DNA of 64,000 nt from Chiloscyllium plagiosum (Eukaryota): contig NC_057718.1 of assembly GCF_004010195.1 (NCBI RefSeq), positions 89,693,497-89,757,496 on the forward strand. The letters run 5' to 3'. Below the pieces are notes generated by a model, which was not told where the DNA came from, made no database searches, and saw only the letters and a list, made by a program, of their open reading frames with translations. A program made the position numbers and the translations under genes. Of the stretch, positions 1 through 64,000 are shown piece after piece. Position 1 is the stretch's first letter. Each line of letters starts with the position of its first letter.

Positions 1-296
1 TCTCCCCCATTTTCTGTGGCTCCACACAAAGACCGCCTTGCTAATCTTTGAGGGGCCCTATTCTCTCCCTAGTTTCCCTTTTGTCCTTAATATATTTGTA
101 AAAACCCTTTGGATTCTCCTTAATTCTATTTGCCAAAGCTATCTCATGTCCCCGTTTTACCCTCCTGGCTTCCCTCTTAAGTATATTCCTACTTTCTTTA
201 TACTCTTCTAAGGATTCACTCGATCTATCCTGTCTATACCTGACATATGCTTCCTTCTTTTTCTTAACCAAACCCTCAATTTCTATAGTCATCCAG
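1..296 (-). mobile_element. CR1 (HER1-like) LINE ORF2 fragment between endonuclease and RT
   Basis: Translation EIEGLVKKKKEAYVRY...ALANRIKENPKGFYKYIKDKR is typical of the CR1 ORF2 linker. Confidence 0.85.
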
Positions 297-379
297 CCAA
301 CACACAATGAATCATAGCAAATCAGTAACTGATATAACATTTCAGCAGTGGTCTACATAAACATGCTTCTGCATTTTTT

Positions 380-995
380 TCTTCAAAAATATACGTTATT
401 CATAAAAATATCTTAATGTACACACATAGTCACTAATGTAGTTCGGTGCTGTATGGTTGCATATGAGGAAAGGAAGAAACATCAGAGTTTGATTCTAACC
501 AGCAAACAAATCCACGACATTTCTTACTCACACAACATTTTATTTACATACTTTTGAGGCACTGGGAGGTTCTGAGCAGACGGTGGTCTTTCCCCACTGT
601 GCCTGGCAGCAGCTGCCCCCAGGCTCTTAGGTGTCCTCCAGCACTTGGCCGTGGACCTTGGAATGTACCAGTCTGCAACACTCAGTCGAGATCAACAAGT
701 TTTAGGCAGACGAAAGGGCATGTTTCACCAAGTTGATGGTCCTCCAGGCACAGTCGATGTCTGTCTCAGTGTGCGTCCGGGGGAACAGGCCATAGAGAAC
801 ACAGTCCTACATCATGGAGCTGCTCAGGACGACTCTTGACACAAACCACTGCATCTCTCTCCAGCCTTCCTTTACAAAGGCACGTTCCAGCAGGAGATGT
901 ATGACAGTCTCTACCTCCCGCCCCCCCAACAACAACCGGTTCAAGAGCAGCGTGCGGTGACGCAGACCGGCTGGACGCACATTCTGCTGCCACAA
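380..995 (-). mobile_element. Tx1/L1-clade LINE 3' fragment (ORF2 C-terminal zinc-knuckle region and 3' UTR)
   Basis: ETVIHLLLERAFVKEGWREMQWFVSR; homologous to 36005-36890; A-rich tail on the minus strand near 380. Confidence 0.8.
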
Positions 996-1227
996 AATGC
1001 CAATCGATTGTTCAGCCTTGAGTAATCACCAGCCAGCCAAGCATTTGATCTAAATCACCATCAATCGCACACATTCTGGTCACAGGGAGTGAGTAGGCCA
1101 CTCACAAACAGGAAAGTCTGTGCTGATCAACGACGATGTGGTCACACTCGATTACCTTTCCGCACTCCGAATAGCAAACTCACAAACAACAGGAGAGAAC
1201 AAAGGGACAAACTCTTACATTGACCTG

Positions 1228-1360
1228 ATGTGGAGGAGTCAGTGTTGGACTGGGATGGACAAAGTTAAAAATTATAGTCCAACAGGTTTATTTGGAAGCA
1301 CTAGCTTTCCGAAAGCTAGTGCTTCCAAATAAACCTGTTGGACTGCAACCTGGCATTGTC
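1228..1360. mobile_element. PLE-derived fold-back element, family B
   Basis: Perfect 34-bp inverted arms 1276-1309 and 1311-1344; same family as 36622 and 62722. Confidence 0.75.
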
Positions 1361-1369
1361 TCATACTGA

Positions 1370-1690
1370 CAGCAGCTTTCCATAGTTTTCGGATTTCCCA
1401 AAGGAATTTGGAACCAAATAAAGAGTTGATTTTTTAAAATATTTTAGTCACTCCTGTAAGACAGGAAATACAGCAGCCAATTTCCTCACAGTAAGGTCCC
1501 AAAAGATATTGTCAAGGGGGATTTCTGGTTAACTCCCCAGGTCTTCTTTAATGAGCATTGTGTGATCTTTTAGCAGCATGTGAGACAGTAGACAGGGCTT
1601 CAACTTAATGTCTCCTCCCAGACATAGCACACCGAACAGTGCAGCACTCCCTCAGTGCGTGATGGATCAGGCGTTGATCATGTGACCTCC
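1370..1690 (-). mobile_element. Deu-domain SINE (SacSINE1-like), diverged
   Basis: Reverse complement resembles 17518-17892 (actgagggagtgctgcactgt; ttactgtg..aaattggctgctgtatttcct). Confidence 0.6.
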
Positions 1691-1694
1691 TGAT

Positions 1695-2240
1695 TCGGCC
1701 ACTTTTGGAATACTGCGTTCAATTCTGAAATCCCTGCTTGAGGAAGGATGCTGTGAAACTTGAAAAGGTTCAGAAAAGATTTACAAGGATGTTGCCAGGG
1801 TTGGAGGGCTTAAGCTACAGGGAGAGGCTGAATAGGATGGGGCTGTTTTCCCTGAAGCATCGGAGGCTGAGGGGTGACCTTATAGAGGTTTATAAAATCA
1901 TGAGGGGCATGGATAGGGTAAACAGGCAAAGTCTTTTCCCTGGGATGGGGGAGTCCAGAACTAGACGGCAAGGTTTAGAGTGAGAGGGGCAAGATTTAAA
2001 AGGAAGTTAAGGGCAATTCTTTCAGCAGAGAGTGGTGCGTATATGGAATGAGCTGCCAGAGGAGGTGGTAGAAGCTGGTACAATTGCAACATTAAAAAGG
2101 CACCTGGATGGGTACATTAATAGGAAGGGTACAGAGGATCAAATGCTGGAAAATGGGACTAATTTTATTCAGGATAGCTGGTCAGCATAGAGAAGTTAGA
2201 CCGAAGATTCCATTTCCTGCTGTACATCTCTATGATTCAA
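1695..2240 (+). mobile_element. CR1 LINE 3' end, 5'-truncated
   Basis: KLEKVQKRFTRMLPGLEGLSYRERL..RRLRGDLIEVYKI followed by a 3' UTR ending ctctatgatt. Confidence 0.92.
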
Positions 2241-2296
2241 AGGTGATTCAGGGCAAACACTGTCCCCCTTTAAATACCCAAACGCTTAGGAGATTT

Positions 2297-2448
2297 GAGT
2301 CAAAATGTGTGGTGCTGGAAAAGCACAGCTGGTCAGGCAGCATCTGAGCAGCAGGAGAGTCGACGTTTCGAGCATAAGCTCTTCATCAGGAAACTGCTCT
2401 TCATCCTGACAGGTTTTGACTCTGGTGTTCAGCATCTGCACTTTCTCC
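2297..2448 (-). mobile_element. PLE family A terminal fragment with intact hammerhead core
   Basis: Minus strand CTGATGA-A-GAGC-ttat-GCTC-GAAA-CGTC (2362-2389); flanking direct repeat cttag(g/a)agattt at 2285-2296 and 2449-2460. Confidence 0.8.
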
Positions 2449-2781
2449 CTTAGAAGATTTCCACAGCAACCAGACTTACGCATGGCAAAACACTGGCAGC
2501 CTCAATCATATTTACTTTACAACAGAAGGATCTATTTGTCTTTAATCTGTCTTGTAATACATTCAAACGCGTTGTTTAACACTGCATTAAACAGCTCCCC
2601 CCCAGTCAAACTGCTGACACCAAGTACAATTCAAGAAGTAATGTCTCAGGTCAATGAACTTATCAGTTCTGACAAAACAACACAGGAGTCAGACATTGAC
2701 TCGATGTTTTTCTCTGTCCAGTTGCTGCCACTCCTGGTTATTCTCTCCAATATTCTCTCCAAGTAGTGTAGGCTGAATTTT

Positions 2782-3032
2782 CATAGAATCCCTACAGCGT
2801 GGATGCAGGCCATTCAGCCCATCCACACCAACCATTCGAAGAGCATCCAACCCAGACTCACCCCAACCCCGCATTTCGCAAGGCTAACCCACAACATACT
2901 ACATATTTTTGGACTGTTGGAGGAAACCGGAGCATCCAGAGGAAACCCACGCAGACAGGGGGAGAATGTGCAAACTCCACACAGACAGTCACCTGAGGGC
3001 GGAATCAAATCTGGGAGCCTGGTGCTGTGAGA
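2782..3032 (-). mobile_element. HE1-like tRNA-derived V-SINE
   Basis: V-domain gtgactgtctgtgtggagtttgcacattctccc..gggtttcctc on the minus strand, CR1-like tail. Confidence 0.85.
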
Positions 3033-3034
3033 CA

Positions 3035-4450
3035 GTCATAGAGGCATGGAAACAGACCCTTCGGTCCAACTCGTCCATGCCAACCAGTTATCCTAACCTA
3101 ATTTAGTCCCATTTGCCAGCATTTGGCCCATATCCCTCCAAACCCTTCCTATTCATGTACCCATCCAGATGCCTTTTAAATGCTGTAATCGTACCAGCCT
3201 CCAGCACTTCCTCTGGCAGCTCATTCCATACACACACCACCCTCTGTGTGAAAAAGTTCCCCGTTAGGTCTCTTTTATATCTTTCCCTCCCACCCTAAAC
3301 CTATGCCCTCTAGGTCTGGACTCCCCCACCCCAGGGAAAAGACCTGGTCTATTATACCCTATCAATGCCCCCTCATGATTTTATAAATCTCTATAAGATC
3401 ACCTCTCAACCTCTGACACTCCAGGGAAAACAGCCCCACCCTGTTCAGCCTCTCCCTATAGCTCAAATCGTCCAACCCTGGCACCATCCTTGTAAATCTT
3501 TTCTGAACATTTTCAAGTTTCACACTACCTTTCCGATAGGAAGGAGACCAGCAATATTCCAACCAATGTCCTGTACAGACCTCCCAACTCCTGTACACAA
3601 TACTCAATAAAGGAAAGCATCTCAAACGCCGCCTTCACTATCCTATCTACCTGCGACTTCACTTTCAAGGAGCTATGAACCTGCACTCCCCAGGACCTTA
3701 CTATTAAATGTATATGTCCTGCTCTGATTTGCCTTTCCAAACTGCAGTACCTCGCAGTTTTCTAAATTAAACTTCATCTGCCACCACTCAGCCCATTGGC
3801 CCATCTGCTCAAGATCCCATTGTAATCTGAGATAACCTTTGCTGTCCACTTCGCCTCCAATTTTGGTGTCATCTGCAAACTTAGTAACTATACCTCCTGT
3901 GTTCACATCCAAATCATTTATATAAATGATGAAAAATAGTGGACCCAGCACCGATCCTTGTGGCCACAGGGATCCTCTGGTCACAGGGCTGCAGTCTGAA
4001 AAGCAACCCTCCACCACCACCCTCTGTCTTCTACCTTTGAGCCAGTTCTGTATCCAAATGGCTAGTTCTCCATGTATTCCATGAGATCTAACCTTGTTAA
4101 CTAGTCTTCCATGAGGACCCTTGTTGAAAGTCTTACTGAGGTCCATATACAGCATCGAGGAGAAAGTGAGAACTGCAGATGCTGGAGGTCAGAGTTGAGA
4201 GTGTGGTGCAGGAAAAGCAGAGCAGGTCAGGCAGCATCTGAGGAGCAGGAAAATCGACATTTCAGGCATAAGCCCTTGATCAGGAAGGGTTTCCAGATGA
4301 AAGGTTTATGCCTGAAATGTCGATTCTCCTGCTCCTCGGATGCTGCCTGACCTGCTGTGCTTTTCTAGCACCACACTCTCAAGTCCATATAGATCATGAC
4401 CACCGCTCTGCCCTCATCAATCCTCTTAATTGCTTCTTCAAAAAACTCAA
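3035..4450 (-). mobile_element. CR1 LINE RT and 3' end, decayed, interrupted by a PLE palindrome
   Basis: PQGSVLGPLFFIIYINDLD..KFADDTK RT motifs; frameshifts and deletions. Confidence 0.92.
4157..4380. mobile_element. PLE family A fold-back element (degenerate hammerhead on both arms)
   Basis: Inverted arms centred near 4290; degenerate TSD gtccatata(c/g)a..cat on both sides. Confidence 0.8.
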
Positions 4451-4749
4451 TCACGTTAGCAGCCGTGCTAATCCCACTGAGCCACTGTGTTGTTTTGCTC
4501 ATTATTTATTTGATGATGTTACCTGAAGTACCTTCACTTGCTCTGCTAATTTAACAACATTGTATGAACACAAGCAGTGTGGATATTACATCTATATATT
4601 AATTCATGTGTATGATTGTAAAGAAACGAATTAAAGATTGTGTAGTGCGCATATGGGTGAAGCTCCACATCAATATTCTGCATCTTACAAAGCCACTGGG
4701 GTTTCGGGGGGAATGATCCTTTGTTTCCCGATAACTGATGGAGGACATA

Positions 4750-4930
4750 CTGTACATGCAGGACATCAGCTCACGGAGTGGTTCAGGGAACATCTCTGCA
4801 ACACATGCACCCAACAGCCCCCATCGCCCCCACTTCAACTTCCCCTCCCACTCCTCCAAGAACATGCAAGTCCTGGGCCTCCTCCACCGCCAAATCCTTG
4901 CCTCCCAACAACTAGAGGAAGAGCACCTCA
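4750..4930 (+). mobile_element. Penelope-like GIY-YIG endonuclease fragment
   Basis: GHQLTEWFREHL and HFNFPSHSSKNMQVLGLLHRQILASQQLEEEHLI resemble the PLE GIY-YIG R..EH, HF and E motifs. Confidence 0.8.
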
Positions 4931-5785
4931 TAGAGTCATAGAGATCTAGAGCACAGAAACAGACCCTTCAATCCAACATGTCCATGCCGACCAGATATCC
5001 AAACCTAATCTAATTCCATTAGCTAGCATTTGGCCAATACCCTATCTAAACCCTTCCTATTCATATACCCATCCAGATGCCTTTTAAATGCTGTAATTGT
5101 ACCAGCCTCCATCACTTCCTCTGGCAGCTCATTCCACACACGCACGACGCTCTATGTGAAACCATTGCCCCTTAGGTCCATTTTATATCTTTCCCCTCTC
5201 ACCCAAAACCTATGCCCTCTAGTTCTGGACTCCCCCACCCTAGGGAAAAGACTCTGTCTATTATACCTTATGCATGCCCCTCATGATTTTATAAACTTCT
5301 ATAAGGTCACCCCTCAGCCTCCAACGCTCCAGGGAAAACAGCCCCAGCCTGTTCAGCCTCTCCCAATAGCTCAAATCCTCCAACCCTGGTAACATCCTTG
5401 TAAGTCTTTTCTGAACCTTTTCAAGTTTCACAACATCCTTCCTCGAGCAGGGAGACTGGAATTGCACGCAGTATTCCAAAAGTGGCCAAAACAATGTCCT
5501 GTACAGCTGCAACATGACCTCCCAACTCCTACGATCAATGCTCTGACCAACAAAGGAAAGCATACCAAATGTCTTTTTCATTATCCTATCTACCTGAGAC
5601 TCTATTTTCAATGAACTATGAACCTGCACTCCAAGGTCTCTTTGCTCAGCAACACTCCCCAGGACCTTACCATTAAGCGTACAAGTCCCGCTCTGATTTA
5701 CTTTTCCAAAATGCAGCACCTTGTATCTATCTAAATTAAACTCCATTTGCCACTCCTCAGCCCATTAGCCCATCTGATCAAAGGA
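4928..5785 (-). mobile_element. CR1 LINE 3' fragment
   Basis: ORF 5261-5746 MEFNLD..RDLGVQVHSSLK..LEYCVQF..RLRGDLIEVYK plus 3' UTR. Confidence 0.92.
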
Positions 5786-5809
5786 ACGTTCTGCCTTGGG
5801 AGTCTTCAA

Positions 5810-6630
5810 CCTTTTTGTTATTTATATAAATGATTTGGATGTGAACATAGGAGGTCGAGTTAGTAAGTTTGCAGATGACACCAGAATTGAAGGTGCAGCG
5901 GACAGCGAAGGCTACCTCAGAGTACAATGAGATCTTGACCAGATGGGCCAATAGGCTGAGGAATTGCAGATGGAGTTAATTTAGATAAATGTGAGGTGCT
6001 GCATTTTGGAAAGGGGAATCAGGGCAGGACTTATACACTTAATGGTAAAGTCCTGAGGAGAGTTGTTGAATGAGGAGACCTTGGAGTGCAGGTTCACAGC
6101 TCCTTGAAAGTGGAGTCGCAGGTAGATAGTATAGTGAAGGAGGCGTTTGGTATGCTTTCCTTTATTGGTCAGAGTATTGAGTACAGGAGTTGGGAGGTCA
6201 TGTTCTGGCTGTACAGGACATTGGTTCGCCACTGTTGGAATATTGCGTTAAATTCTGGTCTTTGTCCTGTAGGAATGATGTTGCGAAACTTGAATGGGTT
6301 CAGAAAAAATTTACAAGGATGTTGCCAAGGATGGAGAGCAGAGGCTGAATATTCTGGGGCTGTTTTCCCTCAGCGTCGGAGGCTGAGGGGTGACCTTATA
6401 GAGGTTTATAAGATCATCGGGGCCTGGATAGGATAAATAGACAAGGTTCTTTCCCTGGGGTGTGGGAGTCCATACTAGAGGGCATAGGTTTAGAGTGAGA
6501 GGGGAAAGATATAAAAGGGACCTAAGGGACAACTTTTTCACACAGAGGGTGGTGCTTGTGTGGAATGAGCTGCCAAAGGAAGCGGTGGAGGCTGGTACAA
6601 TTACAACATTTAAAAGGGATTTGGATGGGT
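5810..6630 (+). mobile_element. CR1 LINE RT-to-3' fragment, runs into an assembly gap
   Basis: YINDLD..KFADDT; NFFTQRVVLVWNELP. Confidence 0.9.
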
Positions 6631-6746
6631 NNNNNNNNNNNNNNNNNNNNNNNNNNNNNNNNNNNNNNNNNNNNNNNNNNNNNNNNNNNNNNNNNNNNNN
6701 NNNNNNNNNNNNNNNNNNNNNNNNNNNNNNNNNNNNNNNNNNNNNN

Positions 6747-6945
6747 ACCCCCCCACCGGCCTCTACCCATTGCATTCCCAGCCACCTTCCCCCCAGTCCC
6801 ACCCCTTACCCTCCTATTTTTCTCTCAGCCTTCATCCTCCCCCCTCACATTGCTGATGAAGGGCTTATGCCCGAAACATCGATTCTCCTGCCCCTCAGTT
6901 GCTGCCTGACCTGCTGTGTTTTTCCAGCGTCACACCTTTTGACTG
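6747..6945 (+). mobile_element. PLE family A 3' end with hammerhead motif
   Basis: Pyrimidine tract, then CTGATGA(6853)-A-GGGC-ttat-GCCC-GAAA-CATC. Confidence 0.8.
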
Positions 6946-7700
6946 TGTACTGTGAATGCCTGTTCTGATTTGAAGCCACTCGGTCCAGGAGCATCCAAAA
7001 TGACACCTCCAAACAGTAGTGACTCAAGTGGCCCCAGCAGTCTTAAGTATACCCACCAGGCAAATGGCTGCAGGAGAGCTGTGCTACTGGAGGCGACCTC
7101 CTTTTGGATGGAGCAAGAACCTGTCCATTCTCTGAGGTGGATGTAAATGGCACATGACGTTAAAGGGAAGACTTGCATTCACATAGCAACTCTCATGGCT
7201 TCTACAGCTCGTGAGGCATGTACAAGCCAAATAAAGAACTGCACTGTCTATGGGAAACAAGAGAACCAATGTGCATACAGTAAGCTCTGGCAATGCAGTG
7301 AAGATCAGATAATCTGCTCTTTTAAAAAATGTGGGTTGAAAGACAAATATTAGCCTTGACACACCTGGGAGAAGACCCCACTGTCCCTCTAATAATACAA
7401 TTGCAACTTTAGTGTCTGCCTGACAGCAAAGACAGAACATCAGTTTAATTAGCTGAGTCCTAATAACTTCATCCGAAGGAGCATGTCTGCTGACACTGCA
7501 AACTCACTTCTGGATAGGACACTGGTTCGGCAACTTTTGGAATACTGTGTGCAATTCTGGTCTCCTTCTAAATGGGGAGACTCTCTGACTCTAAGTGCCC
7601 CCTGCCAGTAGCAGCAGGGACTCCACTGTGTCCCATTCACTCACATTCGTCATGCTTTTTTGGGTCCGCCATGTTTTTTCTTGGCAATGTGTTTTGCAAA

Positions 7701-8390
7701 GTGTGTGTGTCTGTGCGTGTGTGTCTGTGCGTGTGTGTGTGTGTNNNNNNNNNNNNNNNNNNNNNNNNNNNNNNNNNNNNNNNNNNNNNNNNNNNNNNNN
7801 NNNNNNNNNNNNNNNNNNNNNNNNNNNNNNNNNNNNNNNNNNNNNNNNNNNNNNNNNNNNNNNNNNNNNNNNNNNNNNNNNNNNNNNNNNNNNNNNNNNN
7901 NNNNNNNNNNNNNNNNCGTGTGTGTGTGCCTGTGTGTATGTGCGTGGGTGTGTGTATGTGCGTGTGTGTGTGGCTGTGCGTGTGTGTGTGGCTGTGCGTG
8001 TGTGTGTGGCTGTGCGTGTGTGTGTGGCTGTGCGTGTGTGTGTGGCTGTGCGTGTGTGTGTGGCTGTGCGTGTGTGTGTGGCTGTGCGTGTGTGTGTGGC
8101 TGTGCGTGTGTGTGTGGCTGTGCGTGTGTGTGTGGCTGTGCGTGTGTGTGTGGCTGTGCGTGTGTGTGTGGCTGTGCGTGTGTGTGTGGCTGTGCGTGTG
8201 TGTGTGGCTGTGCGTGTGTGTGTGGCTGTGCGTGTGTGTGTGGCTGTGCGTGTGTGTGTGGCTGTGCGTGTGTGTGTGGCTGTGCGTGTGTGTGTGGCTG
8301 TGCGTGTGTGTGTGGCTGTGCGTGTGTGTGTGGCTGTGCGTGTGTGTGTGGCTGTGCGTGTGTGTGTGTCTGTGTTCGTGTGCCTATGTG
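7701..8390. repeat. GT-derived tandem repeat, 18-bp unit ggctgtgcgtgtgtgtgt
   Basis: About 22 near-perfect units from 7972; contains an N gap. Confidence 0.95.
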
Positions 8391-8544
8391 TGCAGAAAGT
8401 TCCATATGCACCAATCTGAACTTTCCGGGGTTGGCATGAGTCCAATGAAATCTCAGAATTTCTCACAATAAAGCACCTTTCCTGTCCCCTGCCCACGGTG
8501 CCCATCCCATGGCCTGTCAACTCAGACATCCTACTCAAGCCTCC

Positions 8545-8720
8545 ATCCTAATTGCTGTTGACGGAACCCTGAGCTGCTTCAGAGGGCAGTTAAGAGTCAG
8601 CCATCTTGCTGTGGGCCTGCAGTCACATGTAGGCCACACCAAGTAAAGATGGAGGATTTCCTTCCCACACAACGTGAGTAACATGGATGGATTTTCACAG
8701 TTACCGTCTCTGAGAGCAGC
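8545..8720 (-). mobile_element. Second tRNA-derived SINE family, fragment (other copies at 23315-23620 +, 26595-26925 -, 55675-55915 -, 59270-59590 -)
   Basis: Shared core ggcagttaagagtca..cagtcacatgtaggcca..ggtaa; the 23315 copy shows A/B boxes; tail shared with the LINE at 40720. Confidence 0.7.
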
Positions 8721-8732
8721 TTTATGCTGGTA

Positions 8733-9245
8733 GAAAGTGAGGACTGCAGATGCTGGAGATCAGAGTCAAAAATTGTGGTGCTGGAAAGGCACAGCCGGTC
8801 AGGCAGCATCCAAGGAGGAGGAGATATTGACCTTAAGTCCTGGGCTTCCTCCACCACCAAACTCTAACCACACGATGCCTGACGGAAGAACGCCTCATCC
8901 TCCGCCTTGGGACCTTCCAACCACAACGGATCAATGTCGATTTCACCTATTTTCTCATCTCCCCTCCCCCAGATCCAACCCTCCAACTCGGCACCACCCT
9001 CTTGAACTGTCCTACCTGTCCACCTTCCTTCCCAAATATCCGCTCCACCCTCCTCGCCGACTATCACCGTCACCCTCCATCTTCATCTACCTATCACCTT
9101 CCTAGCTACCTTCCCCCCACCCCAACACCCCCCATTTATCTCTCAGCCCCCTTGGGTCCCTCCCCACATTCCTGATGAAGAGCTTATGCTCGATATGTTG
9201 ACTCTCCCTGTTCCTGGGATGCTTTTCCAGCACCACACTTTTTGA
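8733..9245 (+). mobile_element. PLE family A: inverted terminal repeat, GIY-YIG C-terminus and 3' repeat
   Basis: VLGFLHHQTLTTRCLTEERLILRLGTFQPQRINVDF; inverted 8733-8830 precedes the sense copy; degenerate hammerhead at 9172. Confidence 0.85.
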
Positions 9246-10539
9246 GCAGCTTTATATTCCCAATTTAATTAATTAGGATTCAGATTTCAACAACTACTGT
9301 GGTGGGGTTTGACTCCATGTTAATGAATCTTTAGATTACTACCTCGGAGACACCACCACCTCCAGGTTATGGCACAGCTAACATCATCGGAGCCAGGTTT
9401 CCTGGTTACCATTGCATCGTTGTGGGTGGAGCCTACTTGGCTATATTTATACAAGCTCCACTTACACCGGGCAATACTGAGGCCCACTGAGGGGAAGGAT
9501 TGGATCTCCTTGAGCATGCACTCACATGGTCAGCTGGAGAGTGCCAGGTTACCTGATCACCAGGTTCCCCATCAATCTGGCAAGGATGATACCTCGGTAT
9601 CTGCAAGTCTCAATCATCGCCCTCAGTTTGTGCATAAAAGGGAGGAGGCAGGGGTGTTGCTAATCGGCTGAGGGATTAGAAACGACCTTGAGGGATACAT
9701 CAGAACAGGAAGTGAATTGATGACGCCCACAGATGAACGTCAAGGAGCCCACCCTCTGCTCGCTGTGCTGCATTCTTTTGTGGGAGTGATCTCCACGGCA
9801 ACAGTAATTGCAGCAGAGGTAGCGGTTTCCGTAGCAACACACACACCGGATGCTGGAGAATACGAATCCCGTACCGATACTAGAGGAGCAGCAAACCGGG
9901 TTCTGAATTGGACGTCGAGGCTTTCCGAATTGTGGAATTAAAAGTCCACTTCTCAAAGTGGCCCCTACCCTCTTTCTACTGCACTTTAACCCCGGTCAGA
10001 AATCCTTTCAGATACTAGGTGCAACTCTCACTTGGTTCTTGCTTTGCAGCATGGTGCTCTTGATTTTCTACCCATTGCTGACCTCCAAGTGAAGAGTTGC
10101 CCACCCCCCACATCCGGCAGGTCATGACATGGAAGGTCACACATGTTTTGTTAACAAGAAGTACCCGTGAGATGCTGCCCAGAATGTCCTCACAGAACGG
10201 TCTAAGGCAATGCCCAAAGGGAGCTCAGGCAAATCTCCCAAGATCCAAATGTCCCTGTAACACCCGGAAACCTCCACTCGTGGCACAACCAATCACAGAA
10301 AGGTTGCCCACATCACGAGAATGGAAGGAGATGGTGAGAAGGGGCTACTCCAATCAGAGACCAGTTCTCATCTGTGCTTGCTTGATTGTGGGCCTATCAG
10401 CAAGAGGGGTAGGAGAGAAGCAACCTCCATTTGGAGGGGCAACGGGCAGTTAGGTAAATGTGTGAGGGAGTCACTGGGAACTGCTTTATCCCAGGTTGGG
10501 ATTGTCAATTGCTTTTACATGAGGCCTACTTCATCAGAA

Positions 10540-10990
10540 GTCAAGACTAGGGCCGCCTCTACCCCAGGCCAAGATCAGGGACATCCTTCAACCAATGCCA
10601 GGATTAAGGCTGTCTCTATCCTAGGCTGCGATCAGGGACATCCTTTAACCAAGACCAGGACACATGGCCAAGATCAGGGACATCCTTTAACAAAGGCCGG
10701 TATAGAGCTGTCTCAACACTAGGCCGAGAGCGGGGACATGTTTTAACCAAGGCCGGGATTTGGGCTGTCTCTACACTAGGCCGAGATCAAGGACATCTTT
10801 TAACCAAGGCCGAGATAGAGCTGTCTCTACCCTAAGCCAAGATCAGGGACATCCTCTAACCAAGGCCAGGTTAGGGCTGTCTCTACACAAGGCCAAGATC
10901 GGGAGTAGGCCTAGATGATGGCTGTCTTTAGCCATGGCCATGATCCGGGGCCTCTTTTTGCCGTGACTGGGATTAGAGCCATCTTTACCT
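10540..10990. repeat. Diverged minisatellite, about 56-57-bp unit
   Basis: Recurring ggccaagatcagggacatcctttaaccaaggcc..gctgtctctac. Confidence 0.85.
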
Positions 10991-11124
10991 GAGGCTGGAA
11001 TTGGGGTTGGGGGGGGTAGGGTGCAGTTTGTAATTGGTGGTGGTTGGTGTGGGGCGGGGGGGGTACGTGTAGGGGGAGAATGGAAGGCAGATGAAAGAGG
11101 GTTATGAGGACAAGGTCATGCATA

Positions 11125-11415
11125 TAAGAATTGTAAACTGTGAATAAGACAGTGTGGAACTCTGCAAAGAATTTGACAAATTGATGGAGTGGGTAGATAG
11201 GTGGCAAATGAAGAGAAGTGTGAGGGATGCACTTTAGTCAGAAGAATATTGAAAGACCACGTAAAATAGGGGGTATAGTTATAAACCTGGGTCCCAGAGC
11301 AGAGGGTCCAGGGTGTGTATGTTCACAGGTCATTGATGGTGGCAGGACAGGTGGAGTGAACGGTTAATAAAGCATCCGGAACCCTCGGCTTTATGAACAG
11401 GGGCAGAGTGTACAA
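11125..11415 (+). mobile_element. Old CR1 fragment
   Basis: Similar to the post-FADD RT region (gagtgggtagataggtggcaaatg..gttaataaagca). Confidence 0.6.
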
Positions 11416-11429
11416 TCATAATGAGTGAC

Positions 11430-12080
11430 GTTGAATTACTCAGATACTGAAGTAATCCATGTTCATATGCAGCAAGACCTAGACAACATTCAGGGTCTGG
11501 CTGATAAGATGCAAGTCACATTCATGCCCCACCAGCATCTGTACCACGCGATGACCATCTCCAACAAGAGAGAACCCAACCATCACCTCTGGACATTCAG
11601 TGGTAACACCATTGCTGAATCACCTACTATCAAAAACTCTGGGGTTACCAATGACCAGTAACTGAACTGGACTAGTCATATAAATAATGTAACTACAAGA
11701 GCAGGTCAGAGGCCAGGAATACTGGAACAAGTAACTCAAATCCTGACTCCTTAAAACCTGCCCACCAACAGCAAGGCACAAGTCAGGATTGTGATGGAAT
11801 GTTTGCCTGGATGAGCGCACCTTCAGTAACATTCAGGAACACCAGCCAGCAGCCCGCTTGATTGGCACTGCATCTAAGCCTAGTAACACTTCATCCCTTA
11901 ACCAGCTACGCACAATGAAAGCAGTGTGCACCATCTGTGAGATTCAGTGCAGTAACTTCACTGAATGCCCAGGGATGATGGTTGGATTCTCTCTTGTTGG
12001 AGATGGTCATTGTCTGCTACTTGTATGACGTGAACGTTACTTGCTGAGACAGTACCTTCCAAACCTGCAACTCACCACCT
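11430..12080 (+). mobile_element. Second CR1/L2-group LINE family, RT-to-3' fragment with internal inversion
   Basis: DTEVIHVHMQQDLDNIQGLADK; homologous to 40720-41760. Confidence 0.8.
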
Positions 12081-12349
12081 TGGGATAGGTCAGTCCAACC
12101 TCTTGCCAGTCATATACGCAAGAACGATCCACCGGGGACGTGCCCACTCCACACAAGTTCAACTCCACTGCTTATCAACTTGGAGATATGGTGTTTGCCG
12201 TTACTAACAGATCTTGGTATTGGGATATGAGATTTATCCATCACTGAGGTAACAGGAATAAGACCAAGCCTCCAGGCCCAAGCACATCAATCAGGTCAAA
12301 GCAGTGAATAGTAACTACAGCTACAGATATGAGCGAGTTAGTTTGTTTT

Positions 12350-12660
12350 TAGATTAGATTCCCTACACTGTGGAAACAGGCCCATCAGCTCAACAAGTCC
12401 ACATCGACCCTCTAAAGAGTAACCTACCCAGACCCATCTCCCTCTGACTAATGCACATAACACTATGGGCAATTTAGCATGGCCAATTCACTTAACCTGC
12501 ACTTCTTTTGGACTGTGGGAGGAAACCAGAGCACCCAGAGGAAACCCACGTAAACACAGGGAGAATGTGCAAACTCCCCACACAGACAGTCACCCGAGGT
12601 GGGAATTGAACCCGGGTCCCTGGCACTATGAGGCAGCAGAGCTGACCACTGAGTCACCCG
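12350..12660 (-). mobile_element. HE1-like V-SINE
   Basis: A box tgactcagtgg, B box ggttcaattcc, V-domain, (aatct)n tail. Confidence 0.9.
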
Positions 12661-13187
12661 ACAGGTGAATATTGAAGTGTCCCAGGATACCTGATGCCTG
12701 CAAGTTGCTGTTGTCAAACATTTTCCTCCTCCCCAGCCTTGTGGACGAACCAACATCAAGGTGTGTAGATTTACCGAGGATATAAAGAGAGCAGTTGATA
12801 GCTCCTTACCTTGGCCAAGTGAGAATTGATCCACTTTGTGAAAGTTCTCTTCTGTACAGCTTCCTGCTCATCTGTAAGACATTGACGGATCAGTTGTGAG
12901 AAATACGAGAAGGGGGATCATGAACATTGCTGCACACTAACAAAGAAGTACCTTTAAGCTAGCACTTGTTTGCAAATTTTTGTAACCAGCTAATGGCTAC
13001 ATGAGTAAACCACATTGCAAAGTAGGAGCCAGAACTAGAATGACATTTGTGTGTGGTGGAAGACTTAGAGACAGGGAGCCTGGATGCCAACTGCCTCCTG
13101 CAATAGTCAGTGTAAGGATGTGAGAGCTCCCAGTGAAGGGAATCAAGATGGTCTCTCTTCCAAGTTCCCTGTACCCAGAGTAATTTA

Positions 13188-13375
13188 GAGCCATAGAGGT
13201 ATACAGCACGGAAACAGATTCTTTGGTCCAATTTGTCCATGCGGATCAGATATCCCAACCCAATCTAGCCCCATTTGCCAGCACTTGGCCCATATCCCTC
13301 CAAACCCTTCCTATTCATACACCCATCCAGGTGTCTTTGAAATGTGGCAATTGTACCAGCCTCCACCACTTCCTG
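13188..13375 (-). mobile_element. CR1 3' UTR fragment
   Basis: Matches the 3' end of the other CR1 copies. Confidence 0.85.
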
Positions 13376-14166
13376 TGGCCTCCATCATCTGCCAACACAG
13401 CTTTAGGGAGATTTGCTGAACGGTCTCCCACCATGGAAATTAATGGGAATGAGAATCAGACTAATGGGCAGCCCATGCACATTGCCATTGTAGCGATTGC
13501 AGGGACTGAGGGCAGACATGCCATTTTTCAGTTCAGTTACTACACACAGACTCCATCTACCTCCTCGGTCAGTTGACAAAGATTCCACGGTGTGACATTT
13601 TTGAACAGCTAACAGGAGTTATCCCCAGGACGCTCGTCAATGTCTGTCCCTTAGCCACCAACTTAACTGGCCATTTGTAAAATTTGTGGGATCTTGGTAT
13701 GCTACCATCTTCACCCACAAAATAATCGCGACTACATTTCCAAATGTAATTAGTGGTTTAATAAGTAATTCGGGAGTGCACACCAAGGTGTAGTGGTAAT
13801 ATACAAGCAAGAATATCTTATTTTATCTATCTTCACAGAACACAATAGAAGAGAAAGACTTTACCCTCCTCTTTTGTTAGAATGCAGCAGAATTAAAATC
13901 AAAATAAACAAAGAACTCCATATTACAATGTTTTTGTTTGTCTCTGTCAGCGCTGGCTGGTTAGCATGCATTTGTACTTCAGAGAATTCAGACAAAGAAT
14001 TCGTGCAGAGCAAGTTAAATTCAGCGAACTAATTAGCATTAACAAAAATATAACCAGACAACAGGTCAGTCAGTACCTGTAAGGGGACAAGTGAGTTTAA
14101 TGTTAATTGTTTCAAGCAGAGACTCATTTTAACACAGGTCTCCAACCTGTCCATTTCTATTCACAG

Positions 14167-14398
14167 CTGGAAATGTGTTGCTGGAAAAGCGCAGCAGGTC
14201 AGGCAGCATCCAGGGAACAGGAGAATCGACGTTTCGGGCATAAGCCCTTCTTCAGGAAAGAAGCCATTCCTGAAGAAGGGCTTATGCCCGAAACGTCGAT
14301 TCTCCTGTTCCCTGGATGCTGCCTGACCTGCTGCGCTTTTCCAGCAACACATTTCCAGCTCTGATCTCCAGCATCTGCAGACCTCACTTTCTCCTCAA
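14167..14398. mobile_element. Young PLE family A fold-back insertion with hammerhead cores on both strands
   Basis: Perfect 94-bp inverted arms 14165-14258 and 14267-14360; 16-bp TSD ccatttctattcacag. Confidence 0.9.
14266..14301 (+). ncRNA. Minimal type I hammerhead ribozyme motif (PLE type; mirrored on the minus strand at about 14224-14258)
   Basis: CTGAAGA(14270)-A-GGGC-ttat-GCCC-GAAA-CGTC; ACGT palindrome in place of stem III; activity untested. Confidence 0.7.
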
Positions 14399-14579
14399 CC
14401 ATTTCTATTCACAGTCATGCTGAACCTGTCACGGATTTCTGCCAGGTTTTGTTTCAATCGCTGATTTTATTCCAGTGCATATTTTTCCCCTCTCGAGATT
14501 TATAAATCACAGCTGCTGTTCGCATGTGAAATGTTAACACTGCAAATTCCAAATCAAACTACCACTGTATTAACTGTTG

Positions 14580-15020
14580 CTCTTTTAAAATTCACTCAGG
14601 AAACATGAGCATCGGCGGCTGGGCCCAGCATTTATTGCCCATCCCCAGTTGCCCTTCAGAAGGTATGGGTGAGCTGTCTTCTTGAACGTCTGCAGTCCAC
14701 GTGTTGTGGGTTGACCCACAATGCCCTTCGGGAGGGAATTCCAGGAGTTTGACACAACAACAGTGAAGGAATGGCGATATATTTCTGTCAGGATGGTGAG
14801 TGGCCTGGGGAGAGACTTGCAGGGGATGGTGTTCCCATTGATCTACTGCCCTTGTCCTTCGAGCTGGAAGAAGTGATGGATTTGGAAGGTGCTCTCTTGA
14901 GGATCTTTGGTGAATTTCTCCAGTGCATCTTGCAGATAGTGCACACTGCCGCTACCGAGCATCAGCGGTGAAAGGCAATCAAGCAGTGCACTTTGTCCTG
15001 GATGGTGTCAAGCTTCTTGA
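14580..15020 (-). mobile_element. Second CR1/L2-group LINE 3' end
   Basis: Homologous to 40720-41150. Confidence 0.8.
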
Positions 15021-17315
15021 GTTATAAGGAGAGGCTAGATAGGCTGGGACTTTGTTCACTGGAGTGTAGGAGGTTGAGACTGACCTTATAGAGATTTATA
15101 AAATCATCAGGGGTATGCATAATGTGAATAGCATGTGTCTTTTCCCTAGGAGTCATATAGGTGTACAGCTTGGAAACAGACCCTTCGGTCCAACCCATCC
15201 ATGCCGACCAGATATCCTAACCTAATCTAGTCCCACCTGCCAGCACCTGGCCCATATCCCTCAAAACCCTTCCTATTCATATACCCATTCAAATGCCACT
15301 TAAATGTTGCAATTGTACCAGCCTCCACCACTTCCTCTGGCAGCTCATTCCATATACGTACCACCCTCTGTGATTTGGATGTGAACATTGGAGGTATAGT
15401 TAGTAAGTTTGCAGATGACACCAAAATTGGAGGTGTAGTGGACAACAAAGAAGGTTACCTCAGAGTACAATGGGACCTTGATCACATGGGCCAATAGGCT
15501 GAGAAGTGGCAGATGGAGTTTAATTTAGATAAATGAGAGATGCTGCATTTTGGAAAGGCAAATCAGGGCAGGACCTATACATAAGGTCCAGGGGAATGTT
15601 GCTGAACAAAGAGACCTTGGACTGCAGGTTCATAGCTCCTTGAGAGTAGAGTCGCAGGTAGATAGGATAATGAAGAAGGTATGCTTTACTTACTTTTTGT
15701 CATTTACATAAATGATTTGGATGTGAGCATAAGAGGTACAGTTAGTAAGTTTGCAGATGACACCAAAATTGGAGGTGTAGTGGACATCAAAGAGGGTTAC
15801 CTCAGATTACAACAGGATCTGGACCAGATGGGCCAATGGGCTGAGAAGTGGCAGATGGAGTTTAATTCAGATAAATGCCAGGTGCTGCATTTTGGGAAAG
15901 CAGCACTACACTTAATGGTAAGGTCAGAGGGAGTGTTGCTGAACAAAGAGACTTCTACACTTAATGGTAAGGTCAGAGGGAGTGTTGCTGAACAAAGAGA
16001 CCTTGAAGTGCAGGTTCATAGCTCCTTGAAAGTGGAGTTTCAGGTAGATAGGATAGTGAAGAAGGTGTTTGGTATGGTTTCCTTTATTGGTCAGAGTATT
16101 GAGTACAGAAGCTGAGAGGTCATGTTGCGACTGTACAGGACACTGGTTAGGCCACTGTTGGAATATTGCAAGCAATTCTGGTCTCCTTCCTATCGGAAAG
16201 ATGTTGTGAAACTTGAAAGAGTTCAGAAAAGATCTATAAGGATGTTGCCAGGGTTGGATGATTTGAGCTATAGGGAGAGGCTGAACAGGCTGGGGCTGTT
16301 TTCCCTGGAGCATCGGAGGCTGAGGGGTGACCTTATAGAGGTTTACAAAATTAGGAGGGCTTGGATAGGGTAAATAGACAAAGTCTTTTCCCTGGGATTG
16401 GGGAGTCCAGAACTAGAGGGCATAGGTTTAGGGTGAGAGGGGAAAGATATAAAAGAGATCTAAGGGGCAATTTTTTCACACAGAGGATGATATGGGTATG
16501 GAATGAGCTGCTAGAGGAAGTGGTGGAGGCTGGTACAATTGCAACATTTAAGAGGCATTTGGATGGGTATATGAATAGGAAGGGTTTGGAGGGATATGGG
16601 CCGGGTGCTGGCAGGTGAGACTAGATTGGGTTGGGATATCTGGTTGGCATGGACAGGTTGGACCGAAGGGTCTGTTTCCATGCTGTACATCTCTATGACT
16701 CTATGGTCAGAGCATTGAGTACAGGAGTTGGGAGGTCATGTTGCGGCTGTACAGGACATTGGTTAGGCCACTGTTGGAGCACCGCATTCAATACTGATCT
16801 CCCTGCTATAGGAAAGACATTGTGAAAGTTGAAAGGGTGGCAGAAAAGATTTACAAGGATGTTGCCTGGGTTGGAGGATTTGAACTACAGGGGGAGGCTG
16901 AAGAGGCTGGGGCTGTTTTCCCTGGAGCGTCGGAGGCTGAGGGGTAACTTTATAGGGGTTTATAAAATCATGAAGGGCATGGATAGAGTGAATAGCCAAG
17001 GAAGTCCAAAACTAGAGGGCATAGGTTAAGGGTGAGAGGGGAAAGATTTAAAAAGGTCCTGAACGGCAACATTTTCACTCAGAGGGTGGTGCATGTATGG
17101 AATGAGCTGCCAGAGGAAGTGGTGGAGATTGGTACAATTGCAAAATTGAAAAGACATCCAAATGGGTACACAAATAGGAAGGGTTTAGAGGTTTATGGGC
17201 CAAATGAAAGCCAATGGGACTAGGTTAATTTAGGGTATCTGGTCGACATGGACAAGTTGGAGCGAAGGTTCTGTTTCTGTTCTGTACGTCTCTAAGACTC
17301 TATGTCAATGATTCT
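15015..17315 (+). mobile_element. Cluster of CR1 fragments (mostly +; 15151-15370 on -)
   Basis: Two YINDLD/KFADDTKIGG starts; three 3' ends; internal 49-bp tandem duplication 15906-16001. Confidence 0.92.
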
Positions 17316-17517
17316 ATGTGAGCTCTACACTCTTGTGAATGAACAAGAGCAGGCTGAATTGAACATAACTGTATAGAGAGAGTCATAAGACAAGACACCT
17401 TCTCTGGATCCCTATGGAACCAGGCTGCAGTCCCATGTGATTTCATACCACCAGGACTTAGCTCTCCTACTCTCACTAATGATACCTGAAGAAACGGTAT
17501 AATTCTCCTTACAGTCA

Positions 17518-17892
17518 TGGGTTCAAATCCTACTCCAGAGCAAAGAGCCTATAATCCAGGCTGATACTCCAGTGTAAGTACTGAGGGAGCACTGCATTGT
17601 GGGAGGTGCTGTCCGTCATTCAAGGTGCGAAACCAAGCTACGTGCCACGCTCTAAGGTGGATGTTGGCAATCCTGTGCCGCTCTCAGAAGTGAGTTATGA
17701 TGTCCGGGTCAACAAGAATTCTTCAACCAATATCTAAAAGAGGTATTTAATTGCTGTTCATGGGACCTTATTGTACATATATTGGCTGCCTTCTTTCCTT
17801 ACATTACAACTGGTTGCAATTTAAAGACATATATTGACTGTAAAGTGCTTTGAATGCATAAAAGGTTGTGAATGGTGCTTTATAAATTCAAG
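17518..17892 (+). mobile_element. Deu-domain SINE (SacSINE1-like); further fragments near 7075-7500, 13610, 30800, 37050, 38130 and 56443
   Basis: B box gggttcaaatcc, actgagggagcactgcattgt..ggaggtgctgtc, tail aaagtgctttg..gtgaatggtgctttataaat. Confidence 0.7.
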
Positions 17893-18609
17893 CTGCTCAT
17901 ACACTGCATCCCAAAATAGCATTTTCTGTGAGAAACCTAGCTAATTAGCATTTCAATGAATCAACAATACCCATTTCCAGAATCTCACGAGGAAGTCTGT
18001 TCCATTGGTTGACCACTTGCTCAGAAATCAGCTTCGAGAGTACCCTCTTTTACTTCTTAAAGGTTAATGGGGGTTTCAAAAAAAATTCCAAGTCGAAATG
18101 TCTCCTTAAGTGACAAAAGGAGAAATTAGAGGCATTTGCTACAAAAGATACTGGGAGCAGCAAAAGACTTCCTTTTGGACAGCGTTAGTAAGCGAAAAAT
18201 AAAAAAGCAAGTGATTCCCTTGATAATATAACTGTAAGATGTCAGGAGATAAAAATAACAGGCCCAGAAATAATTCCTGTTACAACGAGCTTTGACTGCG
18301 GAAAGCAGCACTTTTTTTTCCACAGCCTTTTGGAGACTTTTACAAGTTTGGGAAGATGTTAGAGACCGTGAGCTGGTTCTGGTCATTCTGTCAGCTCTGA
18401 CACGAGTAAGATCATTGCAACCACCTTCCAGTCTCCCTGTATCCATAACTACCTGAAAAGATATCAAATGCTGTAGATGTTTATTGCAATACAACATTCA
18501 TCATCTCCCTGATTGATAGCCTCAGCCTGGCGGAAGCTCTCTGACCTCGAGCAGATTTATTCAGATGGTGTGCCCGTTGTGGTGAAGTAACTGGACACTC
18601 AGAAACTAA

Positions 18610-18975
18610 ATGGTTAGCACGACTGCCTCACAGTTGCAGGGACCTGGGTTCGATTCCAGCCTCGGATGACTGTCTGTGTAGAGTTTGCACATTTTCCCTG
18701 TGTCTGCGTGGGTTTCCTCCGGGTGCTCTGGTTTCCTCCCACAGTCCAAAGATGTACAGGTTGGGTGGATTGGCCACACTAAATTGCTTATCGTGTCCAG
18801 GGGTGTGCAGGTTGGGTGGACTGGTCATGCTAAATTACCCACAGCGTACAAGCATGTCAAACCTAGCCATGGGTAATGCGCAAGTATGGGGATAGGATGG
18901 CGGCTTGGGTCTGGACGCTCTTCGGAGGGTCGGTGCAGATCCAATGGGCTGAATGGCCTCACTCTGCACTGGAGG
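18610..18975 (+). mobile_element. HE1-like V-SINE with duplicated internal segment
   Basis: B box ggttcgattcc, V-domain. Confidence 0.9.
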
Positions 18976-19269
18976 GCTTTAATGATGAGAGAAGGTGCCT
19001 CACAAGAGGTTTCTGGCTGTTGTGAAATTTCTTATAATAAAGCAGGGCAGGGTAAAGGTGTTAAAGTAACAATAAACCAGTGAAATCTGAGAATGAACAG
19101 AGAAATGACTAACCGTAGATCTGAAAACAAATCATCGATTGTACTTACAATCTTGTTCCACCTAGAAGGCAGAAATGAGCGTATCAGAGGGGTTTTGCTC
19201 AGGTTCCACTGGGAACATAGCTGATTGCTAAAGCTAGATCTGAGGGTCCTGCTGCAAACTGCCTGGAGA

Positions 19270-19620
19270 CCAAGTAAAGTGTTCAGTGACTGGGGGTACC
19301 ACTCCCTCTGACCACCCATGGGAACACAAGCCAGACTCAGGCTCTCCAGAGAGGCTTTGCCCCTGCAATGGGGGCACCAGACATTCTGGCTACGGGACCA
19401 CACCCCATTCAACTGTGACTGCCTCGATATGATGGGGATGCCTGGCGTATCAGGTTTGAGTGGGTACCTTACTTTCTGATATTTGGCCTTGTCATTCGAA
19501 GTCAGGTGCTCCTGAAGTCAATGTAAGTGAAAGTGGTTGATTCTCTTCGCATGACACTGTTACACAATCCAAGCCTTGACAGCAGATTGGGCAGGACCAT
19601 TGCTCTATAGACTTTCAGTT
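19270..19620 (-). mobile_element. RTE-clade LINE C-terminal fragment, highly decayed
   Basis: Minus translation LKVYRAMVLPNLL..HAKRINHFHL..RQSQL..VARMS..GGQREWY resembles the RTE K.VY.A.VLPTLLY..QLRW.GHV.RM..GGQ.KRY series. Confidence 0.7.
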
Positions 19621-20794
19621 CGATCGAGGCAATAATGATTGCCAAATTTTAGCAGGGTGTGTGTTGACTGATTACCTAGACTACTACTTGACTGTCCTGA
19701 ACTGATTGGCTCGTGAGATCATTTCTGATGGATTTAAGGATCAACCACATTGATGTTGGTCTTCAACTCCAGTTAAAGATAGTCCCCAAAGGACTTCAAA
19801 ACAAAATGGGTTATTAACCCACTCCATTATTCATGAATCGGTGGACTTTCCTATGTGGGTTGTAACAATTCCTAGTTTAGTCATATCCCATAATGTTACC
19901 AGCCTCTGCAAAATATTGGCAGAAGCTGTGACTGAGTAGCAATGAACCACTGGTCAACCATTTTAGCAATAATGACAACAGCAACTTTCCATTTTCAATA
20001 TGTTCATCCATCAAGTCTAAACATTCCAGCTTCCATGTTGGCATTTGTACATATGTCTCTAGATTATCATTCTGTCAAGGTCACATCATTTATCTTTATT
20101 TATTTTTCACTGTGGACTAAAACAGCAAAAGAACTGTTTTTGAAGCCAATAGACTATGTAAGGAATTGCTGCACCTTAAAAACCCAGTTACTGGGACTCA
20201 TTGTGAGCTGTGTTCACACTGCTGCTTTGCAAGGAGTGAGGGAGGAGAGATAAGTGACATACAGTCATAGAGTCATAGAGATGTACAGCATGGAAACAGA
20301 CCCTTCGGTCCAACCCGTCCATGCCGACCAGTACCAGGCTGTGTTGAGTAAGATTTGACCAGCAACAGATTTCTGATTGGTTTGTGCAATCGTGAACAAT
20401 TGTGAATGCCAGAGATCATCAGCCTGACAATCGCGCTCTGATTGGTTCTGGGCAGGTGAACATTTGGTGTGTGTGAACAATACAGAGGCCCAAGGTCTCC
20501 ACACTGGAAGAAGCAGGAGTGAAGTAACTTGAGCCTGGAGACAGACACTTATTTTCTCCCAGCATTTGATAGAAGCTGTTGCCTCACACCAGTCTCTGTG
20601 AAACTAAACAATTAGTGTGCAAATCCCCTCATGTCCATGAATGAATTGAAGGATCCTGGAAGGTATGAGGTCAGAGAACAGAAAGTTTTGGGGAGAAAAA
20701 AGAGGAAAAGCCTTGGACTGGTGCTATTGAACTGTGATTTCCCAGTATCTTTTCCTCCCTCTAGAACACCCAGGGCTTATTTGTTTGTCTGCAA

Positions 20795-21772
20795 TGTGTG
20801 TGTGTGAGCATGTACATGTGTCTGTGAGTGGGTGTGTGTAGGGGTGTATGTGTGTGCATGTATCTGTGAGTGTGTGTGTATGTGTCTGAGTGTGTATGTG
20901 TGTCTGTGCGTGCATACATGTGTCTGTGAGTGTGTGTGTGTGTGCACGTACATGTGTCTGTGAGTGGGTGTGTGTAGGGGTGTATGTGTGTGCATGTATC
21001 TGTGAGTGTGTGTGTGTGTGTGCATGTGTCTGAGTGTGTATGTGTGTCTGTGCGTGCATACATGTGTCTGTGAGTGTGTGTGTGTGTGCACGTACATGTG
21101 TCTGTGAGTGGGTGTGTGTAGGGGTGTATGTGTGTGCATGTATCTGTGAGTGTGTGTGTGTGTGTGCATGTGTCTGAGTGTGTATGTGTGTCTGTGCGTG
21201 CATACATGTGTCTGTGAGTGTGTGTGTGTGTGCACGTACATGTGTCTGTGAGTGGGTGTGTGTAGGGGTGTATGTGTGTGCATGTATCTGTGAGTGTGTG
21301 TGTATGTGTCTGAGTGTGTATGTGTGTCTGTGCGTGCATACATGTGTCTGTGAGTGTGTGTGTGTGTGCACGTACATGTGTCTGTGAGTGGGTGTGTGTA
21401 GGGGTGTACGTGTGTGCATGTGTCTGTGAGTCTGTGTGTGTGTCCATGAGTGTGCATGTGTCTGTGTGTGTGTGTGTGCATGTGTGTACATGTGTCTGTG
21501 AGTGTGTGTGTGCATATGTCTGATTGTGTGTGTGTGTGAGTGCATGTGCGTGCATGTGTGTACATGTGTGTGCATAAGTGCCTGTATGTGCATAAGTGCC
21601 TGTATGTGCACATGTCTCTGTGAGTGTGTGTGCATGCATTAATGCACATGTCTGTGTGTGCGTGTGCATATGTGTCTATGTGTATGCATGTGTCTGTGTG
21701 TGAGTGTGTGTATGTGTGTATGTGTCTGTGCGGATGTGTCTATGCATGTGTGTGTTGTGGTGTGCATGTGTC
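20795..21772. repeat. GT-rich repeat with a 136-144-bp higher-order period
   Basis: tacatgtgtctgtgagtgggtgtgtgtagggg recurs at 20813, 20949, 21093, 21237 and 21373. Confidence 0.95.
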
Positions 21773-21819
21773 TAGGGATTTTAAAGGGGCCTAGAGTTTC
21801 AACAAACAGAGTTATATAG

Positions 21820-22228
21820 GAGAAAGTGAGGACTGCAGATGCTGGAGATCAGAGTCGAGAGTATGGTGCTGGAAAAGCACAGCAGGTCAGGTAGCATCCG
21901 AGGAGCAGGAGAATCAATGTTTTGGGCGAGAGCCCTTCATCAGCAATGAGGCTGTGAGTCGAGGGATATGGAGAGATAAATGGGAGGGGATGGGGCGGGG
22001 GGAAGGTTGCTGGGAATATGGTAGGTAGATGGAGATGGGGGTAATAGTGATAGGTCGGAGAGGAGGGTGGTGTGGAGAGGTGGGTAGGAAGATGGACAGG
22101 TAGAACAGTTCATGAAGGCGGTGTCGAGTTGGAAGGTTGGCACTGGAATACGGTGAGGGGAGGGTAAATGAGGAAACTGGTAAAATCCACATTGATGCTG
22201 TGTGGTTGGAGGGTCCCGAGGTAGAAGC
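21820..22228 (-). mobile_element. PLE family A 3' portion
   Basis: LGTLQPHSINVDFTSFLI GIY-YIG tail, pyrimidine tract, degenerate hammerhead. Confidence 0.85.
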
Positions 22229-23801
22229 TGAGTTGTGTGTTAATCCAATCACAATTCTGTTTACCTGTAGATAGAACATATTTATTTGTAATACTCAGTA
22301 GTTCCTATTAAATACAGGAACCTGGTCAGTTAACCTGAGTTCATCAGACAGATAAGTGGGCACATCAGGAGGAGTGGAGTTCAAGAATCGGTGCACCTTC
22401 CCAATTGTAGCAATTCCTAGTTTAGTCATACACCATAATGCTACCAGCCTTGGCAATATATTGGCAGAAGCCATAACTGAGTAGCAATGAATCAATGGTC
22501 AACAATTCTCTCAATAACAACAACAGCAACCCACCCCTGTGCCTTGGGATGTCTGATTGACACAAAAGAGCAGGTTCACTTTTGACTGTTTTGAGTTGTG
22601 CTCAAGTGCCCAGTGGAGTGGGTAAGTCTAACCCTGACCTTTAATCCTCTTGAGTTTAACTCTCCGTACATGAGACTGAGTGATTTTAATCTTAGAATTC
22701 AGACTCAATGTGAACGGGAGAGTCAGAAAGGTGAACTGACTCAGTCACAGAAACCAGAAGATGCCAGGTCTCTCACATCGAGCTCTGAGCCACCTACTCA
22801 TATGGTGAATGGGTAGAGCGATGTTGAAGACAAGAGTAGACGATTGAAGAGTTGCAGAGGGCTGGTTGGACAGAGCAGGTCATGGACAACTCCATAAGGT
22901 CGGTGGGGCGCGTGGGGCAGTCAAACTTGGCTTTAGCTATCATGCTGAGAAGAGGAACCAGCTGCGAGCTGAGGTTGCTGAGCAATCAAAACTCTTAGGC
23001 CAATGCCCTGTGGACTGTCCCCAAGCCGAATAAGGAAGTGGACATCGAAGGTTCCTGGGAGCAGGGAAGGGGGAACCCGCAAAAGCCCAACCTCAATGGT
23101 GTTGAAAGGTCAAGAAGCTTCTTTGCTCACCCACTGACCTTAATTTCCTTCTTAGTTCCTCCATTCTCTGGAATCAACAACTTGCATTCACATTGCACCT
23201 TCGTAAATCATCCCAAGATGCTTCACAGAAGTATATTCAGAGACCGAGCCACATGAGAAGACAATTGTGCACGAGGGTCATAAGAAAGGAGAGAGATGGC
23301 CTAGTGGTATTACCTAGTGGGGCAGCAATGGCCTAATGGTATGATCATTAAACTGGGGACCTGGGTTCAAATCCCACCATGGCTGATGGCGGAATTTGAA
23401 TTTGATAAAAACTTGGAATTAATTACCATTGCCAGTTATTGGGAAAAAACCCATCTGGTTCACTCATTCCCTTCAGGGAAGGAAATCTGCCACACTTACC
23501 TGGTCTGGCCTACATGTGACTCCAGACCCACAGCGATGTGGTTGACTCTCAACTCCCCTTTATGTGATTAGGAATGGGGTAATATGTGCTGCCCTAGCTG
23601 GTGACACCTACATCTTGTGAATTAATTTTCTAAACAAGTTGGAGACATTTGGACAAGCAAAGAGAAGGAATTTCTCAGCCTGGGGCTGCCTATGGTGAAG
23701 CCATTAAAATATGAGAAATGAAACAGGCCAGAATTAGATGAGTGTTGAAAATGAGGATGCATCAGATGACTGACATAGGGTATAAAGGTGCTTCGAAATG
23801 A

Positions 23802-24110
23802 TTAGAATACAATTCCTACTGTGTGGAAACAGGCCCTTCAGCCCAACAAGTCCACACTGACCCTCTGAAGAGTAATCCACCCAGACCCATTCCCCAACCA
23901 TACATTTAGCCCTGACTAATGCACCTAACATTATGGGCAATTTAGCATGGCCGATTCACCTGACCTGCCCATCTTTGGACTGAGGGAGGAAACCCACGCA
24001 GACACAGGGAAAATGTGCAATCTCCACACAGACACCCAAGGCAGAGATCAAACCCAGGTCCCTGGCACTGTGAGGCAGCAGTGCTAACCACTGAGCTACC
24101 GTGCCACCCA
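23802..24110 (-). mobile_element. HE1-like V-SINE
   Basis: A/B boxes, V-domain, CR1-like tail. Confidence 0.9.
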
Positions 24111-24515
24111 TCTTGAAGATGTGAATTTTAAAATCAAGGCACTCTCAATCCTAGAGCTTTGGTTCAGTAAGCTCAGGGGCAATGATCAAACAGGATTCCA
24201 TGTGAAGTGGGATCGAGACTGCAGATGGGCTGAAGATCTATCTGGAAGAAGACTGATTCCTGACCGACCCTTCGTTTAAAGCAGAAGTAATACTTTGTAG
24301 GTCCAAGGAGCCCCCTGGTCCTGGAACACCATATAAATAGTGCAAGTTCCTAACAAACCCCCCCCCCCCCCCCACAGTGGGGTGAGTTCACGCCAGCAGT
24401 GTAGCCTAGGGCAGAGACAGTCCTGGGACTGTGCTGATGCCTCACAGGGTTTGTGAAAGGTAAATAAAACTGCAAAAGCCTTCTCATGCATTAGTGAGGC
24501 TTCTGTTAGAATCAG

Positions 24516-24604
24516 AATTGAGAGTGTGGTGCTGAAAAAGCACGGCCGGTCAGGCAGTATCCGAGGAGCAGGTGAGTCGACATTTCGGGCATAAGCCCTT
24601 CAAC
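24516..24604 (-). mobile_element. PLE family A short insertion
   Basis: 19-bp TSD aggcttctgttagaatcag at 24497-24515 and 24605-24623. Confidence 0.85.
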
Positions 24605-24644
24605 AGGCTTCTGTTAGAATCAGGAGGGAAGTGGAATACTGCAT

Positions 24645-24892
24645 CCACTGTGCCCAGGAATAAAACACCACTGGGTTCAGTGATAAAACACCACTGTGCC
24701 CAGGAATAAAACACCACTGGGTTCAGTGATAAAACACCACTGGGTTCAGTGATAAAACACCACTGTGCCCAGGAATAAAACACCACTGGGTTCAGTGATA
24801 AAACACCACTGGGTTCAGTGATAAAACACCACTGGGTTCAGTGATAAAACACCACTGGGTTCAGTGATAAAACACCACTGGGTTCAGTGATA
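24645..24892. repeat. 23-bp minisatellite with two unit variants
   Basis: taaaacaccactg-ggttcagtga or -tgcccaggaa, 10 full units. Confidence 0.95.
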
Positions 24893-25009
24893 GCTCCTGA
24901 TTTTAGCAACTGGGTTCCACTTTGCACTTTTCTGGCTGTGTTTTAAAATAAAGCAAAGTCTGCTTCATTAACCAGTCGTCTTTAGTTCGTAATGCTGGAC
25001 TGTATTTCA

Positions 25010-26030
25010 CTAGGACCGTGAAAACGCGATTCTACTGAAGCCCTCAGCTAGACTGCACACCGAGAGCTGGGCTGTGCTGGCACTTACACTTGCTGAGGGG
25101 ACGCCACACATCCAAGTGAGTACACGGTTTTATAAAGCCTCAGCAGAAGCAGCCGTATTGACAACTTACCGTGGAGATACTGAAAGAATCCAGTCACTAG
25201 GTTCAGTGATGTCACCCTCTTGCCAGAGACTCCTTTGCAGCTGGCCATTATGTGTGACGCATCTTGCAATGAATCGGTAAAATGTTTTAAAATTCCAATG
25301 ATCCCCGAGGGAGGGGCGGGGTTTGATTCTGCGGGAACGTCCTCCTGCGTGGTCTCACCTGCGCGGTGTCTCCCCCCCCTCCATGGACGTGCAGAGTGAC
25401 CCCAGGCGGGTGCTGAGTGGGATTTTTAATTCCTGACTTCCTCCCGCCCAGTTTCTGTGAAAGATGAGATGGGGTGGGGAGTCCGGCGAATCCAACCACT
25501 TTCTCACCACGCCAGGGGCTTGATCCGAGGCGATGTCACTGCAGCTTTCCCCCCACACCCCGAAGCCTTAGATCCGAAAGTAACAGGCATTAATCCGACA
25601 TTCCGGGAGGATACTGCCTCTTGTCACCGTGACAGTCAGAGAGCTCCAGTCATCGGGCAGATGGACTCTGAGCAGACTTTGTCCAGGGACGTACACACAC
25701 ACACTCACACAGACACACAGCCTGAGCACCGACTGCAGAAGACTGACAGCGGGCTGGTATTCCTGCTGCAGTGATAGCTCGACTGAAACACATCTCAGGC
25801 AGGATTTGCTACAGAATTCACCCCTTCACATCGCTCCCACAAGCTTCCACAGTGCGCCTCCTGTTGCAGGGATGCAGAATGAGTGCATTCTCACACGCCA
25901 AAGGTGGGGGGGCGGGGGTGGGAAAAAACCGACGCACTATTTTCATCTCTCTTTCTCTTTGACACATCAAATTCAAAACGTGGGACTAACAGAAATCTTG
26001 AATTCAGCTCACACGCTCGGAATGTGAACT
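25010..26030 (-). promoter_or_regulatory. CpG-enriched unique segment; candidate promoter or first exon(s) of a minus-strand transcript
   Basis: Dense CpG, GC boxes (ggggcgggg at 25313), donors CAG|GTGAGA (25359) and ACG|GTAAGT (25170). Confidence 0.4.
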
Positions 26031-27564
26031 GGGAACCCTGTAATGACTGCAGCATTTATAATCCACAAACTGACTGAGATACCATCTACTGTAATACCTT
26101 CTGTATCCACTACATCAATGGGTTACTGCAAATGGTGATTTAAAGCTATAATTTGCAGTCTGACCACTCATGGTTTTACCTCATATTTATAGATTTAGAA
26201 CAGGAGGAGACCAATCAGCTCCTCAAAGCCGTCCTATCATTCAGTTAGATCACGGCTGACCTGGTAATCGCTCCATTTATCCATAACATAAGGAGTACTG
26301 TGATCAATTATTTTAATATTCTGGGCCACTAATGCCAGAGGGGTATGAGCTCGGATATTTGCAACATAAGGCAGCACAAGTCTTCAAGAGACTGGGATGG
26401 CAGAGATTTTAACTCCTTGAGTCGAGAGGGTTTGGGACAGATGTGGATGTCACTAAGTTCTGAATTCTGTCTTAAACCTGCCTCAGGCCCATCTTTAACT
26501 GAGTTGGGCAGGTGACCCACTCCCAGAAGGAGGAGCGCTGACAATTTAGTTACAATAAGATTCCATGCCCAATGTGCCAGTTATTTTTAAATTCATTGAC
26601 AGGATTAGGGCGTCACCCTTACTAGGCCGCCATTTATTGCTCATCCCTAAATGCCCAGAGGGCAGTTAAAAGTCAACCCCATTGCTGTGAATCTGCAGTC
26701 ACATGTAGGCCAGACCAGGTAAGGACGGCAGATTTCCTTCCCTAAAGAACACTAGTGAACCAGATGGCAATGGATTCACGGTCATCATTAGATGATTAAT
26801 TCTAGATTTAAAAAAAAATATTTGTTTCAAATTCCCCCATCTGCCAAGGTAGGATTTGAAACCAGGTACCCGGAACATTACTTCAGTCTCTGGATTAACA
26901 CTCCTGCAATAAAACCACTAGGCGGTCCACCTCCCGATAGGAGCGGACCCTGGATAATTCCAGCAGCGAAAGGAAAATGAGGACTCCTGGATCCTGGGGG
27001 TCAGAGGTTAGCTATCTATCTGCTGGATCCAATTTCACCCACTCTCCATTAAGACAGTGGTCACCAGCTTCAATTTCCCACCACTCAAGGCTTCTGAGCC
27101 TCCTTCTGATCTCCTCTTGTCTCTGACCTCTCACTCGCCCTGTCAACCTTGCCAAACTCCCCTCCTACCATTCTGTTGCCCCCAGCTCTGCTTTGCTCCT
27201 GCAGGAAGTATGGTCTCTGACAGCAGGCCCCACTACCATCCCCTGTCCCCTGGATAATATCCACCCGTGTTTATGTGGCTCACGGGGCCTTCATTTGTCC
27301 AGGGTGCCGGAGGGAAAGGGAGCATCTGTTGTGCCAGGCCATCACAGTATGCCGCCTCCCCCCCCCCCCCACAAGACGCACTCTCTCCACCAGCCCCTCC
27401 CCCCCCCACAGCTGGCTGCCTCCACTCTTGGTTCAGAGGCCTTCTGGCTGCTGGAGAGCCTGAGGCTTGGAGTCAGGCTTATCACGGGCTGAAAGTTTGA
27501 CTCTCCTCCTTCACTCATCAGAACACTGCAGATGCTGCCTGTCTGGGGTGGAAGGCGATGGGAT

Positions 27565-28095
27565 CAGGCTGGGGGTGGAGGGCCACAGACCTAGTTTAGC
27601 AACTATGTCCCTGAGGACCAGCTCGATCAGTGGTGCTGCTGCAGAGCCACTCTTGGTGGTGGGCATTTGAAATCTCCCACCCAGAGTACCTTCTGTCCCC
27701 TTGCCATGCTCAGTGCTTCCTCCCTGTTCAACAGGGACGAAACCTCGCTCATTAGCCGAGGGGTGGGGACTACAGACGGTGTCTTTGCCCATACTTGACC
27801 CTGATGCCATCATGGAATCGGGAGTCAGTGTTGAGGACTCCTGGGATAAAACCATTTCAACTATCGACCACCTCTGGTGAGTCTGTCCTGTCAGTGAGGC
27901 AGGATGTACAGGGATACTGATGGTGGTGCCGCAGCTATTGTCTGTAAAGTATGATTCCTTGGGTATGAACACGTCAGGCTGATACTTGACCAGTTTGTGA
28001 GACAGCTCTCCCAATTTTGATACAAGCCCCCTCCCCTCAGATCTTAGTAAGATTCGATGGGTCTGTGTGTGCCTTTCTTGTTTACTCGTCCCTCA
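27565..28095 (-). mobile_element. Second CR1/L2-group LINE, endonuclease-region fragment
   Basis: LGELSHKLVKYQPDVFIPKESYFTD resembles the APE N-terminus (PD....E motif). Confidence 0.7.
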
Positions 28096-28500
28096 GTCGA
28101 GGCCAGGTCACACATCCGGCTTCGGTCCTTTCAAGTCAGCTAGTAATTCACTTCCTCCAAATACATTGATTTTGTGGGGGCGGGGAAGAGGAGTAATGCT
28201 CAGCGACTGAACTCTGACCTTTCACCTTTCGGGACACCCGGAGGGACGCGTGGGAAATGGAGGCCTGTGAGAAGGAAGCTTCGGATTGGGTCGGGGAAAC
28301 CACGGGTCACTGGCAACAAATCGCTGTGTGGTATGGCCTGAAGCAGGGAAGCAGCATTCTAAAGACTGGGACCTCCCTACTCTCGTCCTGAACAGCCCAT
28401 CTCTCACTGCTCACACCGGTTCAAAATGTGGGATCGGAGATATCAGGGAGGAAGGAGAGGTCAGACCCAAGATCCTTGGGTGGGAGAGAGTGGGAGATGG

Positions 28501-29185
28501 AGTCATAGAGTCATAGAGATGTACAGCACGGAAACAGACACTTCAATCCAACTCGTCCATGTCGACCAGATATCCTAACCTAATCTAGTTCTACTTGCCA
28601 GCACCTGGCCCATATCCCTCTAAACCCTTCCTATTCATACACCCATCCAGATGCCTTTTAAATGCTGCAATTGTAGCAGCCTCCAACACTGAATAATGGA
28701 GGGTGCTGGCAGCTGGGACTAGATTGGGTTGGGATATCTGGTCGGCATGGACGGGTTGGACCGAAGGATCTGTTTCCATGCTGTATATCTCTATGACACT
28801 ATGACTTCTTCTGGCAGCTCATTCCATACACGTACCACCCTCTGTGTGAAAAAGTTGCCCTTTACGTCCCTTTTAAATCTTTTCCCTCTCACCCTAAACC
28901 TATGCCCTCTAGTTCTGGACTCCCCCACCTCTGGGAAAAGCCCCTCATGATTTTATAAACCTCTATAAGTTCTGTGTGGTGCCTCAGCTATTGTCTGTAA
29001 AGTATGACTCCTTGGGTATGAACACGTCAGGCTGATACTTGACCAGTCTGTGAGACAGCTCTCCCAATTTTGATACGAGCCCCCTCCCTTCAGATTTTAG
29101 TAAGATTCGATGAGTCTGTGTGCCTTTCTTGTTTACTCGTCCTTCAGCCTCCGATGCTCCGGGGAAAACAGCACCAACCTAAGAT
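28501..29185 (-). mobile_element. CR1 3' fragment with a nested opposite-strand CR1 tail (28703-28805) and a templated insert
   Basis: The CR1 consensus resumes after each insert. Confidence 0.85.
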
Positions 29186-29409
29186 GGAGAGGTCCCCACT
29201 CTGCTCTGACTTTAATACACTGTGGATGGCCTGAAAAAGCTGAGGGCAGTCCTCCAGCCTCCAATAAAACCTGTGCCCAAGAGCTACAGTTGCTGCAGCA
29301 CCAGAACCCTGCAGTTACCACCCACTGGGGATGCAAACAGCCCCAAGGAAAGGAGTCATAGACACTACACAGGGCTTCCCAGATTGCGGGGGAGGGAAAT
29401 TAGCCACCT

Positions 29410-29705
29410 TAGATTACCTACAGTGTGGAAAAAGGCCATTCGGCCCAACAAGTCCACACCGACCCTCTGAAGAACAACCTAGCCCCCCCCACATTTACCC
29501 CCGACTAACGGACCTAACACTATGGCAATTTAGCATGGTCAATTCACCTGACCTGCACGTCTTCGGAGTGTGGGAAGAAACCCAAGCACCCGGAGGAACC
29601 CCACGCAAACACGGGGAGAATGTGCAAACTTCACTCAATCACCCGTGGCTGGAATTGAACCCAGGTTCCTGGCCCTGTGAGCTAACCACTCAGCCACCAT
29701 GCCGC
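29410..29705 (-). mobile_element. HE1-like V-SINE
   Basis: V-domain, A/B boxes. Confidence 0.85.
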
Positions 29706-31009
29706 CTTATGAGCCACCTTATGGAGCAGGGGACAGGAGTTGAAGGTCAGATGGGGAGGTAGGGAGTGAAGTTGACCCCTGCCTCCCACTGTCGCCCAGC
29801 TTCCACTGCCCACCTCTTTTAGGCAGTAGATGTGGATTGAGGTCCTTCATTGCAGTTAATAGGCCCAGGAGCGTTTGAGCTAGTGTGCACCTTACTCACC
29901 CCCAATATTATGGGCACCAGATTGGGTGCACGGGCAGGAAAGTGCTGGGCACCCAGTCACCATAGTTCACATTTGTTTCAGTGATGTGGATCAGCCAGGA
30001 CCGTGGGGATAGCTGACTTTATTCAGCATAGTGTCCTCAGAGGGCTTTGGTTTAATGCTTCATTTGAAGGGAGTAATTAGTGTCTAATGAACGCTATCAA
30101 TGATCTCTAGGCAGGAAGCTATTCCTGTGGGAGTCACTTTTCTACCTGTGTAAGAGGAGTTCTGGTCATCACTCTCCTGACTCCCTTTCCACTCACCCAG
30201 CTTCCCCTCTCAAATTTTCCCCAAAAACTGAGGCATCCTCACGTGGCATTTGGGCTTCCCAACAGTTGTCCCTTCAACACAACGTCAAGCAGATCATTTT
30301 ATATTTTTGTTCGAAAGTAAATATCTCCACATTAACACAACTTACATATTCCCCAGTTACAGCAACAATTTTAGTCAGTAAGCAACAGGAAACCGAGAAT
30401 CAATGGCAGGAGATTAAGTGTCACATTTTCCATACTGTTATTGAACAACAAGCCCTTTCTACTTACTGTAGTATATTAAAACGTTACAGAGATTTCAATA
30501 GTCTTTTGTTCTTATTACACTGATATCATTCAGCTCAGAAGTTCAGTTAGAGCTTTAGCAAACAGTGAACAATTGTGTAGCATCTTAAGCTGATGGCTGC
30601 TGTTTCGGTTTCTTCGCAAGATCATCTGTCGGAGAGGGAATCTTACTCACTACCTGAAGCATGTTTAAAATCTGACAACAAGCTCAAATGTCCTGCAGGT
30701 TGGCTTGTGTAAAGAGAAACTTGAAGTCAAAGCCTTGGGTCAGCGCTGGCAGAAGAGCCAAGCTAATGCTAGCTTCATCAGCAGGGTTCGAGGCCCACTT
30801 GCGGAATTGAGTGTAAAGGTTATGGCTGATACTCTCTGTGCGATGTTGGAAGAGGACGGCAGAAGTGAATGTGCTGTCTTTCAAATGAGATACTGAAATC
30901 AATGTCCGACCTCCCCTCTCATTTGGAGAATGGGAGCACAGCACACCTGATTAAAAGCAGGGGGGCTCTCTCTGTCACCCTGGTCAGTGTGCTCCACTTC
31001 TGCAACATA

Positions 31010-31470
31010 CAAACCTCATCTTAATACTCTTCAGCCAGCACTATTACCATATCTTTTATTCATTTCCACCTCATGTGCTCATCTCAGCCCATACACCTTA
31101 ACCACTCACTGCATGAGATAGAAGATCCAAATGCTCACCACCACCTTGCATATAAGTGAATTCTTTATTCCATTGTATATACTTATGAACTTTACTTTTC
31201 GACACCCCTAGAAGTGAAACATTTTCTCTACATCCACCGTATTCAAAGTTATCTTGTTCCTCAGCCACTGCTTTCCTCAAGAAAATGGTCCCAAGCCTTT
31301 GTTTCTGTCCTTCCTCATAGACGTACAACTGCACAGTCCCAATGTCATCCTTCAAAATCATGTTGACACTCTCTGCAGTCTGTTTTATAAAGTGGAGGTC
31401 AGAATTGTGTGAAATATTATCAATGTGGTTTAGCCACAGTTCGACGCAAGTGTAACATAATTTCTCTGCT
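31010..31470 (-). mobile_element. Old CR1 fragment
   Basis: Decayed similarity to the CR1 C-terminus (QFWSP and FF.QRV-type regions). Confidence 0.5.
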
Positions 31471-31522
31471 TAGGGAACTGAGGACTGTGAGGAGCAGATG
31501 TGAAAGAATTGAGGTCTGGGGC

Positions 31523-31833
31523 AGATTAGATTAGATTCCCTAAAGTGTGGAAACTGGCCCTCCGGCCCAACAAGTCCACACTGTCCCTCCGAATAGCTAC
31601 CCACCCAGACCCATCTCCCCACATTTACCCCTAACTAATGCACCTAACACTATGGGCAATTTAGCCTGGTCAATTCACCTGACCTGCACATCTTTTGGAC
31701 TGTGGGAGGAAACCACGCAGACACGGGGAGAACGTACAAGCTCCCACATAGACAGCCACCCAAGGCTGGAATTGAACCCGGCTCCCTGGTGCTGTGAGGC
31801 AACAGTGCTAACCACTGAGCCACTGTGTCACCC
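31523..31833 (-). mobile_element. HE1-like V-SINE
   Basis: A box tggctcagtgg, B box, (aatct)n tail. Confidence 0.9.
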
Positions 31834-31964
31834 TGATGATCTAACGGAATATCAGGATAGGTTTGAGGGGCTGAATAGCCTACTCCTGTTCCAAGTTCTT
31901 GTGTTCTTATTCATTCAGGTTGGTTAAGAACAATTTCTTCTGTGTTGTTATCAGGTTTATGGAC

Positions 31965-32130
31965 AGGCCTCTCACATGTTAGAGTTGATCTTTCGCTGCA
32001 GCACAATATTCTGCATTCTGTTCTATTACCCTAATGTACTGATGATAAGATATGATCTGTCTGGCTAGCACACAAAACAATACTTTCCACTGTATCTCAG
32101 TACATGTGAAAATAATAAATCAAATCAAAT
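31965..32130 (+). mobile_element. Rex1/Babar-like LINE 3' tail
   Basis: ccactgtatctcagtacatgtgaaaataataaatcaaatcaaat terminus. Confidence 0.5.
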
Positions 32131-32161
32131 GCCATCTAAAACAGGAAGATGAGAATCACTT

Positions 32162-33690
32162 AGTCATAGAGTCATACTGCATGGAAACAGACCCCTTGGT
32201 CCAACTCATCCACGCCGACTAAGTTTCCAAACGAAACCTGTTCCACTTGCCTGCATTTGGACCATATCCCTCTCGACCCTTCCTATTCATGTACCTGTCT
32301 GAATGTCTTTGAAATGTTGTAACTGTACCAGCCTCCACCATTTTCTCTGGCAGTTCATTCCACACACGAACCACTCTCTGTGAAAAAATTTCCCCTCAGA
32401 TCTCTTTTAAATCTTTCCCTTCTCACTTTAAACCAATGCCCTCCTGTTTTGGATCCCACTACCCAAGGGAAACAGCTTTCACTATTCACCTTATCTATTT
32501 CCCACATGATTTTTTAAACCTCTGTAAGGTCACCCATTAACCTCCTACGCTCCAGCCTATTCAGCCTTTCCCTATGACTCAAACCTCCCCAGCCTCAGAA
32601 AGTCATAGACAATTTGATAGAATGGGCAGTTAAATGGCAGATTAAATTTAGTGCCAGGAAATGTGAAGTGATTAATTTTGGGAGGAAGAGGCATTATAAC
32701 ATAAAAGATACAACTCTAAACGAAGTGAAGGAACATAGGGACCTAGGAATATATGAACATAAACCATTGAAGATGTGAAGGTGTTGGTCAGAACACAGAA
32801 TAGATTCATTAAAATAGCTGCAGGCATGACAGACTTCCTTTTGTGGACAGACTGGAGAAATTGGGAATAATTTTCTCATCAATTGGGTCAATAGGCTGAA
32901 CAGTCACAAATGGAGTTTAATTTAGATAAGTGCAAGGTAACGCATTTTAGTAAAACAAACATGAGCAGGACTAATACAATTAATAGTCGAGCCTTGGGTA
33001 GTGTTGTAGAACAGAGAGACCTAGAGGTTCAGGTACATAATTCTTTGAAGTTTGCATCACATGTAAACAGAGTGGTTAAGAAGGCATTTAGCACACTTGT
33101 TCTCATTGCTCTGAATATAGGAGTTGGGACGTCATATTGAGGTTGTACAGGACGTTGGTGAGGCCTCTCCTGGAATACTGTGTGCAGTTCTGGTCACCCT
33201 ATTATAGGAAGGATATTACTAAGCTGGAGAGGGTTCAGAAGAGATTTACCAGGATGTTGCCGGGAACAAAGGGATTAAGTTATAAGGAGAGCCTGGATAA
33301 ACTGGGATTTTTTTTGTTGGAGCGTAGGAGATTGATGAGTGACCTTGTAGAGGTTTCTAAAACCATGAAGAGTACAAATAAGATGAAATGGTAGATGTTT
33401 ATTCTCAAGAGTGAGAGATTTCAAGACAAAGGGGCATATTTTTAAAATGAGAGGAGAAAGATTTAAAACTTTTTTTACACAGAGTGGTTCATGTGTGGAA
33501 TGAACTTCCAAAGGAAGTGTTGGATGCGGGGACAGTTACAATGAATAAAAGACATATGGATAAGTTCGTGAATAAGAAATGTCTGGAGGGATATGGGCAA
33601 AGCAGGTGGGACTAACTTAGTTTGGGATTATGGTTAGCATGGACTGGTTGGACTGAAGGGTCTGATCCCGTGCCATATGACTCAATGAGA
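32162..33690. mobile_element. CR1 fragments: 32162-32600 (-), 32600-32790 (+, old), 32880-33690 (+)
   Basis: MEFNLDKCKV..LYRTLVRPLLEYCVQFWSP..KLERVQKRFTRM. Confidence 0.9.
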
Positions 33691-35115
33691 TTAATAAGAA
33701 ATCTGGAATGTACTGTCCGAGAGCGTGGGGGAGGCTGGTTCATTTCCATTGGTAGTTTTAGGGGCTAAAATTTCACGACTGGTTAACTTTTAAGGATTAA
33801 TCGCTGAGTTCAGATATTTCCTAGTCAACCCAGTCAGTGATGTTATTAGACACCTCTGGAGTAGGTGGGACTTTAACCCTGGCCTCCCAGCTCAAAGGTA
33901 GGGACATTACCATGCACTTCCTAAGGGCATTAGTGAATCAGATGGTTGTTTACAACATTGGTTACATAGTTCAGTATTTGCTATGTTGAGATCTGAACCC
34001 ATAACCCCAGAATGTTAAACCCTGATTGCTAAATCCAGTGATATTATCACTATACCACCACCTCCCAATAACTTGGCTCACCTGACACAGAGAAACTGCA
34101 GACAGACGTGTGCTATAGAGAGGGGAATTCTAAAGCCCGATTGCTCTAATCATCAAGGGAGCTGACCCCTTGTACAAGGGGCTCTTATGGTGCAGTGGTA
34201 GTGTCTCCACCTCTAGGCCTGGAGACCTGGGTTTAAGTTCCGCTTGCTCCCTAACAGGTTGATTAGGAAACATCTTGACCCCTTTGTGCCTTTTTCTGTA
34301 ACAGCAAACTTCTCAAAACCCACTTCAACAGTAGCAATGGGAATCCACGGATCACTGCAATCCAGCCAACTCCAAAAGGAGCAAGGTTAGCAACTGCTCT
34401 CATTAAGACTCAACCTGTCTATCAGGAAGCGGTCAGCTTTGAGACCACTGCGTTCACATTGATTTGCAACCTGGATGATAAATCTGTGCAGAACCTCTGA
34501 CTTTTCCCTAATCTTTCCAAGGCTGATTAATTACCACTCAAGGTTTGCTCTGTAGCACCTCGGCTGCTTTCGTGTAGTAACCATAGTTTCTTACAAGCTG
34601 TGTGCCCACAACAAACACAGTGTTTCAGCCAGGAAACTCCCACCCAAGCTGCATTATCCTTCAACTGGTAGCCATGGCAACTGGTCTCCCAAAGACTCGA
34701 TTCTTCTGTCCCTGTTCTTAACATTCACTTCGATCTGAAGCCCTTGCCTCTGCTGGGAAGAACTGGGGGTTTTACTGAGCCGGGAGCAGAATGAGCTGGT
34801 GGAAGGACAGACTCGAATTGACACCCGTGGTCAAACAGAGGAGCAGCACAGGTGCAAGAAAAGACACTTGCAGAAGAGCAGTGAAAAACCACATCTAAAA
34901 ATGTAAAGGGACAACCATACTGTTAAGGTGATATCTTCTCACCCACGACGTGATGAGTTGTCGACTTCTGGGCTTCAGTCACGACTAGTGCTTTCAGTGG
35001 ACTTGTGCATTTGAACCAAGATACAAATACATTTAGGGCTTTCCACTCCTAATTAAGATATTGATCTTTTAAGCACTCACATAGATTAAAAATCTTACCA
35101 CTCCAGGTACTTTAA

Positions 35116-35450
35116 GGGTGGCACAGTGGCTCAGTGGTTAGCACTGCAGCCTCACAGCAATAGTGACCCCAGTTCGATCCTAACCTCGGGAGATTGTCTA
35201 CGTGGAACTTGCATGTTCTCCCGATGTCGGCGTGGGTTTCCTCTGGGTGCTCCAGTTCCCTCCCATTGTCCACAAATGCGATGGTTAGGTGGATTGGCCA
35301 TGTTAAATTGCCCCTATAGTGTCCAGGCCTATGCAGGCTAGGTGGGTTAATGATGGTAAATGTCAGGTTAAGGGGATAGAGTGGGATGCTCTTCAGGCAG
35401 TCGTGCAGCCTCAATGTGCTGAATGCTCTGACCCTGCACTGTACGGATTG
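35116..35450 (+). mobile_element. HE1-like V-SINE
   Basis: A box tggctcagtgg, V-domain. Confidence 0.85.
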
Positions 35451-35504
35451 TACAACATCTTCTGGCAATTTATTCCTATTGTAGGATGTTACGCTCACCT
35501 TATA

Positions 35505-35663
35505 CAAAGGAACCTTGATTATTCGGCATTCGAATAACCAAGTTTCGGATTATCCGAACAAAATTGTAAATTACCGATGCTTGACTAACTATGTTATCTG
35601 GCATTCGATTAACCGAACAAAATACTTCCCACTCATGTCCTTCGGATAATTGAGGTTCTTCTG
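35505..35663. mobile_element. Tc1/mariner (pogo/Tigger-type) MITE
   Basis: TIRs caaaggaaccttgattattcg and cggataattgaggttcttctg, TA on both flanks, internal (t)ccgaa-type subrepeats. Confidence 0.8.
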
Positions 35664-36004
35664 TATTGCAAACTGGTCACGCTGTAATTATATCCTCCCA
35701 CCAGCAGAGGTGCTGCTGTGCTACCTCTGGTAGGTGAGTGTAATTCCATGATCATTTGCATTGCAGGAAAAGGAATTTATAGTGAAAACATAAACATTTG
35801 GTCAGAGTGTTTGATATTAAAAAGAAGAGTCAGTTATATCTGTGCCATGATGCCCCGCCCTCTTTCCCCGTCTCGCCGAAAGACGGTGTTTGGTTTTCAC
35901 ACACAGCAGAAAGTCCGAAGGAGATTAACTTGTGTAAAGACAATCAGCCACTGACCGTGCTACAATAACAACTTTGATTTACGTAGCGGCTGTTACATAA
36001 GCAC

Positions 36005-36890
36005 AAAGACATGGCTTGGCTGGTGGTGAGGAGGGTTCTGCCTGTGAGATCCTTCATGTACACCTGGTCTGTCTGCACCACTGCACGCTGCCCTCAGAGT
36101 AACCGTTGAGACTGTCATGCACCTCCTGCTGGAATGTGCCTTTGCAAAGGAAGTCAGGAGGAAGATGCAGTGGTTTGTATCGAGGGTCATCCCGAGCAGC
36201 TCCGTGAAGCAGGACTCTGTGCTCTTTGGTCTGTTCCCCAGGACTCACACCGGGATAGCTACTGACTGCGCCTGGAGGACCATCAACTCGGTGAAAGATA
36301 CTCTTTGGCCTGCCCGAAACTTGTCAGGACGAGGAGTTGACCTCGACCGAGTGTTGCAGAGTGGCACATTCCATAGTCAAGGGCCACGTGCTGAGGGACG
36401 CAATAAAGCCTGGGGTAAATACTGCCAAGACACAGTGGGGAAAGACCACGGTCTGAGGTCCTTCAGCTGAAGTTAAATGGGGATCCGTTCAGTTATTGGA
36501 GCCTCCCAGTGCTTCAAATGTATGTAAATATAGTCTGGTTCAAGTAAGAGATACCTTTGTTTTGTTTGGATCGAGTCAAACTCCAAAGTTTATTTGTTTC
36601 CTTGCTACTGTACAGAATCAAGTTAAAAATCACACAACACCAGGTTATAGTCCAACAGGTTTAATTGGAGCTCCTTTTGTCAGGTGGTTGTGAGCAGCAG
36701 CGTTCCAAAAGCTAGTGCTTCCAAATAAACCTTTAGGACTATAACCTGGTGTTGTGTAATTTTTAACTTAGTACGCCCCAATCCAATACAAGCGTCTCCA
36801 AATCATGTACAGAACCAAAATGCATTTGTGCCTATGTGTATTCCTTTATGAATAAAACATACTTTGTAATTTAAACAAAATTGACAAACA
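36005..36890 (+). mobile_element. Tx1/L1-clade LINE 3' fragment
   Basis: HLLLECAFAKEV..DSVLFGLFP..AWRTINSVKDTLW.ARN; aataaa and A-rich tail. Confidence 0.85.
36622..36805. mobile_element. PLE family B fold-back insertion inside Tx1
   Basis: Inverted arms; TSD tgtacagaa(t/c)caa at 36609-36621 and 36806-36818. Confidence 0.8.
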
Positions 36891-37789
36891 TGTCAAAGTA
36901 TTTAGCTGGCTGCAAAATGTACTTGGGTGTTCGCAGGTTGAGTGAAATGCTATACACAGCTTGACCTAATGCTAGCTGCCTACTTTAATTCCATCTCCCT
37001 TCCCATTACCCCTTTTTCCTTTTTGTGGAATCAAATCCAACAAATTTATATGACACTTCTCATGACCACTAGGCATCTCTTCAGAAACAATGACGTATGG
37101 TTGAATTGTACCACTGTTATACTGTATGAAAGTCTGCAGCCAACTTGCACACAGCACAATCCCACTAACAGCTGTAGGGTCATGACCATATCATTAAATG
37201 TTCACTGAGGGATAAATATTGGCTGGGAGGCTGGAGACAATATCCCTGTTCTCTGTTGAAAATAGATGTTGAATCTTCTGTCTGTTTGTTTGCTAAGTGT
37301 GATGCTGGGTGTAAACATGGGCAGGAATCCTGCCAGCATGGCTAACCCACTGGGCCCCATGAGTGACCACTCCCTGGGCTTTCCTTCGGGATCACTTCCT
37401 GGGACAGCCCCTGCCTGCAACTGCAGGCCAATCAAAAGGCTGGTGCCATGGCAATGCCAAATTTCGGGGCAGCATGTTCAGGAGGTATCACTTTAAGGGG
37501 GAAGAGTAGCGGGGTGGGGGGAGGTGGGGGGGGTCCAGGAGTCATATGCAGGGCTTGTGGGGTCAAAAGCAAGGGCAGAGTGATGGCTATTGTCAGCTGT
37601 TACCCTCCACCTCCCACCAATCACCCACCAGGTCGGGGCGTAAAGAGGGGCACTCCACTCCCAGCCTGATAGCCAAGTTGGGGTAGCTACCAGCTCTCTC
37701 GCCGGTCAGTTCCAGTACACCATTACATTACTGTTAAGAGTCTCAATTGGTGGCTGTGACACAGAACTCAACTCCTCTGATGCCAGGAC

Positions 37790-38770
37790 TCTTGCCAATA
37801 TCTAGGACCAGAGGGTAGAATAAAGGGGCACCAACTGAAGGCTGAGATGAGGAGGATTTGTTCTCTCAGAGGCTCTAGAACTCCTTGCAATGGAGTAGTG
37901 ATGGGGAGGAAAGAGTCCTCCTGTATATTTAAGGCTGAGATGGGTCGATTCTTGATCAATCGGGGAATCAAGGAGTACAGGGAAAGTTGACATGAGGAAA
38001 GTCAGACCACCATGATCCTATTGAGTGGTGGAGCAGACTTGAAGGGCCTACTCTTGTTTCCATCTCTAATGTCAAAACTCACCGGATTTTCTTTCTCTCC
38101 CACCATTACCCAGAGTGCTGTGTAGTCTTTAATATCCACTCAAGGGGACAGATCAGATGCCACTGTAAGATCTGATCTGAGAGATGGCACCTCTGACATT
38201 ATAGCACTCCCTCGGAACTGCGCTGGAAGCTCAGCCCAACCTGGGCTGAGCTTATGGTTCAGGGAGAGAAGTGCTACCCATTGAGCAACAATGATTAGAA
38301 GCAAACGGCATTTCTCAGCCACATTAGGGAGGTTTAAACAATCCTTGGATAAGCACATAGATGCCAATGGGATAGTGTAGGGGGATGGGCTGAGATTAAT
38401 TCACAGGTCGGCGCAACATCGAGGACTAAAGGGCCTGTTCTGCGCTGTATTGTTCTATGTTCTATGACATCGGTAGAGCATTCTTAGAACAGCAGCAGTC
38501 AGTCATTGTGGAGGCCACGCTGTCACTGCGTCACACACAAAATGCCCTGCAAACTACAGGAGGATGCTACACCCCAAACTGGTGATGTTTGGCACTGGAT
38601 CACTGGCGTACTTAAGACAGAGATGGATAGTTCATTGATTGGTGAGGGGCTGAAAGGTTTTGGGGACAAGGCAGAAGAATGGGGTTGAGAAACCTATCAG
38701 CCATGATTGAACGGTGGAACAGACTCAAGGGGCCGAATGGCCCAAATCAGCTTCTATATCTTCTGGTCTT
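37790..38770 (+). mobile_element. Several CR1 3' fragments of different subfamilies
   Basis: Blocks 37790-38060, 38325-38465 and 38600-38770 with CR1-type tails. Confidence 0.7.
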
Positions 38771-38793
38771 ACAGACATCTTCACAACATAGCA

Positions 38794-39135
38794 GGGTGGC
38801 ACGGGTGGCTCAGTGGTTAGCACTGCTGCCTCACAGCACCAGGGTCTCAGGTTCGATTCTAGCCTCAGGTGACTGTCTGTGTGGAGTTTGCACATTCTCC
38901 CCAAGTCTGTGTGGGTTTGCTCCGGTTTCCTCCCACAATCCAAAGATGTGCAGGTCAGGTGAATTGGCCATGCTAAATTGCCCATCGATTTCAGGGCAGT
39001 GTGGGTTAGGTGCATTAGTAAGGGAAAAATGTAGAGTAATAGGGGTAGGGGAATGGGTCTGGGTGGGACACTCTTCAGAGGCTTGGTGTGGACTTGTTGG
39101 ACTGAATGGCCTGTTTCCACATAGTAGGAATTCCA
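38794..39135 (+). mobile_element. HE1-like V-SINE
   Basis: A/B boxes, V-domain, tail. Confidence 0.9.
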
Positions 39136-40114
39136 TGATAGCAACAGGAATGAAAAGATTCCTCTGTCCCCTCCTACCAACCCAAACACAATTGAGACAC
39201 GGCAGTTCACTCATTCCTTTGCCACTCTACCCCCAGCCCCAAACTGGTAATGGCACCAACTCTTGGGGAGGTTGAAGCAGGGTATGGGGGTTGAAAAGAA
39301 ATGCAAAGCCATTGAAAACCAGGCTCCGACTTGGAATGTGCACAGCACAGCTCACAGCACAGGCAGTAACAGATGGAGAGAGTGTTGTAAATCCATCGTC
39401 ACTATGGTTACACAGAGATGGCTCTATTTTACACCGGTCAAAATGCAGGGTGAAACTGCGGGGGAGGCAGCAGTGAAGTTAAAATGAAAGAGAAACGAGG
39501 GCAGAGTCCATTATCATTTAAGGGAAAAAATATAAAGCAGCAAGGGTAAAACAGAAATCTTAAAAATATATTCATCACTGGGGCCTAAGCCCAGTCCGAA
39601 TCCACTCTGGGAGTAGTCAGAATCGCGGCATGTCGCAATTCAACAGCCATCTGTGTATTAAACTGATACCTTTCAGTGCAAGTGGTTCACGTTTGTATCC
39701 ATGGCTGGGCTACAACATTCCCGCGTGCATTTTATAGACTGAAGTTCCTCGCGGTTGGTTGCACGGTATCGCTGGGCTACATGGTTTCGTGAAAGGTGCC
39801 CATATATGGAATCGCACAGCTCAGGGCGACAAGGCCTGCCCTGGAGGATGGGCCACCCTCTGTTCAGGAGGAGTGTCAGTCAAGGGTATCCACTCCATTC
39901 CCAGCATTCCCAGAGATTCCCTGCAATCGTCAGGGAAACAGGAACGCTCTCGGGTTTTGCAACTCAACCTCCATCAACCGAAAGTCTCCGGAACATCCTC
40001 AGGATCACGGAGTTATTGCGGAGCAGAAGGGAGTCATCGGTCCACTGTGCCTGCCCCAGCTCTCTACTGCCCTTTTTCCCGTGACCCTACACACCCACCA
40101 ACTATCCAAAATTC

Positions 40115-40322
40115 CATCTAAATGGAACCGGAAATGATATCACCAACCGTAACAGGCCGAGCACATAAATAGAAAGCGGGGCAGAACACCTGCGCTTGAC
40201 CAGAGGCTCACTGATGATGTTACCCAGCATGGTGACGAAACGCCTGAAAACAAACCGTCTAGCTCAGCTACGAACTTACAACCTGACCCTCAACCTGAGC
40301 TACAAATCTTCTCAAAAATTGC
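40115..40322 (+). mobile_element. PLE family C 3' terminal repeat with hammerhead motif
   Basis: CTGATGA(40211)-T-GTTACC-cagcat-GGTGAC-GAAA-CGCC. Confidence 0.7.
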
Positions 40323-40719
40323 AAATTCCATCTCATTCCTCTTGAATGTTTAACAGAACCTGCCTCCACCACATTTCCAGGCAGCGCATTTCAGACCCTA
40401 ACTGCTCGCTGTGTGAAAATGATTTTTTTTCTCTCCCATCATCCTTGCTTCATTCGCACATCATTTTAAATCTAAGCCAGAAAAGATCAACCCACAAGGT
40501 GTTGGGAGGCACCCACTCAGCTAGATCCCAGCCCTGAATGTCGCAAAGAGGAGGTTCTAGCAGATAAATGAGATAGGGAGGGTCATGCTGATGGACTCTG
40601 AACTGAGCGCTCCCCAAATCCCTTATGGTACACAAATGGAAGAGAGAGTCTTTGACACAATGGTAGTGTTCCTGCCTCAGAGTCAAAAGATTTGAGTTCC
40701 ACTCCAGGCAGTTCTTCTT

Positions 40720-41760
40720 TTTTGTTCACGAGTGGGATGCGGGCATCGCTGGCTGGTCAGCATCCATTGCCCGTCCCTAATTGCTCTTGAGAAGGTGGTG
40801 GTGAGCTGCCTTCCTGAACCGCTGCAGTCCACATGCTTTAAGTTGACCTACAATGCCCTTGGGGAGGGATTTCCAGGATTTTGACCCAGTGACACTGAAG
40901 GAACAGCGATATATTTCCAAGTCAGGATGGCTTGGAGAGGATCTTGCAGGTGGTGGTGTTTCCATGAATCTGCTGCCTTTGTCCTTCCAGGTGGTCATGG
41001 GTTTGGAAGGTGTTGTCTGAGGATCTTTGGTGAATTTCTGCAGTACACCCTGCTGCTTCTGAGCGTCGGTGGTGGAGGCAATGAGTGTTTGTGGATGTGG
41101 TGCCAATTAAGCGGGCTGCTTTGTCCTGGATAGTGTCAACCCTCTTGAGTGTTGTTGGAGCTGCACCCATCCAAGCAAGTGGGGAGTATTCCATCACACT
41201 CCTGACTTGTGCCTTACAGATGGTGGACCGGCTTTGGAGAGTCAGGAGGTGAGTTACTCACCACAGTAATTCCCCGCCTCTGACCTACTCTTGTAGCCAC
41301 TGTGTTTATGTGGTGAGTCCAGTTGAGTTTCTGGACCATGATAACCCCCAAGATGTTGGTAGTGGGGGATTCAGTGTTGGCAACACTACTGAATTTCGAG
41401 GGGCGGTGGTTAGATTGTCTCTTCTCAGAGATGGTCATTACTTGGCATTTGTGTGGCGTGAACATTACGTCTCACTTGTCAGCCCAAGCCTGGATATTGT
41501 CGAGATCTTGTTGCATTTGAACATGGACTGCTTCAGTGTCTGAGGAATTGCGAATGATGCTGAACATTGTGCAAGCAACGGTGAACATCCCCACTTCTAA
41601 CCTTATGATGGAGAGAAGGTCATTGATGAAGCAGCTGAAGATGTTTGGGCCTAGGGACATTTCTTTGTGGAACTCTTGCTAGAGATATCCTGAAGCTATG
41701 GTGATTGACCTCCAACAACCACAACCATCTTCCAAAGTGCCAGGTATGACTCTAACTTCT
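40720..41760 (-). mobile_element. Second CR1/L2-group LINE, RT-to-3' end
   Basis: LGPNIFSCFINDL..QQDLDNIQAWADK..MEYSPLAWMGAAPTTLKRVDTIQDKAARLIG. Confidence 0.9.
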
Positions 41761-42120
41761 GGGCAAGTCAACAGCAGAATAAGCTCTATACGACACCGGG
41801 GAATACATGTAGATAGAGTGACCCAGGAACAGGCTGAATCAGAATATCATCAACCTGGGACATAGGGCTGAATAATGCTGGCTCAGTGTTGGCAGCGATG
41901 GGAGATGGATAATCGGGGTGAAGGGGGAGTGGATTGAGGGAACCAATTTCAAACAACGCTCTGAGCATCCCTGGCACTGGGGACCCTCCCCAGGCCGGGC
42001 AAGGAATAGGATCCATTTCAGGGAAATGAGTGGACAATTGAGATCACTTAGGCCCCAATTGGGGCACATTGTAGAGCCTAGCGAGCATGATGCCCACGAC
42101 AGAGCAACACTTTCCAACTA

Positions 42121-42463
42121 GAATTTCCACCAGTTTCCTCATTTCTCCTTCCCCACCTCACCCCAGCTCCAGCCTTCCAGCTCAGCACCGCCCTCATGAC
42201 TTGTCCTACCTGCCTATCTTCCTTTCCACCTATCCACTCCACCCTCCTCCCTGACCTATCACCTTCATCCACATCCCCAATCACCTATTGTACTCTATGC
42301 TACTTTCTCCCCACCCCCACCACCCCCTCTCATTTATCTCTCCACTGCAGGCTCCCTGCCTCTATTCCCGATGAAGGGCATTTGCCCGAAACGTCGATTT
42401 CCCTGCTCCTCAGATGCTGCCTGAACTGCTGTGCTTTTCCAGCACCACTCTAATCTAAACTCT
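42121..42463 (+). mobile_element. PLE family A 3' portion
   Basis: Pyrimidine tract; CCGATGA-A-GGGC-attt-GCCC-GAAA-CGTC at 42368; flanking direct repeat tccaacta. Confidence 0.85.
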
Positions 42464-42867
42464 CTCCAACTACCAACCCTCACACCCTGTGATGTTTAGC
42501 CCCACTTCCTTAATGCACCACGAAGACAGGCTGGAACTGTGGCGCAATGCCCCCTTCTCAGGGCACAGACACAAAAGGCCACATTTGCAGCTTGGATATA
42601 TTTAACTGAATTGAACTGAATTGAATCAAACTGAATTAGCTTTGTTGTCACATGTACTCATGTGAAACGTTTACAAGTCACCACTTACGGTGCCACCTTC
42701 GGTACAAAGGTATCTAGGTACAGAGTCTTCAGTACTGCTCTTAGGAAAATAGCAAAAATAAAGAAATAAAAACCTCAACATTACAAATCGTAGGAATAAA
42801 TTAGAAAATAGAGAAATTAGAAATTTAGAACAACAATCCTTCAAACCCAGTTCATGCAGACATCAAG

Positions 42868-44640
42868 CCTCCAGACCACACCGGGCCTTGGCTCCAAACC
42901 ACACCAGACCGTGACTCCAGTCCACACCGGGCCGTGACTCCAAACCACACCCGACCGTGACTCAAGACCACACCCGACCGTGACTCCAGATCACACCGGA
43001 CTGTGACTCCAGACCACACCAGGCCTTGACTCCAGACCACACCGGGTCTTGACTCCAAACCACACCGGACCGTGACTCCAGACCACACCGGGCCCTGACT
43101 CTAGACCACACCCGACCGTGACTCCAGACCACACCGGGCCGTGACTCCAGACCACACCGGACCGTAATTCCAGACCACACCGGACCGTGACTCCAGACCA
43201 CACCGGGCCCTGACTCCAGACCACAACGGGCAGTGACTCCAGACCACACCGGACCGTGACTCCAGACCACACCGGGCCCTGACTCCAGACCACACCGGGC
43301 CCTGACTCCAGACCACACCAGGCCGTGACTCCAGACCACACCGGGCCCTGACTCCAGACCACACCAGGCCGTGACTCCAGACCACACCGGGCCTTGACTC
43401 CAGACAACACCGGGCCTTGACTCCAAACCACACCGGGCCTTGACTCCAGACCACACCGGGTCTTGACTCCAAACCACACCGGGCCGTGACTCCAGACCAC
43501 ACCGGGCCGTGACTCCAGACCACACCAGGCCTTGACTGCATACCACACCGGGTCTTGACTCCAGACCACACCGGGCCCTGACTCCAGACCACACCGGGCC
43601 CTGACTCCAGACCACACCGGGCTGTGACTCCAGACCACACCGGGCCCTGACTCCAGACCACACCGGGCCGTGACTCCAGACCACACCGGGCCTTGACTCC
43701 AAACCACACCGGGCCTTGACTCCAGACCACACCGGGCCTTGACTCCAGACCACACCCGACCGTGACTCCAAACCACACCGGGCCGTGACTCCAGAACACA
43801 CCGGGCCGTGACTCCAGACCACACCAGGCCTTGACTGCAAACCACACCGGACCGTGACTCCAGACCACACCAGGCCTTGACTCCAGACCACACCGGGTCT
43901 TGACTCCAAACCACACCGGGCCGTGACTCCAGACCACACCAGGCCTTGACTGCAAACCACACCAGGCTGTGACTCCAGACCACACTGGGCCCTGACTCCA
44001 GACCACACTGGGCCTTGACTCCAAACCACACTGTGCCTTGACTCCAAACCACACCGGGCCTTGACTCCAAACCTTACCGGACAGTGACTCCAGTCCATAC
44101 CAGGCCTTGACTCCAGACGACATCAGGTCGTGACTCCATTCCACACCGAGCCCTGACTCCAATTCACACCAGGCTGTGACTCCAGACCACACCGGGCCCT
44201 GACTCCAGTCCACCCCAGGCCTTGACTGCAAACCTCACCAGGCTTTGACTCCAGACCACACTGGGCCTTGACTCCATTCCATTCCAAAGTCTAGATTAGA
44301 GTGGTGCTGAAAAAGCACAGCAGGCCATGCAGCATCCGAGGAGCAGGAAAATCCTGATGAAGGACTTTTGCCCAAAACGTCGGTTTTCCTGCTCCTCAGA
44401 TGCTGCCTGACCTGCCATTCTTTTCCAGCTCCACTCTAATCTAGACTCTGGTTTCCAGAATCTGCAATCCTCACTTTTGCCTCCATTCCACCCCAGGCCC
44501 TGACTCCAGTCCACCCCAGGCCTTGACTCCATTCCACCCCAGGCCCTGACTCCAGTCCACCCCAGGCCTTGACTCCAGTCCACCCCAGGCCTTGACTCCA
44601 GTCCACACTGGGTCTTGACTCAAGTCCACATCAGGCCTCA
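42868..44640. repeat. 23-bp GC-rich minisatellite (tgactccagaccacaccgggccn), more than 60 units
   Basis: Strict 23-bp period; interrupted by a PLE at about 44286-44480. Confidence 0.97.
44286..44480. mobile_element. PLE family A fold-back inserted in the minisatellite
   Basis: Inverted arms around CTGATGA at 44354. Confidence 0.85.
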
Positions 44641-45779
44641 CCTTGAGTCTCTCGCGACTGCTCTGGAATCACCTTGAGGCTTGAGGTCCACTCTCAGGCC
44701 ACGCTGGGGGAACCAGACGGGACTTTCCCTTGGCCCTGAGTGACAGACCCCGTCTTCAGCCCTCACCCTTGGTGATTTGGGCCCACACCTGGGAGTGTGT
44801 CTCCACGTCAGGTGTCCACCCCACTTCACAATCCAGGAGGATAAACCAATGAAACAAAGTTGTGGATGCATTCTGGTCAAACTAGAGCTCCATTGGGACC
44901 AGCTCTTTCATTTCCTGTATTTTTTCTGACTGGTTGTCCCCTTCCCTCTGCCAACCTTTCTTGTTGGGTGTAGAGGTTAAAGCAGTGCCAGCCTTCTGGG
45001 AAACCGCTGACACTGAGAGCCCACAGTGTAGTCATTAACATGATAGTGGGTGTGAGGTGGTCAATGAGGAGGCTGACTCCTGGATTGTCATGCCGCCGGT
45101 CACACTGCTGCCAAGAGCAGAACTCCCAAACATTGAGACCTGATATTACTAGGACTGGATCGTGAGGGTGGAAGGGACAGAGGGTCAAACAGGAATGACG
45201 GAGGTGCGTGTTGGGAGAACCTGGTAGGACTCCCCCACCTCGGGAATCATGGTAACCGACAGGCTTGGCTCATTGTCTCAGGTAGGGGTTCGATCTTAAG
45301 AAGGGGTCTCTCCAGCATCTGCAGTCCTCACTTCCTCCTCTGGTTTCAGAGTGCAGGGATGGAGTCTGATCCCAGCTCCAGAGAGGTCCCTGACTGTGGG
45401 GAGGTGGGAGAGCTGGGGTTTGGACTCCGGGAGGAGGGTGGTTCTCCAGCTCCCCTCTTGGCCCACAAGCAATGCTGCAAATATACACTGAGGCTTGGCT
45501 TGCTTCCTTTCAGTTCTCAGGTTCCCCAGGGGCTGCTGTTAGGCCTGAGGCTGCCAAACCTCCTGAGTTAAAAATCTGTACTTTACCCTTGACTGTCATG
45601 TTTATTTTAAAGCTGGAGGTGAACGCCTTGGGAGGAATCTGGGATCAGGGCTTGAGAATGATAAAGATTTACCAAGTGACCTGACCACGAGTTAGCCACA
45701 TTCAGATTTTGAACTGCAGTCTGTTGAACATCCTTTATCTCCATGAACATTGCCCGAATTGCTGAGTGTTTTTCCCAGC

Positions 45780-46125
45780 AGCACGGTGGCTTGGTGGTTA
45801 GCATTGCTGCCTCATAGCGCCAGGGACCCAGGTTCAATTCCAGCCTCGGGTGACTGTCTGTGTGGACATTCTCCCTGTGTCTGTGTGGGTTTCCTCCCCA
45901 AGTCTAAAGATGTACAGGTTAGGTGGATTACCCATGGTGTCCTGGGATGTACAGGCTAGGTGAGTTGGCAATGCTAAATTGTCCATAGAGTTCAGGGGTG
46001 TGCAGGCTAGGTGGGATTAGCTGTGGGAAATGTAAGGCTACAGGGAGAGGGTAGATCTGGGTGGGATGCTCTTCAGGGGGTCGGTGCTGGCTAAATGGGC
46101 CAAGTGGTCTGCAATGTATGGATTG
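45780..46125 (+). mobile_element. HE1-like V-SINE (a further internally deleted copy at 46797-46967, -)
   Basis: A/B boxes, duplicated internal block. Confidence 0.85.
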
Positions 46126-47854
46126 TAGCATCTCCTGCTTTTCATTTTGGGTTCAGGTTCAGACTCCATTCCTGAACACGGGCTTGATGCCTTGGGACGG
46201 GGGATCAGAATCTACCAGCACCCAAGGGGGAAACATTAAGCCGCACTTGTTCACCAAATAGATCACGGAAACCAATCCGACCTCACCTTCCCTTAAGGAG
46301 CTAAAGCAAGGTAGAGTACCGGACAGTGGAAAGATGAACTGAGAAGGCCTTTTCTCTTATATAATGTCAGAACAAGACTTGACACCCAGGCAGCAGCACC
46401 TAAACCTCACTCCACAGACTAGACAATAAAAGGCAGCGTTGTACAAATCTCTGATATTAACTAAATTCCTCTTTGGATTTTATCTGAGACAGTTGTATAC
46501 AGCCTTGCGGTCAGTAATCATTTTCTCCCCATCCCACAGTGCCAGGTTTCCGGAATTGCTGTGTGAAGTGACTCAGAGCGTGCTACAATTATCTCTCCCG
46601 GGAAGTAGTGAACACTCCCACCTACTCATCATGGAAATTTGAGATTGTGCTAAATAACGTCAGGGTACATTCACTGCTGGCTGTGAAGGGAGTGCATTAT
46701 ATCCAGTCAGAGCTCATCATAAAAGGATGGGCTAGATCCCCCCCCCCCCCAATCAGCATTGGGCCAATATGGATTGCACATCAGGGTGGGAGCTACAGAG
46801 AATCCCTACAGTGTGGAAGCAGGCCATTCAAACCATCAAGTCCACACCCACACACCCCATAACACTGCATTTCCCACGGCTAACCCACCTAGCATCTCCT
46901 GAGGCTGGAATCAAACCTGAGTCTCCCCATTATGTGAGGCAGCAGTGCTAACCACTGAGCCACCGTGCAAAGCCAAGAGGCAGAGACCAGCCAACTTCGA
47001 GCTAGTTCCACTCTAGAAGGATCCTCAGCCCAGATCTCCTTGCTGACTGAACTTGACTTATTTCTATGCTGCTTATCCTGTTGTAGAGGCTTTACACAGA
47101 ATTTCACAGATGACACTGCAGAGAGTAGCCCCTGAGCATCCTCCTGACATATTCTTAATCAATGTGTTGTGTCTCTGGGGAAGGTAGGGATTTGACCCTC
47201 GGCCTCCTGGCCTCAGGTGGGGACACTACCACTGCACCACCACAGCTCTGTAAGTCTCACTCTGCCTTACCCCTTCTCACCACTGCAGGATAACATTCCC
47301 CTTCATTGATATATCCCTCAAATTCTTCAGTGTCTAGCTCCCTTAGCCACTCCCTGCAATAGCAGGACCCACTGTCTCACCTCGTGTTTAATAAAAATAA
47401 GAAGGTGGTTGGGTTTAGTTTAGCACTACAGATATTTCCTCCAGAAACAAGTGGAATTACAGCCATGCTCTCAAATGTCTATGACGAATGGAATCAGCCT
47501 CGTGCATTTCACTCAGACCTGACGTGAGTTCATTCTGCACTGTACCTGTGCTGTGGGTCCTATTGCGCCTGAACAAGGGCTTTACACAGAATGACAGAGA
47601 AATTCTCTACAATTTTAGACTCTGTAACAAACCCCCGACTTCCTTTCTCTCTTTACTGCTGATGAATTTGTGCCTCTGCTCCATCATGTTTTCACTCTGA
47701 CACACCGATGCACCTTCCTCGGATACCTGTTTTGAGACTTGAGGGGACTTTTGAGGGGAATCCCATTTGGCAGAAGGACAGCAAGCATCCTTTCGACGTC
47801 CATCCAACCAAGTCCTCTCAGGATCTTAAATGCTTCAATTAAGTCACCTGTGTC

Positions 47855-48362
47855 TGTGTCTCCTTGTTATGAGAAAGATGTTGTGAAACTTGAAACGGTT
47901 CAGAAAAGATTTACAAGGATGTTGCCAGGATTGGAGGGTTTGAGCAACAGGGAGAGTTTTAACAGGCTGGGGCTGTTTTCCCTGGAGTGTCGGAGGCTGA
48001 GGGGTGACCTTATAGAAGTTTATAAAATCATAAGGAATACGGATAGGGTAAATAGACAAGGGGTGGGGGAGTCCAGAACTAGTGGGCATGGGTCCAGGGT
48101 GAGAGGGGAAAGATATAAAAGAGAGCTAAGGGGCAACTTTTTCACTCAGAGGGTGGTGCGTGTATGAAATGAGCTGCCAGAGGAAGTGGTGGAGGCTGGT
48201 ACAATTACAGCATTTAAAAGGCATCTGGATGGGTGTATGAATAGGAAGGGTTTAGAGGGATATGGGCCAAGTCCTGGCAACTGGGACTAGATTGGGTTGG
48301 GATATCTAGTTAGCATAGTTGGACCAAAGGGTCTGTTGCTGTGTTGTACATCTCTATGACTC
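47855..48362 (+). mobile_element. CR1 3' end
   Basis: KDVVKLETVQKRFTRMLPG..NFFTQRVV plus UTR. Confidence 0.92.
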
Positions 48363-48374
48363 AATACTCCACAG

Positions 48375-50410
48375 GTCTAACTAACCTAGCCCCTCCCCAT
48401 AAAGCAATCTGCTCATTCCAAGAATTAGTCTAATAATCTCTGAACTGCTTCCACTGCATTAACATCCTGTACTACATACAGGACTCCACATTGCAGTCTC
48501 GTCAATGCCCTGTACAATGGAAGCACAATCTCCCTATTCTTGAATTCAGTTCCCTTGGCAACAGACCATAACATTCTGTTAGCTTTTATGATGACTTGCT
48601 GTACCTGCAGACTAATCTTCTGTGATTCATGTACTAGGACACACAAAACTCGCTGCATCTCGGAGCTCTGCAACCTTTCACCATTTCAATCATACGCTAC
48701 TTTTTTAATTCTTTTTGCCAACATGACACTTTGCCACAATGTGCTCAATTTGTTAGATCTTTGCCCACTCGCTGAACCTATCTATCTATATCTGTTTGTA
48801 GCTTCCTTCTGTCTTCTTCACAACTCAATTTCCTACCTTATTTTGTGTCATGAAAAGAAAATTATCCTTTCATGTGGTGGAGGCTGGTACAATTGCAACA
48901 TTTAAGAGGCATTTGGATGGGTATATGAATAGGAAGGGTTTGGAGGGATATGGGCTGGGTGCTGGCAGGTGGGGCTAGATTGGGTTGGGCTATCTGGTCG
49001 GTATGGACGGGTTGGACCGAAGGGTCTGTTTCCATGCTGTACATCTCTATGACTCTATGATTTCTATAAATTGTAAAGAAGAGCACTCTGACCCTCATGG
49101 CAAATCACTCAAACGTCCTGCCTGCCTGAAAAAGGACCCACTTATTCCTACTCTCTGTTTCCTGTTATTCTTCTATCCAGGACAATACGTTAACCCCTAC
49201 ACCATCCGCTTTTATTTTCCGCAATAACCTTTGGTATGGCACTTTGTCAAATACCTTCTGAAAATCTAAATACAGTACATCCATAGGTTCCCCTTTATCT
49301 ACAGCGCAACCTCTTCAAATAACTTTTTCATGCAGAGAGTGGTACATGTATGGAATGAGCTGTCAGAGGACGTGGTGGAGGCTGGTGCAATTGCAACATT
49401 TAAAAGGCATCTGGATGTGTAAATGAATAGGAAGGGTGGAGGCTGGTACAATTGCAACATTTAAAAGGCATCTGGATGGGCATATGAATATGAAGGGTTT
49501 GGAGGGATATGGGCCGGGTGCTGACAGGTGGGACTAGATTGTATTGGGATATCTGGTCGGAATGGCCTGGTTAGACCAAAGCGTGTGTTTCCATGCTGTA
49601 CATCTCTATGACTCTATGAGTCTAAGTCCAATAAATCCGTTCAACATGGTTTCCCTTTGATAAAATCCACATGTGCTCTGCCTGATCATCTTGAACGTAT
49701 CCAAGTGCCCTGTTATAACATCTTTAATATTAGCTCTCAACATTTTCCCTTTGACAGAGATACACTAATGGGCCTGTAGTTTCCTGCTTACTGCCTCCCT
49801 CCCTTTTTTGAATAGAGGAATGACATTAGCTAATTTCCATTCTAAAGGAACCTTCACTGGGTTCTGGAAAATTAAAACCAAAGCATCAACTATTTCACTC
49901 GCTGCTTCTTTTAAGAGATGAGAATGAAATCCACCAGGTCCATGGGACTTGTCAACTCGCATTTCCAACAAATTACTCCCTGTGGTTTTCTGGAATTCGT
50001 CACTTCCTTCCAATTCTTGATTTACAGCTATCTCTGGGATAGTACTTGTATTCCCACTAGTGAAGACTGATGCAAAGTACTTGTTCAATTTTTTTTTAAG
50101 ATTCCCTACAGTTTGGAAACAGGCCCTTCGGCCCAACCAGTCCACACTGTCCCTCCGAAGAGTAACCCACCCAGACCCATTTCCCTCTGACTAATGCACC
50201 TAACACTATGGGCAATTTAGCATGGCCAATTCACCTGACCTGCACACCTTTGGAGTGTGGGAGGAAACCGGAGCACCCAGAGGAAACCGACGCAGACAAT
50301 GTGCAAATCCCATAGACAGTCGCCCGAGGCTGTCTTGACTTCCATTACTAATTCTCCAGACACGTACATAAAATGTGCTTTGTTAGCTCTTTTATAAATA
50401 TCTGAAGAAA
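48375..50410 (-). mobile_element. Older CR1 ORF2 remnant with nested + strand CR1 tails (48873-49060, 49320-49620) and a SINE (50097-50332)
   Basis: LNKYFASVFT..VDKSHGPGGFH..VPLEWKLANVIPLFKKG. Confidence 0.85.
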
Positions 50411-50439
50411 CCTTTCCTGTCTGTTTTAATATTTTGGCT

Positions 50440-51853
50440 GAGAGCTATAGGGAGATGATTCCTGGGCCTGGATTATGAGAGGTTTGATAGAGTGGATGCA
50501 GTCAAAGTCTTTCCACTTGTTGGAAGACGCAAAACAAGAGGACGTTAATACAACAGCAGTACCAAGAAATCAAACAGGCAAATCCGAAGAAGTTCCCTTA
50601 CCCAGAGATTGGTGAGAATGTGAAAGTTGACAGACAGAGGGCAGAGATGCATTTAAGGGCAAACTAGATAAACATATGAGGGAGCAGGCTATAGGGAACG
50701 ACAATGATAGATTTATCTGATGGAATTTGAATGGAGCATAAATGCTAGCCTAACCTTGTTGGGCTGAATGGCCTTTTTCTATGTATGCTGTTACGATTGT
50801 ACACGGGTTTCACACAGAATGACAGAGGTTCTCTTGAGAATTTTACAGACTCTGCAGGTATCCATTTCGAACAGAGGTGACGAAATACCCTTTGCTCTCA
50901 GAGTCTTTGGATTCTCTTCTTCAAAAGGCAGTGGATGTGGAAACTGTAAACATTTTTAAGGCAAATGTAGGCTTTTGAGTACCGAGGGGATGAAAGATTA
51001 TCGGAGATGAGTAGGAATGTAGAGTTGGGGTTAAAAGCCACAATCTTATTGAATGCTAGACCAGGCTTGAAGGGCTGAGCGGCCTACTCTTTTTCTTTGT
51101 TTAGATGTTCACATTAACCCATTTGTATTTGCAGCAGCAGGTGCTGCCCGACTCAGTCAGTGTCTCCTCGCATCTCCTATTCCGAGGACAGGTTCACAGT
51201 TCCTTGAAAGTGGAGTCACAGGTAGACAGGGTAGTGAAAAATGTATTTGGTATGCTTACCTTTATTGGTCAAGGCATCAAGTGCAGGAGGTCGTGTTGCG
51301 GCTGTTAGGCCAGTTTAGGAATACTGCATTCAACTCTGAAGTCCCTGCTATAGGAAAGATGTTGTGAAACTTGAACGGGTTCAGAAAAGATTAACCAGGG
51401 TTGGAGGATTTGAGCTACAGGGAGAGGCTGAACAGGCTGGGGTTGTTTTCCCTGGAGCGTCGGAGGCTGAGGGGTGACCTTATAGAAGTTTATACAATCA
51501 TGAGGGACATTGGTAGGATAAATAGACAAGGTCTTTCCCTAGGGCGGGACTGTCCAAAACTAGAGGGAAAAAGTTTAAGGAGAGAGGGGAAAGATATAAA
51601 AGAGATCGAAGAGGCAACTGTTTCACACAGAGGGTGGTGTGTGTTTGGAATGAGCTGTCAGAGGAAGTGGTGGAGGCTGGTACAATTATAATATTTAAAA
51701 AGCACCTGGATGGGTACAAGAATAAGAAGGGTTTAGAGAGAAATGGGCCAAGTGCTGGCAAATGGGACTAGATTAAGTTAGGATGTCTGGATGGCATGGA
51801 CGAGTTGGACCGAAGGGTCTGTCTCCATGCTGTACATCTCTGTGACTCTGTGA
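50440..51853 (+). mobile_element. CR1 3' fragments (50440-50790, 50850-51100, 51188-51853)
   Basis: EDLSYRERLNRLGLFSLERRRLRGDLIEVY and CR1 tails. Confidence 0.8.
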
Positions 51854-52639
51854 CATAAGAGAAATTAACCTCTCACTTTCAAAAAGCTGGAGTGTTTGCT
51901 CTCCGAAGAGGAAGCCTGACACTTGGAGGCTGTTGTGCACCACAGAGGAGGGGACACGTTAGCAACAAGTGTCACACTTCCTGTTAGAAAGCATTTGGCC
52001 TCTTAAAACCACAAGCAGCAAGTGGCCTGACTTCCGCATCATTACCGAGAATTAAAAGATGCTCATCAGAGGAAACTGGCAGCGCAACGTTTTTACTAAA
52101 CACTTAGTCAATCGTGTCCATTTATAGCTGCCTTGCGGGTAGCCTCCTTGGTGACAGTAGACCCCCTCTGCACGCAGTGCGGTTGTACAGAACCGCAGCT
52201 GGTCCCCTCCCTGAGTTTCTGCAGATCAAACTCAGAAATGTGCAGGTTATTAGGAACCAGAATCTCCCAGTTCATGCTGGGACACTGGATTGCAGCAGAA
52301 CATTACCCAGCAGGAGTTTTCTGGGAGACAACCCTGCAATTTCTCTTTCACTTTGAATAAAATCACCTTCTGAAATACATGTACACGGTTGCATTGGATT
52401 ATACAGTGATTGCCGAGTCAGCACGCAGCACAGTTCCTCATTTACGACTGGTATTATCCCATGAGCACTTGGTAAGGCGTGTTGATCAGGTACAGCAGAA
52501 TGATGAGGGGTTCAGGTCCCTGTTTTCACTGTATATCTGTTTAAATTCAATGTTCGGGGTAGCACACCTAGTTCTGGGTGTGAGGCTAATGGGTTTGAGA
52601 CTCACTCCAGATGCTCAGCCCAGGCTAAAAGAAGCAAAT

Positions 52640-52846
52640 TCTGGATTAGTGGTGCTGGAAGAGCACAGCAGTTCAGGCAGCATCCAAGGAGCAGCGAAAT
52701 CGACATTTCGGGCAATTATTCCTGATGAAGGGCTTTTGCCCGAAACGTCGATTTCGCTGCTCCTTGGATGCTGCCTGAACTGCTGTGCTCTTCCAGCACC
52801 ACTAATCCAGAATCTGGTTTCCAGCAACTGCAGTCATTGTTTTTAC
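52640..52846. mobile_element. PLE family A fold-back insertion with intact hammerhead core
   Basis: Arms about 52638-52715 and 52736-52813; 15-bp TSD ctaaaagaagcaaat; CTGATGA at 52722. Confidence 0.9.
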
Positions 52847-53037
52847 CTAAAAGAAGCAAATGCCAAAATAACAGAGGTATTGATCCCAATCTCTTGTTCC
52901 TCGCAGCTTCCAGGAGTAATCCTGAAAAGATGCTACTCTTCGAGAAAAGGGAAGAGACAGAAAACCAGGAAACTATACGCTAATCAATCTAATACCAATG
53001 GTGGAGAAATGATTGGAAATCATTATTAGAGATCAAA

Positions 53038-53620
53038 TGTTGGAGGTCATGTTGCAGCTATACAGGACACTGGTTAGGCCACGTTTGGAATATTGTGTGC
53101 AGTTCTGGTCTCCCGCATCTCGGAAGGATGTTGTGAAACTTGAAAGGGTCCAGAAAAGATTTAGAAGCATGTTGCCAGGGTTGGAGGATTTGAGCTACAG
53201 GGAGAGGCTGGGGCTGCTTGCTCTGTAGCATCGGGAGCTGAGGGGTGACCTCACAGAGCTTTGTAAAATCCGGAGGGGCATAGATAGGGTAAATAAGCAA
53301 GGTGTTTTTCCTGGGGTGGGGGAATCCAGAACTAGAGGGCATAGGTTTAAGGTAAGAGGGGAAAGATTTAAAAGGGACCTAGAGGGCAACTTTTTCACAC
53401 AGAGGGTGGTGTGTGTATGGAATGAGTTACCAGAGGAAGTGGTTGAGGCTAGTACAATTATAGTATTTAAAAGGCATCTGGATGGGTATATGAATAGGAA
53501 GGGTTTAGAGGGAAATGGGCCAAATACTGGCAAATGGGACTAGATTAATTTATGTATCTAGTCGGAATGTATGAGTTGGATCAAAGGGTCTGTTTCTGTG
53601 CTGTACATCTCTATGACTCT
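53038..53620 (+). mobile_element. CR1 3' end
   Basis: LYRTLVRPRLEYCVQFWSP..NFFTQRVVCVWNELP. Confidence 0.92.
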
Positions 53621-53624
53621 AAAT

Positions 53625-54480
53625 AAGTTCCCATTTGGAAAGTTATGGGTTAATTAAGGAAAACCAACTTGGGTTTACTGAAGGCATATTGTGTCTGACT
53701 GACCTCAGCAACTCTTTCATCAGTAGTTTGCACAAGGTAGTGTAGCAGATGTTGCACACATAAACGTTCAGAATCATCATAATACAATCCCTACAGTGCA
53801 GAAACAGCCAATGAGCCTTACACCAACCCTCTGAAGAGCATCCTGTCCCTGTAACCCTGCATTTACCATGGCTATCCCACCTAGCCCGCTCAACACAGAC
53901 AACTTACCATGGCCAATCCACCTAACTGGCACAAACTGTGGGAGGAAACCAGAGCACCCGGAGGAAACCCACACAGACACGGGGAGAATGTGCAAACTCT
54001 ACACAGTCACTTGTCTGAGGCTGGTATTGAACATAGGTTCCCGGCACTGTGAGACAGCAGTGCTAACCATTGAGCAACTGTGCCACCCTGAAAATGCTCA
54101 AAATAATGCCAGACTAGAAGACCATGAAATTATGGGGTGACTGGTGGTACAGGTGTGGAATTGGCTCAGTGATCGAAAGCAGAGGCTGGTGATAAGTTGT
54201 AAGTTTTCCTGACCTGGAAGTGGTTTATAATGGCATTCACCAAGGGTCGACTTTATCTCCACTGCCCTTTTCAAAATGGCCTGGACTAGAGTGTAGATAG
54301 CAGCACTGTAAAGTCTCCAGACGTTACAAAACCTGGGTGGTGTAAGTAGTAATGAGTGTAGACTTCAGTGTGAGTTAGGCAGGATGATGAAGCGAGATGG
54401 AGTTGAATAGGGAGACGTGTGAAGTCACGCACTCTGGAAGGACCGATATGGAAAACAGAATGCTATAAATGGTGAAAAAC
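53625..54480 (+). mobile_element. Very old CR1 RT remnant interrupted by an HE1-like SINE (53780-54088, -)
   Basis: Decayed NWL.DRKQR and G..QGS-like segments; the SINE has A/B boxes. Confidence 0.6.
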
Positions 54481-54726
54481 GATTCAGGCATATGAGAAAC
54501 AATGGACCAAAAACCCAGTTTATAGACTGTCTGTTTGAGCTTAGGGAAGAGGATTGGCGTGGAGGTGCAAAGATTATGGATGAAGAAAGTGAGTCAATTT
54601 AAGTATGTGACGCAGTGGCAGCAGAAGATGAAAGTAAATCAAAATGAAGCAAAAGATTATGCTGGTGTACTTAAACATTAAAGATGTACGGGGGGGGGGG
54701 TGGTTGTGCATGATCGAATTACCTCA

Positions 54727-55600
54727 TTGGAACTGATAGGAAGAACTTACAAGACCATTGTGAGCATGGTCTTATGATGTCAGCAACCTGGTCAATATAA
54801 GAGGATGGATACTAACGGGACTTGGAGGCTGAGTGGATATGGAGGGTGATGAGAAAGGACAAGGCCAGGGACAAGCTCATCATGGGGTCAGTGAAGGTGG
54901 TGGGAGCATTAAAGAAAGGGTGGCATGAAGGCTTAGTGGTTAGCACTGCTGCCTCACAGCACCAGGGACCTGGGTTCGATTCCAACCTCAAGTGACTGAC
55001 TGTGTGGAGTTTGCACATTCTCCCCGAGTCTGCGTGGGTTTGCTCTGGTTTCCTCCCACAGTCTGAAGATGTGCAGGCCGGATGAATTGGCCATGCTAAA
55101 TTGCCCATAATGTTAGGTGCACTAGTCAGAGGGAAATGGGTCTGGGTGGGTTACTCTTCGGAGGGTCAGTTGGAACTGATAGGAAGAACTTACAAGACCA
55201 TTGTGAGCATGGTCTTGTGATGTCAGCAACCTGGTCAATATAAGAGGATGGATACTAACGGGACCTGGAGGCTGAGTGGATATGGAGGGTGATGAGAAAG
55301 GACAAGGCCAGGGACAAGCTCATCATGGGGTCAGTGAAGGTGGTGGGAGCATTAAAGAAAGAAGCAGGGTGGCACTGCTGCCTCACAGCACCAGGGACCT
55401 GGGTTCGATTCCAACCTCAAGTGACTGTCTGTGTGGAGTTTGCACATTCTCCACGTGTCTGTGTGGGTTTGCTCTGGTTTCCTCCCACAGTCTGAAGCTG
55501 TGCAGGCCGGATGAATTGGCCATGCTAAATTGCCCATAATGTTAGGTGCACTAGTCAGAGGGAAATGGGTCTGGGTGGGTTACTCTTCGGAGGGTCAGTG
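54727..55600 (+). repeat. 443-bp direct tandem duplication including an HE1-like SINE
   Basis: Units start ttggaactgatagg at 54727 and 55170, nearly identical. Confidence 0.95.
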
Positions 55601-57689
55601 TGGATGTGTTGGACTGAAGGGCCTGTTTCCACACTGTAGGGAATCCAATTTAATCTAAAAGCCCCAAAGAGATTTTATTCACGAGACATGGGGCATCACG
55701 GCTTAGACGTTTATTGCTCAGTTAAACAGCAAAGTGTCTGGAGTCACTTGCAGGCCAGACCCGTACTTCCTTCCCTAAAGAGCATTAGTTTTCCCAACAA
55801 TGGTTCCATTACTGGATTCTTAATTCCAGATTTTGATTACACTGAAAGTCCAGGATTCAACCCCAGAATATTACCTGGGTCTCTAGATTACTAGCCCAAT
55901 GACACGACAGTCAGGACACCTGATGCAAAGCGAGTGCAACTGTGGTGAGGCGAGTGATGGAGGTGGGAGTGATTCAGATCAAAGGAGAGGAGGAAGACCT
56001 ACGAGTGAGTGGAAAGCTGTGCCAGTGGGAGGCAGCAGGACTGGACGAGGAATGGCTGACTAACAGGAGGTGAAGAGCAGTCAGCCAACGTTGTGGTGAC
56101 CTTGAATAAAATGGGAGAAGTGAGAAGAGGAAGAAGAAACTAATAGAGAAAGATCATTTCCTCTGGTGAACAGGTCAACAACCAGTTGACTTCAAACCAT
56201 TAACAGAAAATCAAAAAGGAAAGTGAAGGGAATGTTTTTCAAAGGAGAGAGTTGTGAACATCCATCGCCCACCTGATTCCATCAATAATTTTAAAAGGGA
56301 ATCGATTAGGTAGGTGAGCACAAGGAGCTTACAGTGAGATATGTACAAGTGTGGAATTTAGCACATATTCTTTCAAACAGCCAGTAACAGAGTAATGGGC
56401 GGAATTGTCTCCTTGTGTTACAGAAACTTTCTATGATTCTTTACTGCAGTACTGAGGGGGTGCAGCACTGTCAAAGGTCTGGTATTTTGGATGAGACATT
56501 AAACAGAGACCCTAACTGTTCTACAAAGAAGGATCCCAAAGCAAGCACAGGATAAATGCGCAGTGTTCCGGACAGTAACTATCCTTTAACATGGAGCTGC
56601 TGAAAGACATTCTTTTGTAGTGATCTCATTGCTGATTGTGGGATCTTGCTGCATAAAACAGGCAGCCATATTAAAATGGTGGCCACATCTGCTCTGAGGT
56701 GCTCCAAGTGGTGAAAAGCACTACCCAAAAGAAATTCCTTTCCTCAGCCAGACTCTGTATCTCGTTCCTGATGTCAAATGCTCAGGATCGGAACTGGGAG
56801 GTGAAAGAGATGTACCTCCAGTCCTGGAGAAGGGTCACACCCGAAACATCACCTTCTCCACCTCCTGATGCTGCCTGGCTTGCTGTGTTCTCCCAGCCTC
56901 CTGCATCTCTAGTCAGCATCACTCTCTTCTTTAATTAGCCCAAAAAAAATCACACCCAAAAAAATCCCAAACGGCAGAAAACCGAAACACCTGTATCTTG
57001 AGAGTCAGGGAAGGAATTATTATTTACTGTGTAAAATCCCTGCGATAGCTACAGGGTTAGGGTTAAATCTTGAATGACGAATGTATTCCCTAAGTAATGT
57101 GTGTCACTCCTTGGCAATTAATAATTGACACTTATATGGCATTAATTTACTTTCTTCCACTGACGCAGTTTTTACTGAAAGCTGTGTTTCTTCTAAATAG
57201 CAAGCGTGAGCCCAAACAGTAGAGAGGGACACAATTCATCCATTCTGCCTTACCGCTCTGCAATTTCAAGTGCTGTTATGTAACTCTCTTTTGAAAGCTG
57301 TTGCTGAAGTTGGTTCCTTTCTGGCACTGTTTTTTTAGATTGTGACCATCTTTCTGTGTGAAGTTTCTCCTCTGCACAAGCAGACTCAGGCTAATCAAGA
57401 AAACCCCACTGAAAACCAGAATACGGAGTCCACAGCCAGGCGATTATCTGACTCTCGGTCACAAAGTAATGCGTCTGGAACAAACGCTGGGAGGAAGCAG
57501 GTCACTTTTAAGACCTTGCATTCCGGCTCTGAGAGTTCCATGTTGACCTACTGTGGTGACCTCCTTATAAAAGTGTGGTCAAATTTGTGCAGGGCACACC
57601 AGGAATACAGTGAGTATGCAACGGACCAGGCTAGGTGGCACACTCCGGATTGACAGTGAGTCGGTCTGTAAAGGGAGTCAGCCAGCATT

Positions 57690-58620
57690 TGTCCAGCTCA
57701 TCAGGACAAGAATACCAATAAAGGGGCAAAGCAGCATTTACATTGTATGAGAGGCGGGTGCAGACTGGTTGGCTAGTGGAGACTGATTGATACAGACACG
57801 CCATGGTGAACGCAGAAGTTAATGATGAGTGACAGTTAACTGCCGTGCTTTAAGGATCAATATTAAACCATGCAGGTTGACTCGATTACAGCCATTTAAA
57901 AGGCATTTGGATGGGTATATGAATAGGAAGATTTAGAGGGATATGGGCCAAGTGCTGGGATTAGATTAGGTTGGGATATCTGGTTGGCCTGGATGAGTTA
58001 AACCGAAGGGTCTATTTCCATGCTGTACATCTCTATGACTCTACGGTCAGGGAATTGCCCTGAGAAATGAACCGGCAAATGGTTGTCACCTATTTTGTTA
58101 TGGGTCGTATCAACCCATTGCATCCCTTTGGTTAATCACAACAAGCAACTCCATTCACACAGCCTGCACTTGCAAAACAGTTTCTAACATTCAATATGTT
58201 TCTGCGATTGGACACCATTTGCTGAATAATCCTGAATATGTGAAGATTCTCCTGCTCCTCGGATGCTGCCTGAGCTGCTGTGCTTTTCCAGCACCACACT
58301 CTCGTCTCTGATCTCCAGCATCTGCAGCCCTCACTTTCTCCCTGTGTGAAGAATTACACTGACAACAAGTTTGAGACTGTCACATGGGCTCCCAGTGTGG
58401 CACACTTGTGTGCCCAAAGGTAGATATATTAACACACAGGACCCCCTTTCATGGCCGTCAGAACAAACGTTTGCACACACCATACCTGGCTCAACTCAAC
58501 AGAACCAACACCTTCCTCTCATACAATATACAGTTGGTCTTCCCATTTCTCAATGTTCTTGCAAATTGTCCTGACAAATGCAAGACAAAAAGCTTCAACA
58601 AAATGTGCTTTCGCTTAACA
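57690..58620 (+). mobile_element. PLE family D: inverted terminal repeat, GIY-YIG C-terminus and 3' repeat, with nested CR1 tail (57887-58043) and family A insert (58245-58342)
   Basis: CKTVSNIQYVSAIGHHLLNNPEYVK/NYTDNKFETV..AHL..YINTQDP; 57705-57775 is an inverted match to 58505-58575. Confidence 0.75.
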
Positions 58621-61600
58621 ATATCTGAAAGTGGGAATTACTTTTGGGTGTAAGCCTTGTGTTATTTTCATTTGCCAGGATTTATTGGCAGGTTTTCCGC
58701 CCGACAGTTTTGGTTACCACGCCTACAATTGTTACAATTATACATTTGCAGACAGGGATTCCAATTCGGGATTTCTCTCCTTAGGTGATGAGGGAGAGAG
58801 TTAAAGCAGAGTTGGAAGGGAGGGTTGGAAATATTTTAAAAGAGGTTTCTGAAGAGTGGTCTGAAATGATCCGAAGCAGCTACATATCCTGCCCCACGGA
58901 ATGATAACTGAAGACAGACATGTGCCTTCCTTACCACACTGGCAGAAACTGTCTTTACAGACAGAGCTTCATGAGGGAAGCAACAAGAGATTCAGGCCAA
59001 TTAGTGTTAACCATCCTCCTCACCCTGTTTGCCAGCGCAAAGCCAATATTGTTATCGGTTGCTCATGACAACAACATCGAGTCATAGAGATAGACAGCAT
59101 GGAAACAGACCCTTCGGTCCAGGCCTCTGGTTTATTACATTTTCACAATGGGAGCAATGGTGATGGTTACTCAAAGTGAATGTGTTGATGTGATAATGGG
59201 CACTTTTTTTGTGTGGATGTTGCAGTCTGGAGCTATGGATGATAGGATGAGATCCCATCACACGGCTTTTTTATTCACTCCAGCATGGCCAGCATTTATT
59301 GCCTGTCCTGAGCTGCCCTTGAACTGAGTGGCCTCCTAGGCCTTTTCTGAGGGCAATTGAGAGTCAACTACATTGCTCAGAGTCTGGAGTCACATGCAGG
59401 CCAGACCAGGGAAGGACAACAGATTTACTTCCCTGAAGAACATTAGAGAGTTTGATGGGCTTTTACAGACAAACAATGGTTTCATGATCATCAGATTCTT
59501 AATTCAAATTTACACCCAGTTCCCCAGATCATTGGCTAGGTTTCTGCACTAATAGTCAAGTGTTAGTACTACTAGGCCGTCACCTCCCCATAGATGACCA
59601 GGAATCTCTCCTGCTCTTAAAACGTGCTAAATTTTTTATATTGTAAATCTAGTTTTCAAATGAAACTGTTCAGAGATGCTGGAGCAGGTGGGACTTGAAC
59701 CTAGGCCTCTCAAAGCTGGAGGTAAAATGGGAGGCCCTGTGACCTTAGCCACAACAGACAGCAGCAGAGTGAGTGGGGTCCCTCGAGACATGTGTGTCAA
59801 GGACGTCACCAGTGTGACATTGGAGATGCAGGAGTGCTCCATGTTGGCACTGAGCACCTGAGCTGTGAAGGGTTACAGTTCCCCAGCAATCACCTTAATG
59901 AGCAACACAAAGGAAACAAACAAATCCTCACGGCTGATGCTTAGGGCCTTGTCCAAGTCAAGAACAGAAGCAAATGGAGTCCAAAAATGCCAGTGCCCCT
60001 GCTACCCACCATGACGATAACTCGGTAGCAGTCATTTTAGGGGAGGCAGGCTCGGGGCCTAACTGGGAGGCTCATTACCACGACAACAGACAGCTTTTTG
60101 GCTTATGATGCACAGATACATTTTCCAGTTGGCCTCCCAACATGATGGGAGAGTTTAACTGTTTGTAGGAGGGCAGACTGGCAAGGGGGGGAGGGGATCA
60201 AGCTTTCTAGCCAGACCTTGCCTGCTGAATGTGCATGTATAGAGGGAATCCCCAACCACTCCACGTTGCTGGTTTTACACTTTTTTTGCAACCTTTTATT
60301 GAAAATTTGAAGGACTTTGGCAAGGAGGTGCCTCCATGTCAAAGCTCTCTCTCCGTTATTTACCCTTAACTGCAATGCCTTGCTCTCTTCAAATCAGGAG
60401 GCGTCTGCCCGGCCACCCAGCTTCAGGAACCCAATAGTCACCCCTAACCAAACAGGAAACCTGCTTCCGTGCCAATTAAGAGGGAGCAGCCCCATCAAAA
60501 CTTCTCAGACAGACTGTTTCTGCATCCTCCACCACCTACCAGGAACGTGTTTGGGATCAGGGACCAGTCCAGGTTCAAGATTCCCACGTCTAATTGAAAA
60601 TCCAGCCCTCAGCCTCCAACAATGCCAGCTTCAAGAAATGGGCCCCACCCCCGGATTGAGCCGGAGGGCCTGTTTTCATGCTGCATGACTCTGACTTTAC
60701 AACCACCACAGACCTTCCTCCTACTATTGATCAGCTTGGCACAAAATGTTCCCACCCTGTAGTCGCATCTGCATTCCTGCAGAGCGAAGAATGAAAAATG
60801 TCAACATAGAAAGGAAGAATGTGTTTGCATTTGCTTTATCCTACAGCGACAGAAAGTTATTTGGGTCTCGAACCCATTGTGATTATGGCAACTGCTACTG
60901 GGGTAGATCTTGATAAGTAAACCAGTCTGGACATGCCCTTTCATGCGGTATCCTGTCTCATATTGTCATGGGCGAGCTTTACTTTTGCAAATTGTTCCTG
61001 CAATTAAACGAGCCACAGGGAGAGGGATTATTGTCTTAGTACAATCGATATGGAACCGAGCCAAGCAGTTCCAGGACATTCACACAGCCCCATCGAATGG
61101 TCCACTGTAACAGGCCAGGGATGGGGGATGTGGGGTTGTCTGGTGAGGGTCACCGAATGGCTGAACCACAGCACTCCCAACTTGGCTCACTCCAGAACTG
61201 ACCAGAAAGTGAAACAGGGCCTCCCACTTCTGACTACAACCAAAAAGAGAAACAAAAAATTATTGGAAGGGACATTAAAACTTTTGAGGAGATTTTCCTT
61301 TCCCCCATGAGAGCTTCACAGTGGGGCCGGGGGGGGGAGGTCATATCGGACCAGAATCCCTCACTGCGTACGGTACCGTCACCCATGATTTCCAGTGTGG
61401 GGTAGAGTCAGAGAGGTTTCCAGGGGGTGGGGGTGTTGGGAGGGGGAGGGGAGTGGAGTTCCTCTCCAGTGAAGGATGGAAGACTGGTTTTTGAAGGTTG
61501 GGGTGGACACCTGGAGGTCTCATAGCCCGACACTGCAGGCTGAGAGAGAGGGTGCACCATTAAGGAAGGCACCCAGCAACTCTCTCCAGCCTTGGGCGAC

Positions 61601-62049
61601 AGGCACTGTGAATTCATAAGTCCCATTTGCTTGCTCGCTCCCAATGGGGCCTGTTCGTTCTGATATATTGTCAATGTAAGTTTTCATCATGTCTTTGCTT
61701 GTGAGAGTATCAGGGATGGTCGAAGAACTGTCGACTGATCGTCCACCATGTTCCGATCACGTAACAAAGAGTTTGCCTGCAGCGTGAACGACATGGAAAG
61801 GGAGGAGGCACTGATGGGCACTAATGGCAGGGTGGGGAGGGTCAGTCACATGACCGAATCTCCCGGAATCCATTTGAGCAACCTAATCCTCAATATGTTC
61901 ACCGCGATTTCCCCATGATTCACATTTCGCCTGCGGTTCTGTCTGGTCAAAGTTGGAGATCAAGCAAAATGTGATCGAAAAGAGGTTTGACTGGGTGGGT
62001 TCACCACCAGAAAGATAATGAACTCTATGGTTAACCTTGTAGTGTGTGC

Positions 62050-63145
62050 AAGGCTCACCACATTATAAAGTGAATGGGCAAACCTGTGGCAGATCAATGT
62101 TAGTAAGAGTGAGGTTATCTATTTGGACCAATAAAGAATAGACCAGGATACTTTGGAGACGTTATGAAGTTAAATACAGTGGATGTGTGAAGAGACTTGG
62201 AGGTTCAGGTGCATAGATCTTTAAAATGTCACATGCAGGAGCAGAAAACAATCAAGAAATCTAATGGGATGCTGCCCTTTATGTCTAGAGGTATGGAATA
62301 TATGGACACAGAAGTCAGAGTGCAGTGATACAAAACACTGGTTCAGCCCCACTTGGAATACTGTGAGCACATCTGGGCACCACACGTAAGGAAGGATGTA
62401 TTGGCCTTGGAGGGAGTACAATGCAGGTTTATAAGAATGATACCTGGACTTCAGGGGTTCAGTTATGGGGACAGATTGCATAAATTAGGCCTGTTTTCTA
62501 TAGAATTTAGAAGGTTAAAGGATGAGCTGATTAAAGTCTTCAAGATATTAACAGGAAAAGATAGGCTAGATAAAGGTAATGATTGGGGATTCCAAAACTA
62601 GGGGACATAGTCTAAGAATTAGGGCCAAACTGTTCAGAAGAGATATTGGGAAGCATTTCTGCACATAAAGAATGGTAGAGGTTTGGAATTCTCTTCCACA
62701 AATGGCGTTGGTTGTTGGATTAGTTAAAAATCACACAACACCAGGTTATAGTCCAACAGGTTTATTTGGAAGCACTAGCTTTCAGAGCACTGCTCCTTCA
62801 TCAGGTGGTTGTAGGAGTAGTGCTCCGAAAGCTAGTGGTTCCAATTAAATGCGTTGGACTATAACCTGGTGTTGTGTGATTTTTAACTTTGTAGACCCCA
62901 GTCCAACACCGGTGACTCTAAATCATGACTACCGTTGAATTAGTTGTTAACTTGATGTCTGAGATGTTTGATAAGCAAAGGAATTAAAGGTTATAGGCCA
63001 AATGCAGGTGTACGGAGTTAGGCCACAGATCATATCAGACCAGAATCCCTCACTGTGTAGGGGACCGTCACCCATGATTTGAATGTTGGAACAGGCTCGG
63101 GAGGCTGATGGCCTATGCCTGTTGCTAACTCCCCATGTTCCTATA
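62050..63145 (+). mobile_element. CR1 subfamily 3' fragment, interrupted by a PLE family B fold-back (62722-62930)
   Basis: LEYCEHIWAPHVRKDVLALEGVQCRFIRMIPGL; TSD gttg(g/a)attagtt around the PLE. Confidence 0.88.
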
Positions 63146-63149
63146 ATAA

Positions 63150-63800
63150 AGATTCTGTCCAGCAGCAGTTGGCTGATTGGTCTGTACCTGTTGTGAATAC
63201 TGGAAGTCATCACTTGACAACAACTCTCTGATTGGTTCCTGGGCAGCTGAAGAGTTTGGTAGTTTACGATATAAGGTCAGAAGCTCCAGACGGTTGAAAA
63301 CTAGGTTCTGCGTTTCTATCTCTCTGCAGTGAAAGTACTAAAACCTTAAGAAAGTAAGTTATCTTCTGTCAATAGTTCCTATAAGCTGTTGTCTTTAAGC
63401 AGTAACTCAAAGACTTTACAATCAGTGTACCAACTGCCCTCACCTCCTGCTAACAAAGTGAAAAGATCCAGAAAGCAGAAAGGAGAAGAAAAGTTCTCAG
63501 GAACTAAAGGAACATCTCATCAAATTCTGTGGACTGGTGCTATTGAACTGTGTTTCCCCAGCGTGTTTCCCTCCAGCAGTAATACCAACTTTTTTGATGG
63601 GCTGTGTAAATTTAATATATGCATGTAAGAGTTTTAATAACGCATTAAGAGTTTCATCCATTGGAGTTATATGTTGGTAATTCATAGTTTTGCTGACTAT
63701 TATTTATTTATATTTTTTCTTATTCGGTATAGGAAACTGATCAGTGTTTTCTGTTAACCTGAATCCTTCAGAAAGGTAAATTGGAGGACTATAGTACATT
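63150..63800 (+). mobile_element. LTR-like dispersed repeat
   Basis: Two ctgattgg boxes, gatataa, and blocks shared with 20330-22365. Confidence 0.5.
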
Positions 63801-63881
63801 AACTAAATCACTTTCTCTTGTGATGAGCCAAGGAATAGTGGAGCTCAAGACTCGGTGCATTTTTCCAAGTGGGACAAGCTA

Positions 63882-64000
63882 GAGTCGTGGAGTTGTACAG
63901 TATGGAAACAGACCCTTCTATCCAACTTATCCATGCTGACCAGATATCCTAAATTAATCTAGTCACATTTGCCAGTATTTGGCCCATATTCCTCTAAACC
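63882..64000 (-). mobile_element. CR1 3' end, continues beyond the window
   Basis: Matches the CR1 3' UTR. Confidence 0.88.

What the first reader, a model, noticed from the sequence alone, without database searches (positions are those of the whole stretch)
2359..58342. Abundant short PLE family carries a minimal hammerhead ribozyme with covarying stem II
Seen: about ten SINE-sized copies read CTGA(T/A)GA-A-stem-GAAA-CGTC. Stem II varies but keeps pairing: GAGC/GCTC (2370, 9180), GGGC/GCCC with loops ttat, tttt, attt and tctc (14278, 52730, 42376, 21924), and AGGT/GCCT (about 4302). Longer copies (8733, 21820) join this end to a GIY-YIG C-terminus. Known: PLEs carry minimal type I hammerheads whose palindromic stem III allows cleavage as dimers. 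Inference: what looks like a shark SINE is a ribozyme-bearing PLE terminus, potentially a very large genomic reservoir of self-cleaving RNA.
Basis: partly seen in the sequence, partly recalled or inferred. Interest (0 to 1): 0.72.

Follow-up and report, generated by a model that had tools for sequence, protein, structure and literature searches.

The report
Shark Penelope stubs with minimal hammerheads
The short repeats are end pieces of a Penelope-type jumping gene in a shark-like genome and carry the already described minimal hammerhead ribozyme motif, but most copies here are damaged or locked in hairpins, and most short ones begin just in front of the motif, so they likely record the capped start of uncut element RNA rather than a store of working ribozymes.

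Summary
Motif and Penelope link are real; 'covariation' and 'reservoir' are overstated. The window holds 11 insertions of a Neptune-type Penelope-like element (PLE) end. Longer copies carry the GIY-YIG C-terminus (best named hits: whale shark, skates). A strict minimal-hammerhead descriptor hits 5 places versus 0 in 150 shuffles, but only 4 of 13 aligned arms are intact, and 3 of the 7 cited. Covariation does not exceed shuffles; catalytic G12 decays at the CpG rate in a public run. No tandem dimers occur; all intact arms lie in fold-backs, where the core is predicted paired or sequestered. PLE minimal hammerheads are published (PMC4209133). Extra: 8 of 13 short arms start 0-5 nt before the core, about 32 nt behind a conserved TATA-like box; 7 of 8 listed contig joints there carry an extra G; 2 arms start at the predicted cut. 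Likely run-off copies of capped RNA, a minority of cut RNA. The scan noted this before on other DNA (529 notes, at least 33 genomes), and the cap reading came from those notes.

The parts
2297..2392 (-). Family A short arm, intact minimal hammerhead (C3 at 2389, GAGC/GCTC), no tail; degenerate inverted partner with tail at about 2394-2448; 12-nt TSD
4158..4382 (.). Family A fold-back: minus arm 4158-4286 with tail (core G8>C), plus arm 4291-4382 without tail (core U4>A, AGGT/GCCT); 9-nt TSD
4746..4932 (+). Isolated, frameshifted PLE GIY-YIG fragment
6747..6945 (+). Family A long arm, 5' end lost in an N gap; helix I and III palindrome broken
8726..9243 (.). Family A insertion: inverted short arm 8726-8835(-) with tail, then long arm 8836-9243(+) with GIY-YIG C-terminus, 3' UTR, TATA-like box and broken hammerhead (C3 at 9172); 12-nt TSD
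8837..8971 (+). C-terminal 45 codons of the PLE GIY-YIG endonuclease
   Evidence: tblastn E 1.5e-11 to a whale-shark protein
9133..9142 (+). Conserved TATA-like box (also at 6814+, 21982-, 42331+), 26-28 nt of free spacer, then initiator-like CATT directly before the hammerhead; promoter role inferred
14167..14398 (.). Young family A fold-back (arms 99% identical): minus arm 14167-14258 without tail, plus arm 14265-14398 with tail; both hammerheads intact (C3 at 14255- and 14270+; predicted cut 14297|14298); 16-nt TSD
21819..22235 (-). Family A long arm: GIY-YIG C-terminus 22137-22235, 3' UTR, broken hammerhead (G12>A), tail
24513..24607 (-). Family A single stub starting at the core (A6>U), 19-nt direct repeat overlapping both ends
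42129..42462 (+). Family A long arm of another subfamily; hammerhead with U4>C, otherwise intact
44285..44480 (.). Family A fold-back inside a 23-bp minisatellite; minus arm starts at the predicted cut site (44353; 2-nt ambiguity), plus arm at the core (G12>A)
52640..52846 (.). Family A fold-back: minus arm starts in loop II, plus arm 52718-52846 with intact hammerhead (C3 at 52722) and tail; 15-nt TSD
58245..58344 (+). Family A single stub starting at the predicted cut site (2-nt ambiguity), with tail; 8-nt TSD
56816..56900 (+). Diverged relative of family A with stem GGGT/ACCC and 3-nt loop; core damaged
62722..62933 (.). Family B fold-back with a different minimal hammerhead (C3 at 62804-, 5-bp stem II, GC palindrome, cut after UA, 3-bp helix I); further copies 36620-36805 and 1236-1359
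40199..40300 (+). Family C single minimal hammerhead (C3 at 40211, 6-bp stem II, U16.1>C)

Best explanation
These repeats are short end pieces (pLTR stubs and head-to-head fold-backs) of a Neptune-type Penelope-like retrotransposon that carry the known minimal hammerhead motif, and the short ones are likely run-off DNA copies of the capped, uncut front end of the element's RNA, with a minority likely copied from ribozyme-cut RNA. Shown: PLE identity, motif, target-site duplications, fold-back layout with a tail on exactly one arm, clustering of arm starts 0-5 nt before the core, neutral decay after insertion. Inferred: the element RNA starts at the A four bases before CUGA, about 32 nt behind a TATA-like box. 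The PLE protein nicks both target strands and primes reverse transcription at two sites roughly 95 and 125 nt downstream of the core (as shown in vitro for the anole element). Priming in the 5' pLTR runs off the cap and gives a 100-130-nt stub, often with an extra G; priming in the 3' pLTR gives longer, randomly truncated copies reaching into GIY-YIG; two cDNAs joined head to head give the fold-backs. The motif would be kept by selection on master elements only, would need a dimer and probably the PLE protein to cut, and inserted stubs are mostly dead.
For: PLE identity: a profile of two window fragments finds 73 proteins at E<=0.001; of 16 scanned, 8 have Pfam GIY-YIG hits and one also an RT with YIDD; several show the CX4CXXC linker of Neptune/Nematis (PMC8557442). 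Motif: 5 strict hits vs 0 in 150 shuffles, fitting the published consensus. Layout: clear TSDs of 8-19 nt at 7 of 11 insertions; 6 of 6 family A and 3 of 3 family B fold-backs have the tail on one arm only; two 3' end clusters 46 nt apart in all four runs. Starts: 8 of 13 short arms at -5..0 of C3 (6 independent insertions). TATA-like box in 4 of 4 long arms, spacer length kept while its identity drops to 41-47%. In run X15, 7 of 8 listed joints into 14266 have a G directly before it, and the loose-end consensus there ends in G. An extra G from the cap is known for full-length L1 (PMC11702581, passage). Cut-site starts: 58245 and 44353; partner ends at 14297-14301 in 7 of 11 listed joints; a joint from cut+1 to the A start in three runs. 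Selection on masters only: common non-CpG variants lie at N7 (26%) and loop II (21%, 9%), while U4, A13, A14, A15.1 vary by at most 0.3%, but G12>A (11.8%) equals the tolerated C11.1>T (11.2%).
Against: No RNA start was measured: the one raw RNA run shows no pile-up of ends (a fragmented polyA single-cell library, 2% read). In the window a G precedes position -4 in only 2 of 6 informative arms, both with T instead of A there. The TATA-like box is a weak match and about 1-3 nt further upstream than usual (recalled spacing); D. virilis Penelope has a TATA-less internal promoter (PMC2377424). Table 5c does not print the kind of joint, its rows may not be independent, and none of its 11 rows ends exactly at 14298; the cut site is not among the loose-end rows shown (193 hidden). 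The reference lacks upstream sequence, so long copies also pile up at 14265. Both window cut-site starts have 2-nt microhomology. No full-length ORF or RT of this family is in the window, and no genome was available.
Confidence: 0.65

Rival explanations
1. A separate non-autonomous mini-element (SINE- or MITE-like master whose boundary is the hammerhead's first base) is amplified in trans by the PLE proteins.
For: Very high abundance of the last 130 nt relative to upstream parts (depth falls more than 100-fold upstream of the motif, partly through divergence of the reference); shared start; Li et al. 2026 (bioRxiv 10.64898/2026.07.22.740005) derive non-autonomous retrozymes from pLTRs.
Against: Stubs come from several subfamilies that also have long copies; every fold-back junction differs; the two arms of young insertions are 99% identical to each other but only 82-87% to other copies, as expected if each is built anew; unrelated family B shows the same layout.
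Confidence: 0.12
2. One reading: dispersed copies form a large reservoir of active self-cleaving RNA, with stem II under selection in the copies.
For: 4 intact arms in 64 kb; reads on both strands in an RNA run; stem II 98% paired.
Against: 9 of 13 arms damaged; G12 lost at the CpG rate; covariation not above shuffles; no tandem copies; read-through of 14161-14395 and 52641-52850 gives stem II probability 0; helix I probability at most 0.02 in single arms; hammerhead dimer -13.3 kcal/mol versus -21.9 for an alternative dimer through the UCGA palindrome (nearest-neighbour model only). Published monomers do not cut, dimers cut weakly, 8 of 9 frog dimers did not cut, and the anole motif needed protein.
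Confidence: 0.08
3. The shared start is a structural stop or repair boundary (RT pausing at, or cDNA trimming and microhomology joining around, the stem II hairpin and helix I), not an RNA 5' end; cut-site starts are then microhomology artefacts.
For: Recurrent partner-arm starts at the base of stem II (joints 14266 to 14277/14278 in X15 and X22; both intact-junction family B fold-backs); 44353/44354 joins through helix I complementarity; Arkhipova 2013 explains head-to-head palindromes by self-priming (PMC3846280).
Against: Does not explain the extra G in joints with inserted letters or the fixed-distance upstream box; 58245 is a single stub with a TSD and no partner arm.
Confidence: 0.15

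Closest known systems
Minimal type I hammerheads in pLTRs of metazoan PLEs (Cervera and de la Pena 2014, PMC4209133; main text parts 1-2 of 4 and supplement parts 1-2 of 3 read)
   Same: Same consensus (CUGANGAH, G10.1-C11.1, GAAA, 2-nt palindrome, UH, short helix I); mostly single motifs in truncated PLEs; several families per genome; nearby motifs on opposite strands; thousands of copies (about 4,000 coelacanth, 9,000 Xenopus).
   Different: No cartilaginous fish in their figure S3 or table S1; family A has a shorter helix II (4 bp) and helix I (2 bp) than most; density here extrapolates to far higher numbers; they do not discuss where stubs start.
Endonuclease-positive PLEs of Neptune type with inverted pLTR, tail and TSD (Craig et al. 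2021 PMC8557442; Arkhipova et al. 2013 PMC3846280; passages read)
   Same: C-terminal GIY-YIG, CX2-5CxxC linker in relatives, heavy 5' truncation, inverted 5' copy, tail on one end only, TSD, putative TATA plus initiator in a pLTR (Adineta).
   Different: Here most insertions are nothing but the pLTR end; the tail is about 46 nt (30-40 published); clade assignment rests on relatives' linker, not on an RT tree.
Poseidon element of Anolis (Frangieh et al. 2024, PMC11167929; parts 1-2 of 4 read)
   Same: Two RT start sites that define the tail, both-strand nicking, hammerhead upstream of the start sites, uncut RNA as main substrate.
   Different: Other clade; they found no RNA reads ending at the cut site and report no genomic copies starting at it or at a cap.
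Animal non-LTR retrozymes (PMC7229834, passages; Li et al. 2026 bioRxiv 10.64898/2026.07.22.740005, parts 1-3 of 5, supplements not seen)
   Same: Type I hammerhead, pLTR kinship, present in one chondrichthyan genome together with PLEs.
   Different: Retrozymes are head-to-tail tandem repeats, typically with canonical hammerheads and circular RNA; the copies here are single or head-to-head with minimal motifs.

Membership tests
EN+ Penelope-like element (Neptune type) | C-terminal GIY-YIG endonuclease upstream of the terminal repeat, same strand | tested here: met
   8837-8971(+) before 9172(+); 22137-22235(-) before 21943(-); only the last 26-45 codons are present
EN+ Penelope-like element (Neptune type) | Telomerase-like RT in the same ORF | tested here: inconclusive
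   No PLE RT in the window; a relative, P0068, has RT plus GIY-YIG
EN+ Penelope-like element (Neptune type) | CX2-5CxxC linker before GIY-YIG | tested here: inconclusive
   Present in relatives P0010, P0021, P0032, P0036, P0068; that part is absent from the window
EN+ Penelope-like element (Neptune type) | Inverted 5'-truncated copy, one-sided tail, TSD | tested here: met
   6 of 11 insertions are fold-backs, tail on one arm in 6 of 6; clear TSD at 7 of 11; two 3' ends in four runs
Minimal type I hammerhead of PLEs | Core CUGANGA/GAAA/UH, helix II closed by G-C after an extra base, palindromic 15.2-16.2, short helix I | tested here: met
   4 of 13 family A arms and 1 family B arm; 0 in 150 shuffles; consensus
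Minimal type I hammerhead of PLEs | Covariation beyond descent within the family | tested here: not met
   (13 rows, little power); across families A, B, C helices differ in sequence yet pair
Minimal type I hammerhead of PLEs | Self-cleavage after C17 as dimer or with protein help | not testable with these tools
   Only indirect: 2 arms start at the predicted cut; no RNA end pile-up
Non-LTR retrozyme | Head-to-tail tandem units each with a hammerhead | tested here: not met
   No tandem array of the family; 2 single-contig 'goes back' joints in X15
SINE | tRNA, 7SL or 5S-derived head with Pol III boxes and a simple-repeat tail | tested here: not met
   No tRNA-like or Rfam match; the 5' end is continuous with the PLE 3' UTR in long copies; Pol III boxes were not searched separately

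The most novel reading that the evidence does not exclude
Shark genomes keep a fossil record of both natural 5' ends of PLE RNA: most stubs are strong-stop-like cDNAs that ran off the cap right before the hammerhead, and a minority ran off the ribozyme cut, which would be the first in vivo trace that a PLE minimal hammerhead cleaves and would show that inverted PLE ends arise from two cDNAs primed on opposite target strands and joined head to head.
Probability: 0.35. Interest if true: 0.7.

Novelty: new member of a known kind. Interest (0 to 1): 0.38.

Why it matters
As a motif it only extends a known PLE feature to sharks, probably at record density. The value lies in the ends: the PLE copying cycle and the role of its hammerhead are open questions (PMC8557442, PMC11167929), and hundreds of thousands of stubs would let the RNA start, the share of cut templates and the two-strand priming model be counted from a genome and then tested by 5' RACE and in vitro.

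Tried and rejected
No whole genome is held for the window, so no genome-wide consensus, tree or R-scape-type test was possible. Rfam gave nothing at gathering score and only chance snoRNA hits on the best copy. Word-indexed protein search with the 45-aa fragment found 0 of 3 candidates; Pfam found nothing on three short window fragments; the full HMMER search did work. A pattern scan of metagenome contigs found 0 matches. Run search: no RNA holder listed; the raw RNA run X22 showed no place where many molecules begin or end, which is uninformative for this library type. Folding z-score of a whole arm was 0.07: no stable global structure. Rejected: AGGT/GCCT as covariation (single broken copy, CpG change); the loose-end peak at 14275 (likely clipping at the N7 mismatch); SINE and retrozyme labels. 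The degenerate arm at 2394-2448 was left out of the start count (17 of 18 arms kept; 4 long, 13 short). Literature: no paper on shark PLE hammerheads or on cap-marked PLE stubs turned up in searches; one search returned one review in which 'shark' only describes the ribozyme's shape; PMC7229834 has no shark passage; PMC7353768 had nothing relevant. The supplements of the 2026 bioRxiv paper, not seen, may list this shark family.
Full report
Observation. Six of the 11 are head-to-head fold-backs. A strict minimal-hammerhead descriptor (core, stem II of at least 4 bp, palindromic 15.2-16.2, helix I of at least 2 bp) hits 5 places, against 0 in 150 dinucleotide shuffles; allowing one core mismatch gives 14 against a mean of 0.7 in 30 shuffles. 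So the motif is real. But only 4 of the 13 aligned arms are intact (2389-, 14255-, 14270+, 52722+), and only 3 of the 7 copies cited: 9180, 21924, 42376 and 4302 have broken cores. Rfam has no model that matches.

Covariation. On the 13 arms, stem II is 98% paired, with a change on both sides in 3 cells; none of five measures exceeds the shuffle control (74 to 412 of 500 shuffles reach the observed values), although the structure beats its slid versions. GAGC/GCTC occurs in two copies that share another diagnostic base, hence probably one event; AGGT/GCCT is one broken copy with a CpG change. Better support for the fold comes from outside the family: two unrelated families in the window (B, 62804-; C, 40211+) and the relative at 56824 keep the core with different helices.

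PLE link. A profile from two window fragments found 73 proteins at E<=0.001 among 1.84 billion. Of 10 looked up, the six with names are from whale shark and skates, which points to an elasmobranch host. Of 16 scanned, 8 have Pfam GIY-YIG hits, most below the curated cut-off, and one also carries an RT; several show a CX4CXXC linker, the mark of Neptune/Nematis elements (PMC8557442, passages). tblastn places the GIY-YIG C-terminus at 8837-8971(+), 22137-22235(-) and 4810-4932(+); no PLE RT is in the window. Clear target-site duplications of 8-19 nt flank 7 of 11 insertions. All 6 family A and all 3 family B fold-backs carry the tail on one arm only, and four public runs show two 3' end clusters 46 nt apart. 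This is the published PLE layout (PMC8557442, PMC3846280; passages).

Abundance and decay. 125,080 contigs of run X15 and 91,526 of X19 lay on a 431-base copy (not a copy number). On the intact copy (X15, depth-weighted), common non-CpG variants lie at N7 (26%) and loop II (21%, 9%), while U4, A13, A14 and A15.1 vary by 0.3% or less; 21 lower-ranked rows were not shown, so the stem II variants could not be counted. CpG sites decay regardless of function: G12>A 11.8%, C11.1>T 11.2%, G16.2>A 11.4%, C15.2>T 9.4%. I read this as selection on master elements and neutral decay after insertion.

Could the copies cut? No head-to-tail copies lie in the window. Read-through of the two young fold-backs gives long hairpins with stem II probability 0; in single arms stem II forms but helix I has probability at most 0.02; the hammerhead dimer (-13.3 kcal/mol) loses to an alternative dimer through the UCGA palindrome (-21.9) (nearest-neighbour energies only). 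This agrees with the literature: monomers inactive and dimers weak (PMC4209133), 8 of 9 frog dimers inactive (bioRxiv 10.64898/2026.07.22.740005), and the anole motif cutting only with PLE protein and not needed for insertion (PMC11167929). The raw RNA run has reads on both strands and no pile-up of ends; its library type cannot show cuts well.

Where the stubs start. Of 17 arms counted (one degenerate arm dropped), 4 are long and 13 short; 8 short arms, in 6 insertions, start 0-5 nt before C3, 2 start at the predicted cut (58245, 44353; each with 2-nt ambiguity), and 3 elsewhere or unclear. I saw this clustering first (note); the reading as a capped RNA start came from earlier notes of this scan, which I then tested. 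All 4 long arms have a TATA-like box 26-28 nt upstream of an initiator-like CATT, with spacer identity of only 41-47% against 75-88% in the box. In X15, 7 of 8 listed joints into 14266 (the A at -4) have a G directly before it (p about 0.003 at a background of one third, rows perhaps not independent), and the loose-end consensus there ends in G. A cap-derived extra G is known for full-length L1 (PMC11702581, passage). Partner ends lie at 14297-14301 in 7 of 11 listed joints, none exactly at 14298, and a joint from cut+1 to the A start appears in one contig each of three runs. Against: a G stands before -4 in only 2 of 6 informative window arms; the box is a weak TATA match; D. virilis Penelope has a TATA-less internal promoter (PMC2377424, passages); the cut site is not among the loose-end rows shown; a third recurrent stop at the base of stem II suggests structure also sets ends.

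Mechanism. Most likely, element RNA starts at the A before the hammerhead; the PLE protein nicks both target strands and primes at two internal sites; priming in the 5' pLTR runs off the cap to give stubs, priming in the 3' pLTR gives longer truncated copies; two cDNAs joined head to head give fold-backs; occasionally the template had been cut by the ribozyme. Identity and layout are shown; RNA start, cap, cleavage and two-strand priming in this family are inferred.

Comparison and verdict. PLE minimal hammerheads are published across metazoans, including fishes, coelacanth, frog and reptiles (PMC4209133); figure S3 and table S1 list no cartilaginous fish, while the 2026 preprint reports hammerhead repeats in one chondrichthyan and PLEs in five vertebrate classes (its supplements were not seen). 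Eight searches found no paper on this shark family or on cap-marked PLE stubs. The finding is a new member of a known kind; the reservoir claim is not supported; the start-site pattern is a testable lead. Interest 0.38.

Noticed in passing
window 62722-62933, 36620-36805, 1236-1359: Family B: a second hammerhead-bearing repeat family, all three copies fold-backs with one-sided tail; in the two with a full junction one arm starts 8 nt before the core and the other at the base of stem II.
   Followed up: partly
window 40199-40300: Family C: single minimal hammerhead with a 6-bp stem II resembling published trematode motifs, U16.1 changed to C, and an ATAAATA box 46 nt upstream; no ORF link found.
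   Followed up: partly
window 4746-4932: Isolated GIY-YIG fragment of the same PLE kind without its terminal repeat.
   Followed up: partly
window 42869-44638: 23-bp minisatellite (about 61 + 7 copies) split by the family A fold-back at 44285-44480; another 23-bp array at 24660-24892 lies 50 nt from a stub.
   Followed up: no
window 14295-14300: The sequence across the cut site is itself palindromic (UCGA; GUCGAC in the GAC subfamily) and is predicted to form a dimer that competes with the active one; it could act as a brake.
   Followed up: partly
window 3673-4188, 5690-6040, 15372-15920, 32596-32703, 41406-41654: Many decayed LINE reverse-transcriptase fragments (tblastn); the window is almost all repeats, with N gaps at about 6631-6746 and near 7745-7920.
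   Followed up: no
P0023, P0021, P0014: Skate gene models in NCBI end in PLE GIY-YIG sequence, for example a neuromedin-U receptor 1; probably annotation read-through into PLE fragments.
   Followed up: no
window 54727-55604: Two-copy tandem duplication of 429 bp at 94% identity.
   Followed up: no
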